From contig JBGVFN010000058.1 in the NCBI GenBank assembly GCA_045121095.1, positions 646 through 64,645 on the forward strand: a stretch of 64,000 nucleotides of DNA. Reading direction: 5' to 3'. The notes under the pieces were generated by a model that saw only the letters and a program-made list of their open reading frames with translations, was not told the DNA's origin and searched no databases. Of this stretch, positions 1 through 64,000 are shown piece after piece. The DNA comes from Lachnospiraceae bacterium (GTDB taxonomy: Bacteria > Bacillota > Clostridia > Lachnospirales > Lachnospiraceae). Numbering within the stretch: position 1 is the first letter of the stretch; every line of letters begins with the position of its first letter. The position numbers were made by a program, and so were the translations under genes.

Positions 1-469
1 TTTGGGCATCGTTAACATGCAAACAAAGCTCCAGTGAAGCTTTGTTTGTAGAGCGAGAGCGTGTCTCCGTGTAATGCAGGTCTGTAATGGAGCCTTCACT
101 ATCTATAATTCTCCAAGTAAAATTCACAATACCCCAGAACCTGCTTCACAAGGTACATAATATCAGAGTTTAACGCTTCTCATGTGGAAATGCAACTGGA
201 AATTCTTTTTTACAATTTCTTCCATAATCATGCTCTGCTAATTCATAACAGTTCAGCAGACATTCATAATTTCCTGCGAAATAGTTAAAAAATTCTTAAA
301 AATTGCGTATCCCCTTTTTTATTGCATAGAGAAAAAGATATTGTTATACTTAACCTAACAAATTTCCCATTTATGCAAAGGGATTTGTGAGTATTCCCAT
401 CTGCAGGAAGCTTTGCAGATCTATTACCATCATCTGCTTTGCTAAAGCGTGTTTGAAAAAGGAGGACTT

Positions 470-2026
470 ATGAAAACAAAAAAATTATTTTCCTGTCTGC
501 TGGCAGGTCTGCTCTGCTGCTGTCTGCTTCTGACCGGCTGTTCCAGCAAAAGTGATACCATGTTTTCTGCCATGAAAAAAATTTATCGGATTTCATCCTG
601 TGAATTTAATACCCAGGCGGATATTACCTTTCAGATGGAAGGCGAAGAAATCCCCCTTAGCCTTACCCTGGATGGAATGACCGATAAAGATTCCATGTGC
701 GCTGATATGACTGTTGGTATGGGAGCTCTCAGCTTTACAATGGATGATTTTATACGCATGACAGATGGAATCATATATATAAATCTTTCTTCACTGGTTT
801 CCATTCCCATGGTTGGCGATTATCTGGAGGAAACCAGTGACTGGGTTTCCATTCCTGCCACACAAATGAATGACGATACCCGTTCCCTTTATTTTGATTT
901 TTATGATGTTATGATCGATGCTCTTGAAAATTCCTGCAGGAACCAGACCATTTCCCAGGAAAATGATACCTGGACTCTGGAAATCCCCGGTGAAAAACTG
1001 GCTTCCTTTGCTCAGGCAGTCCTGGAGCAGATCAATACCAATTTTTCTGACTGGTATGACCTTTACGTAGAGCTGTTGGAAAAATCCGGAAGCGGTGAGA
1101 TGTTAAAGGATTATGCGGCTCTGTCCGGAGAAGAGACCGAAGAAGATCCCGTTCAGACATTAAAAGATGGAAAAGAAGATGCTTTAGCAGAATGGGAAGA
1201 AATGTATCCTTCTTTGAAAGAATCTCTTGCTGAAATGGAAGAAGCTATTTCAAATGGTGAAACCACAGCTTCTGCCTCTTATCAGGTTTCTCTTACCGGA
1301 AAAGATGGTTCACGTCAGGCTTCTCAGGTTCTGGATTTTAACCTGACAGAAACAGAAACCTCTGAATTTATTACATGTTCCATGAATCACGAAATGAAAG
1401 AGATTTCAAAAGTGGAGGTGGAAGCACCTGCCCAGGATCAGGTAATGTCCTTTGAAGAATTCATGGAAGCTTATGAGGAATCCATGTCCAGTTACTATGA
1501 CTATGATTATGACGACGATATGGATATTTCCTATTATGAAACCTTGTCTGATGAAGAATATAATGCCATCCTGTCTAATTTGGGAGAAAACCAGATTTAT
1601 CTGTACAACAGCATCGAAGAAGATCTGGAACCTTATGTGCTGACTTATGACGCAGATCTGTACAGCGTAGAAGAACCGATTGGCGATTATTCTCTGTATC
1701 TGGATATCACAGGAACCGATTCCTATGTGAATGTAGCATATGATTCTGGTGTTTTAACTGATGATTTAACAGAATATTATCTGGAAGAAGGGCAGACAAC
1801 TGCTGAATTATCCACTGACATTGGTACCATCATCTATTCCACCGCATCAGAAGCAGATGGCTGGGGCTATATCACCACCACTTTCGGTATGCAGCTGGAT
1901 GATGATTCCTATCTGATCGGCCTGCTAGACATGGATTCCAGCACCAAACAGGATGTGGAAACCTGCCTGAAAAAGCTGTTAAAAGAATTGAAACCCTATG
2001 AGGGAAATGACAGCACTTCTTTATAA
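470..2026 (+). CDS. Secreted acidic lipoprotein, function unknown
   Basis: ORF 449..2026 trimmed to ATG 470 (AAGGAGGA upstream). Signal peptide ends in lipobox LLTGC. D/E/Y-rich (YYDYDYDDDMD). No catalytic motif recognised. Confidence 0.6.
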   Translation: MKTKKLFSCLLAGLLCCCLLLTGCSSKSDTMFSAMKKIYRISSCEFNTQADITFQMEGEEIPLSLTLDGMTDKDSMCADMTVGMGALSFTMDDFIRMTDGIIYINLSSLVSIPMVGDYLEETSDWVSIPATQMNDDTRSLYFDFYDVMIDALENSCRNQTISQENDTWTLEIPGEKLASFAQAVLEQINTNFSDWYDLYVELLEKSGSGEMLKDYAALSGEETEEDPVQTLKDGKEDALAEWEEMYPSLKESLAEMEEAISNGETTASASYQVSLTGKDGSRQASQVLDFNLTETETSEFITCSMNHEMKEISKVEVEAPAQDQVMSFEEFMEAYEESMSSYYDYDYDDDMDISYYETLSDEEYNAILSNLGENQIYLYNSIEEDLEPYVLTYDADLYSVEEPIGDYSLYLDITGTDSYVNVAYDSGVLTDDLTEYYLEEGQTTAELSTDIGTIIYSTASEADGWGYITTTFGMQLDDDSYLIGLLDMDSSTKQDVETCLKKLLKELKPYEGNDSTSL

Positions 2027-2079
2027 TTTTCTTTATAATTTTATAATAAAGTACCTTACTTACGGAGAATCTTATTTTT

Positions 2080-4446
2080 ATGACCTTACCGATTCAAATT
2101 ATTCCCACCTGCGGCCGCAACAACTGCGGCAGCAGGTGTTTACTTTATGCCCATGTGCAAAATGGGAAAATTCTGAAAATGACCACGGATACGTCTTCCG
2201 GCACAGATACAGAGCCTCCTTTAACAGCCTGTGTCCGCGGCCTGAATTATCACAAAACCTATCTTGGCAATGACCGGCTGCGAACACCCCTGAAACGGAT
2301 TGGGGAACGGGGCGAAGGGAAATTTGTCCCTATTACATGGGAAGAAGCCATTGACTGGCTCACCCGGGAATGGATTCGTATCCGCGACACCTGGGGTCCG
2401 TCCTCCCGTTACGTAAATTACAGCTGGGGAATCAGCGCACTCATGCGCCCGAACGGTCTGGCAAAGCGGCTCCTTGCTCTGGATGGGGGCTTTCTGGATT
2501 ATTACGGCTCCTACAGCACCGGCTGCACTTCCTACACCACGCCTTACCTGTATGGTACCAACAATACGGGAAACAGCATGTATGACCTGGAAAATTCCAG
2601 TGCCATTTTGCTTTGGGGACATAATCCTCAGGAAACCGGCTTCGATCACATGATGTATTTTCTGAAAAAAGCCCGCAAAAAAGGGATTCCCATCTTCTGT
2701 ATCGACCCCCGGCGCAGTGATACGGTGCGGGTATTGGATGCAGAATGGATCCCCATCCGCCCTGCTTCTGATGCCGCCCTTATGGACGCCATGGCCTACG
2801 TCATTATTACCGAAAAACGTTATGATGAAGATTTCATTCACCGCTGCTGCATAGGATTTACAGCTGACACCATGCCCCAAAACGCCAATCCTCAGGATAA
2901 TTACTTTTCTTACATCCTTGGCGAACAGGATCACATCCCCAAAACACCAGTCTGGGCAGAAGCCATCACAGGTGTTTCGGCAGATACCATTATCCGTCTG
3001 GCACGAATTTATGCCTCCGGAGAATCTACAGCAAATGTATCCCGCAGCTCAGCGACCACATCAACTGTAAAGTCTATTGACAGCTCAGCGACCGCATCAG
3101 CTGTAAAGTCTGTTGACAGCCGGGCTGCCAAATCCATCTCCAAACCCGCAGCCGCTCTCATTCCCGGCTACGGCATGCAGCGCCACGCCAACGGAGAACA
3201 GGCTGTAAGAGGTGCCATTGCGCTGGCTTGTCTCACCGGCAATGTGGGACGCAGCGGCGGCTGGGCAGCCGGTCCCGGCTACTGCCCCACTCACGCCCAG
3301 CCCTCCATGCTCCATGTGGAAAATCCGGTCAAATCCAGCATTTCCTTCTTTACCTGGACGGATGCAGTAGACCACGGTTCGGAAATGACTTTCAAGGATG
3401 GCGTAAAGGGTGCAGATAAACTGGACAGCAGTATTAAAATGATTCTGAATCTGGGGGGTAATTCACTGATCAACCAGCACAGCGATATCAACCGCACCGC
3501 CGCTATTTTAAAGGATACCTCCAAATGTGAATTTATTGTCTGCAGCGACCTGTTCATGACCTCCAGTGCCCGTTTCGCAGACCTTTTGCTGCCTTCTATT
3601 TCTCTGTTGGAGATGGATAATATCACCACTCCATGGGAAACCGGCAATTTCATTGGTTTTAACAATAAAATCGTAGAACCCCTCCATGAAGGCCGATTTG
3701 AATACGACTGGCTGAAAGAAGTGGCACGAAATCTGAACCTGTATGAAGCGTTTACAGAAGGACACGAAACTACAGAGGACTGGCTCAGACACCTGTACGC
3801 CCGGCTTCAGACCGAGGAACCAGAGCTTCCTTCCTATGAAAATCTGAAAAAATTTGGTGTTTATCGTTATAAAAATACGCCAAAAACCATCGCATTTGCC
3901 AAACAGCGGCAGGATATTGAGAAATATCCTTTCCCCACCCCCTCCGGAAAGGTGGAAATCTACAGTTCCCGGCTGGCTGCGGAGCAAAATCCCGCCATTC
4001 CTCCCATTCCGGGCTATGTACCTGCCAGCGAAGGCTTTGGTTCTCCCCTACAGAAAACCTGGCCGCTGCAGCTAATCGGCTGGCATACCAAAAGAAGATG
4101 CCACTCTATCCACGATAACAACCGGGAAATGGACCGTCTGGATCCCCAGACCCTCCGCATGCATCCCAAAGATGCCGTTTCCCGTGGAATCCAGGATGGC
4201 GATACCGTACTTATTTTTAATAGCCGCGGGCAGATTCAGATGCCCGTACAACTAACCGAAGACATTATCCCCGGCTGCGTTGCCATTTCCCAGGGAGCCT
4301 GGTATACACCGGATAAAAACGGAACCGACCTGCGGGGAAGCATTAATGTGCTGACCTCCCTTACACCAACACCGCTGGCAAAATCCAACCCCCAGCATAC
4401 AAATCTGGTGGAAGTTCAACCCCTTTCATCCGCTATGCCTACCTAG
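2080..4446 (+). CDS. Molybdopterin oxidoreductase, DMSO-reductase family, DmsA-like catalytic subunit (cytoplasmic, orphan)
   Basis: 788 aa. N-terminal Cys cluster CGRNNCGSRC resembles the DmsA Fe-S motif CTVNCGSRC. Family-typical length and blocks. No twin-arginine leader and no adjacent DmsB/DmsC-like genes. Confidence 0.75.
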   Translation: MTLPIQIIPTCGRNNCGSRCLLYAHVQNGKILKMTTDTSSGTDTEPPLTACVRGLNYHKTYLGNDRLRTPLKRIGERGEGKFVPITWEEAIDWLTREWIRIRDTWGPSSRYVNYSWGISALMRPNGLAKRLLALDGGFLDYYGSYSTGCTSYTTPYLYGTNNTGNSMYDLENSSAILLWGHNPQETGFDHMMYFLKKARKKGIPIFCIDPRRSDTVRVLDAEWIPIRPASDAALMDAMAYVIITEKRYDEDFIHRCCIGFTADTMPQNANPQDNYFSYILGEQDHIPKTPVWAEAITGVSADTIIRLARIYASGESTANVSRSSATTSTVKSIDSSATASAVKSVDSRAAKSISKPAAALIPGYGMQRHANGEQAVRGAIALACLTGNVGRSGGWAAGPGYCPTHAQPSMLHVENPVKSSISFFTWTDAVDHGSEMTFKDGVKGADKLDSSIKMILNLGGNSLINQHSDINRTAAILKDTSKCEFIVCSDLFMTSSARFADLLLPSISLLEMDNITTPWETGNFIGFNNKIVEPLHEGRFEYDWLKEVARNLNLYEAFTEGHETTEDWLRHLYARLQTEEPELPSYENLKKFGVYRYKNTPKTIAFAKQRQDIEKYPFPTPSGKVEIYSSRLAAEQNPAIPPIPGYVPASEGFGSPLQKTWPLQLIGWHTKRRCHSIHDNNREMDRLDPQTLRMHPKDAVSRGIQDGDTVLIFNSRGQIQMPVQLTEDIIPGCVAISQGAWYTPDKNGTDLRGSINVLTSLTPTPLAKSNPQHTNLVEVQPLSSAMPT
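3045..3120 (+). repeat. In-frame 36-bp tandem duplication (2.1 copies) inside the Mo-oxidoreductase gene
   Basis: cagctcagcgaccacatcaactgtaaagtctattga followed by cagctcagcgaccgcatcagctgtaaagtctgttga. Encodes SSATTSTVKSID-SSATASAVKSVD. Confidence 0.9.
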
Positions 4447-4530
4447 TAAAAGTGCAGTGCCCCTGTAAAGACTAAAACTGTATCAAACACGCTCTAGGCT
4501 GGAGGACAAAAAAGTACGGCATAAACACGT

Positions 4531-5058
4531 TCAAGCCACCATCCCCGTAACAACCACTGCCGCTAATATTCCTGCACCGGTGCATAAAAGCGCCCCGGGC
4601 AGGATCCAGCGGCTTTTTTGAATTCCCACATGGGTAAGATACAGAGACATTACAAATAAAACCGTCTCAGCAGATGATGCAATTACCGCCGCCAGCATGC
4701 CGATATAGGAATCCGGCCCGAAATTTTCAAACAAATCCAGCAAAATTCCCGTTGCAGCAGAAGCAGAAAACATCTTAACCAAAACCAATGGCAGGACCTC
4801 TGCAGGTATTTTCAAAAGAACCGCCACCGGCTCCAGCAATCCGGCGATCAGATCCAGCAATCCGCTGTCCCGCAGGACTTTCACCGCCGCCAAAAGTCCA
4901 ATTAAAGTCGGTAAAATCTCCGCCACAGTCTTTAGCCCCCGTCTGGCTCCCCGCACGAAGATATCAAATACCGGACATCCCTCAAGCCATCCATAGGCCA
5001 CGATCCAGCAGATAACAAGAGGCATACAGAAATCAGAAAGAAATAAAATCAGCTTCAT
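4531..5058 (-). CDS. spmB: Spore maturation protein B-like nucleoside-recognition (Gate) domain membrane protein
   Basis: 175 aa polytopic protein. Recognisably similar to B. subtilis SpmB (..GPDSYIG.. block, overall hydrophobic pattern). Confidence 0.65.
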   Translation of the reverse strand: MKLILFLSDFCMPLVICWIVAYGWLEGCPVFDIFVRGARRGLKTVAEILPTLIGLLAAVKVLRDSGLLDLIAGLLEPVAVLLKIPAEVLPLVLVKMFSASAATGILLDLFENFGPDSYIGMLAAVIASSAETVLFVMSLYLTHVGIQKSRWILPGALLCTGAGILAAVVVTGMVA

Positions 5059-5132
5059 ACTGAACTATATTCTTTTTGAAAATTCTATATGCCTCATTAG
5101 AAGGAAATATTTATGTTTTTACATATAATATC

Positions 5133-5672
5133 CTATTTAAAAAATGCACAGGATACGTACGCCAGCGTGTTCGGTCCATAGTAATAAGTCAGTTCATTTG
5201 CCTTACATACCTCGCTGACGAACATGCCATATGCCTCCATGGAAGAGGTCTTTTTCATGGGAAAACGGCAGGGCTCATCGGGATAACTGCACTTTTTACA
5301 AACGGAACAGACCCCTCCCAGAACCAGACAATCGGGGTGAAGTGCCCTTGCTTTATCTACAAATTCTGCCACATGTTTTTTGTGTTCTACCTCAATTTCC
5401 ATCATACTTTCAAAGTCCATGGAGTCCTCCAGCACACCCTGTGTCTGCAACAAAATTCCATATGAATACTCCTGCAGCTCTGCCCAGCATTCTTCCAGTG
5501 TTCCACAGGCAGGCGGGCAGCTCCAGCTGGTGTCATACGCGTGACATTTGTTTTTTGCACAGGCATCACGCACCTCAGGATGCAGAATGATCGTTTCCAT
5601 AGCCAGTGGCGCCATCCCTGTAAATCCGCTTTCTTTTGCTTTTTCCATTAGTAAATTCAAATCATTTGCCAT
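5133..5672 (-). CDS. DUF2284-type Cys-rich metal-binding protein
   Basis: 179 aa with a CPPACGTLEEC-type Cys cluster and further conserved Cys. This family is commonly linked to corrinoid methyltransferase loci. Confidence 0.6.
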   Translation of the reverse strand: MANDLNLLMEKAKESGFTGMAPLAMETIILHPEVRDACAKNKCHAYDTSWSCPPACGTLEECWAELQEYSYGILLQTQGVLEDSMDFESMMEIEVEHKKHVAEFVDKARALHPDCLVLGGVCSVCKKCSYPDEPCRFPMKKTSSMEAYGMFVSEVCKANELTYYYGPNTLAYVSCAFFK

Positions 5673-5718
5673 TTTTTAGTTCTCCTTTATACCTTAATCT
5701 GTCCTACTCCTGCTAACG

Positions 5719-5803
5719 CAGCAGTTCAGCCTTGCCGGACTGCCTTGAATAAATTCAGCAGGTATTCATAATTTCTTTCAGAAATTATTCATTTGGCTAA
5801 ATA
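5719..5803. repeat. REP-like element (GTTCAGC family), degenerate copy
   Basis: gcagttcagccttgccggactgccttgaataaattcagcaggtattcataatttctttcagaaattattcatttggctaaatag. About 85% identical to 59211..59300. Its end supplies the TAG stop of the RACo gene. Confidence 0.8.
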
Positions 5804-7602
5804 GTTTCCGGAAACTCCATCATATCCACAAAAGTATCCTGGAAATCTGGATGTGTTGCCAGTTCCAGGAATTCACAATTTTCAGAAATCCTCTGGCAGC
5901 GTTTGTATTCTTCAAAATTCAAAGCAGCAATTTTTGCACCTTCACCTGCTGCATTTCCAATGGGTACGATCCGTTTTTCCAGCTCACCGGGTATCATACC
6001 GATACCGCAGGCGCTGTGAGGTGCCATATAGTTGCCAAATGCTCCGGCAATCATAACCTTTTTAATGTCTCCGATTTCCACGCCCAGAGTGTCCGCCATC
6101 AGAGCCACACCTGCTGCCATGGCACTTTTGGCCAGCTGCACCTCTCGAATGTCTTTCTGACTCAGATAAACCGGCTGTCCATTTCCACTTTCGGAAGCAT
6201 CTGCCAGTAAAAATGCCTTCATACCGGATTCCAGTCTTATGATCTGAGACGCACACGCCAGCGCTTCTTCTGTTTCCAGCTCATCCTCATCCACCATGCG
6301 GCCCATTTCGTCCATAATACCGGTTTCCAACAGAAAAGTTACAATATCCATCAGGCCGGAACCACAGATTCCTACAGGCTTTCCACCACCAATCACACTG
6401 CACACCAGCTTGCCGTCTTCCCATTTTACATGGTCAATGGCCCCTTTTGCGCCGCGCATACCACAGGAAATCTTAGCGCCCTCAAAAGCAGGGCCAGCTG
6501 CTGTGGAACAGGCAATATAACGGTCTTTATTTCCCATAACCATCTCACCGTTGGTACCAATATCAATGACAAGAGATAATTCTTCCAATGTATCAAATTC
6601 TGTTGCCAGCAGCACACCAATGGTATCTGCACCCACAAATCCGGCAATATTGGGCAGCAGCATCACCTTTCCCTGAGGGAAAATCTGCATTTCCACATCG
6701 GAAGCATTTAACATCAGTCCCTCACTAATGGTAGGATTATACGGTGCATGCACCAGCGCTTTAGGAGAAACACCAGCAAACAAATGGTGCATACAGGTAT
6801 TTCCAACCACAGAAATCATATAAACTGATTCCCTGGAAATACCGGCCTTTTTCACTGCCTTTTCAATCAGTTCATTTAAAGCCTCATGGACCAGACCGCT
6901 TAATTTATCCACACCCTCTGAAATAGCATAATTACTGCGCTCAATAACATCCGCTCCATACTGAGACTGGGGATTTAACATGCTGGCAACCGCAGCTTCT
7001 TCTCCCGTGGCAATATTCAAAAGATATCCAACAATTGTTGTAGTACCAATGTCAAATGCCATAACATAAACCGGGTCATCCGCGGGCCGCAGATCCAGGA
7101 TCTCATTACCGCAAAGAACCACATTCAGGCTGTATCCGTTGTCATTTAAAATCTGATACAGACTGGAAACCAGCTTCATATTGGCAGGAATTGCCGCTTC
7201 TTCCAGTCCTGCCGCCTCTGCAACCGCCATTTTCAGACGTTTCCAGTCTGACAGATTACCGCCCAGCTCACATTTGGGCACGGTCACATTCACACTGCGG
7301 ATTGCAGAAGCAATTTTCATTTTCCGCTGTACGCCCTCCAGTAAAATAGAATGGCCGCCTCCCGACTGCAGATTTACGGTCATGGAGCCAGTTACTTTTG
7401 TGGCACATGCCTTCTGCACACCTGCAGGCACACCTTCTCCACACTCTGTAATATTGACCAGACATTTGCCGCAGGTTCCTTTACCGCCACAGGGTGCATC
7501 AGGATGCAGTCCCGCCTGAATCTGTGCCTCCAGCAGATTGGTTCCTTCTTCTACCAGAATTTCCACATCCTGAGGCAAAAATCTCACTTTGTATTTACTC
7601 AT
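5797..7602 (-). CDS. Corrinoid activation/regeneration protein (RACo-like: N-terminal 2Fe-2S ferredoxin plus ASKHA ATPase domain)
   Basis: ORF 5797..7668 trimmed to MSKYKVRF (GGAGAAAAAGG RBS). CGGKGTCGKC plant-type ferredoxin motif, then a large ASKHA-like domain. Confidence 0.8.
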   Translation of the reverse strand: MSKYKVRFLPQDVEILVEEGTNLLEAQIQAGLHPDAPCGGKGTCGKCLVNITECGEGVPAGVQKACATKVTGSMTVNLQSGGGHSILLEGVQRKMKIASAIRSVNVTVPKCELGGNLSDWKRLKMAVAEAAGLEEAAIPANMKLVSSLYQILNDNGYSLNVVLCGNEILDLRPADDPVYVMAFDIGTTTIVGYLLNIATGEEAAVASMLNPQSQYGADVIERSNYAISEGVDKLSGLVHEALNELIEKAVKKAGISRESVYMISVVGNTCMHHLFAGVSPKALVHAPYNPTISEGLMLNASDVEMQIFPQGKVMLLPNIAGFVGADTIGVLLATEFDTLEELSLVIDIGTNGEMVMGNKDRYIACSTAAGPAFEGAKISCGMRGAKGAIDHVKWEDGKLVCSVIGGGKPVGICGSGLMDIVTFLLETGIMDEMGRMVDEDELETEEALACASQIIRLESGMKAFLLADASESGNGQPVYLSQKDIREVQLAKSAMAAGVALMADTLGVEIGDIKKVMIAGAFGNYMAPHSACGIGMIPGELEKRIVPIGNAAGEGAKIAALNFEEYKRCQRISENCEFLELATHPDFQDTFVDMMEFPETI

Positions 7603-9187
7603 CCTTTTTCTCCTTTCTCTCCAGCAATTTATAGGACAAAAGAATATGAAGCAGTTCATCCGGATCATTCATTTTCACAGAAATCAGACTCTCAATCCGC
7701 TCCATCCTTCTAATAAAAGTTGTCCGATGTATGTATAGTTTCTGCGCCGCCTCCGACGCATTAAATTGATGCATAATGTAATAGTACAACGTCTTTACAA
7801 ACTCCGTTTCATACTCTTCATCATATGCCTGCAGCTTCTGCAGACCTTCATGGGCCAGCTGTTCCGGTGAAAACAGCGTGGTCGTCTGATTCATCATATA
7901 ATCCAGCGTATATTCCCTGAATGTATACACCCATCTGTAGGAATCCTTTTTATTGCCAATCTCCAGAGCAATATCTGCCTGACGCCGGTAATTACTAAGC
8001 AAAGTAAAATCATGAAAACGGTTACTGATACCCGCTTTACAGCCAAAATCACGGATGAGATATGTTACATTGCTGTAAAAATCTTCTTTTGTGCGGATTT
8101 TCCTCTCCCGGGTATAATTAATGATCCAGATAATTTCCCGATCCGTACGGAAAGTACAGGAGTATTCAAACATCCGCTCCAGCTGCTGGCACAGATAAGG
8201 AGCTCCCTGTTCAAACTCCCGGGCACCAAAAATCTGGAGTACGATCAGCTGGTATTCATCATTGCGATGCCAGTTATACATACTAAGAGCCTGAAAATCC
8301 ACCTCAAAATCCTTGCGTCTGGGATGGAACAGGTATTTTTTGAACAGATGATGCAGGACATCATCCTGATTTTCTGCTGGATAACGACGCAGATTATTCA
8401 AATACAGATTTTCCACATATTTTACGAAACTGGAAAACAGCTGATGAATACCGGAATGCACATGATGTTCCGGAATCCTCATAAGAATTCTGGCAGAATA
8501 TTCCCCGGAAAACCGCATATTATAGCAAAGCAGATTATTTTCAGCTGGCCTGGGCGGATAAACAAAAACTGTTTTTTCCTCTTCTGCATTCAGATAATCA
8601 TCATTCTGAAGCAATTCTTTAATATCCTGCTGACTCATTTGATGATCTACCATACGATTCCGCATCTCCGGAAAGTACTGAAAATAATCTTCTGTACAGC
8701 CCAACATCACAAAATTCCTGTCAAATACAGCCAAAGGAAGTCCGATGACTTTTCTCCCTTCGCTCAACAGATCCTGCATCTGAATCTGCTCCTGCTCGCA
8801 GCTTTCCTGCAGCTGTGCCTCCCACATATGAAGAGCACAAAACAGATCTACCAGTTCTTCCAGCAGATCTTCCTCGAATTCCACATCACAGATATAAAGA
8901 ACATCCAGTACCTTTTTCTTCCCCTCCATGAGTGTTCTCCAGTATTCATTTTGCTCCCTGGTTCCTTTACCCCATGCAACAAAAGCACATTCCGTCAGTT
9001 TGATTAAAGGGTGGGCTGTCAGCTCCCCCAGCCGCTCCACAGGAATGCTGTACAACTGCCGTCTTTCCACCTGCCCCCGATACCGTTTTACCGACACCAA
9101 AGGCGCATCAAAATACGCATCCTGATTTTCTTTCATCCGATGTTTTTGCGAAAGCAAATACGCAATTTCGCTGAATGTAATATTCAT
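7595..9187 (-). CDS. PucR-family transcriptional regulator
   Basis: 530 aa with a C-terminal PucR-type HTH (LYIHRTTFIRRMERIE). Its stop overlaps the RACo start by 8 nt. Confidence 0.7.
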   Translation of the reverse strand: MNITFSEIAYLLSQKHRMKENQDAYFDAPLVSVKRYRGQVERRQLYSIPVERLGELTAHPLIKLTECAFVAWGKGTREQNEYWRTLMEGKKKVLDVLYICDVEFEEDLLEELVDLFCALHMWEAQLQESCEQEQIQMQDLLSEGRKVIGLPLAVFDRNFVMLGCTEDYFQYFPEMRNRMVDHQMSQQDIKELLQNDDYLNAEEEKTVFVYPPRPAENNLLCYNMRFSGEYSARILMRIPEHHVHSGIHQLFSSFVKYVENLYLNNLRRYPAENQDDVLHHLFKKYLFHPRRKDFEVDFQALSMYNWHRNDEYQLIVLQIFGAREFEQGAPYLCQQLERMFEYSCTFRTDREIIWIINYTRERKIRTKEDFYSNVTYLIRDFGCKAGISNRFHDFTLLSNYRRQADIALEIGNKKDSYRWVYTFREYTLDYMMNQTTTLFSPEQLAHEGLQKLQAYDEEYETEFVKTLYYYIMHQFNASEAAQKLYIHRTTFIRRMERIESLISVKMNDPDELLHILLSYKLLERKEKKDE

Positions 9188-9375
9188 TTTCCCAACTCCT
9201 CAAATTATATCGGCATTTTTTACAGTTTTTTTGAAATTTCAGCCCCGCAAACAGCATTTTTGTATTTTTCATAGTACCACAGACCTAAATATTTGTAAAA
9301 TGTTTTGTTCGCATTCAAAAACATGCGCGCTACATTTTGTAGCTTAACTTTGCAAAAACAGCAACATTATAAGAA

Positions 9376-9404
9376 TTTACGAATTCCTCTTCCCTGCGTA
9401 TAAT
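9376..9404 (+). promoter_or_regulatory. Putative sigma-A promoter of the MT-II/corrinoid protein operon
   Basis: TTTACG, 17 nt spacer, TATAAT, about 80 nt upstream of the 9487 start. Confidence 0.4.
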
Positions 9405-9486
9405 GAAACCACAATCACAGTTCAAAGGGGATTGCGAAACATAAAAAGATATAAAAAGAGGTTTTCAAAAAGGAGGATTTCAGCAA

Positions 9487-10296
9487 ATGATCATTATTGG
9501 TGAGAAAATCAATGGTTCCATTCCGTCTATGGGCAAAGCAATCGCAGAAAGAAACGAAGAGTACATCAAAGAAATCGCAAGAAAACAGGATGAAGCTGGC
9601 GCTACATATATCGACGTTTGTGCTTCTGTAGCAGAAGACGTTGAGGTAGAAACCATGAAATGGCTGATCGACCTGGTACAGAGCGTAAGTGATCTGCCCA
9701 TCGCAGTAGACAGCCCCAGTGCAGAAGTAATCGCTGAAGCTTACAAATTCTGCAACAAACCTGGTATCCTGAACTCCGTATCCGGTGAAGGCAACAAGAT
9801 GGACGTTCTTTTCCCTATCATGAAAGAAAATCCTGAATGGGAATGTGTTGCTCTGTTAAGTGATGATACTGGTATTCCGCAGTCCGCAGAAGACCGCTTA
9901 AAAGTATTCGATAAGATCATGGCAAAAGCGAAAGAGTACGATATTGCTCCCAGCCGTCTGCACATCGATCCCCTGATCGAAATGCTGTGCACTTCCGAAG
10001 ATGGTATCTCCATGGTTATTGAAGTAATGACCACGATCAAAGAACAGTATCCCGATATCCATATTACCGGTGCTGTATCCAACATTTCTTTCAACCTGCC
10101 CGTTCGTAAGATCCTGAATCAGGCATTTACCGTTCTGGCTATGAACGCTGGTCTGGACAGCGCGATCTTTGATCCGTTAAACAGAGACCTGATGGGTATG
10201 ATCTACGCAACAGAAGCTATGCTGGGTCTGGATGACTACTGCATGGAATACATCGGCGCTTACAGAGAAGGCCTGATCGGACCTGTTCAGCAGTAA
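9487..10296 (+). CDS. Methyltetrahydrofolate:corrinoid methyltransferase (pterin-binding, MT-II type)
   Basis: 269 aa. Starts MIIIGEKINGS... as pterin-binding/AcsE/MtrH-like TIM-barrel proteins do. AGGAGGA RBS. Confidence 0.8.
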   Translation: MIIIGEKINGSIPSMGKAIAERNEEYIKEIARKQDEAGATYIDVCASVAEDVEVETMKWLIDLVQSVSDLPIAVDSPSAEVIAEAYKFCNKPGILNSVSGEGNKMDVLFPIMKENPEWECVALLSDDTGIPQSAEDRLKVFDKIMAKAKEYDIAPSRLHIDPLIEMLCTSEDGISMVIEVMTTIKEQYPDIHITGAVSNISFNLPVRKILNQAFTVLAMNAGLDSAIFDPLNRDLMGMIYATEAMLGLDDYCMEYIGAYREGLIGPVQQ

Positions 10297-10565
10297 TCTG
10301 CACTTGCGTTCTTTAATGATTTAGATTATTATAATTATTATATTTTTATCAAATTGATTCTTTTTCGGAAATGTTTCTCTGCATTAGAAACATTTCCGGT
10401 AGAATATATAGCAGGAATATTACCTGTTCCTGTCGCAGCGCAACGTTTTCCGCTGCATCCATGTCGGTGTGAGGAGCCGGCAGAAAGCTATTATAACCAC
10501 AGGTTTTCGGAAGTGAGGAGCCGTAACCTGCGCAATGAACATCATTTTTTAGGAGGAATATTATT

Positions 10566-11198
10566 ATGTCAAAGATCGAAGAATTAGCAGCAGCTGTCAC
10601 AAAAGGTAAAGCAAAACTCGTTCCCAACCTGGTTAAAGATTGCTTAGCAGAAGGTGTTGACCCCGTTGAAATCCTGAACAAAGGTATGATCGGCGCTATG
10701 GATATCGTTGGTGAAAAATTCAAAAACAACGAAATTTTCGTTCCTGAAATGCTGGTTGCAGCTCGTGCTATGAAGAAAGGTGTTGAAGTTCTGAAACCCT
10801 CTCTGGCTGGTGGAGACAACATATCTCTTGGTAAATATGTAATCGGTACTGTAGCTGGTGACCTTCATGATATCGGTAAAAACCTGGTTGCTATGATGAT
10901 TGAATCTTCAGGTTTCGAAGTAATCGACCTGGGCGTTGACGTTCCCAAGGAAAAATTCGTAGAAGCAGTTAAGAACGATCCCGAAGTTAAAATCGTTGGT
11001 CTGTCCGCTCTGTTAACAACTACTATGCCCGCTATGAAAGACACTGTTGAAGCTCTGATCGAAGCTGGATGCAAGAGCCAGGTTAAGATCATGGTTGGTG
11101 GTGCTCCTATCACTCAGGAATTCGCTGATGAAATCGGCGCTGACTGCTACACCACAGATGCAGCTTCCGCAGCTCAGGCAGCAAAGACTTTAGTTTAA
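10566..11198 (+). CDS. Corrinoid (cobalamin-binding) protein
   Basis: 210 aa: helical cap plus Rossmann B12-binding domain with DxHxxG (GDLHDIGKN). AGGAGGA RBS. Confidence 0.85.
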   Translation: MSKIEELAAAVTKGKAKLVPNLVKDCLAEGVDPVEILNKGMIGAMDIVGEKFKNNEIFVPEMLVAARAMKKGVEVLKPSLAGGDNISLGKYVIGTVAGDLHDIGKNLVAMMIESSGFEVIDLGVDVPKEKFVEAVKNDPEVKIVGLSALLTTTMPAMKDTVEALIEAGCKSQVKIMVGGAPITQEFADEIGADCYTTDAASAAQAAKTLV

Positions 11199-11397
11199 TC
11201 TTTTATCATCAACAATATTCAGTCACGACTGAATTATCACAAATTTAACAACTACGTTATACAGATATTAAGATACACCCCTCGTAATCATTCATTATTT
11301 TGAAAGCTTTGACTTTCGTCCTGAACACCTTAATGACCGATTGCATGAATCTGTTAGCGTTCAATTTTTACTGAGTCCAAAAATATAATTATCCTTA

Positions 11398-11437
11398 GCA
11401 GGCCGACAGTGTTTCATGTGAAACACTGTCGGCCTGC
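11398..11437. terminator. 40-bp hairpin between convergent genes carrying a 15/16 parS core
   Basis: gcaggccgacagTGTTTCATGTGAAACActgtcggcctgc. Core at 11410..11425. Confidence 0.7.
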
Positions 11438-11528
11438 GTTATGAGTTCTGTTCTAATCATTTCGCTTTATCAGCTCTGATTTTTTCACCTTATGCGTTCT
11501 GATTTTACATCATCGGCCCTGTTTTTTA

Positions 11529-12029
11529 CTACCTTACCGCACCATTTCCACTGGCACCGCTTCCGTTCACACCACTTCCATTCGCATCGCTTCCGTTGCG
11601 TACATTGCTGTCATTGGCCGCATTGTCTTCCGTGGTTGTAGTTGTTCGATTTCGCTCTGTACCATTCGTACCACTATTAGTACCCTCATGCACCGTGCCA
11701 TTTTCTGTGCCGTTTTCCACACCATCATACACAGTCTGGCTTTCTGTACCATGATTTAAAGTTCCATTTTTCTCCGTTTCTGTACCATTTTTATGGTTCA
11801 GGTTTTCGTTATTATCCAGCGTACCATTATGATTTCTATCCTCTTCATATACCCCGTCATGCATGGTACCAGTTTCACCTGTCAGATCATCCCAGCCTCT
11901 TTCCGCAGCCGATTCCGTATCCTCCACAGCACGGCATGCAGACAAAGAAAACATCAGGCAAAGCAGCATCAGCATAACACCCATGGTCTTTGCTGTACTT
12001 CTGCTTTTTTCATTGCGTTTACCTTTCAT
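11529..12029 (-). CDS. N/G/T-rich low-complexity lipoprotein
   Basis: ORF 11529..12035 (TTG) trimmed to ATG 12029. Lipobox LSAC. The mature part is dominated by NGT/NGS triplets. Confidence 0.5.
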   Translation of the reverse strand: MKGKRNEKSRSTAKTMGVMLMLLCLMFSLSACRAVEDTESAAERGWDDLTGETGTMHDGVYEEDRNHNGTLDNNENLNHKNGTETEKNGTLNHGTESQTVYDGVENGTENGTVHEGTNSGTNGTERNRTTTTTEDNAANDSNVRNGSDANGSGVNGSGASGNGAVR

Positions 12030-12165
12030 CGTCAATACTTCCCTTCTTTTTCAGTGTAAAACAAGACAACAATTCACCAGGAGCGGATGCTCTGCCGAAT
12101 TGTTACAAAAAATAAAGCGGAAATCCCGATACAGGATTTCCACTTTAGCATGTCCGAATTATTCT

Positions 12166-12290
12166 GTTTTATCCAGGCTTTCGTTTATCCAAGTTTTTCT
12201 TGTTCAAAGTTTTTCTTATCCAAACTTCTTCTTATCCAAGTCTTTCTTGTTCAAAGTTTTTCTTATTCAAACTTCTTCTTATCCAAGTTT
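12166..12290. repeat. 15-bp tandem array (about 8 units, 45-bp higher order) of DnaA-box-like TTATCCA motifs
   Basis: Units include TTATCCAGG, TTATCCAAG, TTGTTCAAA, TTATCCAAA, TTATCCAAG, TTGTTCAAA, TTATTCAAA, TTATCCAAG. The last unit supplies the stop of CDS 12279..12908. Confidence 0.85.
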
Positions 12291-12908
12291 TATTTTTACC
12301 ATTTCTTTGATCACTTCTGCACATTTTTCCATGCCCAGTCTTCCACTGTTCAAAATCAGATCATATGCTTTGGGATCTTTCCATTCCTGTCCGCGGGAAT
12401 AGTATTTGTAATAATCAGAGCGATATTTGTCCGTTTTTAAAATCAGACGCTCTGCTTCTGCATCACCTACGCAAAGGCGTTCCTTTACATTTTCAATGCA
12501 ATAATCCATATCTGCTTCCACAAATACACTGACCACATTAGGATAATCTTTTAATGCAAGATTTCCGCATTTACCGATGATGATGCAGGATTCTGTTTCT
12601 GCCAGATGGCGGATGATTTCTGCCTGAATATTGAACAGGTTATCATCCGAAACAAATCTCTTATCCGTAGGCTTTGCAATACGATTAATATTGGGGAATC
12701 CTGCCAGCATTTTCTGAATATAAGAACCTCTCAGCTTTTCATCTACCTGTGCAAATAACTGTTCATTAATACCGCTGTAATCAGATGCCATACGCAGCAG
12801 CTGATCTTCGTAACAGGGAATTCCCAGTTCTTCGCTCAGATTAATACCGATGGTTTTACCGCCGCTTCCGAAGCCGCGTGAAATAGTAATTACATAGGGT
12901 TTATCCAT
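12279..12908 (-). CDS. Cytidylate kinase-like family P-loop protein (paralog 1)
   Basis: 209 aa. [16 protein letters not shown]-loop. About 60% identical by eye to the CDS at 32460..33098. Confidence 0.65.
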   Translation of the reverse strand: MDKPYVITISRGFGSGGKTIGINLSEELGIPCYEDQLLRMASDYSGINEQLFAQVDEKLRGSYIQKMLAGFPNINRIAKPTDKRFVSDDNLFNIQAEIIRHLAETESCIIIGKCGNLALKDYPNVVSVFVEADMDYCIENVKERLCVGDAEAERLILKTDKYRSDYYKYYSRGQEWKDPKAYDLILNSGRLGMEKCAEVIKEMVKIKLG

Positions 12909-12963
12909 AATCTACCTCCCGAAATTAAACTCTTTCTTCTGGAAATAGTATATCACATATCTA

Positions 12964-13755
12964 TCACAGGGGTAACTTCAGTTCAAAATATTTTTCCATA
13001 ATTTCGTAAAGTTCATGTTTATCATGAATTTCTGTTTTGGTGACTGTGCCATTTTCAATAATTGTGAGTGTATTTCCCATAACGCCAATACTTCCATCAG
13101 CGGTTCTTCGATTGAGGAATGGAATCTGAGTAAAAATAGAGTCCGGGCAGCAGCCGCAATATTCGTTGTTGGGGATGAAAGTTACGTTGTGCTGAGGCAT
13201 GGGGTAAAACTGCAGTACATTTTCTATTTCACCGCTGGAAGTGGTCCGGCTGACCGTCCACCAGTATTCATCTGTTTTTTTTACGTGATAGGTTTCTCCA
13301 TGCATGGTCCGTGAAAATCCATCTTCTATCAGCAAAAGTCCTGCAGGCATGGGGCCGCCGAATCCCACATCATAGAAGTATTTTTTACCATCCAGCTCCA
13401 CCACATTTACCCGGTGCAGAACCGGAGGTACTTCCGTCTTATTACGCACGATCCGACCCATACATCCATACGCATGATATCCCAGATCTTTCAAGAGCTG
13501 TGTGAACAAAGCGTTCAATTCAAAGCAATAACCCCCTCTGTGGTTGGTAACAATCTTTTCAAACACAGCAGGAATTTCCAGAGAAACCGGTTTATGAAAT
13601 TCATATGAATCCATATTTTCAAATACGACTTTCTGCTGGTGGATGTAGATCAAATTGTCCAAATATTCGAAATCCGCCTGATCAGGTGCATCCACCTGCA
13701 GACGGTTCAAATAAGCACCAATATCGGGGATTGGTGAATATAACTTGTCATGCAT
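12964..13755 (-). CDS. Arylamine N-acetyltransferase
   Basis: 263 aa. RGGYCFELN active-site Cys block typical of the NAT family. Confidence 0.75.
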   Translation of the reverse strand: MHDKLYSPIPDIGAYLNRLQVDAPDQADFEYLDNLIYIHQQKVVFENMDSYEFHKPVSLEIPAVFEKIVTNHRGGYCFELNALFTQLLKDLGYHAYGCMGRIVRNKTEVPPVLHRVNVVELDGKKYFYDVGFGGPMPAGLLLIEDGFSRTMHGETYHVKKTDEYWWTVSRTTSSGEIENVLQFYPMPQHNVTFIPNNEYCGCCPDSIFTQIPFLNRRTADGSIGVMGNTLTIIENGTVTKTEIHDKHELYEIMEKYFELKLPL

Positions 13756-14107
13756 AAAAAGACCTCCTTATTTTTTGGGTATTTTGTTCAATTTACACTC
13801 TATTATCAGATTTTTTTTAGTATATCGGATACTTTTTCTTTTCGCAACAAAAATTTTATCTACGCACGTTTTTTGACATTTTGACACTTCCGGGTGTACA
13901 AAATGTCGAATTCGAAACCAGAAGATATGAACTTTGTGCGGATTTACCCTCAATCCATTTTACTTTATACTAAACGCAAGATTAATCGTGACACGTGAAG
14001 ATTGTACAATCAACAAAGTGAAAAGCAACTATTTCGTCTTTGCTGAACCGGCCTGCATAGATTCAGTGAATACGAACAGTTTTCAAAAAAGAAGGAGAGT
14101 TTTTCAT

Positions 14108-15499
14108 ATGAGCGACGAAAAGAAAACCAAAAAAGGCTTAAGCAAAGCCCTCAAGATGTTTTATGGTGTTGGTGACTGTAGTTTTACACTGATGACAAAT
14201 GTTGAAAGTTATTTCTTTAACTTCTTCCTGACCAACCTGGCACAGTTTGGTCTTGGTACCGTATCTTTCATCACTACCACCGCAAGTGTAATTGATGCTT
14301 GCCTGTCCTGGATCTACGGTGCGATCCTGAATAGTATCAAACCAAAAAAATGGGGCCGCTATCGTTCCTGGCTGATCTTATTACCCTGGCTGGTGCCTTT
14401 CTTATATGCCTTCCAGTTTATCAAACTGAATGATGGCCCTCTTGGCGTAGCTGTTATTATCATCGCTGCTGTTGCCAGCCATATTGTATGGAATTTCCCT
14501 TACGTTGCTAACGTATCCATGATTGCTGTAGCCGGCAAAACACCGGAAGATCGATCACAGCTGGCTTCCACAAGAGCTGCATGGGCAAACTTCTCCAAAG
14601 TTATCTTCTCTTACGTAGCAACTCCTCTGGCAGCAATTTTTGCCGGAATTATCGGTGAAACCAACCAGTACGGCGCAGTTGCATTCGTACTAGGCTGTGT
14701 TATGGCAGTTATGTACTATGTACACTTCAGAATGTTCGACGGCTACGAAGAAATAGAAGTTGCAACTGAAACCACCGAGAAAAAAGATAAAACAAAAACA
14801 AGTCCTGTTGACCTTCTGAGATCTTTAGTTCAGAACCCTCCTCTGATCGCGTTAATGATCGCCGATCTTGCAAAATTCATGTTCAACTTTGTTTGCGCAG
14901 GTGTCGCTGTATACTATTTCACCTACGTAGCAAAAGACGCCGGCATGTTGGCTAATTACCTTGTAATCACCAATATCCTGTGTGTAGTTGGTTCTTATCT
15001 GTCCAAGAATCTGGCTAAGAAACTGTCAACTCGTGTTACCGCAATCGTTACGTTCCTGGCTATGGCCGTTGTACTGATTGCTGCAAACTTTACATATAGC
15101 AATGTTACTCTGGTAGTAATTTTAATGTCCGCTGCTCAGTTTGGTTATGGTATTGCTTATGCATGTACTCCCGCTCTGTACGCAGACACCATCGTTTACG
15201 CAGAATGGAAAACCGGCAAAAACGCTACTGGCTGGATCAGCGGTCTGCAGAACGTTCCTCTGAAGGTTGGTGTTATGACAAGAGGTATCATCATCTCCGC
15301 ATGTCTGGCAATGGCAAACTTCAGCGCTGACATCGATCCCGCTGCTGCATCTGTTGAACTGCAGAAAGGTATCTGTATGGCATTTATGGTGATCCCTGCA
15401 TGCGCTCTGATCGTTGCTGCATTATCACTGTTAATCGGTTTCCGCCTTACCAAAGAAAAAGTAGAACAATATCAGGCAGAAATCGCTGCACGCGGCTAA
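14108..15499 (+). CDS. MFS transporter, glycoside-pentoside-hexuronide (GPH) cation symporter family
   Basis: ORF 13934..15499 trimmed to MSDEKKTKKGLS (AAGGAGAG RBS). 12-TM pattern. N-terminal FYGVGD motif typical of GPH. Confidence 0.7.
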   Translation: MSDEKKTKKGLSKALKMFYGVGDCSFTLMTNVESYFFNFFLTNLAQFGLGTVSFITTTASVIDACLSWIYGAILNSIKPKKWGRYRSWLILLPWLVPFLYAFQFIKLNDGPLGVAVIIIAAVASHIVWNFPYVANVSMIAVAGKTPEDRSQLASTRAAWANFSKVIFSYVATPLAAIFAGIIGETNQYGAVAFVLGCVMAVMYYVHFRMFDGYEEIEVATETTEKKDKTKTSPVDLLRSLVQNPPLIALMIADLAKFMFNFVCAGVAVYYFTYVAKDAGMLANYLVITNILCVVGSYLSKNLAKKLSTRVTAIVTFLAMAVVLIAANFTYSNVTLVVILMSAAQFGYGIAYACTPALYADTIVYAEWKTGKNATGWISGLQNVPLKVGVMTRGIIISACLAMANFSADIDPAAASVELQKGICMAFMVIPACALIVAALSLLIGFRLTKEKVEQYQAEIAARG

Positions 15500-15509
15500 T
15501 TATTATCAG

Positions 15510-16379
15510 GAGGGACAATAAAGAAATCCCAGATCATTGGTGCATTTTTGTCCATACTGATTCTAACCGGCTGCTGGCACTCCTGATCAGATTATTTGGC
15601 GCAAAAACACAGAATATACTTTTCGCTTTTATGTTATGTGCTGCCCTGCTGTCCTCCATCATGTCCAATGTGGCAACAACCGCAGTACTGGTGTCTGTCG
15701 TATTAAATTTCCTGAATGTATACCACGATCAAACAGAACGCCGCCACAGTGGAAAAGCTTTTATGATCGGCCTTCCCATTGCAAGTATGATCGGTGGAAT
15801 GATGACACCGGCAGGAAGCCCTTTAAATATGCTGGGAATCGATTTTCTGGAATCAGCTGATATCCGATTTTCCTTTATTCAGTGGATGGGAATCGGCATT
15901 CCAGTAGCACTTATATCACTTTTAGCTGCATGGAAAATCACCATGGCAGTATTCAAACCCGCAGAAATCGATCCAAACTGCATAAAAAACTATATTCAGA
16001 CTCTGGATATCCCTGACAAATTAACCTTTAAAGAAAAATACGTGGGAATTGTGATCTCAGCCCTGTTTATCCTTTGGGTATTATCATCCTGGTTCCCCGT
16101 ACTCAACATCACCGTAGTCGGTATGATCGGATTCGCTTTCCTGTTCATACCCGGAGTCGAAATTTTTACCTGGAAAGATTATTGCCGCTGCGTAAGCTGG
16201 ACATCTGCGCATCCTGCTGCTTCCTGCTGCCGCTGGATACAGTACCGCTGCTGACCTACTCAACCGGTTATTATAAAATGATGGATATGCCCAAAGTATC
16301 CGCATTCATACAGGTTGTCATTCTGACCTGCATGGCCATCTGGGTACCGATCGCACTGAGGCTATTTGGATTTATGTGA
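15510..16379 (+). pseudogene. Decayed DASS/SLC13-type anion permease
   Basis: Homologous pieces lie in three frames: KKSQIIGAFLSILILTGC; LFGAKTQNILFAF...GGMMTPAGSPLNMLG; LLPLDTVPLLTYSTGYY...RLFGFM. N-terminally truncated, with an internal loss. Confidence 0.6.
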
Positions 16380-16439
16380 TGTTATACTGCACAGACAACT
16401 TTAAAACTAGACTTAACGCTTAAAACAGGAGGACTACAT

Positions 16440-17430
16440 ATGTTAACTAAAAAACAGAATTTAATTGAAACCATGAAAGGCGGAAATCCCGACCGTTTTG
16501 TAAACCAGTATGAAGCATTTGCCATGATCGTTGGAAGTCCCTTCGGTGAACACAACCCCGCACCCAAACGCGGTGAATTAAATGTAATCAACGCATGGGG
16601 AATTAAAAAATCATGGCCTGAAAATGTACCCGGTGCATTCCCTGTACATAACGCAGAAAGCATCGTATGCAAAGATATCACCAACTGGAGAGAATATGTA
16701 AAAGCTCCCAACGTAGTATATCCTGCAGAAGCATGGAAACCCTACATCGAAAAAGCCGCTGCTGTAGACAGAAACGAACAGTACGTAACCGCATTTATCG
16801 CTCCCGGTATCTTCGAACAGTGCCATTACCTGCTGGAAATCCAGGAATGTCTCATTAATTTCTACGAAGAACCCGAAGCAAATGCACGAACTCATCGATT
16901 ATATCACCGACTGGGAACTGGCATACGCAGAAGAACTCTGCAAATATCTGAAACCCGATGCTATTTTCCATCACGATGACTGGGGCAGCCAGATTTCAAC
17001 CTTCCTTTCTCCCGAAATGTTTGAAGAATTCTTCCTGCCTGCATACAAAAAAGTTTATGGATATTACAAAGAACACGGCGTAGAGCTGATCATCCATCAC
17101 TCCGACTCCTACGCAGCAACTCTGGTTCCCTACATGATCGAAATGGGAATTGATATCTGGCAGGGCGTTATGAACTCCAACAACATCCCTGAACTGATCA
17201 AAAAATACGGCGGACAGATCACATTCATGGGCGGCGTTGACAGCGCAGCCGTAGATTACGAAGGATGGACCAAAGAAGTGGTTCACAAAGAAGTAGAACG
17301 CGCATGCCGCGAATGCGGAAAACATTACTTCATCCCCAATGCATCCCAGGGACTTCCCATGAGTACATTCCCCGGTGTATATGAAGCATTATCCGAAGAA
17401 ATCGACAACATGAGCAAAGTTATGTTCTAG
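16440..17430 (+). pseudogene. URO-D family (MtaA/CmuA-like) corrinoid methyltransferase MT-I, single-base frameshift
   Basis: ORFs 16440..16979 and 16882..17430 join collinearly with the paralog at 17446..18501. EEPEA|MHELIDYITDW aligns with EEPEELTAFYDKLVDW. There is an extra A in the run at 16879..16881. Confidence 0.7.
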
Positions 17431-17445
17431 AAAGGATAACTAACA

Positions 17446-18501
17446 ATGAGCACTTTCAATAACGATGAACTGAAAATTATTGGCGAATACAGCATGCCCG
17501 GCATTTACGGTGCTCCGGATTTAATCGTACCCAAATATAATTATCCCATCACTCCCAAGGAAAACATGATCCGTATGCTGGAAGGCAAAATGCCTCTGTG
17601 GGTACCCAATCAGGATCTGGACAATAACGCCATTCAGCCTCTGGTAATGCCCGATGCAAAAGCAAGAAACTTCGGCGGAACCGACTGGTTCGGCATTGAA
17701 TGGGTATACGAACCCAATACAAAAGCAGCCATGGTAAAACCCGGATTCAAACGCCTTTCTGACATCACCAACTGGAGAGAAGAAATCGTATGGCCCGACC
17801 TCTCCGCCATTGACTGGCAAAAAGACTACGAAGAAAACTACAAAGACAGAATTGCAGAAGACCGTTTCAGCTATTTTGTCATCGTAAACGGGCTGTTTGA
17901 AAGAACTGCCGATCTGACCTCCTTCGAAGACGCATTCTGCGCACTTCTGGAAGAACCCGAAGAACTCACCGCTTTCTATGACAAGCTGGTAGACTGGCAT
18001 ATCGAATTAATCAAAATTGCCAAAGAAGTTTATCACACGGACATGATTCTGTTCCACGATGACATGGGAACCCAGATCAGCACATTCTTCTCACCTGATC
18101 TGTACGAAGAACTGTTCCTGCCTCAGTACAAAAAAATCACTCAGGCAGCACACGACATGGGCATGTATATCACACTTCACTCCTGTGGATGCATTTCCAC
18201 TCTCATGCCTCTGATCATCGAAGCCGGTTTCGACGCATGGGAAGGCCAGGACAGCGCCAACGATAAAAAAGCCATCATGGATGAATACGGCAAAGACCTG
18301 GCACAGTGCACTCTGTACATGATCCCCGAAACCATGAGTGACGAAGAAGCCATCGCACACATCCATAAAACAGTAGATGAACTGGCCAAAACCGGACGTT
18401 TTGCATGCCGTCTGAGAGACCCCAAAGGCAATCGTTCCGTTAATCTGGCAGAAGAATTATACCGTTACAGCCGTATGAAATATATGGAAATGGCGGAATA
18501 A
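17446..18501 (+). CDS. URO-D family (MtaA/CmuA-like) substrate:corrinoid methyltransferase MT-I
   Basis: 351 aa. FHDDMGTQ...FFSP...LHSCG blocks typical of uroporphyrinogen-decarboxylase-fold methyltransferases. Confidence 0.7.
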   Translation: MSTFNNDELKIIGEYSMPGIYGAPDLIVPKYNYPITPKENMIRMLEGKMPLWVPNQDLDNNAIQPLVMPDAKARNFGGTDWFGIEWVYEPNTKAAMVKPGFKRLSDITNWREEIVWPDLSAIDWQKDYEENYKDRIAEDRFSYFVIVNGLFERTADLTSFEDAFCALLEEPEELTAFYDKLVDWHIELIKIAKEVYHTDMILFHDDMGTQISTFFSPDLYEELFLPQYKKITQAAHDMGMYITLHSCGCISTLMPLIIEAGFDAWEGQDSANDKKAIMDEYGKDLAQCTLYMIPETMSDEEAIAHIHKTVDELAKTGRFACRLRDPKGNRSVNLAEELYRYSRMKYMEMAE

Positions 18502-18570
18502 TCGCAGAATTCCTTCCTATTTATAATGTACTCCATCCAGTTAGAAATCGAAGTTTGGCCAGATGGAGTA

Positions 18571-18735
18571 CTAGAGCGTGTTTGAAAAAGGCTTTATACA
18601 GGATGTGCATCCCATTTTGAGATAAATTTCTCTCAAATGAAGGGGCGTAGCAGGCTGCGCTGACTGAATCTGAGAAAAATTTAGCCAAAACTGGGGTGTG
18701 CAGACTGCGTGAATGTTTTTTCAAACACGCTCTAG
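18571..18735. mobile_element. 165-bp MITE-like element, copy 1
   Basis: Terminal inverted repeats ctagagcgtgtttgaaaaa ... tttttcaaacacgctctag. About 92% identical to 31816..31980. No coding capacity (ORF 18521..18724 judged spurious). Confidence 0.8.
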
Positions 18736-18799
18736 AATTATATTTTCAGATTTTCTTTTCACAGCAGATATTTGCTATGTGATCGTTTTTCCTATTCCG

Positions 18800-19708
18800 C
18801 TAAATATATTTCAAATACATTTCATTTAAAATTCGTACATGCAGTTCTTCGTCTTTTATTATGCGCCGCAAATTCTCCCGCACATATTCATCTTTAATCC
18901 ACTGACACTGTTTCTGATAATTCCGGATAGCCTGCTGTTCTCCCTCTATCGCGCGTTTTAATAATCTCAAAAAATCCGTGGAATAAAAATTATATCCTGC
19001 ATTCCAGTACCGCATACGCCCACTTCCTCCCGAAAATCTTCTCGAAAATCCCCTCTGTCCCTGTTCCAAACTCCAAAACCGGGGATCTGCCCCCAAAAGA
19101 CAGGCAAGCTGTCCAAAAATAGACAAATGATGCATCTCAACAATACTGATTTCATGAAAAATCAATGCCGCCTCTTCCATCTCCAAAAATCCCTTTGTAA
19201 CAAATCCATTATATACATACTGCGTAATAGTCGAAAGTTCCGAATGCCTGCCTCCCATGTTCCCTAACATCGCATATGCATAACGCCTGTTCTTCCTTTC
19301 CACCTGTACCGGAGGATAAGGCGCCTCGTCCGCAACTCGAATACCGGAAAAAGGCATTCGTCCAACCACATTTTTCACATCCATATCCTGTACTGCTGTA
19401 TTCTGTGCAGGCATATCCGGTTCCATTATTTCCTGTTTAACCGTCTCCCGTTCGACTGTATCCTGTACAAGCATATCCGGTTCCATCACTTTGTGTTTAA
19501 CTGTATTCTGTTCGGCTGTACCCTGCATAAACACATCCGGTTCCATCGCTTTGTATTTAACTGTATTCTGTTCGGCTGTATTTTGTATAGTTGCATTCCG
19601 TTCTATTGCATTTTGCTGAATCATGCTCTGTGCTTTTTCGCTTTGCACACCTGTATTTCGTGTCATCCGATTTCTTGAAACATTATTTCTCATAGTCGCG
19701 TTTCCCAT
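18800..19708 (-). CDS. Ferritin-like (rubrerythrin/Mn-catalase superfamily) protein with repetitive N-terminal extension
   Basis: The C-terminal ~170 aa carry paired E..H-type helices (EISIVEMHH, KDEELHVR) and the block PYPPVQVERKNRRYAYAMLG...SELSTITQYVY. The N-terminus is four 20-aa repeats. Confidence 0.5.
   Translation of the reverse strand: MGNATMRNNVSRNRMTRNTGVQSEKAQSMIQQNAIERNATIQNTAEQNTVKYKAMEPDVFMQGTAEQNTVKHKVMEPDMLVQDTVERETVKQEIMEPDMPAQNTAVQDMDVKNVVGRMPFSGIRVADEAPYPPVQVERKNRRYAYAMLGNMGGRHSELSTITQYVYNGFVTKGFLEMEEAALIFHEISIVEMHHLSIFGQLACLLGADPRFWSLEQGQRGFSRRFSGGSGRMRYWNAGYNFYSTDFLRLLKRAIEGEQQAIRNYQKQCQWIKDEYVRENLRRIIKDEELHVRILNEMYLKYI
19381..19620. repeat. 60-bp x4 in-frame tandem repeat in the ferritin-like gene
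   Basis: Period exactly 60 bp. Encodes AEQNTVK(Y/H)K(A/V)MEPD-type 20-aa units. Confidence 0.85.
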
Positions 19709-19804
19709 AAAACACTCCTTTTATGCAAAATAAATATCTATTTATTCTATGCAAAAAACAGCAAACTTTTCCTTGGATATGCTCTTTTAATATTGTAATA
19801 CGAT

Positions 19805-19911
19805 TTGCATCGCATTACTTTTTATATTTTGTATTATGACTTGTATGGCGTTGCTTTTTATATTTTGTATTACGACTTGTATGGCGTTGCTTTTTATATT
19901 TTGTATTACGA
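19805..19911. repeat. 36-bp x3 tandem repeat
   Basis: cttgtatggcgttgctttttatattttgtattacga occurs twice perfectly plus one diverged copy. Followed to ~20040 by scattered GTATTAC/ATTACA motifs. Confidence 0.85.
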
Positions 19912-20022
19912 CTGACACCACGAGTTACATTTCTTGTGCTCTGTATTACAATGTATTACATTTTTCTTTACAATCACGCCGTATTACAACAAATTACAAT
20001 CAATTACGTGCATTACGTTGCA

Positions 20023-20859
20023 TTACAATCTTATTGTCATAATTTTCACCAGCTGTTCTGACAATTTTTCCAATTTCTCCGCACTCATGCCAAGAGCCCG
20101 AATCACCAGATCGCCGTCCCAGGTATATGTAAAACCTCCGGTAATTCGTTCAGATTCTGCATTCTCCAGAACTTTCTGAATCTTTTGTTCCTGTTCTTTT
20201 TCCAGAGAAATATTGCAAAACAGCAAATTCAAAAGAAATTCATATCCTTCATACAGGCCAAAGCCAGACATATTTCCAGCAAAACCCGAATTTTTTCCTT
20301 TTTGATCAGGTTCATACCTTGTATTGTCACGATAACTCAGGATTTTTTCTTCCATGCCTTTATAAATCTCCACATAATTATCATAACGCCGGTAAGAAAA
20401 TTTTTCTCCCATAGCAGTCCGTCCCGAACAAAGAATGTCGCTCATAATCAATCTGGAATCCGGCTTTTGAAGTCGAATCCGCGTGCGGCTTCGAAAATCC
20501 GATCCGGCAAATGGGATTACTGGTTGTGGACGGAAATAAAGTATTGCATTTTCTTTCACATGAATCTCTGTTTCACGTGATGCAAATCCAGAATCCATAC
20601 CATGTATTTTTTCATATGCCTGAGAAGTAATCTCCACTTTACTTCCCTCCCCAATTTCAAAAGAATATTTCTGCCGATCACCTGCCATCGTCCCGGCTGA
20701 AACAGACATAATCATAATTTCTTTCCAGCCATCTTTTCTGTCAAAAGGATGCATTACTTTAAAAGGCGCACTAAAATACAAATCCTCCACTTCTGTCATG
20801 CTATCCTGTTTTTTTGTCCGAATAAAAACTTCTGACACTCTGCCAAACTGATTTTCCAT
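20023..20859 (-). CDS. ureD: Urease accessory protein UreD/UreH
   Basis: 278 aa. Family-typical sequence and position at the end of the ure cluster. Confidence 0.8.
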   Translation of the reverse strand: MENQFGRVSEVFIRTKKQDSMTEVEDLYFSAPFKVMHPFDRKDGWKEIMIMSVSAGTMAGDRQKYSFEIGEGSKVEITSQAYEKIHGMDSGFASRETEIHVKENAILYFRPQPVIPFAGSDFRSRTRIRLQKPDSRLIMSDILCSGRTAMGEKFSYRRYDNYVEIYKGMEEKILSYRDNTRYEPDQKGKNSGFAGNMSGFGLYEGYEFLLNLLFCNISLEKEQEQKIQKVLENAESERITGGFTYTWDGDLVIRALGMSAEKLEKLSEQLVKIMTIRL

Positions 20860-20953
20860 GAACTATTTCCAAATCCTCCACATCATCTAAACGAAAGATT
20901 TTATTTAATCTCAAAAACCTTCTCTATTATTTATTCTAGCTATCTCATACAAT

Positions 20954-21565
20954 TTATTTCAAATTTTCCATCAGCACATCATTTTTCAGCCACTGAACCA
21001 CCTCATTAATTCCCTTATCATCACGTATATTCGTGAATAAAAACGGCTTTTTCCCACGCATTTTTCTGGAATCTCGTTCCATAACTGACAAATCAGCCCC
21101 AACCATAGGTGCCAGATCAATTTTATTAATCACCAGTAAATCTGAACGAGTAATACCAGGCCCTCCTTTTCTAGGAATCTTATCCCCCTCAGCCACGTCA
21201 ATCACAAAAATAGTAGCATCAGCCAGTTCCGGACTAAACGTCGCAGAAAGATTATCTCCACCACTCTCAATAAACAACAATTCAATATCTGGAAATTTTT
21301 CAACCAACTCATCCACCGCCTCCAGATTCATGGATGCATCTTCTCTAATAGCTGTATGCGGACAACCACCTGTCTCCACACCAACAATTCTTTCGCGCGG
21401 CAAAACACTATTTTTACATAAAAACTCCGCATCTTCCTGGGTATAAATATCATTCGTAATAACACCAATGCTATACTCATCCGCCATTTTTCTTGTTAAA
21501 ATTTCAATTAAAGCTGTTTTTCCAGAACCAACCGGACCTGCCACACCTACTTTTATATAACTCAT
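20954..21565 (-). CDS. ureG: Urease accessory GTPase UreG
   Basis: ORF 20954..21694 trimmed to [19 protein letters not shown] (AAGGAGAG RBS). P-loop and ESGGDNL motifs. Confidence 0.95.
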
Positions 21566-21610
21566 TTTACTCTCCTTATTTTGATACCATATTTCTATGT
21601 ATTCTTTGTA

Positions 21611-21640
21611 ACCCTTCAGTTCTGCTGAACTGTTACTATT
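21611..21640. repeat. REP-like hairpin (GTTCAGC family)
   Basis: ccttcagttctgctgaactgttactatt. Shares gctgaactgttactat with 52421..52438. Confidence 0.6.
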
Positions 21641-21870
21641 TTTACCGCATACTTTCATATCATATATAAACACATGAAAGTCTAATAGCTGCATTATACT
21701 CCATTTGTATTATGTTCTATTTTCTTCATGCTTATCTGTCCATTTTTTGTGTTATCGTGCTATTACGCTTTATTGCAATATATAAATCATTAAAGTATGG
21801 CAATTTCTATCTGCAAGAACTCTCTGTTGTTAAAACCATTTAATTATTTCATGCTTTCATTATTTTAGTG

Positions 21871-21990
21871 TCTATCATTTTATTGTTTATCATTTTATTA
21901 CTTATTGTTTTATTACTTATTGTTTTATTGCTTATTGTTTTATTGCTTATTATTTTATCACTTGTCCCTTTATCGCTCACTTTTTTATAT
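21871..21990. repeat. 15-bp x8 tandem array in the ureF-ureG spacer
   Basis: Units of the type cttattgttttattg. Confidence 0.85.
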
Positions 21991-22017
21991 TATTAAATTA
22001 ATACAATAAATATCAGT

Positions 22018-22746
22018 TTATGACATATACAAGCGTGAATATAAAGTTTCATGCTGCATGCTTCGAATATCTGCTCCAGGTAAGGATAAAGCATAATCCT
22101 CTATCCCCAATGTTTTTACTTTGTTAATAACATAATCAAATTGTTGTATACAATCATATAAAATTTTCTGTCCTACCGTCTGGCTCAAAGGAATGGTTTT
22201 CACACAATTGGTTACTAAAGCGGAAGTCTGTGCATAAAGCAAATGGGCCAGCGACTCTTCCATTCCCATCCCTGCACTGGCACAAAATACACCGTATGCA
22301 ACCGCGTAATTTTTTTTCCAGATTTTATTTTTTTTCGTACCAATATGTGCATACTTTTCAAACCATGCATGTTCATATTCAATATTCAAACTCATTAATG
22401 TTTTCAAAAACCTGGAGGCTATTTTTTCGCTGGCCTGCCTTAATTCTGAAGGAATCCTTGAAGCTGTAATGATCTGATCTAACTCATGTAATTTTTCTAT
22501 AATTCCATTCTCATTCGCTTCTTCTTCTAAAATTTGATTTTCTTTGCAAATCTCCCAAGCCAACTTTGCCGCCAATAAATCTCCATAAAGAAGATTGCGT
22601 TTAATATATGCCTGTACATAATTCAAAGCAGTATTCTCATCGCTAACTAACTCTCTCTGAATATAAGTTTCCAAACCATATGAATGAGAGTATCCCCCCA
22701 CAGGAAATAAAGCATCATTAATTTGAAGTAACAAAAATCCCTTCAC
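22018..22746 (-). CDS. ureF: Urease accessory protein UreF
   Basis: 242 aa. LLLQINDALFPVGGYSHSYGLE N-terminal signature. Confidence 0.9.
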   Translation of the reverse strand: MKGFLLLQINDALFPVGGYSHSYGLETYIQRELVSDENTALNYVQAYIKRNLLYGDLLAAKLAWEICKENQILEEEANENGIIEKLHELDQIITASRIPSELRQASEKIASRFLKTLMSLNIEYEHAWFEKYAHIGTKKNKIWKKNYAVAYGVFCASAGMGMEESLAHLLYAQTSALVTNCVKTIPLSQTVGQKILYDCIQQFDYVINKVKTLGIEDYALSLPGADIRSMQHETLYSRLYMS

Positions 22747-22780
22747 GGTATCCTCCTGCTTGCTATTTTTATATCTAATT

Positions 22781-22978
22781 TCTCAAATAATAGTTTTAAA
22801 TAAGATTTTTCAAATAGTGTCTTTTGAATAATAATTTTCAAATAACGTTTTTCAAATAACGTTTTTCAAATAATAGTTTCCAAATAATAGTTTGCAAATA
22901 ATGATTTCCAAATAATAGTTTCCAAATAATGGTTTCCAAATAATGGTTTTCAAATAACGTCTTTCAAATGATGTTTTA
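22781..22978. repeat. 14-bp x14 tandem array in the ureE-ureF spacer
   Basis: CAAATA recurs at 22839, 22853, 22867 ... 22965 with an exact 14-bp period (units such as ttcaaataacgttt and tccaaataatagtt). Confidence 0.9.
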
Positions 22979-23034
22979 CACAAAATGGTTTTACAGAAAA
23001 TGTTTCTCAAAAATACTAAAAAAAATGTCTCTTG

Positions 23035-23060
23035 GAAAATGTTTCACGTGAAACATTTTC
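23035..23060. other. parS site (perfect 16/16) within a 26-bp perfect palindrome
   Basis: gaaaaTGTTTCACGTGAAACAttttc. Core at 23040..23055. Confidence 0.8.
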
Positions 23061-23135
23061 TATTTATTAGAGCATGCATGAAAATACTCCATGTAAAATA
23101 TGTGCTCTATCTTAAGATAGTTTTTCATACACAAT

Positions 23136-23615
23136 CTAATGTGTATGTGCATTCACTGAAGCTGAAATTCGTTTATCAAAATTTATTTTCATCCTGTTTC
23201 TGTAAACATTTACACCATGCATCTTCCCTAACATCTCATATGTCGGTGCATTATACGGTGTTAAAAATTGATACGATGTATCTCCATAAAATAAAGCTGC
23301 ATGTTTATTTCCAATTTCGTAGCATACTTTGGGAACCATATGTAAATGTTCTGAACAAATTTCTATTACAATCATCTCCGCTTCCAGAATATTCACTGCA
23401 ATCAACTCATCTGCTTCGCACCACAATACATCGCCTTGCCGAAGTCCTTTTGTTAAGATATCATTCCCTAATCGAATTCCAATTTCTACTCCGCAGGATG
23501 TTATTTTTTTATGAAGTTTTTTAAATGCTTCGTACCACTCAATATCCACATAATCTACATGGTATCCATAATATTTTTCTTCTGAAAGATTACCTAAAAT
23601 TGTTTCACAAATCAT
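23136..23615 (-). CDS. ureE: Urease accessory metallochaperone UreE
   Basis: 159 aa. UreE-like fold pattern and C-terminal His residues (NAHTH). Operon context. Confidence 0.8.
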   Translation of the reverse strand: MICETILGNLSEEKYYGYHVDYVDIEWYEAFKKLHKKITSCGVEIGIRLGNDILTKGLRQGDVLWCEADELIAVNILEAEMIVIEICSEHLHMVPKVCYEIGNKHAALFYGDTSYQFLTPYNAPTYEMLGKMHGVNVYRNRMKINFDKRISASVNAHTH

Positions 23616-23787
23616 AGTTCCACCATTCCCTTCTTAGAGCGTGTTTGAAAAATTCTCACAAATCAATACTCTACATCAGCAAAAGCTCTCACTTTTGCGA
23701 GAGCCTTGCCTTATTGAGATGTATATTGCAGTTCACCTTTTCAGGGCTGCAAGAGCAAAAGAGATTAGCAAAATAAAATTTTCGATA

Positions 23788-24480
23788 TTACTCCGTCATG
23801 ACTTTCTGTACCTGACTTACATTTAAAAGCCCTGTTTTACCCTGCATGATAATTTCACCATGTTCCATAACATACAAATAATCAGAAATTCCTAACACAA
23901 AATCTAAGTACTGTTCTACAATTAAAATGGTTAATCCTCGCATTTTATTAATTTTTTGCAGTACATCCCCAATATCCTGAATTACAGAAGGCTGAATTCC
24001 TTCTGTAGGTTCATCTAAAATCAAAATTTTAGGTTCTGCTACCAGCGCTCTGGCAATTGCCAACTGCTGCTGTTGTCCGCCAGAAAGATCCCCTCCCTTT
24101 CTTTTCGCAAACTTAGGTAACACAGGAAACAAATCATAAATATAATCTGGTACTTTTCCTTTTCCTCCAACTGCCTGAAGACCTAATTCCAGATTTTCCT
24201 GAACTGTCATCTGAGCAAAAATATCTCGTCCCTGAGGTACATATCCAATTCCCAACTTTGCTCGATCATAAGTTTTCATTTTAACGATTTCCTGTCCATC
24301 CAGCATAATACTGCCAACGGGTGTTTTTACAACTCCCATAATACTTTTCAATGTGGTACTTTTTCCAACACCATTCCTTCCAATGAGACAAGTAATTTTC
24401 CCCTGCTCTACATTTAAATCCAGGCCCTTAATTACACGACTTTCACCATAATAAGAATCCATTCCTGCTATTTTAAGCAT
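23788..24480 (-). CDS. urtE: Urea ABC transporter ATP-binding protein UrtE
   Basis: ORF 23788..24540 trimmed to MLKIAGMDSYYG (GGAGGAG RBS). Walker A GRNGVGKST and LSGGQQQ signature. Overlaps the urtD stop by 8 nt. Confidence 0.85.
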   Translation of the reverse strand: MLKIAGMDSYYGESRVIKGLDLNVEQGKITCLIGRNGVGKSTTLKSIMGVVKTPVGSIMLDGQEIVKMKTYDRAKLGIGYVPQGRDIFAQMTVQENLELGLQAVGGKGKVPDYIYDLFPVLPKFAKRKGGDLSGGQQQQLAIARALVAEPKILILDEPTEGIQPSVIQDIGDVLQKINKMRGLTILIVEQYLDFVLGISDYLYVMEHGEIIMQGKTGLLNVSQVQKVMTE

Positions 24481-25258
24481 TACGTTCTCCTCCTCTGCCC
24501 AGATATACAGCCTGTACCGTTTCATCTGCCAGTACATCATGAATATTACCCTCCATCAGAACCTTCCCTTCATGGAGAACAGTAACTTTATCCGCTACTT
24601 GTTTCACAAAATCCATATCGTGTTCTACCACAATGATCGTACAGTCTTTTTTTATTTCCTTTAAAATTTCACCCGTTTTAAAAGTTTCCGGCTTACCCAT
24701 TCCCGCTGCAGGCTCATCCAGCATAATAATATTAGGTTTTTGTACCAGCTGCATGGCAATTTCCAGCCACTGTTTTTCTCCATGAGCCAATGAACCTGCT
24801 TTAATGTCTTTTCGATTTTCTAGACCCACCTTTTTTAATGTAATATCAATTAATTCAATCTGCTCTTTGGTCAATTTAAAGAAAATGGAATCCATTACTC
24901 CTTTATGTCCTTTCAATGAAAGAATCATATTATCCAACACTGTCAAATTCACAAAAACAGACGGCACCTGAAATTTACGACCAATTCCTTCTGTCACAAT
25001 TTTATATTCTTTCATGCCAGTAAGGCGAATCTTTTTTTCCCTATCCCTATCTGGATAATACAGTACATTTCCTTCAGTCGGTTTTGTTTTTGCACAAATA
25101 ATATCCAGCAAAGTAGTCTTTCCAGCACCATTTGGCCCTATAAAAAAGTGAATTTTATTTCGTTCCACATCAATATTTACATCTGTCAGTGCATGAAATC
25201 CATCAAAAGTGACACCAATGCCTTTAATTTCCAGAACTACATTTTTCTTTTTATACAT
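24473..25258 (-). CDS. urtD: Urea ABC transporter ATP-binding protein UrtD
   Basis: 261 aa. Walker A GPNGAGKTT. LivG-like. Confidence 0.85.
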   Translation of the reverse strand: MYKKKNVVLEIKGIGVTFDGFHALTDVNIDVERNKIHFFIGPNGAGKTTLLDIICAKTKPTEGNVLYYPDRDREKKIRLTGMKEYKIVTEGIGRKFQVPSVFVNLTVLDNMILSLKGHKGVMDSIFFKLTKEQIELIDITLKKVGLENRKDIKAGSLAHGEKQWLEIAMQLVQKPNIIMLDEPAAGMGKPETFKTGEILKEIKKDCTIIVVEHDMDFVKQVADKVTVLHEGKVLMEGNIHDVLADETVQAVYLGRGGERNA

Positions 25259-26528
25259 TGCATTTTGCCTCCTTCTTCAGGGTTTTCTTCTGATTTTTTA
25301 CTGTTTTACCTGTTGTTTGTTTATCTATTATTCGTTCATCTGTTGTGTATTTATTTGTTGTTATCTTATCTGCTGCTTGCTTATCTATTGTTTGTTTATC
25401 TATTATTTCTTTATTTGTTGTTTGCTCCACAGCATGCTCCACGCACTCTTTTCTAACTCTTTTAGCCTGCATTTTATGAAAAAATGTAGGAATCTGCTCT
25501 GTGACAATGCCCACAATACCACCTTTAAAGAACAAAATCACAACAACAAATAATGCACCAATAATATACTGCCAGATTTCAACTAATGCTCCTGAGCTCA
25601 GATGATATTCACACAGGTTTACCAGAAAAGCACCAATAACAGCACCAATTAATGTTCCACGTCCGCCAATTGCCACCCAGATAACCATTGTAACAGAATA
25701 AGAAATTGTCATCTGCGTCGGAGTAATCGATCCGTTTAAATTTACAAATAATGCACCTGCTAAAGCCGCAAATACTGCTGAAAGGATGTAGACCACATTT
25801 TTGTAACGGCTTACGCAATAGCCTGAAAAATAAGTACGATTCTCCCCATCGCGAATAGCAATCAATAACTTACCAAATTTTCGTGTTACCAAAAAGCTGG
25901 CTAATGCATATACAAGAATCATCACCACCAAAGTCAGATAAAACAAAGAAATCAGATTCCCCTCATTTTTTGGTCCTTTAATGCTGCCAAACAAAGATTT
26001 TATTTCTGTAATACCTACATTACCATTAGTATACGGAGATAATGCAATGAACAAAGAATATGCAGCCCAGGTTAATGCCTGTGAAATAATAGAAAAATAT
26101 ACGCCTTTTACGCGGCTCTTAAAAATGAAATATCCTAAAATACCAGCTAATGCACCTGGGATTAGCAACATAAAAATCAAAGTATTGGGAAGATAGCGAA
26201 ACATTTTCCAAATGGCAGGAAGTTCTGTCAACCCCCCTACCTGCATAAAATCTGTTATCCTACCTCCCGTCGCCTGCAATTTCAGGTACATCCCCATACC
26301 ATAAGCGCCTAATGCGAAATAAAGTCCATGACCTAAACTCAAAATTCCGGTATAACCCCAAATCAAATCCAGCCCAATAGCAACCATAGCAAAACACATG
26401 CATTTCGCTAAATATAATACTAACGTGCTTTTTACCATACCCGCCTGTAAAAGTATTGGCATAACTGCCAATGCAATCACAATAATACTAAAGCAGATAT
26501 TTTTTCCGTTCTTTTTTATTAAATTCAT
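25251..26528 (-). CDS. urtC: Urea ABC transporter permease UrtC with a ~65-aa repetitive C-terminal extension
   Basis: LivM-like permease core. The tail TTNKEIIDKQTIDKQAADKITTNKYTTDERIIDKQTTGK is encoded by the 15-bp array at 25306..25425. Confidence 0.8.
   Translation of the reverse strand: MNLIKKNGKNICFSIIVIALAVMPILLQAGMVKSTLVLYLAKCMCFAMVAIGLDLIWGYTGILSLGHGLYFALGAYGMGMYLKLQATGGRITDFMQVGGLTELPAIWKMFRYLPNTLIFMLLIPGALAGILGYFIFKSRVKGVYFSIISQALTWAAYSLFIALSPYTNGNVGITEIKSLFGSIKGPKNEGNLISLFYLTLVVMILVYALASFLVTRKFGKLLIAIRDGENRTYFSGYCVSRYKNVVYILSAVFAALAGALFVNLNGSITPTQMTISYSVTMVIWVAIGGRGTLIGAVIGAFLVNLCEYHLSSGALVEIWQYIIGALFVVVILFFKGGIVGIVTEQIPTFFHKMQAKRVRKECVEHAVEQTTNKEIIDKQTIDKQAADKITTNKYTTDERIIDKQTTGKTVKNQKKTLKKEAKCNV
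25306..25425. repeat. 15-bp x8 tandem array translated as the UrtC tail
   Basis: Units such as ttatctattgtttgt. Composition resembles the non-coding array at 21871..21990. Confidence 0.85.
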
Positions 26529-26542
26529 AAACTCTGCCCTCC

Positions 26543-27439
26543 TTATTCATCCAATGAACGTGATCTTACCACAAATAATCCCTGAGGCTTTTTCTGCAGG
26601 AACACAATGATAATAATCAGTACAATTGCCTTCGCAATGGAGGCAGAAGTAAATTTTTCAAATAAAATACTAGCAAAACCAATAATACCAGAACCGAACA
26701 CCGTCCCCAGTAATTTACCAACACCACCTAAAACAACAGCCATAAATGAATTTACAATATAGCTCTGTCCCACGGTAGAATCAATCGAGCCCAATAAAGC
26801 TACAGAGCATCCGGCAATTCCTGCCAACCCGGATCCAATGCCAAACGTAACGCAATCTACTTTTCTAGTATTAATCCCCATGCATTGTGCCATCGGTCGA
26901 TTTTGCATTGTGGCCCTCATCTGAGCCCCAAAATTAGATTTGTACATAATAAACCATACGCCAAACAAACACAGTCCTACCAACACTAAAATAAAAAGAC
27001 GATTATACGAAAATGTTGTATTTCCAATTTTCAAACCTCCCTGAAGAAATGCCGGTGAAGTAACCAACACACCTTGCGTTCCGAAAATGGTTCTGGCTGC
27101 CTGCTGTAAAATCAAACTGATTCCCCATGTAGCCAGTAAGCTGTCCATTTCCCGTCCATACAATCTGGAAATAACAATTTTTTCCAATATAACACCAAAT
27201 AAAAATGTAATAACAAAAGCAGCAATAATTGCTACAAAATAATATAAATTAAATACAGATTTCGGAAGATAACTAATAAAAATCTGCTGAACCATATAAG
27301 TAATATATGCACCCATCATCAAAAATTCCCCATGAGCCATATTAATTACACGCATCAGCCCAAAGGTAATCGCCAATCCCAGCGATGTCAAAAGAATAAT
27401 GGAACTTAGACTCAAACCATTAAACAATGTACCAAACAT
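26543..27439 (-). CDS. urtB: Urea ABC transporter permease UrtB
   Basis: 298 aa LivH-like permease. Confidence 0.85.
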   Translation of the reverse strand: MFGTLFNGLSLSSIILLTSLGLAITFGLMRVINMAHGEFLMMGAYITYMVQQIFISYLPKSVFNLYYFVAIIAAFVITFLFGVILEKIVISRLYGREMDSLLATWGISLILQQAARTIFGTQGVLVTSPAFLQGGLKIGNTTFSYNRLFILVLVGLCLFGVWFIMYKSNFGAQMRATMQNRPMAQCMGINTRKVDCVTFGIGSGLAGIAGCSVALLGSIDSTVGQSYIVNSFMAVVLGGVGKLLGTVFGSGIIGFASILFEKFTSASIAKAIVLIIIIVFLQKKPQGLFVVRSRSLDE

Positions 27440-27482
27440 AAACTAACCTCTTTCACCCAATATAAAACATCCAGTAATGACT

Positions 27483-27508
27483 ATCAGTTCAACACCTGCT
27501 GAACTGAT
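27483..27508. repeat. REP-like hairpin (GTTCAGC family variant)
   Basis: atcagttcaacacctgctgaactgat. Confidence 0.5.
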
Positions 27509-27599
27509 ACAATTTATCGAACATTCCCAAAACACAAAATGGCATACGGTGGACCCCTCATTGGATCATCGCATGCCATTTATAATGTTTTATTTTCCG

Positions 27600-27698
27600 T
27601 ATTTCACATGAAACATCTATTTATAATGCCCTGTTTTCCATGTTTCATATGAAACATTTTACTTGCAATGCTCTGTTTTCATGTTTCATGTGAAACAT
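27600..27698. repeat. ~40-bp x3 tandem array, each unit carrying a degenerate parS
   Basis: TATTTCACATGAAACA (27600..27615, 14/16), TGTTTCATATGAAACA (27641..27656, 14/16), TGTTTCATGTGAAACA (27682..27697, 15/16). Lies between urtA and urtB. Confidence 0.8.
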
Positions 27699-27720
27699 TT
27701 ACTCATCGTTTGAATACACA

Positions 27721-28968
27721 TTATTCAAGCGGCTGTACACCTGCTTCTACTGCCCAATCATATGTAGTTAAGTACGGATCTGGTTCTACAGCTGCATCAG
27801 TTGCGTAAATTTCATTAATCTTTCCATCTTCACTTACCTGACCAATACGAACAGTTTTAGAAATATGATGGTTTTCTCCATTTACAGTAATTGTTCCTTC
27901 CGGTGCTTCAATAGAAAGACCATCTACTGCTTCCAATACTGCATCCACATCAAAGCTTTCTGCCTTTTCGCAAGCTGCTGCCCACATATATACCGCATCA
28001 TAGGCAGCCTCTGCAGGGTCAGATGTTACTCGATCTTCACCATATGCTTCCTGATAAGCTTCTACAAATGCTTTATTTTTTTCAGTATCTGTGGTCATAT
28101 AATAATTCCAGGATACCATATGTCCCTTTAATATATCTGCCCCAATTGTCTTAACTTCTTCCTCTGCAATAGAGAATGACATGGTCATAATGTTTTCAGA
28201 AGTGTAATTCTTTTCTGCCATCTGCTTGAAGAAAGAGACATTACCTGTACCATTTAGTGTATTAATAATAACATCCGGTTCTGCCGCTTCAATTTTAGAA
28301 ATGATAGATGAAAAATCTGTCTGTTCCATATCCGCATATTCTTCACCAACTACTTCTACACCTGCTGCTTTGCACTGTGCATTGATGATCATATTTGCTG
28401 TTCTTGGAAATACATAATCAGAACCTAACAAGAAAAATTTCTTATATCCTTGTTCAACAAGATATTCAATGGCAGGCACAATCTGCTGATTTGGAGCTGC
28501 ACCCATATAGATAATATTTGAAGAAGCTTCCATACCCTCATACTGTACAGGATACCAAAGCAAATTTTCGTAATCCTCAAAAACAGATTTTACAGCTTTT
28601 CTGGAAGAAGATGTCCAGCAGCCAAATACAGTTGCAACCTCATCTTCTACGATCAATTTTTCTGCCTTTGTTGCAAAAGTCGAAGGATCTGACGCACCAT
28701 CTTCTTCAACATATTCAATCTGTTTTCCCAATACACCGCCAGCCGCATTGATTTCATTGATGGCAAGTACTTCCGCATCTCTCACAGATACTTCACTAAT
28801 TGCCATGGAACCGGTCAAAGAATGCAAAATACCAACTTTTACAGTATCACTTTCATTTCCCGAACCAGAACTTGAATCAGATCCACCACCACATGCAGTA
28901 ACGGATAACATCATAACTGTCGCAAGTCCAACGCTCATGAGTTTCTTTAATAAGTCTTTACTTCTCAT
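27721..28968 (-). CDS. urtA: Urea ABC transporter substrate-binding lipoprotein UrtA
   Basis: ORF 27721..29004 trimmed to MRSKDLLKK (GGAGAGGAAA RBS). Lipobox VTACGG. LivK/amide-binding fold. Confidence 0.85.
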   Translation of the reverse strand: MRSKDLLKKLMSVGLATVMMLSVTACGGGSDSSSGSGNESDTVKVGILHSLTGSMAISEVSVRDAEVLAINEINAAGGVLGKQIEYVEEDGASDPSTFATKAEKLIVEDEVATVFGCWTSSSRKAVKSVFEDYENLLWYPVQYEGMEASSNIIYMGAAPNQQIVPAIEYLVEQGYKKFFLLGSDYVFPRTANMIINAQCKAAGVEVVGEEYADMEQTDFSSIISKIEAAEPDVIINTLNGTGNVSFFKQMAEKNYTSENIMTMSFSIAEEEVKTIGADILKGHMVSWNYYMTTDTEKNKAFVEAYQEAYGEDRVTSDPAEAAYDAVYMWAAACEKAESFDVDAVLEAVDGLSIEAPEGTITVNGENHHISKTVRIGQVSEDGKINEIYATDAAVEPDPYLTTYDWAVEAGVQPLE

Positions 28969-29167
28969 AATATTTCCTCTCCGTTTCTTTTTAGTAAATT
29001 TCAAAACACAAAAAACATCTTAAATTTCGGTATACCTTATGAAACGGCCCGAAGGGCTCGCATACTCTTTAGAGTATTTAAAAGGATGCTCACAGAGCAT
29101 TGCCTTATAACAGACAAGGGAGCCGTTACAGAAAAAACTCTGTAAACGACTCCCTTGTCATGTGCGG

Positions 29168-29196
29168 ATTATATCAGCTGTTTTTTTGTCTGTCAA
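29168..29196 (-). promoter_or_regulatory. Consensus sigma-A promoter upstream of urtA
   Basis: The minus strand reads TTGACA, 17 nt spacer, TATAAT (both hexamers perfect), about 195 nt upstream of the urtA ATG. Confidence 0.65.
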
Positions 29197-29336
29197 GACA
29201 AGATTGATAACTTTTTTTCATGCTTCCCAACGATTTGTTAGAAAGTTTTAACATCCAATCAATTTTTTTATTATTTCTGTGTCATCTGACAAAACATCAA
29301 AAATACAATTTTTTGTAAAAATCTGTTCTCCTTGTA

Positions 29337-29392
29337 TTTTTTCAAACGTTTCTTTAAATGTTTTTCAAATGTTCCTTTAAATATTTTTCAAA
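29337..29392. repeat. ~23-bp x2.5 tandem repeat running into a parS
   Basis: ttttcaaacgtttctttaaatg / tttttcaaatgttcctttaaatat / ttttcaaatgtttcac... The units contain a parS half-site-like AA(T/C)GTT(T/C)C. Confidence 0.7.
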
Positions 29393-29408
29393 TGTTTCAC
29401 GTGAAACA
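29393..29408. other. parS site (perfect 16/16)
   Basis: TGTTTCACGTGAAACA between ureC and the urtA promoter. Confidence 0.8.
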
Positions 29409-29497
29409 CTTGATCAATTCCCTAAGGTGATAGCTCGTATCTCGCTCTAGTCAAACAAATTGATCAGCTTTAATATAAAACCATAGATTTTAAACTG

Positions 29498-31219
29498 CTA
29501 AAACAAACTATACATCTGTGTTAAAGGCAATTTTTTTGCCGGTTTGGACACTAGACGCACTCCATCTGCTGACACTTCATATGTTTCCGGATTTACTTTA
29601 ATTTCCGGTGTTTTATCGTTGTATCGCATATCGCATTTTCCTATATTGCGGCATTTTGATACCGGCAGTACTTTCTTCTGTAATTCTAACCTTTCTTTAA
29701 TACCATTCTTATAAGCAGCACTCGAAACAAAGGTCGCACAAGATTCATATTTTGCGCCACCATGAGCAGCAAACATGGGCTGATACATCACCGGCTGAGT
29801 AGTGGGAATTGACGCATTTGCATCCCCCATTTTTGCCGCAACAATCATTCCGCCTTTAATAATAATATCGGGTTTGACTCCAAAAAAGGCAGGATTCCAC
29901 AATACCAGATCTGCCATTTTTCCTACTTCCACAGAACCTACGTAATCTGCCACGCCATGTGTTACTGCAGGATTAATAGTATATTTGGAAATATAACGTT
30001 TCACGCGAAAATTATCATTTCCATTTTCCTGGTCTTCTGGCAATGCCCCACGTTCTTCTTTCATCTTATGAGCAGTCTGCCACGTGCGGGTAATCACTTC
30101 TCCCACACGTCCCATAGCCTGAGAATCAGAGCTCATCATACTAAATACGCCTAGATCATGCAATACATCTTCAGCAGCAATCGTCTCCGGTCGGATTCGT
30201 GAATCTGCAAAAGCTACATCTTCCGGTATTTTGTTATCTAAATGATGACAAACCATTAACATATCCAGATGTTCATCAATAGTGTTAATCGTGAATGGCA
30301 TAGTCGGATTGGTAGAAGACGGCAAAACATTCAAAAAAGAAGCAGCGCGAATAATATCCGGTGCATGTCCGCCTCCAGCCCCTTCTGTATGATACGTATG
30401 AATTGTTCTTCCTGCAATTGCATCAATGGTATCTTCCACACAGCCACCCTCATTTAAAGTATCTGTATGAATCGCCACCTGTACATCATATTCATCCGCC
30501 ACATTTAAACAATGATTGATGACTGCAGGAGTTGCACCCCAATCTTCATGGATTTTCAATCCCATGGCTCCAGCTTCTATCTGTTCCCGAAGGGGACGTT
30601 CATCAGAGCAATTTCCTTTTCCCAGAAATCCAAGATTAATCGGATATTCATCCGCAGCCTTGAGCATCATTCCCAGATTCCACGCCCCTGGAGTACAGGT
30701 AGTTGCATTGGTTCCATCTGCGGGTCCAGTACCACCGCCTATCATAGTTGTCACACCAGAATACAAGGCACAATTAATCTGCTGAGGAGAAATAAAATGA
30801 ATATGTGTATCAATTCCCCCAGCTGTTAAAATCATATTTTCTCCGGCCAAAGCCTCTGTAGAAGCCCCCACTGTCATTCCCGGCGTCACACCATCCATAT
30901 TATCCGGATTTCCAGCCTTTCCGATACCTGAAATTTTTCCATCTTTAATACCAATATCTGCTTTAAAAATACCAGTCGAGTCTACCACCAGACAATTTGT
31001 TATTACCAGATCCAGAACGCCTTCATCACGTGTAGCTTTTACGCTTTGTCCCATTCCATCACGCAATGTTTTTCCACCGCCAAATTTTGCTTCTTCACCA
31101 TAAGTCGTATAATCTTTTTCCACCTCTATAATTAAATTTGTATCCGCCAACCGCACTTTATCACCGGTGGTAGGACCAAACATCATGGCATACTTCTCAC
31201 CAGAAATTATATAGCTCAT
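29498..31219 (-). CDS. ureC: Urease alpha subunit UreC
   Basis: 573 aa. GGIDTHIHF and MVCHHL signatures. Confidence 0.97.
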
Positions 31220-31300
31220 TTTCCTGCCTCCATTATCGTTTTTTATTTAACCTTCGAAAATTTTTCTAAGACACGCTTTAATAGACAGATAGCATAAAGA

Positions 31301-31660
31301 TTACAACATTCCTCTTTTTTCTGCCCGATCCAGAGCACACGCTAAAGTTGCTTCACCAGTCTGTCCGCATGTTAAATCATTTAATCCAAATATGCGTTTT
31401 CTTCCGCCAAACTCTACTAAAGAAACGGTCTTCTCCATTCCCGGCTCAAATCGTACAGAAGTACCTGATGGAATATCCAAACGGTAACCATATACCTTTT
31501 CCCGATCAAATTTCAGTAATTTATTTACTTCAAAAAAATGAAAATGTGAACCTACCTGAACTGGTCTGTCCCCTGTATTTACTACTACAATTGAAACTGT
31601 TTTTCTATTAGCGTTCAATATGATATTTCTATCCGCCGGCATAATTTCTCCGATTTTCAT
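31301..31660 (-). CDS. ureB: Urease beta subunit UreB
   Basis: ORF 31301..31675 trimmed to MKIGEI (GGAGG RBS). NTGDRPVQVGSHFHFFE signature. Confidence 0.95.
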   Translation of the reverse strand: MKIGEIMPADRNIILNANRKTVSIVVVNTGDRPVQVGSHFHFFEVNKLLKFDREKVYGYRLDIPSGTSVRFEPGMEKTVSLVEFGGRKRIFGLNDLTCGQTGEATLACALDRAEKRGML

Positions 31661-31815
31661 TATTTTAGCCTCCATCGTTTATGTTCTCTTTGTTTTTCTA
31701 TTAATTCTTATTTCTTTGATACCTTCTTTTCCCGCTAAATTAAATACTTGTTTTTTAACTGCACACTTTACCTTTCAGCTAACGATTCATTTTTACTGTC
31801 TTTTTACGTTTTCAA

Positions 31816-31980
31816 CTAGAGCGTGTTTGAAAAGGCTTTATGCAGGATGTACATCCCATTTTGAGATAAATTTCTCTCAAATGAAGGAGGCGTAGCGGGC
31901 TACGCTGACTGAATCTGAGAAAAATTTAGCCAAAATTGGGGTGTGCAGACTGCGTGAATGATTTTTCAAACACGCTTTAA
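31816..31980. mobile_element. 165-bp MITE-like element, copy 2, inserted between ureA and ureB
   Basis: ctagagcgtgtttgaaaa ... atttttcaaacacgctttaa. Collinear with 18571..18735. Confidence 0.8.
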
Positions 31981-32011
31981 CTCCAATTAACGCATAAATT
32001 TAATGTATAAA

Positions 32012-32314
32012 TTAACGTATAGGATTATGCACCGTTACTAATTTCGTTCCATCAGGAAAAGTGGCTTCTACCTGAACTTCTGTTACCATATCACTAACAC
32101 CCTCCATTACATCCTCTTTTGTAAGGATTTTGGCTCCCAACTGCATCAATTCCACAACTTCCTTTCCATCTCTGGCCATCTCCAGAAGTTCTGAACTAAT
32201 ATACGCAACCGCCTCTACATAATTTAATCTCAAACCTCGTTCTTTTCGCTCCTTTGCCAGCATTCCAGCCATATGAAGCATTAATTTTTCCTGTTCCTTA
32301 GGATTCAAACGCAT
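32012..32314 (-). CDS. ureA: Urease gamma subunit UreA
   Basis: ORF 32012..32449 trimmed to [17 protein letters not shown] (GGAGG RBS). 100 aa, canonical. Confidence 0.95.
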
Positions 32315-32370
32315 ATCATACCTCCACAATATATCTTTTTTATTAGAGCATTTTTCAGACACGCTCCAAA

Positions 32371-32415
32371 CCAAAAAGGTGCATTCAAAAACAATCACTC
32401 GCCTTTGAATGCACC
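32371..32415 (-). terminator. Intrinsic terminator downstream of the cmk-like gene, just upstream of ureA
   Basis: The minus strand reads ggtgcattcaaaggcgagtgattgtttttgaatgcacc followed by TTTTT. Confidence 0.7.
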
Positions 32416-32459
32416 AAAACACAACTATATCAAAACATAACCATGCCACAATCAGAAAT

Positions 32460-33098
32460 CTATATTTCCGTTGTTTCCATTTTTAATTTAAGATATTCTT
32501 TAATTACTTTTACGCAATTTTCCCTCCCCATACGAGCAGGATTTAATACCAGATCATAGTTGGTAGGATTAGTCCAATCGCCACCACCAGAATAATACTT
32601 ATAATATTCTGCACGGTACTTATCGGTTCGATAGATCATTCCATTTGCTTCATCTTCTTCCACTCCTAAGCGTTTCATAATACTATTTACACAATATTCT
32701 CTTGGAGCTTCCACATATACGCTGATAACATTGTTATAATTTCTCAAAATCCGATCTGCACATTTTCCAATAATAATACAGGATTCTGTTCTTGCCAGAT
32801 TCCGAATAATCTGTGCCTGAATATTATATAGATTTACATCTGATACGAAATCTTTCTCCGTAGGTTCTACGATAGAATTTCTGCTTGGAAAACCCGACAG
32901 TTTTTTGGCTATATAAGAACCCCTTAACTTCTCATCTACTTCCGCAAACAGGTTTTCATTAATTCCACTATAATCAGAAGCCATTTTTAAAATCTGTCTT
33001 TCATAGCAGGGAATTCCCAATTCTTGTGATAACATGTTTCCAATTGATTTGCCGCCACTGCCAAATCCTCTTGCAATTGTAATTACATAATTTTTCAT
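32460..33098 (-). CDS. Cytidylate kinase-like family P-loop protein (paralog 2)
   Basis: 212 aa. [15 protein letters not shown]. Paralog of 12279..12908. Confidence 0.65.
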
Positions 33099-33350
33099 AG
33101 AATCATTCCTCCACTTCTATCATTGTAATTCCCCATGAAATAAACAGACCACATTATAAAGATCAGATGAACTGTTCAACACCTTCACAGTTGTATACAG
33201 AAAATCCATTAAAAGCTGTTTTTCTCAATAGAATTTTCCCATCGCTAAATTATGTGATATTTTATCATTTCTAAAGAATAATTTTCTATGAAAAATCGGA
33301 ACTGATTTTTTAATGTTAAAATCACTCTTATTCATTTTCTATTGGGACAG

Positions 33351-35864
33351 CTACAGTAAGCTATCTTTTTTTATTCTCTCACCTCGTCTCACAAGATACA
33401 AAACCACGATTAATATACCTGCAAATGTCATCCACATACCCAACTGTTTTCCAGGTGCCTGATATAATACATCAATTTCATGTATTCCCTGAGATAATTT
33501 CGCTCCTAAAAAACCTTCATTTACCATCTCTATTTCTACCTCATCCCCATCAACCAATACAATAAAATTTTCATCATACGGAATAGAAGTAATCAAATAG
33601 CCATCTTTTTGCATCTCCATATATCCTGATACCACAGATTGCGCCTGTGATTCGTATAACAAATCATTATCCTTTAACAAAAATTTCGATTCATATAACT
33701 CATCACTATCTTTCAATGGAACCGTATATGCTTCTGCCTCAGATATCTCATAAATGCCTTCGCCAAAATTTAATGTAATCTGTTTTTGGCCCGCTGCTAA
33801 CAAAACTGCATATGAAAAAACCGTATTTTCATTATAATAAATATGGCTGTCCGCAGAAAGTTTATTTCTGGAATCTTCCACGTCGATAGTTACATCCTGA
33901 TTTTTCTTATTTTTCACATGAAACCGAACAAATAAAATGCGATTCTGATCCGATACAGGTACTGCTATTTTTATTTTTCCCTGAGGATTACCTTCTATTT
34001 TGCGGGCAATATCAATTTCATGAACGCTGCCCATCTTTTTAATTGGAGACTCTAAACATGCAGTATTATGTTCCTCCTCTACAATTGCATATTCCAGAAA
34101 TGCCAATTGATTATATGGAAAGTTTAATTTTTCATAATCTTTTGTACTCAATATTCTGGATGTCCCATAAATTATGGGCGCTGCATTTTCGTCCTCATGA
34201 AGCTGCATGTCTTGAGAAATCCAATATTTCACTCCCATCATTTTTCGAAATACCACATTCTGATTCAAACCTTCCATTAAAATATTTCGATTTGGCTTTT
34301 CCACATCAAAAATATAATTTCTAAATGTACTATAAAATGAATTATAGGTAGACGAATAGACCGAAGTAATATTTTGTTTCACGTGAAACACTCTATTAAT
34401 ATTTGTAAAGTTTTCTTTTGCAGATCCGTAGTATTCCATTCGATAAAAAGACGTGTCTTCTTCCAAAACATCCTCCATCAGTTGAGAAATCCCCTGCTGT
34501 TTTTTCTTATCTAAATCAGCAGCATCAAGTCCCATATTTTCATCGGCACAGGCAACGCTCATAGCAATCACAGCTATACACAAAGAAGGAATTATAATTA
34601 CTCTAAAATCTTTTTTCCAGTGAAAATATACAAACACAGAAAATGCCACTACAAATAAATCCGTAAGCCAACCAGCAAACTCCACATTTTCCCTTTTAAA
34701 CATGACAAAATACATTAATATCAGCATCAATACCGGTATTATTTTCTTCTGATCTTTCCTGGTTTGCGTTTTCAAAGAAGAAATCCATAACCCCATTTCC
34801 ATACACACCAATGGGATAAAAGGGATCAAGGCTTTACCCCGATTATATAGAAAACCATTCAGCGCATAACCAATAAACGGGGACCAAAGTACAATAACTA
34901 AACTGATACTCAAAACTTTTTCCGATAATTTCCTCTGAAAACATCCTAAAATAATAGCCACCAATGAAATACATCCCAAGCCCATTCCATATTTGTCATG
35001 TAAAATTCTGGACGGTTCACCAACTGGCCAAAAAAGAGCTATAACATCAAAAATTTCTTTTTCGTTTCCATTACTTCGACCATCCAATAAGGCAAATGCC
35101 GTAGGTACAAGAAAAAAACTACTTATTAAAATACTTGTAAAAATAACTGCCACATATCTAAAAGCTTCCTTTAAAATCCCTCTGCACGTCAACTTTTCAT
35201 TTGTCCATTCTGCCTTTTCCAAATAGCAGTAAAGTGCATACAAACAAAGACATATCATTCCACCTATACTAAAATAGAAGCTACTCAAGATCATCAAAAC
35301 AACACTTACACACAGTAAGCCTTTTCGATTTTTGCAAAAATACCAATCCGTTCCTATAAGCCCAAGACATAGAAATGGCATGTAATTTACAAACATTACC
35401 TGCGTACAAAAATGATAAAACAACGGTGCTGCAGTCAGAAATAATAATGTAACTCCAAACCCCAGAGAATGCGATATCTTTTTTTCAGTTACCCAGCAAT
35501 AAAATAATATTCCGGAAAGACCATATGAAATCAAAGAAACGCCCATCATCCAATCATCCATAGAAATCCCCGGAAATAAATACGATAATAGAATACATGG
35601 GTTTAACAATCCATAATAAGCGAAGTTAAAAATATTTTGTCCCCCACCAATCTGCATAGCAAAATCTGGATACAATTCCCCCGTTTCGTAAAACAGCTTT
35701 CGAAAATAATCGGGAAACACGCTGTGCTGCGACAACCAATCAACCTTTGATCCCACAATCTTTCCCTGAAAAAACAAAAAAATAGCCGCCACTCCCGCAG
35801 CAGCTAAAAATAACATTACAATATATCTACATTTAAGGTATTTCAGGTCAGATTTTTCTTTCAT
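33351..35864 (-). CDS. yfhO: YfhO-family polytopic membrane glycosyltransferase
   Basis: 837 aa: many N-terminal TM segments plus a large extracytoplasmic C-terminal domain. Directly downstream of a GT2 CsbB/GtrB-like gene. Confidence 0.7.
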   Translation of the reverse strand: MKEKSDLKYLKCRYIVMLFLAAAGVAAIFLFFQGKIVGSKVDWLSQHSVFPDYFRKLFYETGELYPDFAMQIGGGQNIFNFAYYGLLNPCILLSYLFPGISMDDWMMGVSLISYGLSGILFYCWVTEKKISHSLGFGVTLLFLTAAPLFYHFCTQVMFVNYMPFLCLGLIGTDWYFCKNRKGLLCVSVVLMILSSFYFSIGGMICLCLYALYCYLEKAEWTNEKLTCRGILKEAFRYVAVIFTSILISSFFLVPTAFALLDGRSNGNEKEIFDVIALFWPVGEPSRILHDKYGMGLGCISLVAIILGCFQRKLSEKVLSISLVIVLWSPFIGYALNGFLYNRGKALIPFIPLVCMEMGLWISSLKTQTRKDQKKIIPVLMLILMYFVMFKRENVEFAGWLTDLFVVAFSVFVYFHWKKDFRVIIIPSLCIAVIAMSVACADENMGLDAADLDKKKQQGISQLMEDVLEEDTSFYRMEYYGSAKENFTNINRVFHVKQNITSVYSSTYNSFYSTFRNYIFDVEKPNRNILMEGLNQNVVFRKMMGVKYWISQDMQLHEDENAAPIIYGTSRILSTKDYEKLNFPYNQLAFLEYAIVEEEHNTACLESPIKKMGSVHEIDIARKIEGNPQGKIKIAVPVSDQNRILFVRFHVKNKKNQDVTIDVEDSRNKLSADSHIYYNENTVFSYAVLLAAGQKQITLNFGEGIYEISEAEAYTVPLKDSDELYESKFLLKDNDLLYESQAQSVVSGYMEMQKDGYLITSIPYDENFIVLVDGDEVEIEMVNEGFLGAKLSQGIHEIDVLYQAPGKQLGMWMTFAGILIVVLYLVRRGERIKKDSLL
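34375..34390. other. parS site (perfect 16/16) inside the yfhO coding sequence
   Basis: TGTTTCACGTGAAACA, read as VFHVKQ in YfhO. Confidence 0.7.
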
Positions 35865-35899
35865 AGTAATTAACCTTCCTTCATCTTTCTATCTCTTTT

Positions 35900-36844
35900 C
35901 TACAGTCCTTCTTCTTTTAAAAGATACAATGGCCTGTCCTTCGTTTCCAGATATGTTTTCGATAAATACTGCCCGATAATTCCAAGACAAAGAAGCTGAA
36001 TTCCACTAACCATCAAAATAATACATGCCAAAGAAGGCCACCCCGGAGTCGGGTCCCCATACACAAACGTTTTTACAACAATAACACATATAAAGAAAAA
36101 GGATACAAGACAAAAAAGTGCCCCAACCGTAGCTGCTAAATACAACGGAGTCACAGAAAAGCAGGTAATCCCCTGAATCGAATACAGTAATAATTTATGA
36201 AACGACCATTTTGTTTCCCCTGCAGCACGCTCAGTATTATGATACTCCAGCCATTTTGTTTCATATCCTACCCACTCAAAAATCCCTTTTGAAAACCGAT
36301 TTCGCTCACTGATCTGAAGCACTGCATCGGTCATTCTTCTGCTCATCAGACGATAATCCCTTGCACCCCTCACAATCTGCACATCTGAAATCTTATTAAT
36401 CACTTTGTAAAAACAATCAGAAAAGAAAGAACGGATAATTGGCTCTCCTTTCCGATCCATCCTTCTCGTACCCACACAATCATAGGGCTCATGTTCCAGA
36501 ATTTTATACATTTCTTTTAACATCTCCGGCGGATCCTGCAAATCAGCATCCATCATTCCCACATAATCACCCTTCGCATGCTGAAGACCTGCATAAATAG
36601 CCGACTCCTTTCCAAAATTTCGGCTAAAAGAAATATACTTGCATCTGCAATCCTGCTTATGAAATTTTTTTAATAATTCCAAAGTACCATCTTTTGATCC
36701 ATCATCGACAAAAATAAGTTCAAAATTCACATTTACCATTGAATCCATAACACGACACATCTCTTTGTAATACAACGGTAAAACAGCCTCTTCATTAAAA
36801 CAGGGAATTATAATGCTAATTAATTTATTAACCAAATTCAACAC
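35900..36844 (-). CDS. GT2 polyprenyl-phosphate glycosyltransferase (CsbB/GtrB-like)
   Basis: 314 aa. IIIPCFNEE, DADLQDPPE and two C-terminal TM helices. GTG start. Confidence 0.8.
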   Translation of the reverse strand: MLNLVNKLISIIIPCFNEEAVLPLYYKEMCRVMDSMVNVNFELIFVDDGSKDGTLELLKKFHKQDCRCKYISFSRNFGKESAIYAGLQHAKGDYVGMMDADLQDPPEMLKEMYKILEHEPYDCVGTRRMDRKGEPIIRSFFSDCFYKVINKISDVQIVRGARDYRLMSRRMTDAVLQISERNRFSKGIFEWVGYETKWLEYHNTERAAGETKWSFHKLLLYSIQGITCFSVTPLYLAATVGALFCLVSFFFICVIVVKTFVYGDPTPGWPSLACIILMVSGIQLLCLGIIGQYLSKTYLETKDRPLYLLKEEGL

Positions 36845-37130
36845 CTCTGTCTTCCTCTAATAAATAATAAATCGAGTATCTTTCTCATGCGCTTTAGGTA
36901 CTCCCGGTTCTGAATGCCTTCTAATTTTTGAATCCATACAATTAAAAAGGCCCAAAGAATATGTGTATATTCAATTACTGCCTTTACACACATTCCCTAG
37001 ACCTTAAAATACCAAATACTACCACCTTACACAATATAATTAAATGTATTTTAAAACAATATTAAAGATCTCAATTGAAAATTTGCACTTTCTTTTGATA
37101 TTTTTAAATATATTTAACCTTTTATTTTTT

Positions 37131-37281
37131 CTATTTCTTTTATTTTTGCATTTCTTATTTTTTGCATTTCTTATTTTTTCTATTTCTTTTATTTTTGCAT
37201 TTCTTTTATTTTTGCATTTCTTTTATTTTTGTATTTCTTATATTTTTGTATTTCTTATATTTTTGCATTTTTCTTATTCTG
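37131..37281. repeat. 16-17-bp x9 tandem array
   Basis: Units gcatttcttttattttt / ctatttcttttattttt. The last unit overlaps the spmA stop. Confidence 0.85.
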
Positions 37282-37986
37282 CGCAATATGTATCTGCGTA
37301 TTCATAATTTTGCAAAACACTACGGCAACCAAAGTGCTGATCATGGTAGCTATAATAGCCGGTCCCACAATCGCAGTCGGATTATTGCTCCCATATTGAC
37401 TCCTATAGGCGATTATATTAACTGGTATCAACTGTAAAGATGAAATATTAATCAGCAGAAACGTACACATTTCATTACTGGCCTTCCGTTCTGTACTTAC
37501 TTTTTCAGAAATATCTGTATTTGCCTTTCCAGAAATATCTATATTTGAATTTACGCCTATACTTACACAATTCTCTATTTTTTTATTATTTCGCCGTTCC
37601 TCCTCCAGATTTTTCAACTCTTCCATTGCCTTTAATCCAGCTGGTGTAGCCGCCCACCCCAGCCCAAGAATATTAGCAACAAAATTGGTGCAGATTGCCT
37701 TTAATGATTCATGTTCCTCTGGAATATCAGGAAACAGAAAATGGATAAAAGGCCACATCTTTCGACTGATACTTTCCAACAAGCCAGCTTCCTGTGCGAT
37801 TTCCATAATTCCACACCAAAATGCAACGATTCCCAAAAGTGTAATTCCCAATTCCACAGCATCACCAGCTGCCTCCAAAACAGAATTTGTCATCACAGAC
37901 AAATCCCCCGTAATGATCCCATACGCAAATCCCGCCAAAACCATTACCACCCATATGTGATTTAGCATACAATTCGCATCCATCAT
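37255..37986 (-). CDS. spmA: Spore maturation protein A-like nucleoside-recognition domain membrane protein
   Basis: MLNHIWVVMVLAG... typical SpmA N-terminus. The true start is possibly 37968. Contains a ~45-aa hydrophilic insertion. Confidence 0.65.
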   Translation of the reverse strand: MMDANCMLNHIWVVMVLAGFAYGIITGDLSVMTNSVLEAAGDAVELGITLLGIVAFWCGIMEIAQEAGLLESISRKMWPFIHFLFPDIPEEHESLKAICTNFVANILGLGWAATPAGLKAMEELKNLEEERRNNKKIENCVSIGVNSNIDISGKANTDISEKVSTERKASNEMCTFLLINISSLQLIPVNIIAYRSQYGSNNPTAIVGPAIIATMISTLVAVVFCKIMNTQIHIAQNKKNAKI

Positions 37987-38235
37987 TCTTTTAATATCAG
38001 TGTATGTAACTTTGTACTACATATATGTTATACATTTAATTTCTCCAGATAGGCACAAAAACACGCAGCTTTTTGTTCACTGAATATACTTAATAAATAT
38101 AGTTATAAATACAGTTGTAACTATATTTGTAACTATATTTAAGCAACCATACCCAACAGCCATACCTCACACCATATTTAAAAATCTCATTCAAAAAATA
38201 TACTTCACACTACATTTAAGAACTCTATTTAACGA

Positions 38236-38289
38236 ATATATGCAAATAAAGAGTATTGATTATAATCAATACTCTTTATTTGCATATAT
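38236..38289. repeat. 54-bp perfect palindrome
   Basis: atatatgcaaataaagagtattgatta|taatcaatactctttatttgcatatat, with no central spacer. Confidence 0.9.
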
Positions 38290-38383
38290 GTATTTGCTTA
38301 TAAAAATATTTCACGATATAATAATATCAGCATCAGAAATATCGTGAATATTTTCTGATAAAGCCTTCATATTATTTCCTTAA

Positions 38384-38422
38384 TAAAAAACTCTGTCGAT
38401 TGGTTGGCGACGGAGTTTTTTA
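38384..38422. terminator. Bidirectional-type intrinsic terminator downstream of apbE
   Basis: aaaaaactctgtcgattggttggcgacggagtttttt, with an A-run and a T-run on either side. Confidence 0.7.
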
Positions 38423-38564
38423 TTTTCTTTAATATTTTTCTCCTATTTTTTCCGGATACTTTATACTACAAAATACTTCTCTTCTACTTTTCCCAGACAC
38501 GCCCTGAAGCAGAGCATGCCTGAATGTTTTTCAGACACGCTCTAATATACTTTACAGGCACACT

Positions 38565-39584
38565 CTAATACTCTTTACAGGAAAATTTTTCTTTACAGCC
38601 TTGGGAATAAGTGACATTTCCATCTTGATCAATAAAAATAGCCCACACATCATCTATGCTGTTAATCAAATCCAAACCCTTTTCTAATCCTAATGCAAAA
38701 CAAGTGGTGGAAAGTCCGTCTCCATCTACAGACTTTTCTGAAATAATGGTTACACTGGCTAAACCATTGTCATAAGAATATCCTGTTTCAGGGTCTAAAA
38801 TATGATGATATTTCTTTCCATCTACAGTAATATAACGTTCATAATCTCCTGATGTTACCAGGGATTGGTCTGAAAGTAAAACACTGACTTTAGCTTCTCT
38901 TTCAGGTGCACTCTCTGGATTCTGAATTCCCAAATGAAAATCATCTCCCGATGGTTTGCTGCCAATGCAGACTACATTTCCACCTAAACTAATGGTTGCA
39001 CTTTCTACGCCCTGATCCACCAGATATTCCTTTACCCGATCTGCAATATATCCTTTGGCAATGGCCCCCAGATCAATTCCCATACCATCTTCCAACGATA
39101 CATGATTTCCTTCCAGTTTCACGTTTTTATAATCTACATACTGCAAATGATCCTGGATTGCCTGTGCATCTGGAAGCTTATTTTCACCAGATGTAAAATC
39201 CCATAACGATGATATTGGTTCAATCGTTATATCAAATGCTCCATCAGATAACTCACCATAATAAAGACCTTTTTCTAAAAGCTCCGCTGTTTCATCTGAA
39301 ACAACTGCTTCTCCATTTTCATTTAATAATGAAATTTCACTATCTTCCACGGTTCTTGAAAGCTTTTTCTCATAGTCTGAACATAATTTAAAACAATCTG
39401 TTATGAGCTGTTCGTCATCTGTTCCATATAGCGTAATTTCTATTTGTGTATTCAATGCATAACCAATACGGCTAACTGACTCTTCTTCATTGCTCTTTCC
39501 ACATCCGCTTAAACCTGCTAAAAATGCAGCAGTTAAACACATACCACTCAATAATGAAACTATTCGTTTTCGTCTTTTGCCCAT
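38565..39584 (-). CDS. apbE: FAD:protein FMN transferase (ApbE family) lipoprotein
   Basis: ORF 38565..39599 trimmed to MGKRRKR (GGAGA RBS). Lipobox LSGCG. ApbE blocks (AIAKGY, HHILDP). Confidence 0.85.
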   Translation of the reverse strand: MGKRRKRIVSLLSGMCLTAAFLAGLSGCGKSNEEESVSRIGYALNTQIEITLYGTDDEQLITDCFKLCSDYEKKLSRTVEDSEISLLNENGEAVVSDETAELLEKGLYYGELSDGAFDITIEPISSLWDFTSGENKLPDAQAIQDHLQYVDYKNVKLEGNHVSLEDGMGIDLGAIAKGYIADRVKEYLVDQGVESATISLGGNVVCIGSKPSGDDFHLGIQNPESAPEREAKVSVLLSDQSLVTSGDYERYITVDGKKYHHILDPETGYSYDNGLASVTIISEKSVDGDGLSTTCFALGLEKGLDLINSIDDVWAIFIDQDGNVTYSQGCKEKFSCKEY

Positions 39585-39801
39585 TTCATATATCTCCATT
39601 CATTTTTTATATGCAATTTTATGCATAAAACACTCCCTAAACATCAAGACATATTATACCACAGCTTTGTATAATATAGGCAACATCTTTCCTATATTCC
39701 CTGAAATTCACTAAATATTCTTAATGCATTATTTAAACGCTCTCCAATATTTTCTTCCATGACCAACATGTATCTAAAATGAATTTTTATGAATATTTCT
39801 A

Positions 39802-39830
39802 TTGAGTAAAAATCAATTTTCAAGTATAAT
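39802..39830 (+). promoter_or_regulatory. Putative sigma-A promoter of the aconitase-family gene
   Basis: TTGAGT, 17 nt spacer, TATAAT, 135 nt upstream of the start. Confidence 0.45.
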
Positions 39831-39964
39831 ATACAGCGTGTATGGTAAGAACCAATTCCCTCTTGCAATAAACTTTACACTAGTTCGTTCCGACGGTGGA
39901 TTGTCGCTTGGTAATTCCAGGCAATATCCTGTCGGATAATTTTTTATAAGGAGGAAATGCCTTT

Positions 39965-42256
39965 ATGGTAAAACTTTTTGAAAATGGCGCCTATTTATTA
40001 AATGGCGAAATTCTGGTTGAAGACACTAGCGATGCTTCTGCACTTCTCTCTTCTAAACTTGGAACTGCACCTGAGAAAGCTGAAGCGGCTAAAGGAACTA
40101 TGGCATATAACATTCTGCAGGCTCATAATACATCCGATGATCCTGAACAGTTAAAAATTAAATTTGATTGTTTAACTTCCCATGACATTACATATGTGGG
40201 TATTATTCAGACAGCAAGAGCCAGCGGACTTGAAAAATTCCCTATCCCCTATGTATTAACCAACTGCCATAACAGTCTTTGTGCTGTAGGCGGTACAATC
40301 AACGAAGATGATCACATGTTTGGCCTTACCTGTGCTCAGAAATACGGCGGCATCTACGTTCCCCCTCATCAGGCAGTTATTCATCAGTATGCCCGTGAAA
40401 TGCTGGCTGGCTGCGGCAAGATGATTTTAGGTTCTGACAGCCATACCCGTTATGGTGCTCTTGGTACTATGGCAATTGGTGAAGGCGGCGGTGAACTGGC
40501 AAAACAGCTTCTTGGACGTACTTATGATGTTAAAATGCCCGGCGTTGTTGCTGTTTATCTGACTGGCGAACCCATGAAAGGAGTCGGACCTCAGGACGTT
40601 GCTCTTGCAATTATCGGTGCTACTTTCGCAAATGGCTACGTAAATAATAAAGTAATGGAATTTGTTGGACCTGGTGTTAAAAACTTAAGTGCAGATTTCC
40701 GTATCGGCATTGATGTTATGACTACCGAAACAACCTGTCTGTCTTCAATCTGGACAACAGATACCACAATCTCTGATTACCTTGCATTACACGGCCGCGC
40801 TGATGCTTATAAAGAATTAAATCCCGCTCCTGTTGCATACTATGACGGAGCAATTGTAATTGATCTGAGTACCATTAAACCCATGATTGCTATGCCTTTC
40901 CATCCCAGCAATACATATGAGATTGACGAACTGAAAAATAATCTTGATGATATTCTGGCAGATGTAGAAAAAAGAGCTCGTGTATCCTTCGGTGACTCCT
41001 GTGATTTCACTTTAAGAAACAAAGTAATGGATGGACAGCTTTATGTTGATCAGGGAATTATCGCAGGATGTGCAGGTGGCGGTTTTGAGAATATCTGTGC
41101 TGCAGCAGACATCCTGAAAGGCAGATTTACTGGTGATGATAAATTCACTTTAAGTGTTTATCCCGCTTCTACTCCTGTATTCCTGGAACTGGTTAAAAAC
41201 GGAAGTGTTGCTGATTTAATGACTGCCGGTGCAATCGTTAAAACTGCATTCTGTGGTCCTTGCTTTGGTGCTGGTGATACACCTGCCAACGGCGCTTTCA
41301 GTATCCGTCATTCAACCCGAAACTTCCCCAACAGAGAAGGTTCCAAGATTCAGAATGGTCAGCTTTCCGCTGTTGCATTAATGGATGCTCGTTCCATTGC
41401 AGCCACAGCAGCTAACAAAGGCTTCCTGACCGCCGCTACCGATATGGATGTTGAATACACTGGAAAGAAATATTTCTTTGACAGTACAATTTATGCAAAT
41501 CGTGTATACGACAGCAAAGGTGTAGCGCATCCCGAAGTAGATATTCAGTTTGGTCCTAATATTAAAGACTGGCCTTCCATGGTTGCTCTTACCAACGACC
41601 TGCTGCTTCGTGTGGCATCCGTTATTCACGATCCGGTTACCACAACAGACGAATTAATTCCTTCAGGAGAAACTTCTTCCTACCGTTCCAATCCTTTAGG
41701 ACTTGCAGAGTTTACTTTATCCAGAAAAGACCCTGCTTATGTTGGAAAGGCAAAAGCGGTAAGAACAGTTGAAGAAATCAGACGAAATGATTCTTGTCCT
41801 TGTCAGGCTGAAGATTCCGCATATGCTGATGCATTTAAGGTAATCAAAAAAGCATATCCTGAATTAAAAGCCAGTGAAACCGGTATCGGCAGCACAATCT
41901 ACGCAGTAAAACCCGGTGATGGTTCTGCCAGAGAACAGGCCGCTTCCTGCCAGAAGGTACTTGGCGGATGGGCAAATATCGCCAGAGAATATGCAACAAA
42001 ACGTTATCGCTCCAATCTGATCAACTGGGGTATGCTTCCGTTCCTGTTTGACAAGGAAGAACTTCCTTTTGATCTGGATGACTTTATCTTTATTCCTGGT
42101 ATTCGTACTGCAATTCAGGAAAAGACCAGCGTTATCACTGCCTATGTTGTAAAGGATACTTTAATTCCTTTTGAACTCCGTCTCGGTGATCTGACAGATG
42201 ACGAGCGTAAGATTATCCTGTCCGGATGCCTTATTAACTACTACAAAGAATATTAA
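39965..42256 (+). CDS. Aconitate hydratase (aconitase-family hydratase, ~760-aa clostridial type)
   Basis: 763 aa. Aconitase catalytic and swivel domain blocks (GSDSHT, CGPCFG). Confidence 0.8.
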
Positions 42257-42391
42257 TTGGCAGAATTCGTAGTTTTCTTGAACATGTATTTCTTAGACAT
42301 GTAAATGTTTTACTGTTGAGAGTTCGTACCACTTCCATTTAAAATTGCAGCAACGGTCCAGCAGGAGCTGAACTGCATTGAATGAATCAAA

Positions 42392-42435
42392 AAAGCCTGT
42401 GAAAATGTTTCACGTGAAACATTTTCACAGGCTTT
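42392..42435. terminator. 44-bp perfect palindrome between convergent genes with a perfect parS at its apex
   Basis: aaagcctgtgaaaaTGTTTCACGTGAAACAttttcacaggcttt. Core at 42406..42421. Confidence 0.8.
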
Positions 42436-42580
42436 ATATTTGTATAGAACTTTATATCGCACAAAACTTTATATTACATTAACTTTCTAATCTACAAGAT
42501 TTATATTGCATAAACTTTATAGTCTACAAGCCTTATATTTCATAAACTTTATAGTCTACATAACTTATATTCTTATAAAG
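42436..42580. repeat. ~32-bp tandem array (about 4 units)
   Basis: taaactttatagtctaca recurs at 42511 and 42543, with diverged units upstream. Confidence 0.75.
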
Positions 42581-42583
42581 GTT

Positions 42584-43687
42584 TTATCTCTCATAACGTT
42601 CTTTCACAAACTTCATCTGAGATGCCATACCGCTGAATAATAAATCTACAATCGTAATTGCAGCCATGGATTCTACCACTACTACTGCTCTTGGAACAAT
42701 AATAGGATCATGTCTTCCATGAATAACTATATCCAGATCTTCTTTATCTTTTGTTACAGTTTTCTGCATCTTACCAATGCTGGGAGTAGGCTTTACTGCT
42801 GCACGAAAAACAATATCAGCCCCATCACTCATACCACCTAAAATTCCTCCCGCATGATTGGTTTTCTTAATAATATCACCGGCTTCATTCAACCCAAATT
42901 CATCATTGTTAACAGAGCCTGTACTCTCTGCCGCTGCAAATCCATCACCAATTTCGAAACCTTTTACTGCACCAATTGACATAATCGCTTTTGCCAAATT
43001 TGCATCCAATTTATCAAATACGGTATTTCCCACACCTACAGGCATATTTTTTATTACACACTCAATAACCCCACCTGCAGAATCCTGTTCTTCGATTTTT
43101 TCCTGCAAAAACAACTCTGCACGTGCTGCCGCATCTGCATCAGGCATATATACTTTATTTTTCAAGATTTGTTCTCGATCAAATTTGGCATTATCAATTT
43201 CCACTGGTCCGATTGATTTTGCATAAGCATATATCTCTATTCCCAGTTCTTTCAATATCTTCATAGCAATGGCACCAGCCGCTACTCTGCCAATTGTCTC
43301 CCTTCCAGAAGACCGACCGCCACCTCTATAATCACGAAAACCATATTTCTGATCAAATGTATAATCCGCGTGACCAGGTCTATAGGAATATGCAATCGAT
43401 CCATAATCTTTTGAACGCTGATCTTTATTCCATACAATCATGGAAATCGGAGTGCCAGTAGTCTTTCCTTCAAATACACCCGAAAGAATCTGTACCTCAT
43501 CTCCTTCTTTTCGATTGGTAGTATATTTACTTTGTCCCGGTTTTCTTCTGTCCAGCATCTTCTGAATATCAGCTTCTTCTAAAGTAAGTCCAGCCGGACA
43601 TCCATCCACAACTACACCTAAAGCTTTTCCATGAGATTCGCCCCATGTAGAAACTGTAAAAATATTTCCAATAACCGATCCAGCCAT
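42584..43687 (-). CDS. aroC: Chorismate synthase
   Basis: 367 aa. GESHG and RPGHAD signatures. Confidence 0.95.
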   Translation of the reverse strand: MAGSVIGNIFTVSTWGESHGKALGVVVDGCPAGLTLEEADIQKMLDRRKPGQSKYTTNRKEGDEVQILSGVFEGKTTGTPISMIVWNKDQRSKDYGSIAYSYRPGHADYTFDQKYGFRDYRGGGRSSGRETIGRVAAGAIAMKILKELGIEIYAYAKSIGPVEIDNAKFDREQILKNKVYMPDADAAARAELFLQEKIEEQDSAGGVIECVIKNMPVGVGNTVFDKLDANLAKAIMSIGAVKGFEIGDGFAAAESTGSVNNDEFGLNEAGDIIKKTNHAGGILGGMSDGADIVFRAAVKPTPSIGKMQKTVTKDKEDLDIVIHGRHDPIIVPRAVVVVESMAAITIVDLLFSGMASQMKFVKERYER

Positions 43688-43761
43688 AATTATTTTCTCC
43701 TGTTCTGATATTTATCTCTTTACCATTTATATAATTAAAAATAAAAGGTATAAATTTCCCA

Positions 43762-43805
43762 AAACGTCTATGAAATGTTTCACGTGAAACATTTTATAGA
43801 CGTTT
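43762..43805. other. parS site (perfect 16/16) at the apex of a 44-bp near-perfect palindrome
   Basis: aaacgtctatgaaaTGTTTCACGTGAAACAttttatagacgttt (1 mismatch). Core at 43776..43791. Confidence 0.8.
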
Positions 43806-43825
43806 AAGCCATACAAATGGCTTTC

Positions 43826-43898
43826 AACTATATTAAACACCTTTTAGCTGTATAAACACCCTTCAGCTATATAAACATCCTTCAGCTATATGAATCCC
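43826..43898. repeat. 18-19-bp x4 tandem array
   Basis: Units of the type cttcagctatataaacatc. Confidence 0.75.
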
Positions 43899-43955
43899 TT
43901 TTTGTTATCGTAAAAACCTTAAAGAATTTTCCAACTTGTTTATCCGTTAAAGTAT

Positions 43956-43999
43956 AAAACAGAAATGGAGCAATGTCTACTAAAACATTGCTCCATTTC
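43956..43999 (-). terminator. Intrinsic terminator of the DUF4446 gene
   Basis: The minus strand reads gaaatggagcaatg-loop-cattgctccatttc followed by tgtttt. Confidence 0.65.
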
Positions 44000-44061
44000 T
44001 TATGCATAATTTATACAGAATAAATTATCCATTCCTACTCTATAACGATTTTATAAAGATT

Positions 44062-44574
44062 CTATAAAGGTTTCATCTCCATTGCTTTCTCCAGAGCCTT
44101 CTGTTCCTCTTTTCCAAGAAGCACATCACATTTACCTTCTTTAATTTCCTTCATGTACAGATAACTGCCCTCTCTGGTATGAATGGAATTAATCATAATT
44201 CCACTGTTTTTCAAATCCAGCATAGCTAACGCGAAACTTACCTGTCCACCCATGCCGGTTAATGCATCATATTTTACAACGCCTACTTTTTGATAACATC
44301 CAGAAATGACTTTATTCATATCAGATATTTCAGACTCGATTTTCTGATCTGTCTGCTGTAATTTCTTAATATCTTCTACTTCTGTTTGAATCAATTCTTC
44401 CAGTGATTTTGCGTCGCTTCCTTCCATAAACTTTCTATACTTCTTCTTTAAGCCACCCAATTTCACCAGACACACAATCACCATAATAAACAGTAAAAGT
44501 GTAACAGCTCCAAGTCCCACAAGCACATATGCAGGATCAAACAATAAATCATTTAACATACTGTTTTCTAACAT
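44062..44574 (-). CDS. DUF4446 membrane-anchored protein
   Basis: 170 aa with one N-terminal TM helix. Conserved position downstream of parB in Firmicutes. Confidence 0.65.
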   Translation of the reverse strand: MLENSMLNDLLFDPAYVLVGLGAVTLLLFIMVIVCLVKLGGLKKKYRKFMEGSDAKSLEELIQTEVEDIKKLQQTDQKIESEISDMNKVISGCYQKVGVVKYDALTGMGGQVSFALAMLDLKNSGIMINSIHTREGSYLYMKEIKEGKCDVLLGKEEQKALEKAMEMKPL

Positions 44575-44646
44575 TTTTCAATCTCCATCTTCTTTTCTCG
44601 TAACGATTCAATTGCGATTCACTACAATTTACTTTTTTGCTAAAAT

Positions 44647-45564
44647 TTAATGAATCTGTTGAAATAAATCCAGTAAGCGTTCCAACTCATCTAAAGAATA
44701 ATATTCTATTTCAATTTTGCCTTTATCATTTTTCTTATTTTTAATACTTACCTTTGTCCCCATAACCTGTTTAAGCAGATTCTCATAATTTTGGTAAATC
44801 AGCTTCGTCTGCTCATCTACGGGTTCTTCTTTCTTTTCCTCATTTTTTTCTTCCTGAGGTTCATTTACCAATTTAACCAGTTCTTCTGTTTCACGCACAC
44901 TCAAGCCTTCTTCTACGATCCGGGTTGCAAGATCATACTGCTCATCCAGATTTTCTAATGCAAGAAGTGCTCTGGCATGACCACTGGTTATCTGCCGGTA
45001 AATAAGCATTTGCTGTACGTCTTTATCCAGCTTCAGCAAACGAATAGAGTTAGCAATGGCAGCTCTGCTTTTACAAACCTTCTGGGAAATTTCATCCTGT
45101 TTCATGTGAAACTCCTGCATCAAACGCTGATAAGCCATCGCTTCTTCAATAGGATTCAAATCTTCACGTTGAATATTCTCAATCAGAGAAATTTCCATAA
45201 TTTCCTGCTCTGTCAGATTTTTAACCACAACAGGAACTGTTTTCAAGCCTGCAAGTTGAGCGGCTCTCCATCTCCGTTCTCCAGTAACAATTTCGTAGTG
45301 CTTATCTTTTTTTACCACCACTAATGGCTGAATAATACCATGCTGCTTTATGGATTCTGCCAGTTCATTGAGCGCAGCCTCATCAAATGACTTTCTTGGC
45401 TGCTCTTTATTCGGCTCAACCATACTGATCTTCACCATAAAATCTCCATTTTCTTTTTCTGGTGATACTTTGACCTGCTCCTTTTCCTTCTGAGTATCCT
45501 CTTTCAATACGCCCTGAGGAATCAATATATCTAACCCTTTTCCAAGACCACCTTTTCTCGCCAT
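44647..45564 (-). CDS. parB: Chromosome partitioning protein ParB/Spo0J
   Basis: ORF trimmed to MARKGGLGKGLD (GGAGAGG RBS). GERRWRAA box and HTH. Confidence 0.95.
   Translation of the reverse strand: MARKGGLGKGLDILIPQGVLKEDTQKEKEQVKVSPEKENGDFMVKISMVEPNKEQPRKSFDEAALNELAESIKQHGIIQPLVVVKKDKHYEIVTGERRWRAAQLAGLKTVPVVVKNLTEQEIMEISLIENIQREDLNPIEEAMAYQRLMQEFHMKQDEISQKVCKSRAAIANSIRLLKLDKDVQQMLIYRQITSGHARALLALENLDEQYDLATRIVEEGLSVRETEELVKLVNEPQEEKNEEKKEEPVDEQTKLIYQNYENLLKQVMGTKVSIKNKKNDKGKIEIEYYSLDELERLLDLFQQIH
45098..45113. other. parS-like site (14/16) inside parB
   Basis: TGTTTCATGTGAAACT, read as EFHMKQ. Confidence 0.45.
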
Positions 45565-45576
45565 CTTCACCTCTCC

Positions 45577-46350
45577 TTATTCCTGAAGTTCCGCATTTGC
45601 AATTACTTCTTCTGCCAATAAGCGATATGCTTCAGCTCCTGCCGATCTGGAATCATACATATTAATAGGAAGACCATGGCTGGGTGCCTCTGCCAAACGT
45701 ACATTTCTCGGAATAATTGTTTTATAAATATTCTGTTTCAAATATCCCTTTACGTTTTCCACTACCTGCAACGACAAATTGGTTCTGGCATCATACATAG
45801 TAAACACAACCCCTTCAATATCCAATGAAGGATTCAGACGTTCTTTCACCAGACTGATGGTATAAATCAACTGGCTAAGTCCTTCCAATGCATAATACTC
45901 ACACTGAATGGGAACAAGAACCGTATCAGCAGTTGTCATTGCATTAATCGTCAGCATACTTAATGACGGAGGGCAATCAATAATAACAAAATCATACTGA
46001 TCTCTGATTGCAGCCACACTGTCTCTTAATATGTATTCTTTTCTGTCAACTCCAATTAACTCAATCTCACATCCGGATAAATCTACATTAGACGGCAGCA
46101 CATCCAGATTTTCAAAAACCTCATGAACAATACATTCTTCAATAGGTGCTTCACCTAAAAGCAGATCATATACTGTATATTTCTGATCATTTTTATCCAA
46201 TCCAAAACCGCTTGTACTATTTCCCTGAGGATCCATATCGATTGCAAGTACATGCTTTCCTTCAGCAGCCAGACAGGCAGATAAATTAATACTGGTAGTA
46301 CTTTTGCCTACTCCACCTTTCTGATTTGCAACTGCAATAATTCTTCCCAT
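45577..46350 (-). CDS. parA: Chromosome partitioning ATPase ParA/Soj
   Basis: 257 aa. Deviant Walker A NQKGGVGKST. Confidence 0.95.
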   Translation of the reverse strand: MGRIIAVANQKGGVGKSTTSINLSACLAAEGKHVLAIDMDPQGNSTSGFGLDKNDQKYTVYDLLLGEAPIEECIVHEVFENLDVLPSNVDLSGCEIELIGVDRKEYILRDSVAAIRDQYDFVIIDCPPSLSMLTINAMTTADTVLVPIQCEYYALEGLSQLIYTISLVKERLNPSLDIEGVVFTMYDARTNLSLQVVENVKGYLKQNIYKTIIPRNVRLAEAPSHGLPINMYDSRSAGAEAYRLLAEEVIANAELQE

Positions 46351-46428
46351 ATATCCTGATTTCCTTTCACTAAGCTATCTCTCAATACATACTCTCAATA
46401 CATATATACAAAAATTGGTAACAGTTCA

Positions 46429-46481
46429 GCCTTGGCTGAACTGTCTTGAATAAATTCAGCAGGATGGCGCTGAACTTTGTA
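46429..46481. repeat. REP-like element (GTTCAGC family)
   Basis: taacagttcagccttggctgaactgtcttgaataaattcagcagg. Near-identical to 59211..59250. Confidence 0.8.
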
Positions 46482-46581
46482 TATTGAGGACACTTATCTT
46501 TATTTTCCTATTAAACTTTTCAATCTGAAAACTGAACTCATTATAACACTATTCAAAATACAATTCTACGTTTTTTTTGAT

Positions 46582-46597
46582 TGTTTCACGTGAAACA
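46582..46597. other. parS site (perfect 16/16)
   Basis: TGTTTCACGTGAAACA in the rsmG-parA spacer. Confidence 0.8.
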
Positions 46598-46860
46598 TTT
46601 ATAAAGATTATAAAAATAATCTAAACTTATATTTTTTGAAGTAAAGCAATTTGACAATTGCCGAACTATCTGAAATTCATTCAACGGACATTCACAATTT
46701 TAATATAACCTTATATCCCGCTGAATAAATACAAAAAAACGAATTACTATCTGTTATCTTTGCTATTATAGATTCCATGTATATCTACAATTCTAAAGTA
46801 CATTCATAACAAATACTAATTCGTTTCTTTTGTGTATTCTCATTTCAGTTTAACTTCATT

Positions 46861-46990
46861 AACTTCAATGAGTTATATTTTCGTCTAACTTCAATGAGTC
46901 ATATTTTCGTTTAACTTCAACGAGTTATATTTTAATTTAACCTCAACGGGTCATATTTTAATTTATCATCAATGAGTCCTATATCTTTTT
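46861..46990. repeat. 26-bp x5 iteron-like tandem array
   Basis: aacttcaatgagttatattttcgtct and four variants at an exact 26-bp period. Confidence 0.85.
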
Positions 46991-47092
46991 ATTCACTAAA
47001 GCATATTTGAAAAATCATTTCATTCAGGCCCACTTTAAGAATCATCCTTAATTAACAAAAGGGGATATTTCTTCCTAATATAAAATTTCTTC

Positions 47093-47833
47093 CTAATATA
47101 AAGGTTCTTTAAACGGCGTGCCCGGTTTTCTGGGATATTTTTTTGGAGTTGCCTTTACTTTATTAATGCGAATAAAGTTTCGTTCCATAGGTTCTACCCC
47201 TGCACTCTCCTCTTCCAGTACAAACTGTTCTGTTTTTCCCAGATTTCCTCCCAATAAACGGATGGCTTTTCCTGCTTGTTCCAGTTCTTCTATTCCCTTC
47301 ATGGATTTGTAGGAAATAAAGCTTCCACCTTCTTTTACAAAGGGAAGGCAGATTTCAGACAAAGAGTTTAAATTTGCTACAGCTCTGGATACGCAATAAT
47401 CAAATTGCTCCCGGTATTCTGCTTTTTTTGCAATTTCTTCTGCTCTTCCGTGAATTGCTTCCACATTTTCCAAAGATAAAGCCTGTATCACTTCCCGCAG
47501 GAAAAGAATTCGTTTGTTTAAAGAATCCAATAAAACGACCTTCATTTCAGGAAACATGATTTTCAGAGGAATTCCAGGAAATCCTGCGCCGGTTCCCACA
47601 TCAATCACAGAAATATTTCCGGACAGATTTTCATACTTTGCCAGATATACGCTGTCCAGAAAATGTTTCACAACGACTTCTTTATACTCGGTAATTGCAG
47701 TCAGATTCATAACTTTATTTTTCTCCACCAGCATCTCATAATACAGCTGAAACTGCTGTGCCTGCTGATCAGTTAAAGGAAATCCGTGTTTCTCAAATAC
47801 CGATTTTAAATATTCCAATCCTAAAGTTTCCAA
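47093..47833 (-). CDS. rsmG: 16S rRNA (guanine527-N7)-methyltransferase
   Basis: 246 aa. GTGAGFPGIPLKI SAM motif. Conserved position. Confidence 0.9.
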   Translation of the reverse strand: METLGLEYLKSVFEKHGFPLTDQQAQQFQLYYEMLVEKNKVMNLTAITEYKEVVVKHFLDSVYLAKYENLSGNISVIDVGTGAGFPGIPLKIMFPEMKVVLLDSLNKRILFLREVIQALSLENVEAIHGRAEEIAKKAEYREQFDYCVSRAVANLNSLSEICLPFVKEGGSFISYKSMKGIEELEQAGKAIRLLGGNLGKTEQFVLEEESAGVEPMERNFIRINKVKATPKKYPRKPGTPFKEPLY

Positions 47834-47847
47834 ACTGCTTCTCCTTT

Positions 47848-49779
47848 TTATTCCTGAGCACCCTGTTCTTCTTTCTGTGTCGGTCCTTTCTGTCTGCTTC
47901 CATGCTGCTCCAGATAGACCACCAGTACAGAAATATCAGCCGGAGAAACTCCTGAAATACGGGAAGCCTGTCCTACTGACATGGGTTTATACAGATTCAG
48001 CTTCTGCATTGCTTCTTTGCGAAGTCCCTTTACCATATTATAATCAAAATCTACATACAGTTTTTTATTTTCCAGTTTCTTAAACTGCTTCACCTGCTGC
48101 ATCTGACGCTTAATGTAACCTTCATACTTTAACTGAATGTTCACCTGCTCTGTAACAGCATCGGGCAGTTCAGGGCGTTTGGTATCAATTTCTGCCAGCA
48201 TATCATAATTCAATTCAGGGCGCTTTACCAGCTCTGCTAAGGTAACACCACTCTTCAACTCTGTGCTTTCATGCGCTCTTAAAAATTCCTGAACCTTCTG
48301 GCTTGCACCAATGTTTGTCTGTTCTACACGGACAATCTCAGCTTCGATAGCCGCTTTTTTATCCAGTACTTTCTGATAATCTTCATCGGAAATCAGGCCG
48401 ATTTCATGACCGATTCCGGACAGACGCATGTCCGCATTATCCTGACGAAGCAGCAGACGATATTCCGCTCTGGATGTCATCATACGATAAGGTTCATGAT
48501 TTTCTTTTGTTACCAGGTCATCAATCAGTACTCCAATATAAGCCTGAGAGCGGTCCAGAATGATCTGCTCCTGCTGTTTTACACTTAAAGCGGCATTAAT
48601 ACCGGCAATTAAGCCCTGGGCTGCGGCTTCTTCATATCCGGAACTGCCGTTAAACTGACCGCCGGCAAATAAACCGGGGATGGTTTTAAATTCCAGAGTA
48701 GGTTTCAGCTGTCTGGGATTGATACAATCGTATTCAATTGCATATGCATTTCGAACAATTACAGCATTTTCCAGACCAGGTACCGTGTGATACATTGCAT
48801 ACTGAACGTCCTCCGGTAAGGAACTGGACATACCGCTTAAGTACATTTCATTGGTATAAAGTCCTTCAGGTTCTACAAAAACCTGATGTCTGTTTTTATC
48901 AGCAAATTTAACTACCTTGTCCTCGATAGACGGACAGTAACGGGGACCGGTTCCTTCAATGGCACCGGAAAACAGCGGTGAACGATCAATGTTGTCACGG
49001 ATAATTTTATGTGTTTCTTCATTGGTATAAGTCAGCCAGCAGGAAACCTGTTCCTTCTGTACCGATGCCGGGTCGGTGGAGAAAGAAAAAGGAACGACTT
49101 TTTCATCACCAAACTGCTCTTCCATTTTGGAAAAATCAATGGTTTTCTTATCCACACGAGCCGGTGTACCGGTCTTAAAACGATACATTTCAATACCGTG
49201 AGCAATCAAACTGTCTGTCAGATGATTGGCCGCCATGAGTCCGTTGGGGCCTGTATAATAGCTTACATCGCCATAAATGCATCTTGCACGGAGATAAGTT
49301 CCTGTACAAAGTACAGCGGCTTTACAGCCATATTCTGCGCCGGATACGGTTTTTACACCGATGATCTCATTATTTTCACCGGTTACAATCTCAGACACTT
49401 CCGCCTGACGGATGACCAGATGATCGGTATTTTCCAGTACTTTCCGCATCTGTCTGGAATAATCCTGTTTATCGGCCTGCGCACGCAGTGAATGTACAGC
49501 AGGTCCTTTTGACTGATTCAGCATCTTGGACTGAATAAAAGATTTATCAATATTTTTACCCATCTCGCCGCCCAGCGCGTCAATCTCCCGAACCAGATGG
49601 CCCTTGGAGCTGCCGCCGATATTGGGATTACAGGGCATCAGTGCAATACTGTCCACACTGACAGTAAACATAATGGTTTTCAATCCCAGACGCGCACTTG
49701 CCAGAGCTGCTTCACAGCCTGCATGTCCTGCACCTACTACAGCGATATCATATTCTTCCCTTAAAAATGGCATATTCAC
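47848..49779 (-). CDS. mnmG: tRNA uridine 5-carboxymethylaminomethyl modification enzyme MnmG
   Basis: 643 aa. [15 protein letters not shown] motif. Confidence 0.95.
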
Positions 49780-49825
49780 ACCTCATTTTTCTATAAATCC
49801 AATTCTCCCATTTCCCATAAAAATC

Positions 49826-51205
49826 CTACTTACCCATACAGAATTTGCTGAAAATCTCATTTACCAGATCATCGCATGCGGATTCTCCGGTGATGTACCC
49901 CAGCTGATCGTAGGCACTCATCATGTCAATGGTAAAAAAGTCTTCCGGCATACCGGCAGCGATGCTGTCCAGCACCAGATTCAGACTTCTATAAGCACTG
50001 TCCAGGGCAGCCTTATGTCTTGCACTGGTCAGATAAATTTCATCGTTAAACTTCAATTCTTCGGAATAAAACATTTCCTTAATGCGGTCCTTCAGGACAT
50101 CAAATCCTGTCCGCTCTTTTGCAGAAAATACCACAACACTCTGTTCGGGCATCATCTGACGGATTTCCTGTTCTGCCAGAACCGTATCCAGATCGCACTT
50201 ATTAAACAGTACAATGGATTTCTTGCCGGAAATACACTGTATAATCTCCCGGTCATTGTCATCCAGCGGTTTTGTAGCATCAATTACATATAATACCAGA
50301 TCCGCTTCCTCAGCCTGGCTTTTTGCCCGTTCTACGCCGATCTGCTCAACCACATCGGTGGTCTGACGGATACCTGCTGTATCCACAATATTCAAGCTGA
50401 TTCCGTCCAGCAGAATATGTTCTTCCAGCGTATCTCTGGTGGTTCCCGCAATATCCGTAACAATAGCTCTCTCACTGCCTACCATCAGATTCAGCAGGGA
50501 AGATTTTCCCGCATTGGGTTTCCCTAAAATGACGGTTTTAATCCCTTCTTTCAGAATTCTTCCATCATCTGCGCTGTCAGCCAGTTTTTCCATTTCCTGA
50601 ATCAAAGGTTTCAGTTTCTCTGCCAACTCTTCCCCATAATGATCCATGGGATAATGCTCCGGATCATCCAGAGCAGATTCAATGTAAGCCATTTCATAAA
50701 GCAGCTTGCTTCGGATATCTTTAATCTTTTCTGATACCGAACCGGATAACTGCTTCACAGCACTTTTCAATGCAAAATCATTTTGTGAATTAATAATGTC
50801 GATGACCGCTTCTGCCTGAGAAAGATCCATACGGCCATTTAAAAATGCTCGTTTGGTAAACTCACCTGCTTCTGCAGGACGTGCTCCCTCTGCAATTACC
50901 GCATCCAGAATCTTCTTCATAACCAGTATGCCGCCATGACAGTTAATTTCCACCACATCTTCAGCTGTATAACTGCGGGGGCCTCTCATAACAGAAACCA
51001 GCACTTCATCAATAATCTGGCCATCTTTCGCAATATGCCCATAATGCAGAGTATGTGTTGCCACATTCTCAAGCTTTTTCCCCTTCTTCTTTGCCGTAAA
51101 AATCCGATCTGCAATGGCAATGGCATCGAACCCGCTGATTCTCACAATACCAATACCGGAGTGAGACATGGCCGTACCGATTGCAGCAATTGTATCATGA
51201 TCCAT
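49826..51205 (-). CDS. mnmE: tRNA modification GTPase MnmE
   Basis: ORF trimmed to MDHDTIAAIGT. GKPNAGKSS G1 motif and C-terminal CMGK. Confidence 0.95.
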   Translation of the reverse strand: MDHDTIAAIGTAMSHSGIGIVRISGFDAIAIADRIFTAKKKGKKLENVATHTLHYGHIAKDGQIIDEVLVSVMRGPRSYTAEDVVEINCHGGILVMKKILDAVIAEGARPAEAGEFTKRAFLNGRMDLSQAEAVIDIINSQNDFALKSAVKQLSGSVSEKIKDIRSKLLYEMAYIESALDDPEHYPMDHYGEELAEKLKPLIQEMEKLADSADDGRILKEGIKTVILGKPNAGKSSLLNLMVGSERAIVTDIAGTTRDTLEEHILLDGISLNIVDTAGIRQTTDVVEQIGVERAKSQAEEADLVLYVIDATKPLDDNDREIIQCISGKKSIVLFNKCDLDTVLAEQEIRQMMPEQSVVVFSAKERTGFDVLKDRIKEMFYSEELKFNDEIYLTSARHKAALDSAYRSLNLVLDSIAAGMPEDFFTIDMMSAYDQLGYITGESACDDLVNEIFSKFCMGK

Positions 51206-51443
51206 TTTTGTGACCTGTATCCTTTCTATACGATTCTCTTTCCATATCGTCAATGGAAAAAATGGGTACATCCTCTTGCCCGCAGAGAGACATTTTATAA
51301 GATTCTATACCACGTTATGCAATTTCATAGTTTACAGGATTCTTCAAATTCCTGCAATAACGATCCATACAAAAACCGTGTTTTTATAGCAGAAAAAGCC
51401 GTGCTGCACCACAGCACGGCCTCAACTCTCAAATTCCGGCGAA

Positions 51444-52388
51444 TTAATCTTCCTTCTTAACCTCTTTGGTTTCTACTTCCGCATTTTCTGATTTATTATA
51501 ATCTCTGCGTTTGTATCCACCTTTTTTGTTGTAGGAGCCGTTATTGTTATAACGGTTATATCCGCCTTTACCGCCGTTCGGTCTGCTGTTGTAAGATCTT
51601 TCACGTTTCAGTGAAATCACAACGTGTCTGAACGGTTCTTCCCCTTCACTTCTGGTAACAACATATCTGTCGTTCTGAAGTGCGGCATGAATCACTCGTC
51701 TTTCATAAGGATTCATAGGTTCCAGAGCCACTGGTTTCTTGGTTCTCTTTACTTTAAAAGCAATGTTCTTTGCCAGATTTTCCAGTGTTTCTTTTCTTCT
51801 TTCACGATAATTTTCAGTATCCAGTTTAACACGGATATATTCTTCCTGATTTTTGTTCGCCACAAGACCAGTCAGATACTGTAAGGAATCCAGTGTCTGT
51901 CCTCTCTTGCCGATCAGAATGCCCATATCTTCGCCAATCATATTGATGTCCAGAACATTTTCTGTTTCATCAAATTTACTGTCTACTGATACCTGAAGAC
52001 CCATGGCATTACATACCTGGGTAATAAACTCTTCCGGTGTAGATGCAACTTTTACGTCAGATTTCTTCTCTGTCTTTACAGCAGCCGGTTCTTCTGCTTT
52101 CACAGTTTCTTTTACAGCTGCTTTCTGTACAGGAGCTTCTTCCTTTTTCATTTCAGAAACTTTTTCTTCTTTTACAGAAGGTTCCATGAAACTTTTCAGT
52201 TCTTCTGACAGTGCATCTTCCTTGATCCATGCTTTGATTACAGCCGGTTTGCTGCCGATTCCAAAAAATCCGCTGCGACCTTCGCTGATCACTTCGTATT
52301 CCAGTCTGTCACTATTGATACCAAGTTTAAGCATAGCCTGTGTAAGAGCTTCATCTACATTTTTTGCAGAAATTTCAATCTTATTCAT
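51444..52388 (-). CDS. jag: Jag/KhpB RNA-binding protein (KH and R3H domains) with low-complexity insertions
   Basis: Jag_N, KH and R3H blocks (ERRVIHAAL). K/E-rich linker and G/Y/N-rich C-terminal tail. Confidence 0.85.
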   Translation of the reverse strand: MNKIEISAKNVDEALTQAMLKLGINSDRLEYEVISEGRSGFFGIGSKPAVIKAWIKEDALSEELKSFMEPSVKEEKVSEMKKEEAPVQKAAVKETVKAEEPAAVKTEKKSDVKVASTPEEFITQVCNAMGLQVSVDSKFDETENVLDINMIGEDMGILIGKRGQTLDSLQYLTGLVANKNQEEYIRVKLDTENYRERRKETLENLAKNIAFKVKRTKKPVALEPMNPYERRVIHAALQNDRYVVTRSEGEEPFRHVVISLKRERSYNSRPNGGKGGYNRYNNNGSYNKKGGYKRRDYNKSENAEVETKEVKKED

Positions 52389-52408
52389 ATGTGACCTCTT
52401 ACATCGCC

Positions 52409-52438
52409 CAAGTTCAGCCCTGCTGAACTGTTACTATC
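52409..52438. repeat. REP-like hairpin (GTTCAGC family)
   Basis: caagttcagccctgctgaactgttactat between yidC and jag. Confidence 0.6.
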
Positions 52439-52449
52439 TAATCTACAAC

Positions 52450-53730
52450 TTATTTGTTGTTTTTTTCGTTAAAATCTTTTACCATTCTCGCTCTGGCTGC
52501 AATACTTCCCTTTTCATACTGCTTGTTATAATAAGCAGAACTGTCGGTAGTATTTTTCACAGAAGAAGGCATTGTCTTTTCTTTCTTCACAGATTCCGCC
52601 TGCATATTAACAACTTTACCGTTGCGTACATAGGTACCATCCGCATTAATTTCGGGCAATCCCTGTTTTGCACGTTTCTTGTTCTGTTTTGCAAGCTTCT
52701 GCTCAACAATCTTATCTGTGCCTACTTTTTCAAAATATTTGTTAACCAGATACTGAATAACGGTTCTTACAACTGCACTGGCAATCCAGTATACACCCAG
52801 ACCTGCAGGCAGAGTGATACAGAATACAGCAGACATAATGGGCATAAAGGTATTCATGCTCTTCATGGTTGCTGCGGTCGGATCGTTGGGATTGTTTGGA
52901 GTATTCTGTCCAGCAGAAGATACTTTAATGGACAGCCACTGAGTAAACCATGCCAGCAAAGGAATGATCAGTGCGATGGAAAGCTTAAATCCAGGCGCTT
53001 CCGCCAGATTGATGCCGCCCAGGAAAGAGTTCATCTCTGTGATTTTTTCCAGATAAGGACTAATCTGCTCCTGAAGTGCAGGGAACAGCTTGTTAAACTC
53101 TGCCCAGTCCGCGCTGTCAAACTTATAAAACAGATCAATGATGTAATTTACAGACTCAGTTGTGGAACCATCAAAATTATATTTATCAGGTGACATGGTA
53201 TTGGCTGTTGCCAGATCTGCAATCTTTTCTGCAAAACCACTCTGTGTTAATGCCAGATCTACAATATGCTGGAACTGTTCTTTAATGGCACCAACATAAC
53301 CGGGGATCTGATAAATAACACGGTACAGCGCAAGCATGATCGGGAACTGAATCAGTGTAGGCAGACAGCCTGATGTGGGGCTGTAACCATACTTATCATA
53401 GATCATCTGTGTTTCTCTTTGTTGTTTTTCTAATGAAGCCTGATCTTTTTTACCTCTGTATTTCTCAGTAATCTTTGCAATTTCCGGCTGGATTACTGTA
53501 TTCAGCTTCATATTTTTCTGTGAGCTGATTGTTAACGGAATCATCAGCACGTTAACAACCACAGTAAATAAAATAATTGCGAGACCGATATTGGGAATTC
53601 CGATTGCAGATAAAGCATTAAATAAGCCATCCATCAGAACACCCAGAAGTCTTGCTACCGGTCCTACAATACTTCCGTCATACTGTGTCAGTAAGATAAA
53701 ATTCAAAGGAGTACCTCCTAATCCTGTCAT
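52450..53730 (-). CDS. yidC: Membrane protein insertase YidC/SpoIIIJ (long form)
   Basis: 426 aa. YidC core TM pattern (QPEI..KYK, GCLP) and a basic C-terminal tail. Confidence 0.9.
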
Positions 53731-53960
53731 GGAACGGGATCATACCCGCCCTTTGCAAAAGGATTACATCTCAAAATGCGCCAAACCGCAAGTGCTCCTC
53801 CTTTAAGGGCTCCATATCGCTCAATGGCAATGATTGCATACTGTGAACATGTAGGTACATATTTACAGCACGGAGCCTTCATTGGTGAAATATATCTGCG
53901 GTAAAACCTGATCAGGGCAATCAAGCATTTTTTCATCGATTCCTCTTTCTTTTCATTCAT
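53727..53960 (-). CDS. yidD: Membrane protein insertion efficiency factor YidD
   Basis: [21 protein letters not shown] signature. The start is either 53960 (ATGAATGA overlap with rnpA) or 53936 (AGAGGAA RBS). Confidence 0.85.
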
Positions 53961-54303
53961 GTCTGCTTTCTGAAACAGTCAACAGACCATGAAGCCTGGC
54001 TAGGTGCAGTAATGCACTCTCGATTTCACTGTAATTTCTGCCTTTTGCGTCTTTTCTGGCTACAACCACGATGTCGCAGCCTGTCCGGAACCTGTTTTCA
54101 TTCAGCCTATAACTTTCCTTTATAAGCCGCTTTACACGATGTCTTACTACACTATTTCCTACTTTTTTACTAACGGAAATCCCAAGTCTGCCATCATGTC
54201 CCTCCTGCGCGGTCGCCAGGTACATAACGAGGTATCTGTTGGCATAGGATTTGCCGGTTCTGTAAACTGTTAAAAAATCCCTGTTGTTTTTAATTGATTC
54301 CAT
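53953..54303 (-). CDS. rnpA: Ribonuclease P protein component
   Basis: ORF trimmed to [32 protein letters not shown] motif. Confidence 0.9.
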
Positions 54304-54448
54304 TTGACTCTTCTTTGATACTATATGAAATAAATAATATGGAACTAAACTCTGCTGAATATACCTCAGATGAAATAATTCCAATGCAATCATTATGCTT
54401 ATTTACCCACTCAGTAAAAAAGGCCACATCAACTGCGGCCTTACTGAA

Positions 54449-54583
54449 TTATGCGGATAATTTCTTTCTGCCTTTTGCTCTTCTTGCCTGCAGAACTTTT
54501 CTGCCGCCGGGAGTGCTCATTCTTGCTCTGAATCCGTGAACTTTAGATCTCTGTCTCTTTTTAGGCTGGAATGTCATCTTCAT
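54449..54583 (-). CDS. rpmH: 50S ribosomal protein L34
   Basis: Not in the ORF track (44 aa). Translates to [52 protein letters not shown]. Confidence 0.95.
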
Positions 54584-54699
54584 CTCGTATACACCTCCTT
54601 TTCCTGTGGTAGCAACACATCGTTACCATTATATATAATCAATCCCATTCCGTCAAGCCATTTTTTTTGAAGTTTTTTTCATAAAAAGTTAACATTTTA

Positions 54700-55070
54700 G
54701 CTTATCCACGTGATTTTTCAGTTATTCACCTGCTTTCTACAGCTTATACACAAGTTTTCAACTATCCACATTTTGTGGATAACCTGTGGATAATCTAAAG
54801 TGCAAACCACAATATATGGTTGTCCACATCCCATATTTTTCGTTTTTCCCCCAAAATATCTGTGAAAAACTTATTCACTTTATCCACATTTTTCTCTTTT
54901 ACGGCAGTTATCCACATAAATTTACCATTTTATCTATTAACATTATTCACATTGCAGAAAAATCTTTATTTTTTTGTATTCCATTGCTATCTTTTTCATT
55001 TTGTAGTAAACTGATACTAATCAAAAATAGAATGTGCATACTGTCACCTTCAGTAATTGTGGATAACTTT
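54700..55070. other. oriC, upstream DnaA-box cluster (rpmH-dnaA spacer)
   Basis: Perfect TTATCCACA boxes at 54774, 54785, 54880, 54908 and 55058, plus at least 6 one- or two-mismatch boxes. An inverted box pair lies at 54762..54782. Confidence 0.9.
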
Positions 55071-55161
55071 ACAAATCACAATTGCTGTTTTTATACGGCT
55101 TTTTTCCCCGTATTTTCAAAAGTTATGCACATTTCCATAGAAACACCCAGAGGAGTTATAC

Positions 55162-56526
55162 ATGTTAGAGACAGTACAAAAAAACTGGGAAGAAATTATT
55201 TCCAAACTAAAGGTGGACCAGGAGCTTTCTGATATTTCATTCCACACCTGGATTGAACCGCTGAAACCTGTAGCCATCGATGGAGACGAAATACTGGTTT
55301 TATACCCAGGGGAGAAATTTGGTCTGGACTATATCCAGCAGAAGAAATATGATTTTTTCCTGCAGCTTCATATTCAGGAAGTTACAGGTACCAGCTGCCG
55401 CGTCCGTTTCATTATGAAAGATGACGTACCCAGCCAGCCTGTTATCAAAAAATCATCTGTTTCTTCTAATAATAATGTACCCACCGGATTAAACCGGAAG
55501 TACACTTTCGAAAGTTTCGTGGTAGGTTCCAACAACCGTATGGCTCACGCTGCTTCACTGGCAGTAGCTGAATCACCGGCCGAAGCTTTCAACCCGCTTT
55601 TTATCTACGGCGGCGTGGGACTTGGCAAAACCCATCTGATGCATTCAATTGGTAATTTTATTTTAGAAAAAGATCCGGATAAAAAAGTGATGTATGTCAC
55701 CTCCGAAGCTTTCACCATCGAACTGATTGATTCCATCCGTAATAAAAATAACAACAATGACAACACAACCTCTGAATTTCGCGCCAAATATCGCAACAAT
55801 GATGTCTTATTAGTCGACGATATTCAGTTTATTATTGGTAAAGACAGTACTCAGGAAGAATTTTTCCATACCTTTAATACACTTTACCAGGCGAAAAAGC
55901 AGATTATTATTTCTTCAGATCGTCCGCCCAACGAAATGGAACTGCTGGAAGAACGACTGCGCTCCCGCTTTGCCGGCGGCCTGACAGTAAGTATTTCCGC
56001 ACCGGATTATGAAACCCGTATGGCAATTCTTCGTAAGAAAGACGCTGATGAAGGCTATAATATTGATAATGAAATTATTAAATATATTGCCACCCACGTG
56101 AAATCAAATATCCGTGAGCTGGAAGGTGCTCTTACAAAAATCGTAGCATTTTCCCGTCTCCAGAATACAGAAATCACACTGGACATGGCAGCTGAAATCC
56201 TGAAAGATCAGCTTGGACCTGCAGAACCCAGAGAAATCACTCCGGAACTGATCATTGAAACAGTTGCGGATCATTTCCATGTTTCCGTGAAAGATCTGAT
56301 CTCACCTAAACGAAGCAAAGATATTGCCTATCCCAGACAGATTGCCATGTATCTTTGCAAGGATATGACCTCAGTCCCTCTTATTAAAATAGGAAGTTGT
56401 CTTGGCAATCGTGACCACGCAACCATTATCCATGGCTGCGAAAAGATTAAAAAAGACCTTTCCGGCAACGAAAATCTGCAGTCTACCATTGAAACCCTGA
56501 AGAAAAAAATCAACCCTCCTTTATAA
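55162..56526 (+). CDS. dnaA: Chromosomal replication initiator DnaA
   Basis: 454 aa. GGVGLGKTHL Walker A and a C-terminal DNA-binding domain. Confidence 0.97.
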   Translation: MLETVQKNWEEIISKLKVDQELSDISFHTWIEPLKPVAIDGDEILVLYPGEKFGLDYIQQKKYDFFLQLHIQEVTGTSCRVRFIMKDDVPSQPVIKKSSVSSNNNVPTGLNRKYTFESFVVGSNNRMAHAASLAVAESPAEAFNPLFIYGGVGLGKTHLMHSIGNFILEKDPDKKVMYVTSEAFTIELIDSIRNKNNNNDNTTSEFRAKYRNNDVLLVDDIQFIIGKDSTQEEFFHTFNTLYQAKKQIIISSDRPPNEMELLEERLRSRFAGGLTVSISAPDYETRMAILRKKDADEGYNIDNEIIKYIATHVKSNIRELEGALTKIVAFSRLQNTEITLDMAAEILKDQLGPAEPREITPELIIETVADHFHVSVKDLISPKRSKDIAYPRQIAMYLCKDMTSVPLIKIGSCLGNRDHATIIHGCEKIKKDLSGNENLQSTIETLKKKINPPL

Positions 56527-56535
56527 ACATAAGGG

Positions 56536-56766
56536 TGTGGATATCCTGTTGAATTTTTGTGGATGAAATTCACAGTGATTCTGAGTGTTTATAACTTCAG
56601 AATTATCCTCAGGTTCAGGTCTTGTTATCAACCAGTTTTCCCATTGTGGAAAACCTTATATTTTCAAGCATTTTAGGGGTTATCCACATATCCACAGCCC
56701 CTACTACTGATACTACTGAAAATAATATATTTATATATCCATTTATACGGAAAGGGGTTATTCACA
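56536..56766. other. oriC, downstream DnaA-box cluster with candidate DnaA-trios and an AT-rich unwinding element (dnaA-dnaN spacer)
   Basis: Boxes at 56536, 56558, 56645, 56680 (perfect), 56688 and 56758. GC cluster agcccc, then TACTACTGATACTACTGA, then aaaataatatatttatatat. Confidence 0.8.
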
Positions 56767-56769
56767 TTC

Positions 56770-57876
56770 ATGAAAGTCTATTTTGAAAAATCAGCCCTCA
56801 TGAGTGCTATCAACACAGTCTTAAAAGCAGTTCCTTCTAAGACGAATTATAAAATATTAGAATGCATCTTGATCGATGCACGTCAATCTTATGTAAAATT
56901 TACTACTAATGACACCGAACTGGGTATCGAAACAACCATTGATGCACGTATTGAAACACCTGGTATTACTGCAATTAATGCAAAACTTTTTGCAGAAATC
57001 ATCCGGAAACTTCCGGATAATGAAATTCTTCTTCAGATTAAGGACAATACTGCATTAATTCAGTGTGAAAATGCTAAGTTTAAGATCATGTGTGATGATC
57101 CGGATACCTATATTCAGCTGCCTCAGTTCAGCAAGGATAAATCCATCACCATGTCACAGTATGCATTGAAAGAGGTAATACGTCAGACGATTTTCTCTAT
57201 TTCCATGAATGACACCAATCTGGCTATGGCTGGTGAGTTATTTGAAGTAAAGGAAAACCAGTTGAGAGTGTGCTCCCTGGACGGACACCGAATTTCCATT
57301 CGTAAAGTAGAACTGAACGATGTTTATCCTAATTTTGAAGTAGTAGTGCCCGGTAAGTCTCTGAGTGAGATTAGTAAGATTCTTACCGGAGAAGCTGATC
57401 ATGAAGTTCGGATCTTCTTCTCCAGAAATCATATTTCCTTTGAGTTTGACCAGACCATCGTTGTCAGCCGCCTTATTGATAAAAAGTACTTTAACGTTGA
57501 TCAGATGCTGAGCAACGACTACGAAACCTGTATTACCGTTAACAAAAAAATCTTATTAGACAGTATTGAACGGTCTACACTGCTGATTAAAGAAAGCGAT
57601 AAGAAACCGATCATTTTCAATATCAGTGAAAATTCCATGGAATTAATCATGAATTCCTCTCTGGGATCCATGCGCGATGAAATCATGGTGAACCAGTTTG
57701 GTAAAGATATCATGATCGGATTTAACCCCAGATTCATGATTGAAGCGCTGCGTGTTATTGATGACGAAGAAGTTCAGCTTTATACCATTAATGCAAAAGC
57801 TCCCTGCTTTATCAAAGATCAGGAAGAAAATTATATTTATTTAATCCTGCCGGTAAACTTTAATCTGGCGAGATAG
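56770..57876 (+). CDS. dnaN: DNA polymerase III beta sliding clamp
   Basis: 368 aa, conserved position and sequence. Confidence 0.95.
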   Translation: MKVYFEKSALMSAINTVLKAVPSKTNYKILECILIDARQSYVKFTTNDTELGIETTIDARIETPGITAINAKLFAEIIRKLPDNEILLQIKDNTALIQCENAKFKIMCDDPDTYIQLPQFSKDKSITMSQYALKEVIRQTIFSISMNDTNLAMAGELFEVKENQLRVCSLDGHRISIRKVELNDVYPNFEVVVPGKSLSEISKILTGEADHEVRIFFSRNHISFEFDQTIVVSRLIDKKYFNVDQMLSNDYETCITVNKKILLDSIERSTLLIKESDKKPIIFNISENSMELIMNSSLGSMRDEIMVNQFGKDIMIGFNPRFMIEALRVIDDEEVQLYTINAKAPCFIKDQEENYIYLILPVNFNLAR

Positions 57877-57903
57877 TAAAAAGGAATCATAAGGAGAAAG
57901 TTT

Positions 57904-58119
57904 ATGAATGAATTAAAGTTAAGACCAGAAGATGAATTCATCAAATTAGGTCAGGCTTTGAAAGCTGTGAATATGGTGTCTTCCGGAGTGGAAGCCAAGA
58001 TTGTAATCCAGAACGGTGAAGTTCTGGTTAATGGTGAGGTGGATACACGCCGGGGCAAAAAGTTATACGATGGTGATACATTTACTTATCAGGGAGAGAC
58101 CGTGAAGGTTATTCGATAG
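57904..58119 (+). CDS. yaaA: S4-domain RNA-binding protein YaaA
   Basis: 71 aa. Conserved dnaN-yaaA-recF order. Confidence 0.85.
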   Translation: MNELKLRPEDEFIKLGQALKAVNMVSSGVEAKIVIQNGEVLVNGEVDTRRGKKLYDGDTFTYQGETVKVIR

Positions 58120-58122
58120 TTC

Positions 58123-59208
58123 ATGATTATTAAACGTCTGGATCTGATGAATTTCAGAAATTATGAGACACTGACTCTGGAACCGGGGGATGGAACTAAC
58201 ATTTTCTATGGGGATAATGCCCAGGGAAAGACCAATGTGCTGGAAAGTATTTATATGTGTTCATCTGCCCGGTCTCACAGAGCTTCCAGAGATCGGGAAA
58301 TGATCCGATTTGATGCAGAAGAAGCCCATATTAAAATGCTGGTGGATAAGCACGGTTCCCAATACCGCATTGATATGCATTTGAAAAAGAGTAAATCAAA
58401 GGGGATTGCTGTTAATGGAATCCCCATAAAAAAAGTAAGTGAATTGTTTGGTATTGTAAATATTATCTTTTTTTCACCGGAGGATTTGAATCTGGTGAAA
58501 AAAGGACCCGCAGAACGACGTCGTTTTATTGATTTTGAGCTTTGCCAGTTGGACAAGGTCTATACCAATCACTTGATGAATTATAATAAAGTTCTGCTGC
58601 AGAGAAACAAGCTTTTGAAAGATATGGCTTTTAATCCGGCCTTATCAGATACCTTGTCCGTGTGGGACGAACAACTGATCGCTTATGGTGAGTCTGTTAT
58701 GAAAGACCGGGCAAAATTTGTTGAACAACTGAATTCGGTTATTCAGGGGCTTCATGAAACCTTAACCGGCGGTAAGGAAAAGATTGAGATTGTTTATGAA
58801 CCGGATGCTGCACCGGGCCGCTTTGAAGATGAACTTCATGGAAGCCGGGAAAGAGATTTGAAACAGCATTCTACCTGCAAGGGGCCTCATCGGGATGATA
58901 TTTGTTTTCTGGTAAATGGAATTGATATTCGCAAATACGGGTCTCAGGGGCAGCAGAGGACGGCGGCTTTGTCATTGAAACTGTCAGAAATTGAATTAGT
59001 GCGTCGGTTGATTCATGATACCCCCATACTTTTGTTGGATGATGTTTTGTCGGAACTGGACAGCTCCAGGCAGACCCAGCTGCTGGCTACCATAAAGGAT
59101 ACACAGACCTTTATTACCTGTACTGGTCTGGATGAATTTGTAAATTGCAGATTTCCCATAGATTCTCTGTTTGAAGTATCCGCAGGAACTGCAGTACGGA
59201 AAAATTAA
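58123..59208 (+). CDS. recF: DNA replication/repair protein RecF
   Basis: 361 aa. GDNAQGKTN Walker A and LLLDDVLSELD Walker B. Confidence 0.95.
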   Translation: MIIKRLDLMNFRNYETLTLEPGDGTNIFYGDNAQGKTNVLESIYMCSSARSHRASRDREMIRFDAEEAHIKMLVDKHGSQYRIDMHLKKSKSKGIAVNGIPIKKVSELFGIVNIIFFSPEDLNLVKKGPAERRRFIDFELCQLDKVYTNHLMNYNKVLLQRNKLLKDMAFNPALSDTLSVWDEQLIAYGESVMKDRAKFVEQLNSVIQGLHETLTGGKEKIEIVYEPDAAPGRFEDELHGSRERDLKQHSTCKGPHRDDICFLVNGIDIRKYGSQGQQRTAALSLKLSEIELVRRLIHDTPILLLDDVLSELDSSRQTQLLATIKDTQTFITCTGLDEFVNCRFPIDSLFEVSAGTAVRKN

Positions 59209-59210
59209 GT

Positions 59211-59385
59211 AACAGTTCAGCTTGGCTGAACTGTCTTGAATAAATTCAGCAAGCATTCATAATTTTCTTCGAAAATTATTCATTTGGCTAAACGCCAAAT
59301 ACGATTTTCTGCCCAAAATACCGTTTACAAGCAAGCTTGACACGGTATTTTGAACAAAAATCATGCTTGGCTGAATAGTTGCAAA
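59211..59385. repeat. Composite REP-like element (GTTCAGC family), longest copy
   Basis: aacagttcagcttggctgaactgtcttgaataaattcagcaagcattcataattttcttcgaaaattattcatttggctaaacgccaaa..., plus a caaaataccgt/acggtattttg hairpin and a second cttggctgaa. Confidence 0.8.
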
Positions 59386-59415
59386 ATAAGAGAATTTGAT
59401 TTAAAATATAATTTT

Positions 59416-59452
59416 AACATTTTGTAATGATGAAATGATTACAATGTTTTTT
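59416..59452 (+). terminator. Putative intrinsic terminator after recF
   Basis: aacattttgtaatgatgaaatgattacaatgtt followed by TTTTT (stem with one bulge). Confidence 0.5.
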
Positions 59453-59665
59453 GATAGATGGGATAGATTGTTGTAATTGCTCAGTAAGTAATTCTAAAGA
59501 GACTGAACCGTTACACATCGTTTATTTTTGTTTATTTAAATTGTTTATTAACTAATTTTGTTGATTGAGTGATAGAATGATTTTTATGGTGATTGACCAG
59601 TGTGTGATTTTGGATGCATGGAGTCCGGTTGCCTGAAATCGTGTTTGGGAAAGGAGCTGTAATAG

Positions 59666-61582
<1,917 letters not shown>

Positions 61583-61598
61583 TGAGGAGGAATAACAA

Positions 61599-64000
61599 AT
61601 GGATCAGACCATATTTGATAAGGTACATGATATTGACCTGCAGGAAACCATGGAAACCTCGTATATCGACTATGCCATGAGTGTTATTGCGGCCAGAGCA
61701 TTGCCTGACGTAAGAGACGGTTTAAAACCCGTACAGAGAAGAATTCTCTTCTCCATGATTGAACTGAATAACGGTCCTGACAAGCCTCATCGTAAATGTG
61801 CGCGTATTGTCGGTGATACCATGGGTAAATATCACCCTCATGGTGACAGCTCCATTTATGAAGCACTGGTAAAGCTTGCGCAGGATTTTAATACTCGTTA
61901 CCCTCTGGTAGACGGACATGGAAATTTTGGCTCCATCGACGGAGATGGTGCCGCAGCCATGCGTTATACAGAAGCAAGACTGAGTAAGATTTCCATGGAA
62001 ATGCTGTCCGATATCAATAAAGACACGGTAGATTTTGTACCGAACTTTGATGATACGGAAAAAGAACCTGCTGTACTTCCTTCACGCTATCCGAACCTTC
62101 TGGTAAATGGTACCAGCGGTATTGCGGTAGGTATGGCAACGAATATTCCGCCTCACAATATGGGTGAAACCATTGATGCGGTGGTTAAGATTATTGATAA
62201 TCAGATTGACGAAGATCGTGAAACTTCCATTGATGAGCTTATGGCAATCGTAAAAGGTCCGGATTTCCCCACAGGTGCGGAAATCATGGGCAGAAGCGGA
62301 ATTGAGGAAGCTTATCGTACCGGCCGCGGTAAGATTAAAGTGCGTGCCGTAGCCAATATTGAAGCTATGCCCAACGGCAAATCCCGGATTTTAGTCACTG
62401 AAATTCCTTATATGGTAAATAAGGCCAGACTCATTGAGAAAATCGCTGATTTGGTCAAAGAAAAGAAGCTGGATGGTATTACAGACCTTCGTGATGAGTC
62501 AGACCGTACCGGTATGCGCATCTGTATTGAGCTGCGCCGTGATGTGAATGCTAATGTCATGCTGAATAAGCTGTACAAGCATACCCAGATGATGGATACC
62601 TTTGGTGTTATCATGCTGGCACTGGTGGATAATGAACCCAAAGTCCTGAATTTGAAAGAAATGCTGGTGCATTATCTGAATCATCAGAAAGAGGTTGTTA
62701 CCAGAAGAACCAGATACGAACTGAATAAGGCAGAAGAGCGTGCGCATATTTTACAGGGGCTGCTGATTGCACTGGATCATATCGATGAAGTCATCAGTAT
62801 CATCCGTGCATCACGCAATACCCAGGAAGCAAAGCAGAATTTAATGGAGCGTTTCCAGCTTTCCGATGCTCAGGCCCAGGCCATTGTAGACATGCGTCTG
62901 CGTGCGCTGACCGGTCTGGAAAGAGAAAAACTGGAAGCAGAATATCACGAACTGATGGTTCAGATCGAGAAGCTGAGAGCCATTCTGGCAGACGAAAAGA
63001 AGCTGCTGAAGGTGATCCGCGATGAAATTACCGCAATCCGTGAAAAATACAGCGATGAAAGACGTACTGCCATCAGTATGGACGAAGCAGAACTGGATAA
63101 TGAAGACCTGATTCCGGATGAATCTGTGGTTATTACCATGACAAATTTAGGTTATATCAAACGTATGAACGCGGATACTTTCCGTGCCCAGCATCGCGGC
63201 GGCAAGGGAATTAAAGGCATGCAGACGGTGGACCAGGATTTCATTGAAGAACTGATCCTGACAAGAACCCATCGTTACTTGATGTTCTTCACCAACAAGG
63301 GACGCGTGTACCGTCTTAAGACCTACAAAATCCCTGAGGCTGGCAGAACTGCCAGAGGTACAGCCATTGTAAACCTCTTACAGCTTCAGCCGGAAGAAAA
63401 AATTACCGCGATCATTCCTCTGAAAGAGTTTGAGCCTGGTAAATTCATCTTTATGGCTACACGTTATGGTATGGTAAAGAAGACTCCTATGGAGGATTTT
63501 GTAAACATCCGAAAAACCGGACTTCAGGCTATCAATATGCGCGAAAATGATGAGCTTATTGAAGTAAAATACACCGATGGTGACCGTGAACTGTTCCTGA
63601 TCAGTCAGAAGGGTCAGTGTATCCGTTTCCATGAAAAAGATGTACGTCCCACAGGCAGAAGTTCCATGGGTGTACGTGGTATGGATCTGGCAGAGGATGA
63701 CATGGTAATCGGCATGCAGATGGACAGTCAGGGCGAATACCTGCTGTTTGCAACCTTACGCGGTCTTGGAAAGAAGACATTAATGAGTGAATTCAACGTT
63801 CAGAACCGTGGCGGAAAAGGTGTAAAATGCTATAAACTCAATGAAAGAACCGGCGATCTTGTGGGTGTAAAAGCAGTAAAAGATGGCCAGGAACTGATGA
63901 TCGTCACCACAGGCGGGATTATTATCCGAATCAGTATCGATGGTATTTCTACCTTGGGAAGAGTAGCTTCCGGCGTAAAACTTATTGATGTGGATGAAGA
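61599..64000 (+). CDS. gyrA: DNA gyrase subunit A (3' partial, runs off the window)
   Basis: Not in the ORF track (no stop in the window). Translates [50 protein letters not shown]... with the AAMRYTE active-site Tyr block. Confidence 0.95.

What the first reader, a model, noticed from the sequence alone, without database searches (positions are those of the whole stretch)
5133..18501. Split corrinoid-dependent methyltransferase system of unknown substrate
All parts of an O-demethylase-type or methylotrophic three-component system are present.
- Activase RACo: 5797..7602.
- MT-II, pterin-binding: 9487..10296.
- Corrinoid protein: 10566..11198.
- Two URO-D-fold MT-I paralogs: 16440..17430 (frameshifted) and 17446..18501.
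- Also a PucR regulator, DUF2284 and a GPH-family symporter directly upstream of the MT-I genes.

The cluster is interrupted by three unrelated minus-strand genes: a lipoprotein, the cmk-like gene and NAT. MT-I specificity cannot be read from sequence. The GPH (glycoside-type) transporter suggests a methylated sugar or glycosylated methoxy-aromatic rather than the usual free phenyl methyl ethers.
Basis: partly seen in the sequence, partly recalled or inferred. Interest (0 to 1): 0.65.

Follow-up and report, generated by a model that had tools for sequence, protein, structure and literature searches.

The report
Corrinoid demethylase system with acetyltransferase partner
A gut Lachnospiraceae bacterium carries a complete vitamin-B12-dependent demethylation system whose substrate-specific half is a widely shared cassette (transporter, methyltransferases and an arylamine N-acetyltransferase) that is partly broken in this strain. 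The acetyltransferase partner points to methoxylated aromatic amines, not sugars, as the unknown substrate.

Summary
Three corrections matter.

1. The arylamine N-acetyltransferase (NAT, 12964-13755) is not an unrelated interrupter. It is a conserved partner of the MFS_2 transporter and the MT-I genes, both in MT-I-centred genome loci and in NAT-centred metagenome loci.
2. The cassette is decayed in this strain.
 - MT-Ia has a real +1 A frameshift at 16880.
 - An overlooked DASS transporter gene (15518-16379) carries two 265-bp deletions.
 - The cassette's own PucR regulator is deleted.
 - NAT, the MFS_2 transporter and MT-Ib are intact.
3. The "glycoside" inference is weak. The transporter scores below the GPH family cut-off, MelB sugar and cation ligands are replaced, and no glycosidase recurs in about 90 related loci.

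MT-Ib belongs to a tightly conserved orthogroup with an MtaA-like His-x-Cys...Cys site. MT-Ia/c proteins carry His-x-Asp instead.

Best reading: a shared hub (PucR, RACo, DUF2284, MT-II, corrinoid protein) serves a horizontally spread, NAT-linked demethylase cassette. The substrate is probably a methoxylated arylamine or aminophenol precursor, but this is inferred only. I found no published substrate assignment or NAT link.

The parts
5133..5672 (-). DUF2284 Cys-rich metal-binding protein; hub accessory, possibly an electron-transfer partner of RACo (inferred)
   Evidence: Pfam PF10050, 150 bits. Cys clusters are visible in the translation. It sits next to RACo in 8-9 related loci.
5797..7602 (-). 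RACo-type ATP-dependent reductive activase of the corrinoid protein
   Evidence: Fer2, RACo_linker, Raco_middle and RACo_C_ter domains. AcsV-like, 403 bits. A 2Fe-2S Cys motif is present.
7595..9187 (-). PucR-family regulator of the hub; overlaps the RACo start by 8 bp
   Evidence: HTH_30 domain, 54 bits. The divergent arrangement PucR | MT-II-CoP recurs in Blautia loci L043, L044, L047, L050 and L051.
9376..9404 (+). Promoter-like site upstream of MT-II (TTTACG, 17 nt spacer, TATAAT)
   Evidence: Consensus scan, 10 of 12 matches. This is a pattern match only.
9487..10296 (+). MT-II: methyl-corrinoid:tetrahydrofolate methyltransferase (pterin-binding TIM barrel)
   Evidence: PF00809. NF005719, 343 bits against a cut-off of 259.
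10566..11198 (+). Corrinoid (B12) carrier protein
   Evidence: B12-binding_2 and B12-binding domains. TIGR02370, 208 bits. DLHDIG (DxHxxG) motif.
11529..12035 (-). Low-complexity lipoprotein; lineage-specific and probably not part of the system
   Evidence: LSAC lipobox. No family hits. Found only in the window lineage (L005-L008).
12279..12908 (-). Cytidylate_kin2-family protein, probably co-transcribed with NAT; role unknown
   Evidence: PF13189, 164 bits. A strong terminator lies at 12147-12113(-), after this gene. The family is seen again near MT-I modules in L169 and, at 27% identity, in L068. It is not generally conserved.
12964..13755 (-). Arylamine N-acetyltransferase (NAT); conserved cassette partner, divergent from the transporter/MT-I operon
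   Evidence: PF00797, 167 bits. Best solved relatives are Mesorhizobium, Pseudomonas and Salmonella NATs. The Cys77-His114-Asp129 triad is invariant in 14 cassette NATs.
13935..13947 (+). Conserved motif TGTGCGGATTTAC, overlapping a -35-like TTTACC with TATACT 17 nt downstream; candidate activator site and promoter of the transporter/MT-I operon
   Evidence: Invariant in the NAT-transporter intergenic regions of the window plus nine related loci, which are otherwise diverged. It is the only exact copy in the window.
14108..15499 (+). MFS_2 (distant GPH-like) transporter; presumed substrate importer
   Evidence: PF13347, 185 bits. Below the TIGR00792 cut-off. An ortholog (64-81% identity) lies next to the MT-Ib ortholog in 43 of 53 species, and in 0 of 27 paralog loci.
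15518..16379 (+). DASS/CitMHS anion symporter pseudogene with two 265-bp deletions that shift the frame
   Evidence: Comparison with the intact 463-aa alleles in L006 and L009. The intact protein passes TIGR00785. The fragment gives partial Pfam hits.
16440..17430 (+). MT-Ia: URO-D-fold methyltransferase of the His-x-Asp type, inactivated by a +1 A at 16880
   Evidence: The intact 329-aa allele (99% identity) is seen on 135 contigs. The same break is in L005, L007 and L008.
17446..18501 (+). MT-Ib: intact URO-D/MtaA-fold methyltransferase with conserved His245-x-Cys247...Cys321
   Evidence: PF01208. AF2 model pLDDT 93. Best fold match is MtaA 4AY7/4AY8. The HxC motif aligns to that of MtaA. 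Motif conservation is shown.
18571..18735 (.). 165-bp palindromic repeat element at the site where relatives carry the cassette's own 560-aa PucR regulator
   Evidence: Its terminal repeat occurs 10 times in the window against 0.04 expected.

Best explanation
The region holds two functional blocks of one corrinoid-dependent demethylation pathway.

Block 1 (5133-11198) is a generic methyl-transfer hub.
- The corrinoid protein accepts a methyl group on Co(I).
- MT-II passes that methyl group to tetrahydrofolate.
- RACo, perhaps with the Cys-rich DUF2284 protein, re-reduces inactive Co(II) using ATP.
- A PucR-type regulator controls the block.

Block 2 (12964-18501) is a substrate-specific cassette that has spread among gut Firmicutes and Coriobacteriia.
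- It holds an MFS_2 importer (plus a DASS anion symporter in some genomes).
- It usually holds two URO-D-fold MT-I enzymes of different types: MT-Ib with an MtaA-like His-x-Cys...Cys site, and MT-Ia/c with His-x-Asp.
- It carries its own PucR activator and, in about half of the genomes, an arylamine N-acetyltransferase.

Shown here: the identity and integrity of each part, the synteny, and the decay events.

Inferred:
- The MT-I enzymes take a methyl group from a methoxylated aromatic compound that bears, or yields, an aromatic amine.
- NAT then acetylates the aminophenol-type product to make it less reactive.

In this strain only NAT, the MFS_2 importer and MT-Ib remain intact. MT-Ia, DASS and the local regulator are lost. 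The cassette is therefore reduced to its minimal form and may be deregulated or silent.
For: - **Parts:** all four canonical components were identified with strong family scores and intact motifs.
- **Hub linked to cassette elsewhere:** MT-II, corrinoid protein, RACo or DUF2284 lie within about 10 kb of MT-Ib orthologs in L026, L032, L042-L044, L047, L050, L051, L055 and L056. Many MT-I loci have no corrinoid protein of their own, for example L069 from the species representative, which implies a shared hub.
- **Cassette, MT-Ib-centred (53 species):** MFS_2 ortholog in 43, PucR in 37, a second MT-I in 33, NAT in 24, DASS in 15. In 27 paralog loci the MFS_2 count is 0 and the NAT count is 2. Fisher tests give 2e-13 and 8e-4.
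- **Cassette, NAT-centred:** 15 of 15 long contigs with a close NAT relative carry MT-I genes, against 3 of 26 with distant NATs.
- **Operon:** L171 has MFS_2-NAT-MT-I as one tight operon.
- **NAT is functional-looking:** the catalytic triad is invariant.
- **MT-Ib:** MtaA-like fold and aligned HxC motif; His245 and Cys247 are conserved in 56 of 56 orthologs and Cys321 in 55 of 56.
- **Decay:**
- **Regulation:** a conserved operator or promoter motif is retained.
Against: - There are no expression or biochemical data. All functional links rest on synteny and homology.
- NAT is absent from about half of the MT-Ib loci, so it is not obligatory.
- NAT identity among cassettes is only 36-56% while MT-Ib is 59-83% identical in its alignment, so NAT may be a looser accessory.
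- Some NAT-centred loci are near-duplicates (L089, L092, L093, L098), which inflates the statistics.
- With its own regulator gone, the cassette may not be expressed in this strain.
- The arylamine substrate is an inference from the known chemistry of the NAT family, not from any observation here.
Confidence: 0.6

Rival explanations
1. Ordinary phenyl-methyl-ether O-demethylase. The cassette demethylates common dietary methoxy-aromatics such as lignans, ferulate-, vanillate- or syringate-type compounds or flavones. NAT would be a loosely associated detoxification gene with no role in the pathway.
For: Carriers include known O-demethylating acetogens such as Blautia producta (PMC12915777 and PMC9544265, read). 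NAT is missing from about half of the ortholog loci. Two MT-I types in one operon fits di-methoxy substrates.
Against: NAT association is specific to this orthogroup (24/53 against 2/27). Seen from the NAT side it is near-exclusive for the close NAT clade (15/15). It includes an in-operon arrangement.
Confidence: 0.25
2. One reading: the substrate is a methylated sugar or a glycosylated methoxy-aromatic taken up by a glycoside-type GPH symporter.
For: The transporter is in Pfam MFS_2. Its best named relatives are GPH members: MelB, YagG and the glucuronide transporter.
Against: It scores 167 bits against the TIGR00792 cut-off of 231. It matches MelB at only 47 bits, with Asp19->Thr, Asp124->Asn, Asn58->Leu and Asp59->Ser in the alignment. 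No glycoside hydrolase, sulfatase or esterase family recurs in about 90 loci.
Confidence: 0.08
3. Thiol or thioether chemistry. MT-Ib, with its MtaA-like His-x-Cys...Cys zinc site, would handle a methylthio compound or methylate a thiol acceptor (an MT2-like role). The His-x-Asp partner would be the true MT-I.
For: The HxC motif aligns to that of MtaA and the best fold match is MtaA. This triad activates thiols in MtaA, MtbA and MtsA (established knowledge). Kountz and Balskus propose methyl-sulfur or methyl-selenium roles for other bacterial MtaA-like clusters (PMC10418091).
Against: MT-Ib is very far from the coenzyme M methyltransferases (32 bits against a cut-off of 235; 13% identity). A THF-type MT-II is present, unlike in the mlp clusters. 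Several cassettes have MT-Ib as the only URO-D gene (L002-L004, L067, L018), so it must be able to act as an MT-I. Zinc also occurs in veratrol and vanillate O-demethylases (PMC13222342).
Confidence: 0.1
4. Unlinked neighbours or a relic. The hub serves other MT-I genes elsewhere in the genome. In this strain the cassette is a non-functional remnant on its way to loss.
For: Three of six cassette genes are destroyed or deleted, including the local regulator. The two blocks are separated by lineage-specific genes and a strong terminator. The species representative has other MT-I loci (L069).
Against: NAT, the transporter and MT-Ib are intact, and the broken configuration recurs in three independent assemblies. 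The promoter motif is intact. The remaining trio equals the minimal cassette seen in Blautia sp. An249-type genomes, apart from the regulator.
Confidence: 0.2

Closest known systems
Acetobacterium dehalogenans vanillate/veratrol O-demethylases (Odm/Vdm) and Desulfitobacterium hafniense O-demethylase: four-component MT-I / corrinoid protein / MT-II / activating enzyme systems
   Same: The component set and presumed chemistry are the same. A URO-D-superfamily MT-I methylates the Co(I) corrinoid protein, a pterin-binding MT-II passes the methyl to THF, and a RACo-type activase repairs Co(II). Some of these MT-Is contain zinc (PMC13222342).
   Different: Orthology to OdmB or VdmB could not be tested. 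Here the genes lie in two blocks with PucR regulators, MFS_2 and DASS transporters and an arylamine NAT. None of these is described for those systems in the papers I could read.
Methermicoccus shengliensis MtoABCD and Moorella thermoacetica MtvABC (PMC8630106)
   Same: An operon of two MT-I paralogs, a corrinoid protein, a THF/H4MPT-type MT-II and an activase, with MFS transporters and a regulator nearby.
   Different: MtoB proteins are 47-48 kDa, whereas MT-Ia and MT-Ib here are 329 and 351 aa. No NAT is reported there. The transporter here is MFS_2, not the aromatic-acid:H+ MFS type discussed in that paper.
MtaA, methylcobamide:coenzyme M methyltransferase (PDB 4AY7/4AY8)
   Same: Best structural match to the MT-Ib model (TM 0.62-0.64). 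The LHSCGC motif of MT-Ib aligns with LHICGN of MtaA. A conserved distal Cys321 is present.
   Different: Only 13% identity. MT-Ib scores 32 bits against the MtaA/CmuA family cut-off of 235. The host is a bacterium with a THF-type MT-II, and MT-Ib has a distinct beta-rich N-terminal region of about 140 residues.
Type 1 mlp gene clusters (Kountz and Balskus, PMC10418091)
   Same: Bacterial clusters with several URO-D-family methyltransferase paralogs, a corrinoid protein and a RACE/RACo activase, found in gut anaerobes.
   Different: Mlp proteins are about 30% identical to the coenzyme M methyltransferases, and the clusters lack a THF methyltransferase. Here MT-II is present and the MT-Is are far from those enzymes.
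CdmBCA chloromethane dehalogenase of A. dehalogenans (PMC13222342)
   Same: A URO-D-superfamily MT-I with a corrinoid protein and an MtqA-like MT-II. Homologues are reported in Blautia and Eubacterium.
   Different: CdmB has no zinc and a hydrophobic tunnel for haloalkanes. MT-Ib keeps a His/Cys/Cys site and always sits beside a solute transporter. A PDB sequence-profile search did not link MT-Ib to any chain other than MtaA.
Bacterial and fungal arylamine N-acetyltransferases that detoxify aminophenols and anilines (for example Salmonella NhoA 1E2T, Mesorhizobium NAT1 2BSZ; Streptomyces NatA and Fusarium FDB2, from general knowledge)
   Same: Same fold family and catalytic Cys-His-Asp triad. 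The proposed role, acetylation of a reactive aminophenol, is the known physiological role of several members (general knowledge, not tested here).
   Different: I found no paper that mentions both an arylamine NAT and corrinoids.

Membership tests
Four-component corrinoid-dependent (O-)demethylase system | URO-D/TIM-barrel MT-I | tested here: met
   PF01208 hits for both proteins. AF2 model pLDDT 93, matching MtaA and UroD.
Four-component corrinoid-dependent (O-)demethylase system | Corrinoid carrier protein with a cap domain and DxHxxG B12-binding motif | tested here: met
   B12-binding_2 and B12-binding domains. DLHDIG motif.
Four-component corrinoid-dependent (O-)demethylase system | Pterin-binding MT-II (methyl-corrinoid:THF methyltransferase) | tested here: met
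   NF005719, 343 bits against a cut-off of 259.
Four-component corrinoid-dependent (O-)demethylase system | RACo-type ATP-dependent activating enzyme with a 2Fe-2S domain | tested here: met
   All four RACo domains. Cys motif present.
Four-component corrinoid-dependent (O-)demethylase system | Demethylation of a phenyl methyl ether, with methyl transfer to Co(I) and then to THF | not testable with these tools
   Needs enzyme assays.
Four-component corrinoid-dependent (O-)demethylase system | Orthology of the MT-I to a characterised enzyme (OdmB, VdmB, MtvB, MtoB, Dhaf_4610) | not tested
   Reference sequences were not retrievable. All 240 listed homologues carry only generic names.
Soluble coenzyme M methyltransferases (MtaA/MtbA/MtsA) and mlp type 1 clusters | Family-level sequence membership (TIGR01463 MtaA/CmuA) | tested here: not met
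   MT-Ib 32 bits and MT-Ia 46 bits against a cut-off of 235.
Soluble coenzyme M methyltransferases (MtaA/MtbA/MtsA) and mlp type 1 clusters | His-x-Cys...Cys zinc site | tested here: met
   Met for MT-Ib: His245 and Cys247 in 56 of 56 orthologs, Cys321 in 55 of 56. Not met for MT-Ia/c, which carry His-x-Asp and Pro at the third position.
Soluble coenzyme M methyltransferases (MtaA/MtbA/MtsA) and mlp type 1 clusters | No THF methyltransferase in the cluster (mlp type 1) | tested here: not met
   MT-II is present at 9487-10296. The mlp definition is from PMC10418091.
GPH (glycoside-pentoside-hexuronide:cation symporter, TIGR00792) | Score above the family cut-off | tested here: not met
   167 bits against 231. 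The Pfam MFS_2 superfamily match is met at 185 bits.
GPH (glycoside-pentoside-hexuronide:cation symporter, TIGR00792) | MelB-type sugar ligands (Asp19, Asp124) and cation ligands (Asp55, Asn58, Asp59) | tested here: not met
   The alignment to 4M64 gives Thr, Asn, Asp, Leu and Ser at those positions. It is a low-scoring alignment, so positions are approximate. The residue roles come from general knowledge of MelB structures.
Arylamine N-acetyltransferase (PF00797) | Family HMM match and catalytic Cys-His-Asp triad | tested here: met
   167 bits. GGYCFE Cys, His and DVGFGG Asp align to NAT structures. The triad is invariant in 14 cassette NATs.
Arylamine N-acetyltransferase (PF00797) | Acetyl-CoA-dependent acetylation of an arylamine | not testable with these tools
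   Needs an enzyme assay.

The most novel reading that the evidence does not exclude
The NAT / MFS_2 / MT-Ib / MT-Ic cassette is a dedicated, previously undescribed gut-bacterial pathway. It would import methoxylated aromatic amines, strip their O-methyl groups into the folate pool through a shared corrinoid hub, and N-acetylate the resulting reactive aminophenols. Candidate substrates include anisidine-type compounds, methoxy-anthranilates or -aminobenzoates, and benzoxazinoid-derived 2-amino-5-methoxyphenol or aminophenoxazinones from cereals. The pathway would be a coupled demethylation-plus-acetylation route for dietary and drug arylamines, carried by Blautia, Ruminococcus-like, Eubacterium and Coriobacteriia species in humans and in the other animal guts sampled here (chicken, mouse, rabbit, ruminants).
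Probability: 0.25. Interest if true: 0.7.

Novelty: new variant of a known kind. Interest (0 to 1): 0.5.

Why it matters
Gut bacterial O-demethylation changes the activity of dietary polyphenols, neurotransmitter metabolites and many drugs. Yet a 2026 review still says the responsible methyltransferase genes "remain unresolved".

This locus defines two tightly conserved MT-I orthogroups with a fixed transporter partner and an unexpected arylamine acetyltransferase partner. That narrows the substrate search to a chemically specific class. It also gives a simple mass signature to look for: loss of CH2 plus gain of acetyl.

The locus also illustrates a hub-and-cassette organisation, in which one corrinoid protein / MT-II / activase set serves scattered MT-I modules. 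Finally, it shows natural decay of a cassette within a circulating strain lineage. This matters when gene presence in metagenomes is used to predict activity.

Tried and rejected
- **Phylogenetic placement against OdmB, VdmB, MtvB, MtoB and CdmB:** not possible. The two key papers were not held, and the homology searches returned only unnamed or generic proteins.
- **PDB sequence searches:** single sequences found nothing useful. A profile reached only MtaA at E = 0.01.
- **Gene-level substrate assignment in the literature:** searched in Blautia, Eubacterium and gut O-demethylase papers. No assignment for these orthogroups was found. The glm gene of B. producta could not be matched, because the preprint gives no sequence or locus identifier.
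- **mlp type 1 cluster:** rejected. An MT-II is present here and the MT-Is are not like the coenzyme M methyltransferases.
- **Cobalamin riboswitch or other RNA regulator:** none in the region.
- **Extra conserved enzymes (glycosidase, sulfatase, esterase, reductase):** de novo clustering of neighbourhood ORFs found none. The other recurrent clusters are antisense shadow ORFs.
- **Promoter and terminator scan:** no more sites than in shuffled sequence. Only the terminator at 12147-12113 and two promoter-like sites were used.
- **DmsA-family molybdoenzyme upstream (2080-4446):** considered as a partner and rejected, because it never recurs near the cassette.
- **Benzoxazinoid literature search:** gave nothing relevant.

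Full report
**1. Observation**

- DUF2284, 5133-5672(-).
- RACo activase, 5797-7602(-), with Fer2, linker, middle and ASKHA domains.
- PucR-family regulator, 7595-9187(-).
- Pterin-binding MT-II, 9487-10296(+). It passes NCBIfam NF005719 at 343 bits against a cut-off of 259.
- Corrinoid protein, 10566-11198(+), with a DLHDIG B12-binding motif.
- Lipoprotein with an LSAC lipobox, 11529-12035(-).
- Cytidylate_kin2 protein, 12279-12908(-).
- Arylamine N-acetyltransferase (NAT), 12964-13755(-).
- MFS_2 transporter, whose real start is 14108 (463 aa, good RBS).
- Two URO-D-fold proteins, at 16440-17430 (split) and 17446-18501. They are 29% identical to each other.

Between the transporter and MT-Ia lies the wreck of a DASS/CitMHS anion symporter, at 15518-16379.

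**2. The lesions are real**

The exact MT-Ib protein is indexed in 217 blocks of the public assembly collection.
- Three independent assemblies (L005, L007, L008) show the same split MT-Ia and the same truncated DASS gene as the window.
- L006, and the species-representative genome L009 (an uncultured Lachnospiraceae, 95% MT-Ib identity), carry intact genes of 329 aa and 463 aa.

Alignment to L006 pins down the damage.
- MT-Ia has a single extra A at 16880 (GCAATG becomes GCAAATG).
- The DASS gene has two deletions of exactly 265 bp. Each lies between imperfect 10-bp direct repeats, and each shifts the frame.
- A 560-aa PucR-family regulator follows MT-Ib in L006, in L009 and in most other species. 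In the window it is replaced by about 260 bp that contain a 165-bp palindromic repeat element.

The intact MT-Ia allele (99% identity) is seen on 135 contigs. The window therefore represents a decayed variant circulating alongside an intact one.

**3. What the MT-I proteins are**

*MT-Ib*
- It has 328 homologues at E <= 1e-5. The 120 listed are 59-99% identical and come from Blautia, Ruminococcus-like, Eubacterium, Oscillospiraceae and Coriobacteriia sources. All are named "hypothetical" or "uroporphyrinogen decarboxylase family".
- An AlphaFold model from 16 orthologs is confident (pLDDT 93, pTM 0.91).
- Its best solved-structure matches are MtaA (4AY7/4AY8; TM 0.62-0.64, 13% identity) and then UroD.
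- A profile alignment places MT-Ib LHSCGC on MtaA LHICGN. His245 and Cys247 are conserved in all 56 orthologs and Cys321 in 55 of 56.

*The other URO-D proteins*
- URO-D proteins in the related loci fall into three groups: MT-Ib, a common partner type that I call MT-Ic, and the rarer MT-Ia type found in the window.
- MT-Ia and MT-Ic share His-x-Asp, with Pro at the third position. They are about 40% identical, so the window's MT-Ia is the local equivalent of MT-Ic.

*Relation to the coenzyme M methyltransferases*
- Both window proteins are far from these enzymes: 32 and 46 bits against the TIGR01463 cut-off of 235.

**4. Gene neighbourhood across genomes**

A scan of one genome per GTDB species returned 80 loci. 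I searched them by tblastn with all window proteins.

| Neighbour within 8 kb of MT-Ib | 53 ortholog loci (>=62% identity) | 27 paralog loci (52-59% identity) |
|---|---|---|
| MFS_2 ortholog (64-81% identity) | 43 | 0 |
| PucR paralog | 37 | 9 |
| Second MT-I (Ia/c type) | 33 | 10 |
| NAT | 24 | 2 |
| DASS | 15 | 3 |
| RACo or DUF2284 | 8-9 | 1 (RACo) |

- Fisher tests give 2e-13 for MFS_2 and 8e-4 for NAT.
- The reciprocal test started from NAT, using metagenome contigs. All 15 contigs of at least 7 kb whose NAT is at least 43% identical to the window's carry MT-I genes, nearly always with the transporter. Only 3 of 26 contigs with more distant NATs do (p about 1e-8). Some contigs are near-duplicates, so this overstates independence.
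- One MT-Ia-ortholog locus (L171) has MFS_2-NAT-MT-I as a tight co-directional operon.
- The cassette NATs keep an invariant Cys-His-Asp triad. They resemble bona fide bacterial NATs: 2BSZ, 4NV7, 1W4T and 1E2T.
- De novo clustering of all neighbourhood ORFs found no other recurrent family. In particular there is no glycosidase, sulfatase, esterase or reductase.

NAT is therefore a cassette component and not an interrupter. The lipoprotein is confined to the window's own lineage. The Cytidylate_kin2 gene recurs only sporadically.

**5. Link between the two halves**

- MT-II, corrinoid protein, RACo or DUF2284 lie within about 10 kb of MT-Ib orthologs in Eubacterium aggregans and E. barkeri (L026, L032), in Blautia caecimuris and four Blautia-type MAG loci (L043, L044, L047, L050, L051), in two further assemblies that are not labelled Blautia (L042, L055), and in L056.
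- In several of these the local arrangement matches the window: PucR divergent from MT-II-CoP, with RACo and DUF2284 adjacent.
- Many MT-I loci, including another from the window's species representative (L069), have no corrinoid protein nearby.
- This pattern fits one hub serving several scattered MT-I cassettes. The "split" is then the normal organisation in these bacteria and not a disruption.

**6. The transporter and the glycoside idea**

- The transporter belongs to Pfam MFS_2 but scores below the GPH family cut-off (167 against 231 bits).
- It matches MelB at only 47 bits. At the MelB sugar ligands Asp19 and Asp124 it has Thr and Asn. At the cation ligands Asn58 and Asp59 it has Leu and Ser. 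The residue roles come from general knowledge of MelB structures, and a low-scoring alignment makes the positions approximate.
- With no glycosidase in any neighbourhood, the methylated-sugar or glycoside reading has little support.

**7. Regulation**

- The NAT-transporter intergenic regions of the window and nine related loci are otherwise diverged, yet all share an invariant TGTGCGGATTTAC (window 13935-13947). It overlaps a -35-like TTTACC, with TATACT 17 nt downstream. A conserved TGTACAAAA(T/A)GT block lies upstream.
- This is the only exact copy of the motif in the window. It looks like an activator site abutting the promoter.
- The obvious candidate activator is the cassette's own PucR protein, which this strain has lost. 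Expression here is therefore uncertain.
- No riboswitch was found.

**8. Mechanism proposed**

*Shown:* the parts list, the integrity of each part, the synteny and the decay events.

*Inferred from the established chemistry of these families:*
- The substrate enters through MFS_2, and an anionic form enters through DASS where that gene is intact.
- MT-Ib and MT-Ia/c each transfer a methyl group from the substrate to the Co(I) corrinoid protein. MT-Ib probably uses its zinc site.
- MT-II passes the methyl group to tetrahydrofolate.
- RACo re-reduces Co(II) to Co(I) using ATP.

*Inferred from the NAT partnership:*
- The substrate or product carries an aromatic amine, and NAT acetylates the aminophenol-type product.
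- Candidate substrates are speculative: anisidine-like compounds, methoxy-anthranilates or -aminobenzoates, and cereal benzoxazinoid breakdown products.

**9. Comparison with known systems, and novelty**

- The system has the same architecture as the Odm/Vdm, Mtv and Mto O-demethylases. It also shares the URO-D superfamily MT-I with CdmB, the chloromethane enzyme.
- It is not an mlp type 1 cluster.
- I found no paper that mentions both an arylamine NAT and corrinoids. I found no gene-level substrate assignment for these orthogroups. A July 2026 review states that the O-demethylases of gut bacteria remain unresolved.
- I rate it a new variant of a known kind.
- Interest is moderate. The window's copy is a degraded example, but the cassette it reveals is widespread, unstudied and directly testable.

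Noticed in passing
window 15561-15570 and 16196-16205 (junctions); L006 4141-4405 and 5041-5305: The DASS pseudogene carries two deletions of exactly the same length (265 bp). Each lies between imperfect 10-bp direct repeats (TTCTGATCGG/TTCTAACCGG and GCTGGACATC/GCTGGTCATC). They remove residues 18-106 and 318-406, which are offset by exactly 300 residues. The two deleted segments share no DNA similarity. The equal size is unexplained.
   Followed up: partly
window 18571-18735; terminal repeats also at 442, 4497, 23634, 31816/31980, 32369, 38545 and 46996: A 165-bp palindromic element (68-nt arms, 75% complementary) with terminal repeat CTAGAGCGTGTTTGAAAAA. The repeat occurs 10 times in the window against 0.04 expected. 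It looks like a genome-wide MITE- or REP-like intergenic repeat. One copy sits exactly where the cassette's PucR gene was lost.
   Followed up: partly
window 442-4497: An inverted pair of the same terminal repeat brackets a 525-aa ORF with no family hits (449-2026) and a DmsA/YnfE-family molybdopterin oxidoreductase (2080-4446). The oxidoreductase scores 837 bits against TIGR02166 (cut-off 778), and its first mapped domain (Fe4S4) begins near residue 15, which leaves little room for a signal peptide. GC content is about 0.50 against about 0.40 in the flanks. This may be a mobile or acquired unit.
   Followed up: no
window 30769-31068 (+): A full-length Rfam hit to 5_ureB_sRNA (RF02514; 84.7 bits against a gathering score of 40), which I recall (not checked here) as a Helicobacter family. 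It lies antisense to a 573-aa minus-strand ORF (29498-31219) that I did not annotate and that lies downstream of the urease accessory genes. The hit may simply reflect conserved urease coding sequence.
   Followed up: no
window 12279-12908; L169 15039-15635; L068 about 2919: Cytidylate_kin2 (PF13189) proteins recur sporadically near MT-I modules. In the window the gene is probably co-transcribed with NAT, with a terminator at 12147-12113. Its function is unknown.
   Followed up: partly
window 16382: A 56-bp deletion relative to L006, immediately upstream of the MT-Ia ribosome-binding site. This is one more difference in the decayed allele.
   Followed up: no
window 18800-19708 (-): A 302-aa protein with weak ferritin-like or Mn-catalase-like C-terminal hits, and an N-terminus built of repeats containing 'QNTAEQNTVK'. 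It is conserved next to the cassette only in the window's close relatives (L006, L009).
   Followed up: no
L055 (CAVFGF010000043.1, labelled Alistipes onderdonkii): This contig has the same Firmicutes-type gene order as L042 (Firmicutes bacterium CAG:176). It is probably mis-binned and not evidence for the cassette in Bacteroidota.
   Followed up: no
window 16882: The frameshift creates an in-frame ATG exactly at the break (GCAAATGCAC). The C-terminal half of MT-Ia could in principle be translated on its own. No convincing ribosome-binding site lies upstream.
   Followed up: no

Follow-up and report, generated by a model that had tools for sequence, protein, structure and literature searches.

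A putative chromosomal centromere (parS cluster) next to oriC in an uncultured Lachnospiraceae bacterium of the gut

Introduction

The closest precedent for the locus described here has been studied experimentally in Corynebacterium glutamicum, where ten identical parS sites, all but one of them intergenic, lie within 35 kb to one side of oriC; the cluster is backed by ParB ChIP-seq and SMC-dependent Hi-C, and sites with at least three mismatches do not recruit ParB (Bohm et al. 2020, PMC7083940). In Caulobacter, the five strongest sites lie inside 5 kb (PMC5815017). Bacillus subtilis has 10 parS sites, 8 of them near the origin, and Streptomyces coelicolor has 21 origin-proximal ones (PMC7022226). 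For the Lachnospiraceae, we found no study of parS in the literature.

Here we analyze, in an uncultured Lachnospiraceae bacterium of the gut, a stretch of 64 kb (the window) that is a canonical chromosomal origin region. Its parS-like sites share with C. glutamicum parS1-10 the 16-bp consensus, the density of about ten copies per 35 kb, the location on one side of oriC and the mostly intergenic placement (9 of 10 sites there, five of six perfect copies here). The C. glutamicum cluster, however, belongs to an actinobacterium and lies 73 kb from oriC, whereas the present one, in a clostridial Firmicute, lies 8–45 kb from it, includes parAB and adds centre variants, a strain-variable tandem array and three hairpin caps. 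A previous reading of the same DNA by a model, made from its letters (the sequence-only reading), had called the cluster exceptionally dense, an assessment that does not hold in view of C. glutamicum, Caulobacter, S. coelicolor and some Lachnospiraceae: within 10 kb on either side of parB, the window has three sites with at most one mismatch, against a family range of 2–9. The cluster is real, but of an ordinary type.

With B. subtilis, the present species shares the consensus TGTTNCACGTGAAACA, a homologous ParB and a site inside parB. The B. subtilis sites are mostly inside genes, and one of them was reportedly placed by Lin and Grossman in 1998 at 359 degrees, inside spo0J. They lie on both sides of oriC and extend across about 20% of the chromosome, in contrast with the 35 kb, one-sided and mostly intergenic arrangement found here. 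Moreover, unlike in B. subtilis, no noc gene stands beside parAB.

The Origin Region and Its Partition Proteins

On one side of the origin the gene order is rpmH-rnpA-yidC-jag-mnmE-mnmG-rsmG-parA-parB, and on the other dnaA-dnaN-recF-gyrB. Two parts of oriC can be recognized, namely the rpmH-dnaA spacer (54584–55161), with ten DnaA boxes of at most one mismatch in the 54–55 kb bin, and the dnaA-dnaN spacer (56527–56769), with seven such boxes in the 56–57 kb bin. The cumulative GC skew reaches its minimum at 56–58 kb, at the dnaA-dnaN spacer, in agreement with the box clusters and with the placement of oriC in the sequence-only reading. From this position it follows that all the parS-like sites lie on the parAB side, at 8–45 kb from the DnaA-box clusters, as had also been claimed. 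No smc or scpAB gene was found within the 64-kb window.

The parB gene (44647–45564, minus strand, GTG start codon) encodes 305 aa with the Pfam domains ParB_N, HTH_ParB and ParB_C. The protein has the N-terminal CTP-binding motif (GxxRxxA, here GERRWRA, aligned to solved ParB structures), the HTH and the C-terminal dimerization domain; it matches TIGR00180 with 207 bits against a cut-off of 58, and aligns with E values of 1e-54 to the ParB chain 7bnk_A and 4e-53 to B. subtilis Spo0J (6sdk). The noc model scores 259 bits, below its cut-off of 315, and the protein is therefore ParB and not Noc. Directly upstream of parB, parA/soj (45577–46350, minus strand) encodes a Walker-type partition ATPase of 257 aa, and both genes lie inside the parS cluster.

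Number and Distribution of the Sites

The palindrome TGTTTCACGTGAAACA, which the sequence-only reading had equated with the Firmicutes ParB/Spo0J consensus, occurs in six perfect copies (23040, 29393, 34375, 42406, 43776 and 46582), all of them exact matches to that consensus, with none expected (0 occurrences in 100 dinucleotide-preserving shuffles). Eight further matches carry one mismatch (11410 and 27682), two (20569, 27600, 27641, 39288 and 45098) or three (33910). This amounts to 14 matches with at most three mismatches, against 0.55 expected, spanning 11.4–46.6 kb; at the same threshold none was found in 1–11.4 kb or 46.6–64 kb (28.8 kb searched), and the 17 kb containing and following oriC hold no copy. 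The coordinates and mismatch counts given previously were all correct and every listed copy is real, but the 14/16 matches at 20569 and 39288 and the 13/16 match at 33910 had been overlooked; the reported absence from 47–64 kb stands even at three mismatches. All perfect copies but one fall between genes (five of six, P about 0.002). Outside the full sites, the half-sites GTTTCAC and GTTCCAC show no obvious concentration in the parS zone.

Closest to the origin, the perfect copy at 46582–46597 occupies the position typical of the family, 232 bp upstream of parA in the spacer that separates it from rsmG, and is kept in strains L001-L006. The same strains keep the 14/16 variant TGTTTCATGTGAAACT inside parB (45098–45113), which reads AGTTTCACATGAAACA on the coding strand and encodes E-F-H-M-K-Q; this same variant, in the same place, is the commonest form with one or two mismatches among the relatives, with 14 copies across 80 loci. 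The only perfect copy in coding sequence (34375–34390) lies inside a yfhO-like glycosyltransferase gene and is kept in the six strain contigs where a copy was found at that place (L150-L154 and L157). The value of the other coding matches is more doubtful. ParB binding to the 14/16 variant inside the ApbE gene (39288–39303, centre CATCTG; kept in L001, L002, L150 and L151) is uncertain, as is binding to the other two-mismatch copies, and the 13/16 match inside yfhO (33910–33925), some of whose three mismatches fall where the family seldom shows variation, is probably not a functional site. The 14/16 match inside ureD (20569–20584) is probably non-functional as well, because its mismatches fall at half-site positions 3 and 4, which never vary among the family's variants with one or two mismatches; it is conserved across strains as coding sequence.

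The Urease/urt Cluster and a Strain-Variable Tandem Array

The ureABC-urtABCDE-ureEFGD cluster holds four loci (20569, 23040, 27600–27697 and 29393), the ureD match adding one to the three that had been counted there. Two of them are perfect copies kept in L095-L097: that of the ureE-ureF spacer (23040–23055) is extended by a 5-bp palindrome on each side and lies 63 bp from a tandem repeat of 14 bp x 14, and that of the ureC-urtA spacer (29393–29408) overlaps with its left arm a 23-bp tandem repeat (29338–29398). As a side observation, a derivation from parS arms looks possible for the adjacent tandem repeats at 29338–29398 and 22779–22977; it does not look possible for those at 42433–42571, 43821–43891 and 46859–46982.

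The urtA-urtB spacer contains a tandem array with a 41-bp period (27578–27698), whose three degenerate units, at 27600 (two mismatches), 27641 (two) and 27682 (one), all lack the central CG. Its copy number is variable: L096 and L097 have three units, as in the window, and L095 and L098 have six at intervals of 41–44 bp, of which three contain a perfect parS. The layout recalls sopC of plasmid F, where a 43-bp direct repeat is present 12 times and SopB binds a 16-bp inverted repeat in every unit (PMC3177203), in that each direct repeat, 41–44 bp from the next, carries a 16-bp palindromic ParB-type site. The present array differs in being chromosomal, in having 3–6 units, another palindrome and a predicted chromosomal ParB partner, and in lying inside a urea-transporter operon, and the resemblance is one of layout only, not homology.

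Sites at the Tips of Hairpins

Three sites (11410, 42406 and 43776) cap long hairpins, which have three different stems and all stand at the ends of transcription units. The 40-bp palindrome at 11398–11437, between convergent genes, has perfect arms (12 of 12 flanking pairs) and bears at its tip the one-mismatch site 11410–11425 (centre CATGTG); its RNA fold reaches -36.8 kcal/mol (z -9.2 to -9.8) and is not followed by a clear U-run. It is kept in L087, a same-species contig whose end lies about 0.8 kb beyond the left edge of the window. On the minus strand, the 44-bp palindrome at 43762–43805, with one mismatch (13 of 14 flanking pairs), carries the perfect copy 43776–43791, follows the parA-parB-DUF4446 genes and precedes aroC. 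It folds with -24.7 kcal/mol (z -6.2) and is followed by UUUUGGG, a partial U-run; this site is present in L001-L003 and absent from L007 and L008.

The perfect 44-bp palindrome at 42392–42435 (minus strand), with the perfect parS 42406–42421 at its tip, lies between the convergent aroC and hydratase genes and folds with -30.5 kcal/mol (z -9.3). It is a predicted intrinsic terminator of aroC, showing a stem-loop, a UUUUUU run on the aroC strand and covariation. The site is orthologous in L007 and L008, which represent two other species, and in the three species together the hairpin shows five compensatory stem pairs, with 98% of positions paired; the 16-bp tip is invariant and the lower stem changes freely. 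The same hairpin-tip build is found in 9 of 135 perfect copies of relatives, against 0.1% of random positions. Our search for literature on parS and ParB together with intrinsic terminators found nothing relevant.

The Motif among Relatives

The 80 Lachnospiraceae parB loci compared (1.16 Mb) contain 136 perfect copies, 107 of them within 2 kb upstream of parB, in the rsmG-parA spacer. The relatives usually have two or three copies in the spacer upstream of parA. Close spacing is frequent (48 of 67 loci have a pair at most 120 bp apart), and L026 and L036 have arrays of 4–6 copies at 34–42 bp spacing; in some loci 6–9 sites are packed within 2.5–5 kb. The exact 16-mer, the rsmG-parA spacer site, the AGTTTCACATGAAACA variant in parB and the occurrence of closely spaced or tandem copies are all common to the typical Lachnospiraceae and to the present species. 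The difference lies in the location of the copies, which in the relatives are upstream of parA, with almost none downstream of parB (four perfect copies in about 480 kb), whereas the present species has one perfect copy upstream of parA and five at 0.9–21.6 kb downstream of parB. Among the relatives, L007 and L008 alone have a downstream site in common with it. This spread downstream of parB, a lineage trait rare among relatives, is one of three less familiar points of the locus, with the urtA-urtB array and the hairpin caps. The comparison of synteny that the sequence-only reading had called for shows the sites kept in other strains of the species, and the one at 42406 also in two other species.

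In the family's copies with one or two mismatches, the mismatches concentrate at the outermost and central half-site positions. Furthermore, two species (L056 and L073) have only variant copies near parAB and none perfect, all but one being centre variants. From these variant-only sets and mismatch positions, the CATGTG copies of the window are plausible as working sites.

Alternative Explanations

The 16-mer could be the core of a dispersed REP- or MITE-like repeat, its likeness to parS being unconnected with partition. Most copies are intergenic, several stand beside or within tandem repeats, some form part of a longer palindrome, a trait of REP elements, and one locus is a copy-number-variable array. 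But the flanks beyond 16 bp share no sequence, the extended palindromes being built on three different stems, which argues against a dispersed repeat, and the rest of the window is devoid of copies. In 50 related urt/urease loci elsewhere (644 kb, non-origin) there is no perfect copy and one match with two mismatches; the extra same-species contigs L087-L094 hold, as their sole copy with at most two mismatches, the counterpart of 11410; and in the family the motif keeps to a single place, immediately upstream of parA. This generic alternative, to which we give almost no credence, is refuted within the range of our data, namely the window, the strain contigs and the loci of relatives. The suggestion that parS is being propagated in a repeat element is likewise mostly refuted, surviving locally in the urtA-urtB array, and the related idea that the sites move with the urease segment fails on the same 50 loci, which indicate that they do not travel with the urease genes.

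These loci also bear on whether the sites of the cluster are operators of a transcription factor of urea use, or whether ParB is mainly a silencer or regulator and partition secondary, which we regard as very improbable. Four loci do lie in spacers or genes of ureABC-urtABCDE-ureEFGD, and ParB spreading can silence neighbours in some plasmid and Pseudomonas systems (PMC7022226). Yet the identical 16-mer also occurs away from the cluster, at parA, aroC, yfhO and the DUF4446 gene, and B. subtilis Spo0J leaves the expression of parS-adjacent genes unaltered (PMC7022226). Since the 50 homologous clusters of other organisms lack any perfect copy, general urease regulation does not involve the motif. 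A stronger case can be made for the hairpin-capped sites, where the selected function could be termination or RNA stability and the parS tip a passenger: the stems are strong, all three stand at transcription-unit ends, the 42406 hairpin is followed by U6 and maintained by compensatory changes, and the build recurs in relatives far above chance. We nevertheless find it somewhat unlikely, given that a plain terminator would not require a 16-bp tip invariant over three species and that the 11410 hairpin has no U-run; the two roles are not mutually exclusive, and the conservation of these sites may come partly from a terminator role rather than from ParB.

A Model for the Cluster

The origin setting, the canonical CTP-motif ParB and the presence of the 16-mer upstream of parA in 80 genomes lead us to regard these sites as parS, very probably forming the chromosomal centromere of a ParABS system. 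The palindrome, its cognate ParB and partner ParA, the origin-proximal place, the syntenic conservation and the rarity elsewhere are those of such a system. Sequence, neighbour genes and relatives all lend good support to the proposed zone of ParB, and presumably SMC, loading.

By homology with this well-studied family, CTP-bound ParB dimers would load at each parS, close into clamps and slide a few kb either way. With six to eight loading sites 1.4–8 kb apart, and 11.6 kb to the outermost one-mismatch copy (11410), the resulting ParB coats would fuse into a single zone, or a few, of roughly 25–40 kb, at 8–45 kb left of oriC, and the complex would be moved by ParA and most likely serve as a platform for SMC loading. 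ParB occupancy, spreading distance and SMC recruitment in the present organism are expectations drawn from homologous systems. In turn, since the stretch adjoins parAB and oriC, the sites would have arisen in place instead of arriving together with the urease genes, and mainly where a 16-bp palindrome harms little, that is, in intergenic spacers and at three hairpin tips at transcription-unit ends, with one locus (urtA-urtB) growing or shrinking by tandem duplication. That the centromere of this lineage is fast-evolving and strain-variable, gaining new sites by tandem duplication (6–9 perfect copies per strain) and at terminator tips, where a single sequence would act as RNA terminator stem and as DNA loading site for ParB, is a tentative extension which we hold to be rather doubtful.

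Concluding Remarks

The current picture of ParABS function is left unchanged by this locus. The analysis locates the replication origin and the putative centromere in an uncultured Lachnospiraceae bacterium of the gut, and extends to clostridial Firmicutes a layout known from Corynebacterium, in which many parS sites share some 35 kb to one side of oriC. The strain-variable array and the terminator-capping sites offer testable hints on how parS is gained and lost; if both roles are real, and if copy number tunes ParB or SMC loading, they would represent a dual-use element and a way of centromere growth that has been little described.

Genomic Context

The window represents a canonical origin region of a bacterial chromosome. 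Its minus strand encodes, with increasing distance from the origin, rpmH, rnpA, yidD, yidC, jag, mnmE, mnmG, rsmG (47093-47833), parA (45577-46350), parB (44647-45564), a DUF4446 gene and aroC; the plus strand carries dnaA (55162-56526) together with dnaN, recF, gyrB and gyrA. Clusters of DnaA boxes occupy the rpmH-dnaA and dnaA-dnaN spacers, and the cumulative GC skew reaches its turning point at 56-58 kb. Left of aroC are found a hydratase gene, an ApbE gene, glycosyltransferase genes, a ureABC-urtABCDE-ureEFGD cluster (20.0-32.3 kb) and corrinoid methyltransferase genes.

The host is an uncultured Lachnospiraceae bacterium. Among the species-representative genomes searched, the top ParB matches come from Lachnospiraceae MAGs, at 86% and 77% identity, and the same species is also represented by metagenome contigs. 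In one of these (L091, 1-10000), radical-SAM, dUTPase, TPR, HflX-like and NrdD genes precede gyrB, replacing recF-dnaN-dnaA, which corresponds either to a rearrangement beside oriC or to a misassembly. In the closest relative (L007), about 750 bp lacking any ORF of at least 100 aa (9246-10001) separate a parA-like ORF (8458-9246) from parB (10001-10918), whereas in the window parA and parB abut.

A parS Cluster Beside parAB

Six perfect copies of the 16-mer TGTTTCAYRTGAAACA, that is, the parS consensus TGTTTCACGTGAAACA, start at 23040, 29393, 34375, 42406, 43776 and 46582, compared with none across 100 dinucleotide-preserving shuffles. Copies matching at 15/16 positions start at 11410 and 27682, at 14/16 at 20569, 27600, 27641, 39288 and 45098, and at 13/16 at 33910, so that the window contains 14 matches at up to three mismatches, where 0.55 would be expected. 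Of the six perfect copies, five fall between genes, in a zone of which 20% is intergenic (P about 0.002). The sequence-only reading had placed all six perfect copies exactly, and the 15/16 copies and three of the 14/16 copies that it listed (27600, 27641 and 45098) were recovered on rescanning; its list was nevertheless incomplete, having overlooked 20569, 39288 and 33910. It had seen no site at 47-64 kb, and indeed both 46.6-64 kb and 1-11.4 kb are devoid of matches even at three mismatches.

The ParB encoded in the window presents ParB_N, HTH and C-terminal domains and the CTP-binding motif GERRWRA, and it matches two chromosomal ParBs of solved structure, with E-values of 1e-54 (ParB chain 7bnk_A) and 4e-53 (B. 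subtilis Spo0J, 6sdk). Judged from its sequence, it is a standard chromosomal ParB. Furthermore, 136 perfect copies of the 16-mer occur in 1.16 Mb of Lachnospiraceae sequence, made up of 80 loci with parB at their centre; 107 of these copies lie no more than 2 kb upstream of parB, in the rsmG-parA spacer. Together with the ParB features, these family copies bear out the original identification of the motif as parS. The cluster is thus well supported as a real parS cluster, to which ParB would be expected to bind.

The imperfect copies include CATGTG, CATATG and CATCTG variants, plus TATTTCACATG. The window's parB-internal variant, AGTTTCACATGAAACA on the coding strand, occurs at the same place in relatives (n=14 in the 80 loci) and is the most frequent parS variant among them. 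When family copies with one or two mismatches are considered, the mismatched half-site positions are mostly outermost (33/84) or central (31/84). Moreover, an Agathobacter MAG (L056) and Sellimonas caecigallum (L073) carry no perfect parS near parAB and present variants there instead, nine in the former (3429-8613) and four in the latter (6910-10416), all except one being centre variants, CATGTG or CACATG. The pattern suggests that these species can do without the central CG or have lost it. In view of both patterns, the CATGTG copies 11410 and 27682 could plausibly be functional; 20569 and 33910 probably are not, since they include mismatches at positions where the family shows little or no variation.

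Position, Density and Placement

Three readings of the cluster had been advanced or implied: that parS is propagated as part of a repeat element, that the sites move with the urease segment, and that their density is exceptional. As regards the repeat element, which the sequences compared do not bear out, the flanks of the sites beyond the 16 bp are unrelated to each other, and the only match at up to two mismatches in the additional contigs of the species is the counterpart of 11410 (in L087). As regards the urease genes, 50 related urt/urease loci from metagenomes (644 kb, UrtA 50-83% identical) contain no perfect parS and one two-mismatch match. The 23 of these loci that reach 15 kb share the same gene families, and in none of them is parAB or dnaA nearby. 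From these comparisons, the motif appears to be tied to its position beside parAB and oriC, and neither to the urease genes nor to a generic repeat.

The density, in turn, is not exceptional, and the layout has a near-identical precedent. C. glutamicum carries ten identical consensus parS in one 35-kb cluster on a single side of oriC, nine of them intergenic, for which ParB ChIP-seq and SMC-dependent Hi-C are available (PMC7083940). In Caulobacter the strongest five parS lie within 5 kb (PMC5815017), and origin-proximal sites account for 8 of 10 in B. subtilis, 4 of 4 in S. pneumoniae, 10 of 10 in C. glutamicum and 21 of 21 in S. coelicolor (PMC7022226). Within the family, two Blautia loci (L010, L013) contain 6-8 sites in 2.5 kb and the Agathobacter MAG nine in 5.2 kb; within 10 kb on either side of parB, the window has three sites that are perfect or carry a single mismatch, in a family range of 2-9. 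The cluster belongs to a well-known kind. What is unusual for the family is not density but placement downstream of parB. The window species has five perfect copies 0.9-21.6 kb downstream of parB and just one upstream of parA, and relatives have four perfect downstream copies in about 480 kb, two of which belong to the closest relatives, L007 and L008.

Arrays, Hairpins and Neighboring Features

The urtA-urtB spacer (27578-27698) contains a tandem array with a period of 41 bp. The window strain and two strain contigs (L096, L097) have three units, all without the central CG; two others (L095, L098) have six, spaced 41-44 bp, with perfect parS in three of the six, so that the number of perfect sites differs by at least three between strains. 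Two other Lachnospiraceae (L026, L036) likewise have arrays upstream of parA, with 4-6 copies at a spacing of 34-42 bp. The layout resembles that of sopC of plasmid F, with 12 repeats of 43 bp, each carrying a 16-bp inverted repeat (PMC3177203). This strain-variable array is a modest curiosity.

Twelve of the 13 tandem-repeat arrays scoring at least 90 fall inside the 12-47 kb zone that holds the parS sites (12185-46982; for example 22779-22977, 37119-37278, 42433-42571, 43821-43891 and 46859-46982), mostly within extended AT-rich spacers; five of the arrays are at a distance of 0-63 bp from a parS. The G+C content of this zone, 0.33-0.37, is below that of both sides. Both traits could be ParB-linked or could simply reflect looser gene packing. 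Coding sequences also contain tandem repeats, of 15/60 bp in urtC (25305-25424) and of 60 bp in a Mn-catalase-like gene (19384-19581); the urtC product varies between strains (425 aa, 435 aa, or 334 + 87 aa when split).

Three sites form the tips of palindromes with z-scores of -6 to -10: 11410 (11398-11437, 40 bp, perfect arms with one parS mismatch in the centre; RNA fold -36.8 kcal/mol), 42406 (42392-42435, 44 bp, perfect; -30.5 kcal/mol) and 43776 (43762-43805, 44 bp, one mismatch; -24.7 kcal/mol). Their stems differ among themselves. Convergent aroC and hydratase genes flank the 42406 hairpin, which precedes a U6 run when read on the aroC strand and has a counterpart at the corresponding position in L007 and L008. 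When the three species are compared, no change is seen in the parS tip, in the four A-U pairs flanking it or in the four lowest stem pairs; of the six pairs in between, five are altered on both sides, and pairing is retained at 98% of positions. This covariation, seen in three sequences, is suggestive, and would fit selection for an RNA terminator or upkeep of a palindrome at the DNA level alike. In relatives, 9 of 135 perfect copies sit at a palindrome tip, as against 0.1% of random positions. The parS sites capping these putative terminators are likewise modest curiosities. Two other inverted repeats have no parS: a 48-bp perfect A+T-rich palindrome (38239-38286) in the spacer between the Gate-domain and ApbE genes, and a 40-bp hairpin (43961-44000) immediately downstream of the DUF4446 gene.

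In the urease neighborhood, 30769-31068 (plus strand), antisense to ureC, matches Rfam RF02514 (5_ureB_sRNA of Helicobacter; 84.7 bits, E 2e-20), most likely as conserved urease coding sequence and not as an sRNA gene. A URO-D/MtaA-like methyltransferase gene (16440-17430) is called in two overlapping frames of 179 and 182 aa; the same split is called in strain contig L095, pointing to a conserved frameshift or pseudogene.

Proposed Function and Origin

The sequences of the sites, their number, placement and conservation, the ParAB genes and the origin are directly observed. Comparisons suggest that parS sites were gained in place, a gain that would be favoured where a palindrome is harmless, as in spacers and in hairpins ending transcription units, and that they may multiply through tandem duplication. 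By analogy with the ParB family, ParB-CTP clamps would load at each parS and then slide; with loading sites 1.4-8 kb apart, this would generate a single ParB zone, or a few of them, over some 25-40 kb beside oriC, on which ParA would act through the ParB-parS complex and where SMC would probably be loaded.

Follow-up and report, generated by a model that had tools for sequence, protein, structure and literature searches.

A MITE family of gut Lachnospiraceae, sharing its ends with an IS5-family element, whose hairpin pairing is kept on one strand

A palindromic unit lying between ureA and ureB in a Lachnospiraceae genome raises the questions of what it is, how it came to lie there and whether its fold is under selection. 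We analyzed the surrounding 64,000 nucleotides, hereafter the window, in which a first-pass annotation had described a MITE-like element in the ureA-ureB spacer with a second copy elsewhere. Both copies were found where it had placed them (Table 1). Compared from end core to end core, they agree at 150 of 158 positions (95%), so that the claim of high identity holds at a value above the ~92% originally given. The terminal repeats are likewise real, but the 17-19 bp drawn for them overran the element: the outer 'CTA' is target sequence, namely a C followed by the duplicated TA, and the element proper of the family reads GAGCGTG...CACGCTC, with 16-nt inverted repeats that both window copies carry as GAGCGTGTTTGAAAAA / TTTTTCAAACACGCTC. 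The right repeat of copy A ends in T, against C in the family. Copy B is flanked by TA at 18572-18573 and 18733-18734, within C-TA...TA-G, and sits between convergent ORFs at 17446-18501 (+) and 18800-19708 (-). Similarity between the two copies ends exactly at the element ends and their flanks are unrelated, indicating that they are not inside a larger duplication. A profile search with nhmmer recovered only these two full copies in the 64-kb window, scoring copy A at 129.8 bits on the + strand and 65.4 bits on the - strand, and the 14-mer AGCGTGTTTGAAAA occurs there 6 times exactly and 10 times with up to 2 mismatches (0.93 expected). As had been proposed, the unit has no coding capacity: no credible ORF was found within it, only a spurious 91-aa ORF entering from outside, and column variation among aligned copies tracks base pairing, not codons.

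Table 1 Features of the urease region and of the repeat family in the window (positions counted from the first letter of the window).
Feature	Position	Strand	Remarks
Solo terminal repeat TA/AAGCGTGTTTGAAAAAGG	445..462	+	Runs into a GGAGG ribosome-binding site; ORF start 471
MITE copy B, element proper	18574..18732	+	159 nt
Solo terminal repeat TTA/GAGCGTGTTTGAAAAAT	23637..23653	+	Spacer between ORFs 23788-24540 and 23136-23615
ureC, urease alpha subunit, 573 aa	29498..31219	-	PF00449
ureB, urease beta subunit, 119 aa	31301..31660	-	PF00699
Copy A, left duplicated target TA	31817..31818	.	Filled/empty site alignment
MITE copy A, element proper GAGCGTG...CACGCTT	31819..31977	+	159 nt; ureA-ureB spacer
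Copy A, left terminal inverted repeat GAGCGTGTTTGAAAA	31819..31833	+	Matches left end (end 1) of the IS
Copy A, right terminal inverted repeat TTTTTCAAACACGCTT	31962..31977	+	
Copy A, right duplicated target TA	31978..31979	.	Filled/empty site alignment
ureA, urease gamma subunit, 100 aa	32012..32314	-	PF00547
Mini remnant GAGCGTGTCTGAAAAATGCTC	32346..32366	-	Terminal repeat + GCTC, then TA; in ureA leader, ~30 nt before start codon
Mini remnant GAGCGTGTCTGAAAAACATTCAGGCATGCTC, 31 nt	38512..38542	-	Resembles right end + terminal GCTC

The gap between ureA and ureB measures 351 nt, in agreement with the ~350 bp first reported. Its attribution to the insertion is correct only in part, as the unit with one TA contributes 161 nt and the spacer without the element is still ~190-200 nt long. 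To compare the locus among relatives, we used an exact look-up of the UreA protein, which returned 10 contigs; their strains share 97-99.98% identity with the window. The unit was present in the ureA-ureB spacer of seven contigs and absent from three (L156, L161 and L162). Alignment of the empty site GGAGATAGTTG with the filled site GGAGT-TA[element]TA-GTTG (L153 and others) revealed a clean insertion with TA duplicated. Given that the site is empty in near-identical strains, the arrival of the unit between ureA and ureB is recent and polymorphic among strains, which lets the element serve readily as a strain marker and may make for differences in the expression of urea metabolism.

To determine how far the family extends, we scanned genomes for both exact 14-nt end cores separated by a spacer of 115-145 nt; by construction, this search fixes the end sequences and part of the length conservation, and the copy numbers it yields are lower bounds. 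The scan returned at least 119 loci, occupying at least 114 different sites; Lachnospiraceae account for nearly all of them, and several genomes hold at least 4-6 copies. Among the matches listed, flanks were unrelated in 114 of 116, and the carriers comprised Blautia, Anaerobutyricum hallii, Otoolea muris, Eubacterium plexicaudatum, Robinsoniella, Dorea, Roseburia, Acetatifactor, Hungatella, Eisenbergiella and many MAGs. The distance between outer core edges was exactly 158 nt in 101 of 121 copies among the matches listed, and the closest relative of the window copies among them was only 79% identical; a metagenome scan with an internal 22-mer added one further site, L163, of the window's own subfamily. 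TA was found on both flanks in 101 of the 116 copies among the matches listed, the leading flank pairs there being (CTA,TAG) with 66, (TTA,TAG) with 17 and (CTA,TAA) with 13. The flanks thus follow the pattern Y-TA/G...C/TA-R around a YTAR target, weakly palindromic in its outer bases (g-y-n-C/TA/G-n-r-c), and the pairing of a left TTA with a right TAG identifies the duplication as TA rather than the 4-bp YTAR. BLAST of the unit against a plasmid collection gave no match, and against phages a single one (MT839353, 77%, unannotated). Together, the small size (159 bp, where prokaryotic MITEs stay below ~300 bp), the dispersal over many sites, the TA duplication, the empty site and a cognate IS5-family element, described below, bear out the original MITE reading.

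That cognate element emerged from a scan of viral contigs, where a ~880-bp insertion sequence (IS) carrying the 16-17-nt ends of the MITE was found in full at L004 2281-3163 and L008 527-1410; the first-pass annotation had proposed to look for a transposase with matching inverted repeats, and this IS5-family element has such ends. The 16-17-nt ends are identical in IS copies of L004, L008 and L174-L180, which are flanked by CTAG/CTAA. CTAG-type flanks adjoin at least 20 IS ends in viral contigs, and exact-end copies also occur on bacterial contigs, one of them 1.06 Mb long with housekeeping neighbours. The IS contains two ORFs of 134 aa and 112-115 aa with Pfam matches to DUF4096 and DDE_Tnp_1 (PF13340, PF01609). 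OrfA scored 137.2 bits against NF033580 (cut-off 110) and OrfB 107.2 bits at profile positions 143-258, and an A6G run near the end of OrfA is a likely frameshift site. In ISfinder, elements of the IS427-type subgroup measure ~0.8-1 kb and have two ORFs with a frameshift, GAG ends and a 2-4-bp duplication; for the present IS we observed ~880 bp, two ORFs, an A6G run, GAG ends and a TA duplication, its frameshift being putative, and it may belong to that subgroup. Among known elements, the parent comes close to the two-ORF, ~0.8-1 kb IS5-family insertion sequences (NF033580, possibly IS427-group-like), with DUF4096 in OrfA, DDE_Tnp_1 in OrfB and a short duplication made at a CTAG-type target. 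The MITE, unlike this parent, encodes nothing, and the two share only 17 nt at the end upstream of orfA and ~22 nt at the other end, with nothing in common between. Because the 17 nt correspond to the end upstream of orfA, the 'forward' orientation of the MITE is the transposase-sense orientation. The identity of ends and target makes this IS the likely mobiliser of the MITE. A single contig, L117 from Eisenbergiella, carries both the MITE and an IS-like end, this one case of co-residence lying at a contig end; tblastn found no IS transposase in the 64-kb window or in the 8-kb MITE loci, and a plasmid BLAST with the IS as query recovered no more than 94 nt of a Lactiplantibacillus IS5 transposase gene. 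Another candidate driver, transposase P0009, is 92% identical and was rejected, as the sister IS that encodes it has other ends, GAGCGTGTCTTAAAAAT; this pair indicates that ends diverge faster than the protein. The sister IS also occurs in head-to-tail tandem (L164 2170-3690, L165 3001-4520, L169 and L170), where the second copy begins inside the left end and no terminal repeats separate the copies.

The first-pass annotation had remarked on a U-A versus U-G difference in the apical stem of the two copies and had read it as a hint of structure at the RNA level. The difference is real, with the copy labels swapped in that account, and the hint is strongly borne out across the family by covariation and by an asymmetry between G.U and A.C pairs. 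Each window copy folds into one long hairpin (z -8.9 to -12.4 against shuffles). In an alignment of 116 copies, the consensus fold comprises 55 pairs, 33 of which show compensatory double changes; one pair, for example, occurs as C-G 49, A-U 32 and G-C 19, and another as G-C 78 and A-U 32. Paired cells amount to 96.6%, as against 87.6% in shuffles and ~40% with the partners slid. The invariance of the 14 outer pairs is a product of the search, which demanded exact end cores. Seven pairs are conserved as G.U, and the hairpin alignment also contains conserved internal loops.

Moreover, this conservation distinguishes the two strands. Over all pairs we counted 817 G.U cells against 55 A.C cells, A.C being what a G.U on the other strand would appear as, and the forward fold was the more stable in all 111 distinct sequences (means of -94 vs -63 kcal/mol). 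For copy A, the RNA fold reached -85 kcal/mol on the + strand and -62 kcal/mol on the reverse strand, and with DNA parameters the values were -41 and -34 kcal/mol, so that the strands differ by 23 kcal/mol as RNA and by 7 kcal/mol as DNA. Parsimony on a neighbour-joining tree assigned 115 changes from Watson-Crick to G.U, 32 from Watson-Crick to A.C, and 112 double changes. Mutation bias was rejected as the source of the G.U excess, given that unpaired columns showed no excess of the corresponding transitions (55 vs 71); the strand asymmetry of the hairpin is hence selective. Pairing is kept on one strand only, and that is the transposase-sense strand. Selection for a symmetric DNA cruciform would leave no strand asymmetry and is thereby excluded; the alignment suggests that the constraint acts on the forward strand in single-stranded form, either as RNA or as single-stranded DNA.

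We then asked how copies are oriented relative to host genes, whose directions were called by a longest-ORF heuristic and not by a gene finder. In tandem-gene contexts among the matches listed, 40 copies were antisense and 12 sense (p = 1.3e-4), and a ratio of ~3:1 was also obtained there under stricter ORF filters; convergent contexts (28-30) outnumbered divergent ones (17) among the same matches. In Firmicutes, orientation to genes is confounded with orientation to replication. As most copies are antisense to their neighbours, host read-through could not be the chief source of any forward-strand RNA. Copy A conforms to the majority, with its forward orientation on the + strand and antisense to the ure genes. 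The constrained strand being antisense to the ure mRNA, the long RNA hairpin first predicted there would take its weaker form: if ureABC are transcribed together, a hairpin of -62 kcal/mol would lie between ureA and ureB. A simple scan of 31500-32400 found no promoter-like or terminator-like site, and the insertion is therefore probably tolerated, at most altering mRNA processing. Two features go together in this family: the hairpin is strongly constrained on one strand, and resident copies tend to keep that strand out of host transcripts.

Collectively, these observations make it very probable that the unit is a non-autonomous DNA transposon (MITE), presumably moved by an IS5-family transposase and endowed with a selected one-strand hairpin. 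In the mechanism we propose, the transposase of the IS, supplied in trans, would move the MITE by cut-and-paste, and a single-stranded form of its forward strand, most simply RNA, would be under selection in lineages that are still spreading. Copies that place the strong hairpin in host mRNAs or on an exposed DNA strand would be counter-selected, which would leave the ~3:1 antisense bias. More tentatively, the hairpin may be, rather than a passive palindrome, a functional single-stranded element riding on a DDE-type MITE, either a mobile structured RNA or a DNA hairpin whose action depends on strand and replication. If so, a mobile transposase-sense RNA could, for example, serve in RNA processing or stability or regulate the parent IS, and the DNA-hairpin version would mean that transposition of an IS5-family derivative depends on strand and replication; either version would explain both the selection on one strand and the avoidance of that strand in host transcripts by resident copies.

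In a different view, the unit would be first of all a gene for a structured RNA, or a cis-regulatory RNA, and its mobility incidental, the transposon ends being the vehicle only; the forward strand would be transcribed from its own or a flanking promoter and act as an sRNA, for example antisense to host operons or on the parent IS. We regard this as unlikely, even though the strand-specific covariation with its conserved G.U pairs and internal loops, the fixed length (exactly 158 nt in 101 of 121 copies among the matches listed), the ~3:1 antisense placement of the forward strand and the larger strand asymmetry with RNA than with DNA energies would all suit it. Set against these, a simple scan found no sigma-70-like promoter in or beside copy A, the alignment has no conserved -10/-35 pair, no U-tract terminator follows the full hairpin and Rfam has no matching family; furthermore, the target-site duplications, the empty sites and the cognate IS fully explain the dispersal.

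Less probable again is that the forward strand folds as single-stranded DNA in the lagging-strand template and thereby promotes excision or transposition, in which case pairing would be selected on that strand in active lineages and resident copies so oriented would be depleted. The one-strand constraint, in excluding the symmetric cruciform, is compatible with such a role, as is the orientation bias, which fits replication as well as transcription because genes are mostly co-oriented with replication. For all three copies located in the complete genomes CP143549.1 and AP025576.1 among the matches listed, the forward strand would be the leading-strand template given an oriC close to coordinate 1, a sample of three that is not significant, but two E. 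plexicaudatum scaffold copies do not fit if the origin is assumed at coordinate 1. Moreover, double-stranded ends are the known substrate of IS5-family DDE transposases, G.T pairs add little stability to DNA, whose two strands differ by only 7 kcal/mol in their folds, and elements that share the terminal repeats without a palindromic interior exist (L066, L113, L084 and L136). The remaining reading, a segmental duplication or a chance palindrome, has a negligible probability in view of the unrelated flanks, the more than 100 independent sites, the empty site and a fold z of about -10; the reservation voiced at the outset, that only two copies might exist within a larger duplication, falls with it.

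We also compared the family with known repeats. The Rfam search that had been recommended, run over the whole window, gave no match at gathering thresholds over either MITE copy, and at E <=10 over 31600-32100 its best hit was a plant microRNA hairpin (26 bits, threshold 90). The searched literature held no description of the end sequence or of MITEs in Lachnospiraceae/Clostridiales, and MITE reviews listed no clostridial family. In line with the earlier failure to recognise a named family, this one is apparently undescribed so far, and it is found widely in gut Lachnospiraceae. Its host phylum and end sequence appear to differ from those of Correia, ERIC, RUP and BOX elements. ERIC elements are ~127 bp long and belong to enterobacteria, a different phylum; they are not known to have a clear target-site duplication or a transposase, and Correia elements have no known autonomous parent.

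Each separate property of the family has a precedent in bcr1, Correia, ERIC or Chunjie, which makes it a bacterial MITE of familiar type. A parallel in host and size is bcr1 of the Bacillus cereus group, a ~155-bp MITE-like repeat flanked by 5-bp direct repeats (PMC3184786). It resembles our element in its Firmicute host, near-equal size, intergenic dispersal, variability between strains and long RNA-level fold kept by compensatory changes, and differs in having 5-bp direct repeats and a cruciform-like shape (PMC3184786) in place of a 2-bp TA and one long hairpin. The present MITE, unlike bcr1, has a cognate IS5-family element with identical ends, and the two are unrelated in sequence. In Neisseria, Correia elements (CREE/NEMIS) are also of MITE type and form a long transcript hairpin, which is an RNase III substrate and alters the expression of co-transcribed genes; they are, however, proteobacterial and unrelated in sequence, and they carry promoters and an IHF site (PMC10969869), neither of which is evident here. 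ERIC/IRU elements, like our MITE, are imperfect palindromes in transcribed intergenic regions, and their effect on mRNA decay varies with orientation, only one of which exposes an RNase E site (PMC10969869). According to the same review, Chunjie of Geobacter uraniireducens, a recently active MITE, landed inside an operon and left the operon structure intact, its other copies being intergenic, which parallels the recent landing and the intergenic copies described here; Chunjie differs in its 178-235 bp, host and sequence, and no strand-specific covariation is reported for it there (PMC10969869).

The family adds a well-defined MITE and its likely IS5-family driver to Lachnospiraceae, which are dominant gut bacteria. 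It also suits an old question, namely whether the structure of bacterial palindromic repeats is selected and at what level, for which it provides an unusually clean data set: over 100 independent copies, 33 pairs that covary, constraint on a single strand and a biased orientation.

Several further observations concern the urease region. The empty spacers are AT-rich, and their ~190-200 nt is an unusual length for normally adjacent genes (window 31661-31815 and 31981-32011; L156 2600-2800); outside the MITE, the spacer had no Rfam, promoter or terminator match, and ureB is preceded by a GGAGG ribosome-binding site 8 nt upstream. A 12-nt unit in this spacer, TTAATTTATGTA, differs by one in tandem copy number between strains. 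In L157 (1900-3690), the same spacer contains, adjoining the unit, a ~1.9-kb IS of another family, which encodes a 482-aa transposase on the opposite strand with rve / DDE_Tnp_IS240 matches and lies just upstream of the ureB ribosome-binding site. Insertions seem to have landed in this spacer repeatedly. An Rfam match to 5_ureB_sRNA at 30769-31068 (+), antisense to the 5' part of ureC, scored 84.7 bits (gathering threshold 40) and probably reflects how well the region coding for urease alpha is conserved, not an antisense RNA gene.

In addition to its two full copies, the window holds four remnants of the terminal repeat (Table 1). Two of the four read 'repeat + GCTC + TA', much as a deletion of the interior would leave them. 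The urease/urea-transporter cluster contains two, namely the solo repeat at 23637 and the mini remnant in the ureA leader, and like remnants were found in other genomes. The stretch following the solo end at 23637 was rejected as a degenerate copy, since only the 19-22-nt end matches. The same terminal repeats also bound unrelated, non-palindromic interiors in MAGs from other phyla, with CTAG/TTAG flanks (L066 6295-6467, Anaerolineae; L113 2996-3158, Ignavibacteriales), as well as ~168-nt internal-deletion derivatives of the IS (L084 7313-7480; L136 6428-6594), and one set of ends appears to serve several non-autonomous elements.

Other repeats in the window are of different kinds. A 16-nt perfect palindrome, TGTTTCACGTGAAACA, recurs at 29379-29414, 34375-34404, 42392-42427, 43762-43807 and 46568-46614, mostly in intergenic positions and once between ureC and the downstream transporter gene, and looks like a putative binding site for a regulator. 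A second dispersed repeat of ~80 nt, unrelated to the MITE, is present at 5722-5801 and 59213-59292 (86% identical), with partial copies at 252-281, 14038-14068 and 46431-46461. Finally, several arrays of short tandem repeats, their period 14-17 nt and not divisible by three, occur at 12169-12309, 21856-21965, 22756-23042, 25282-25421 and 37088-37270, some of them in or beside urease accessory and transporter genes.
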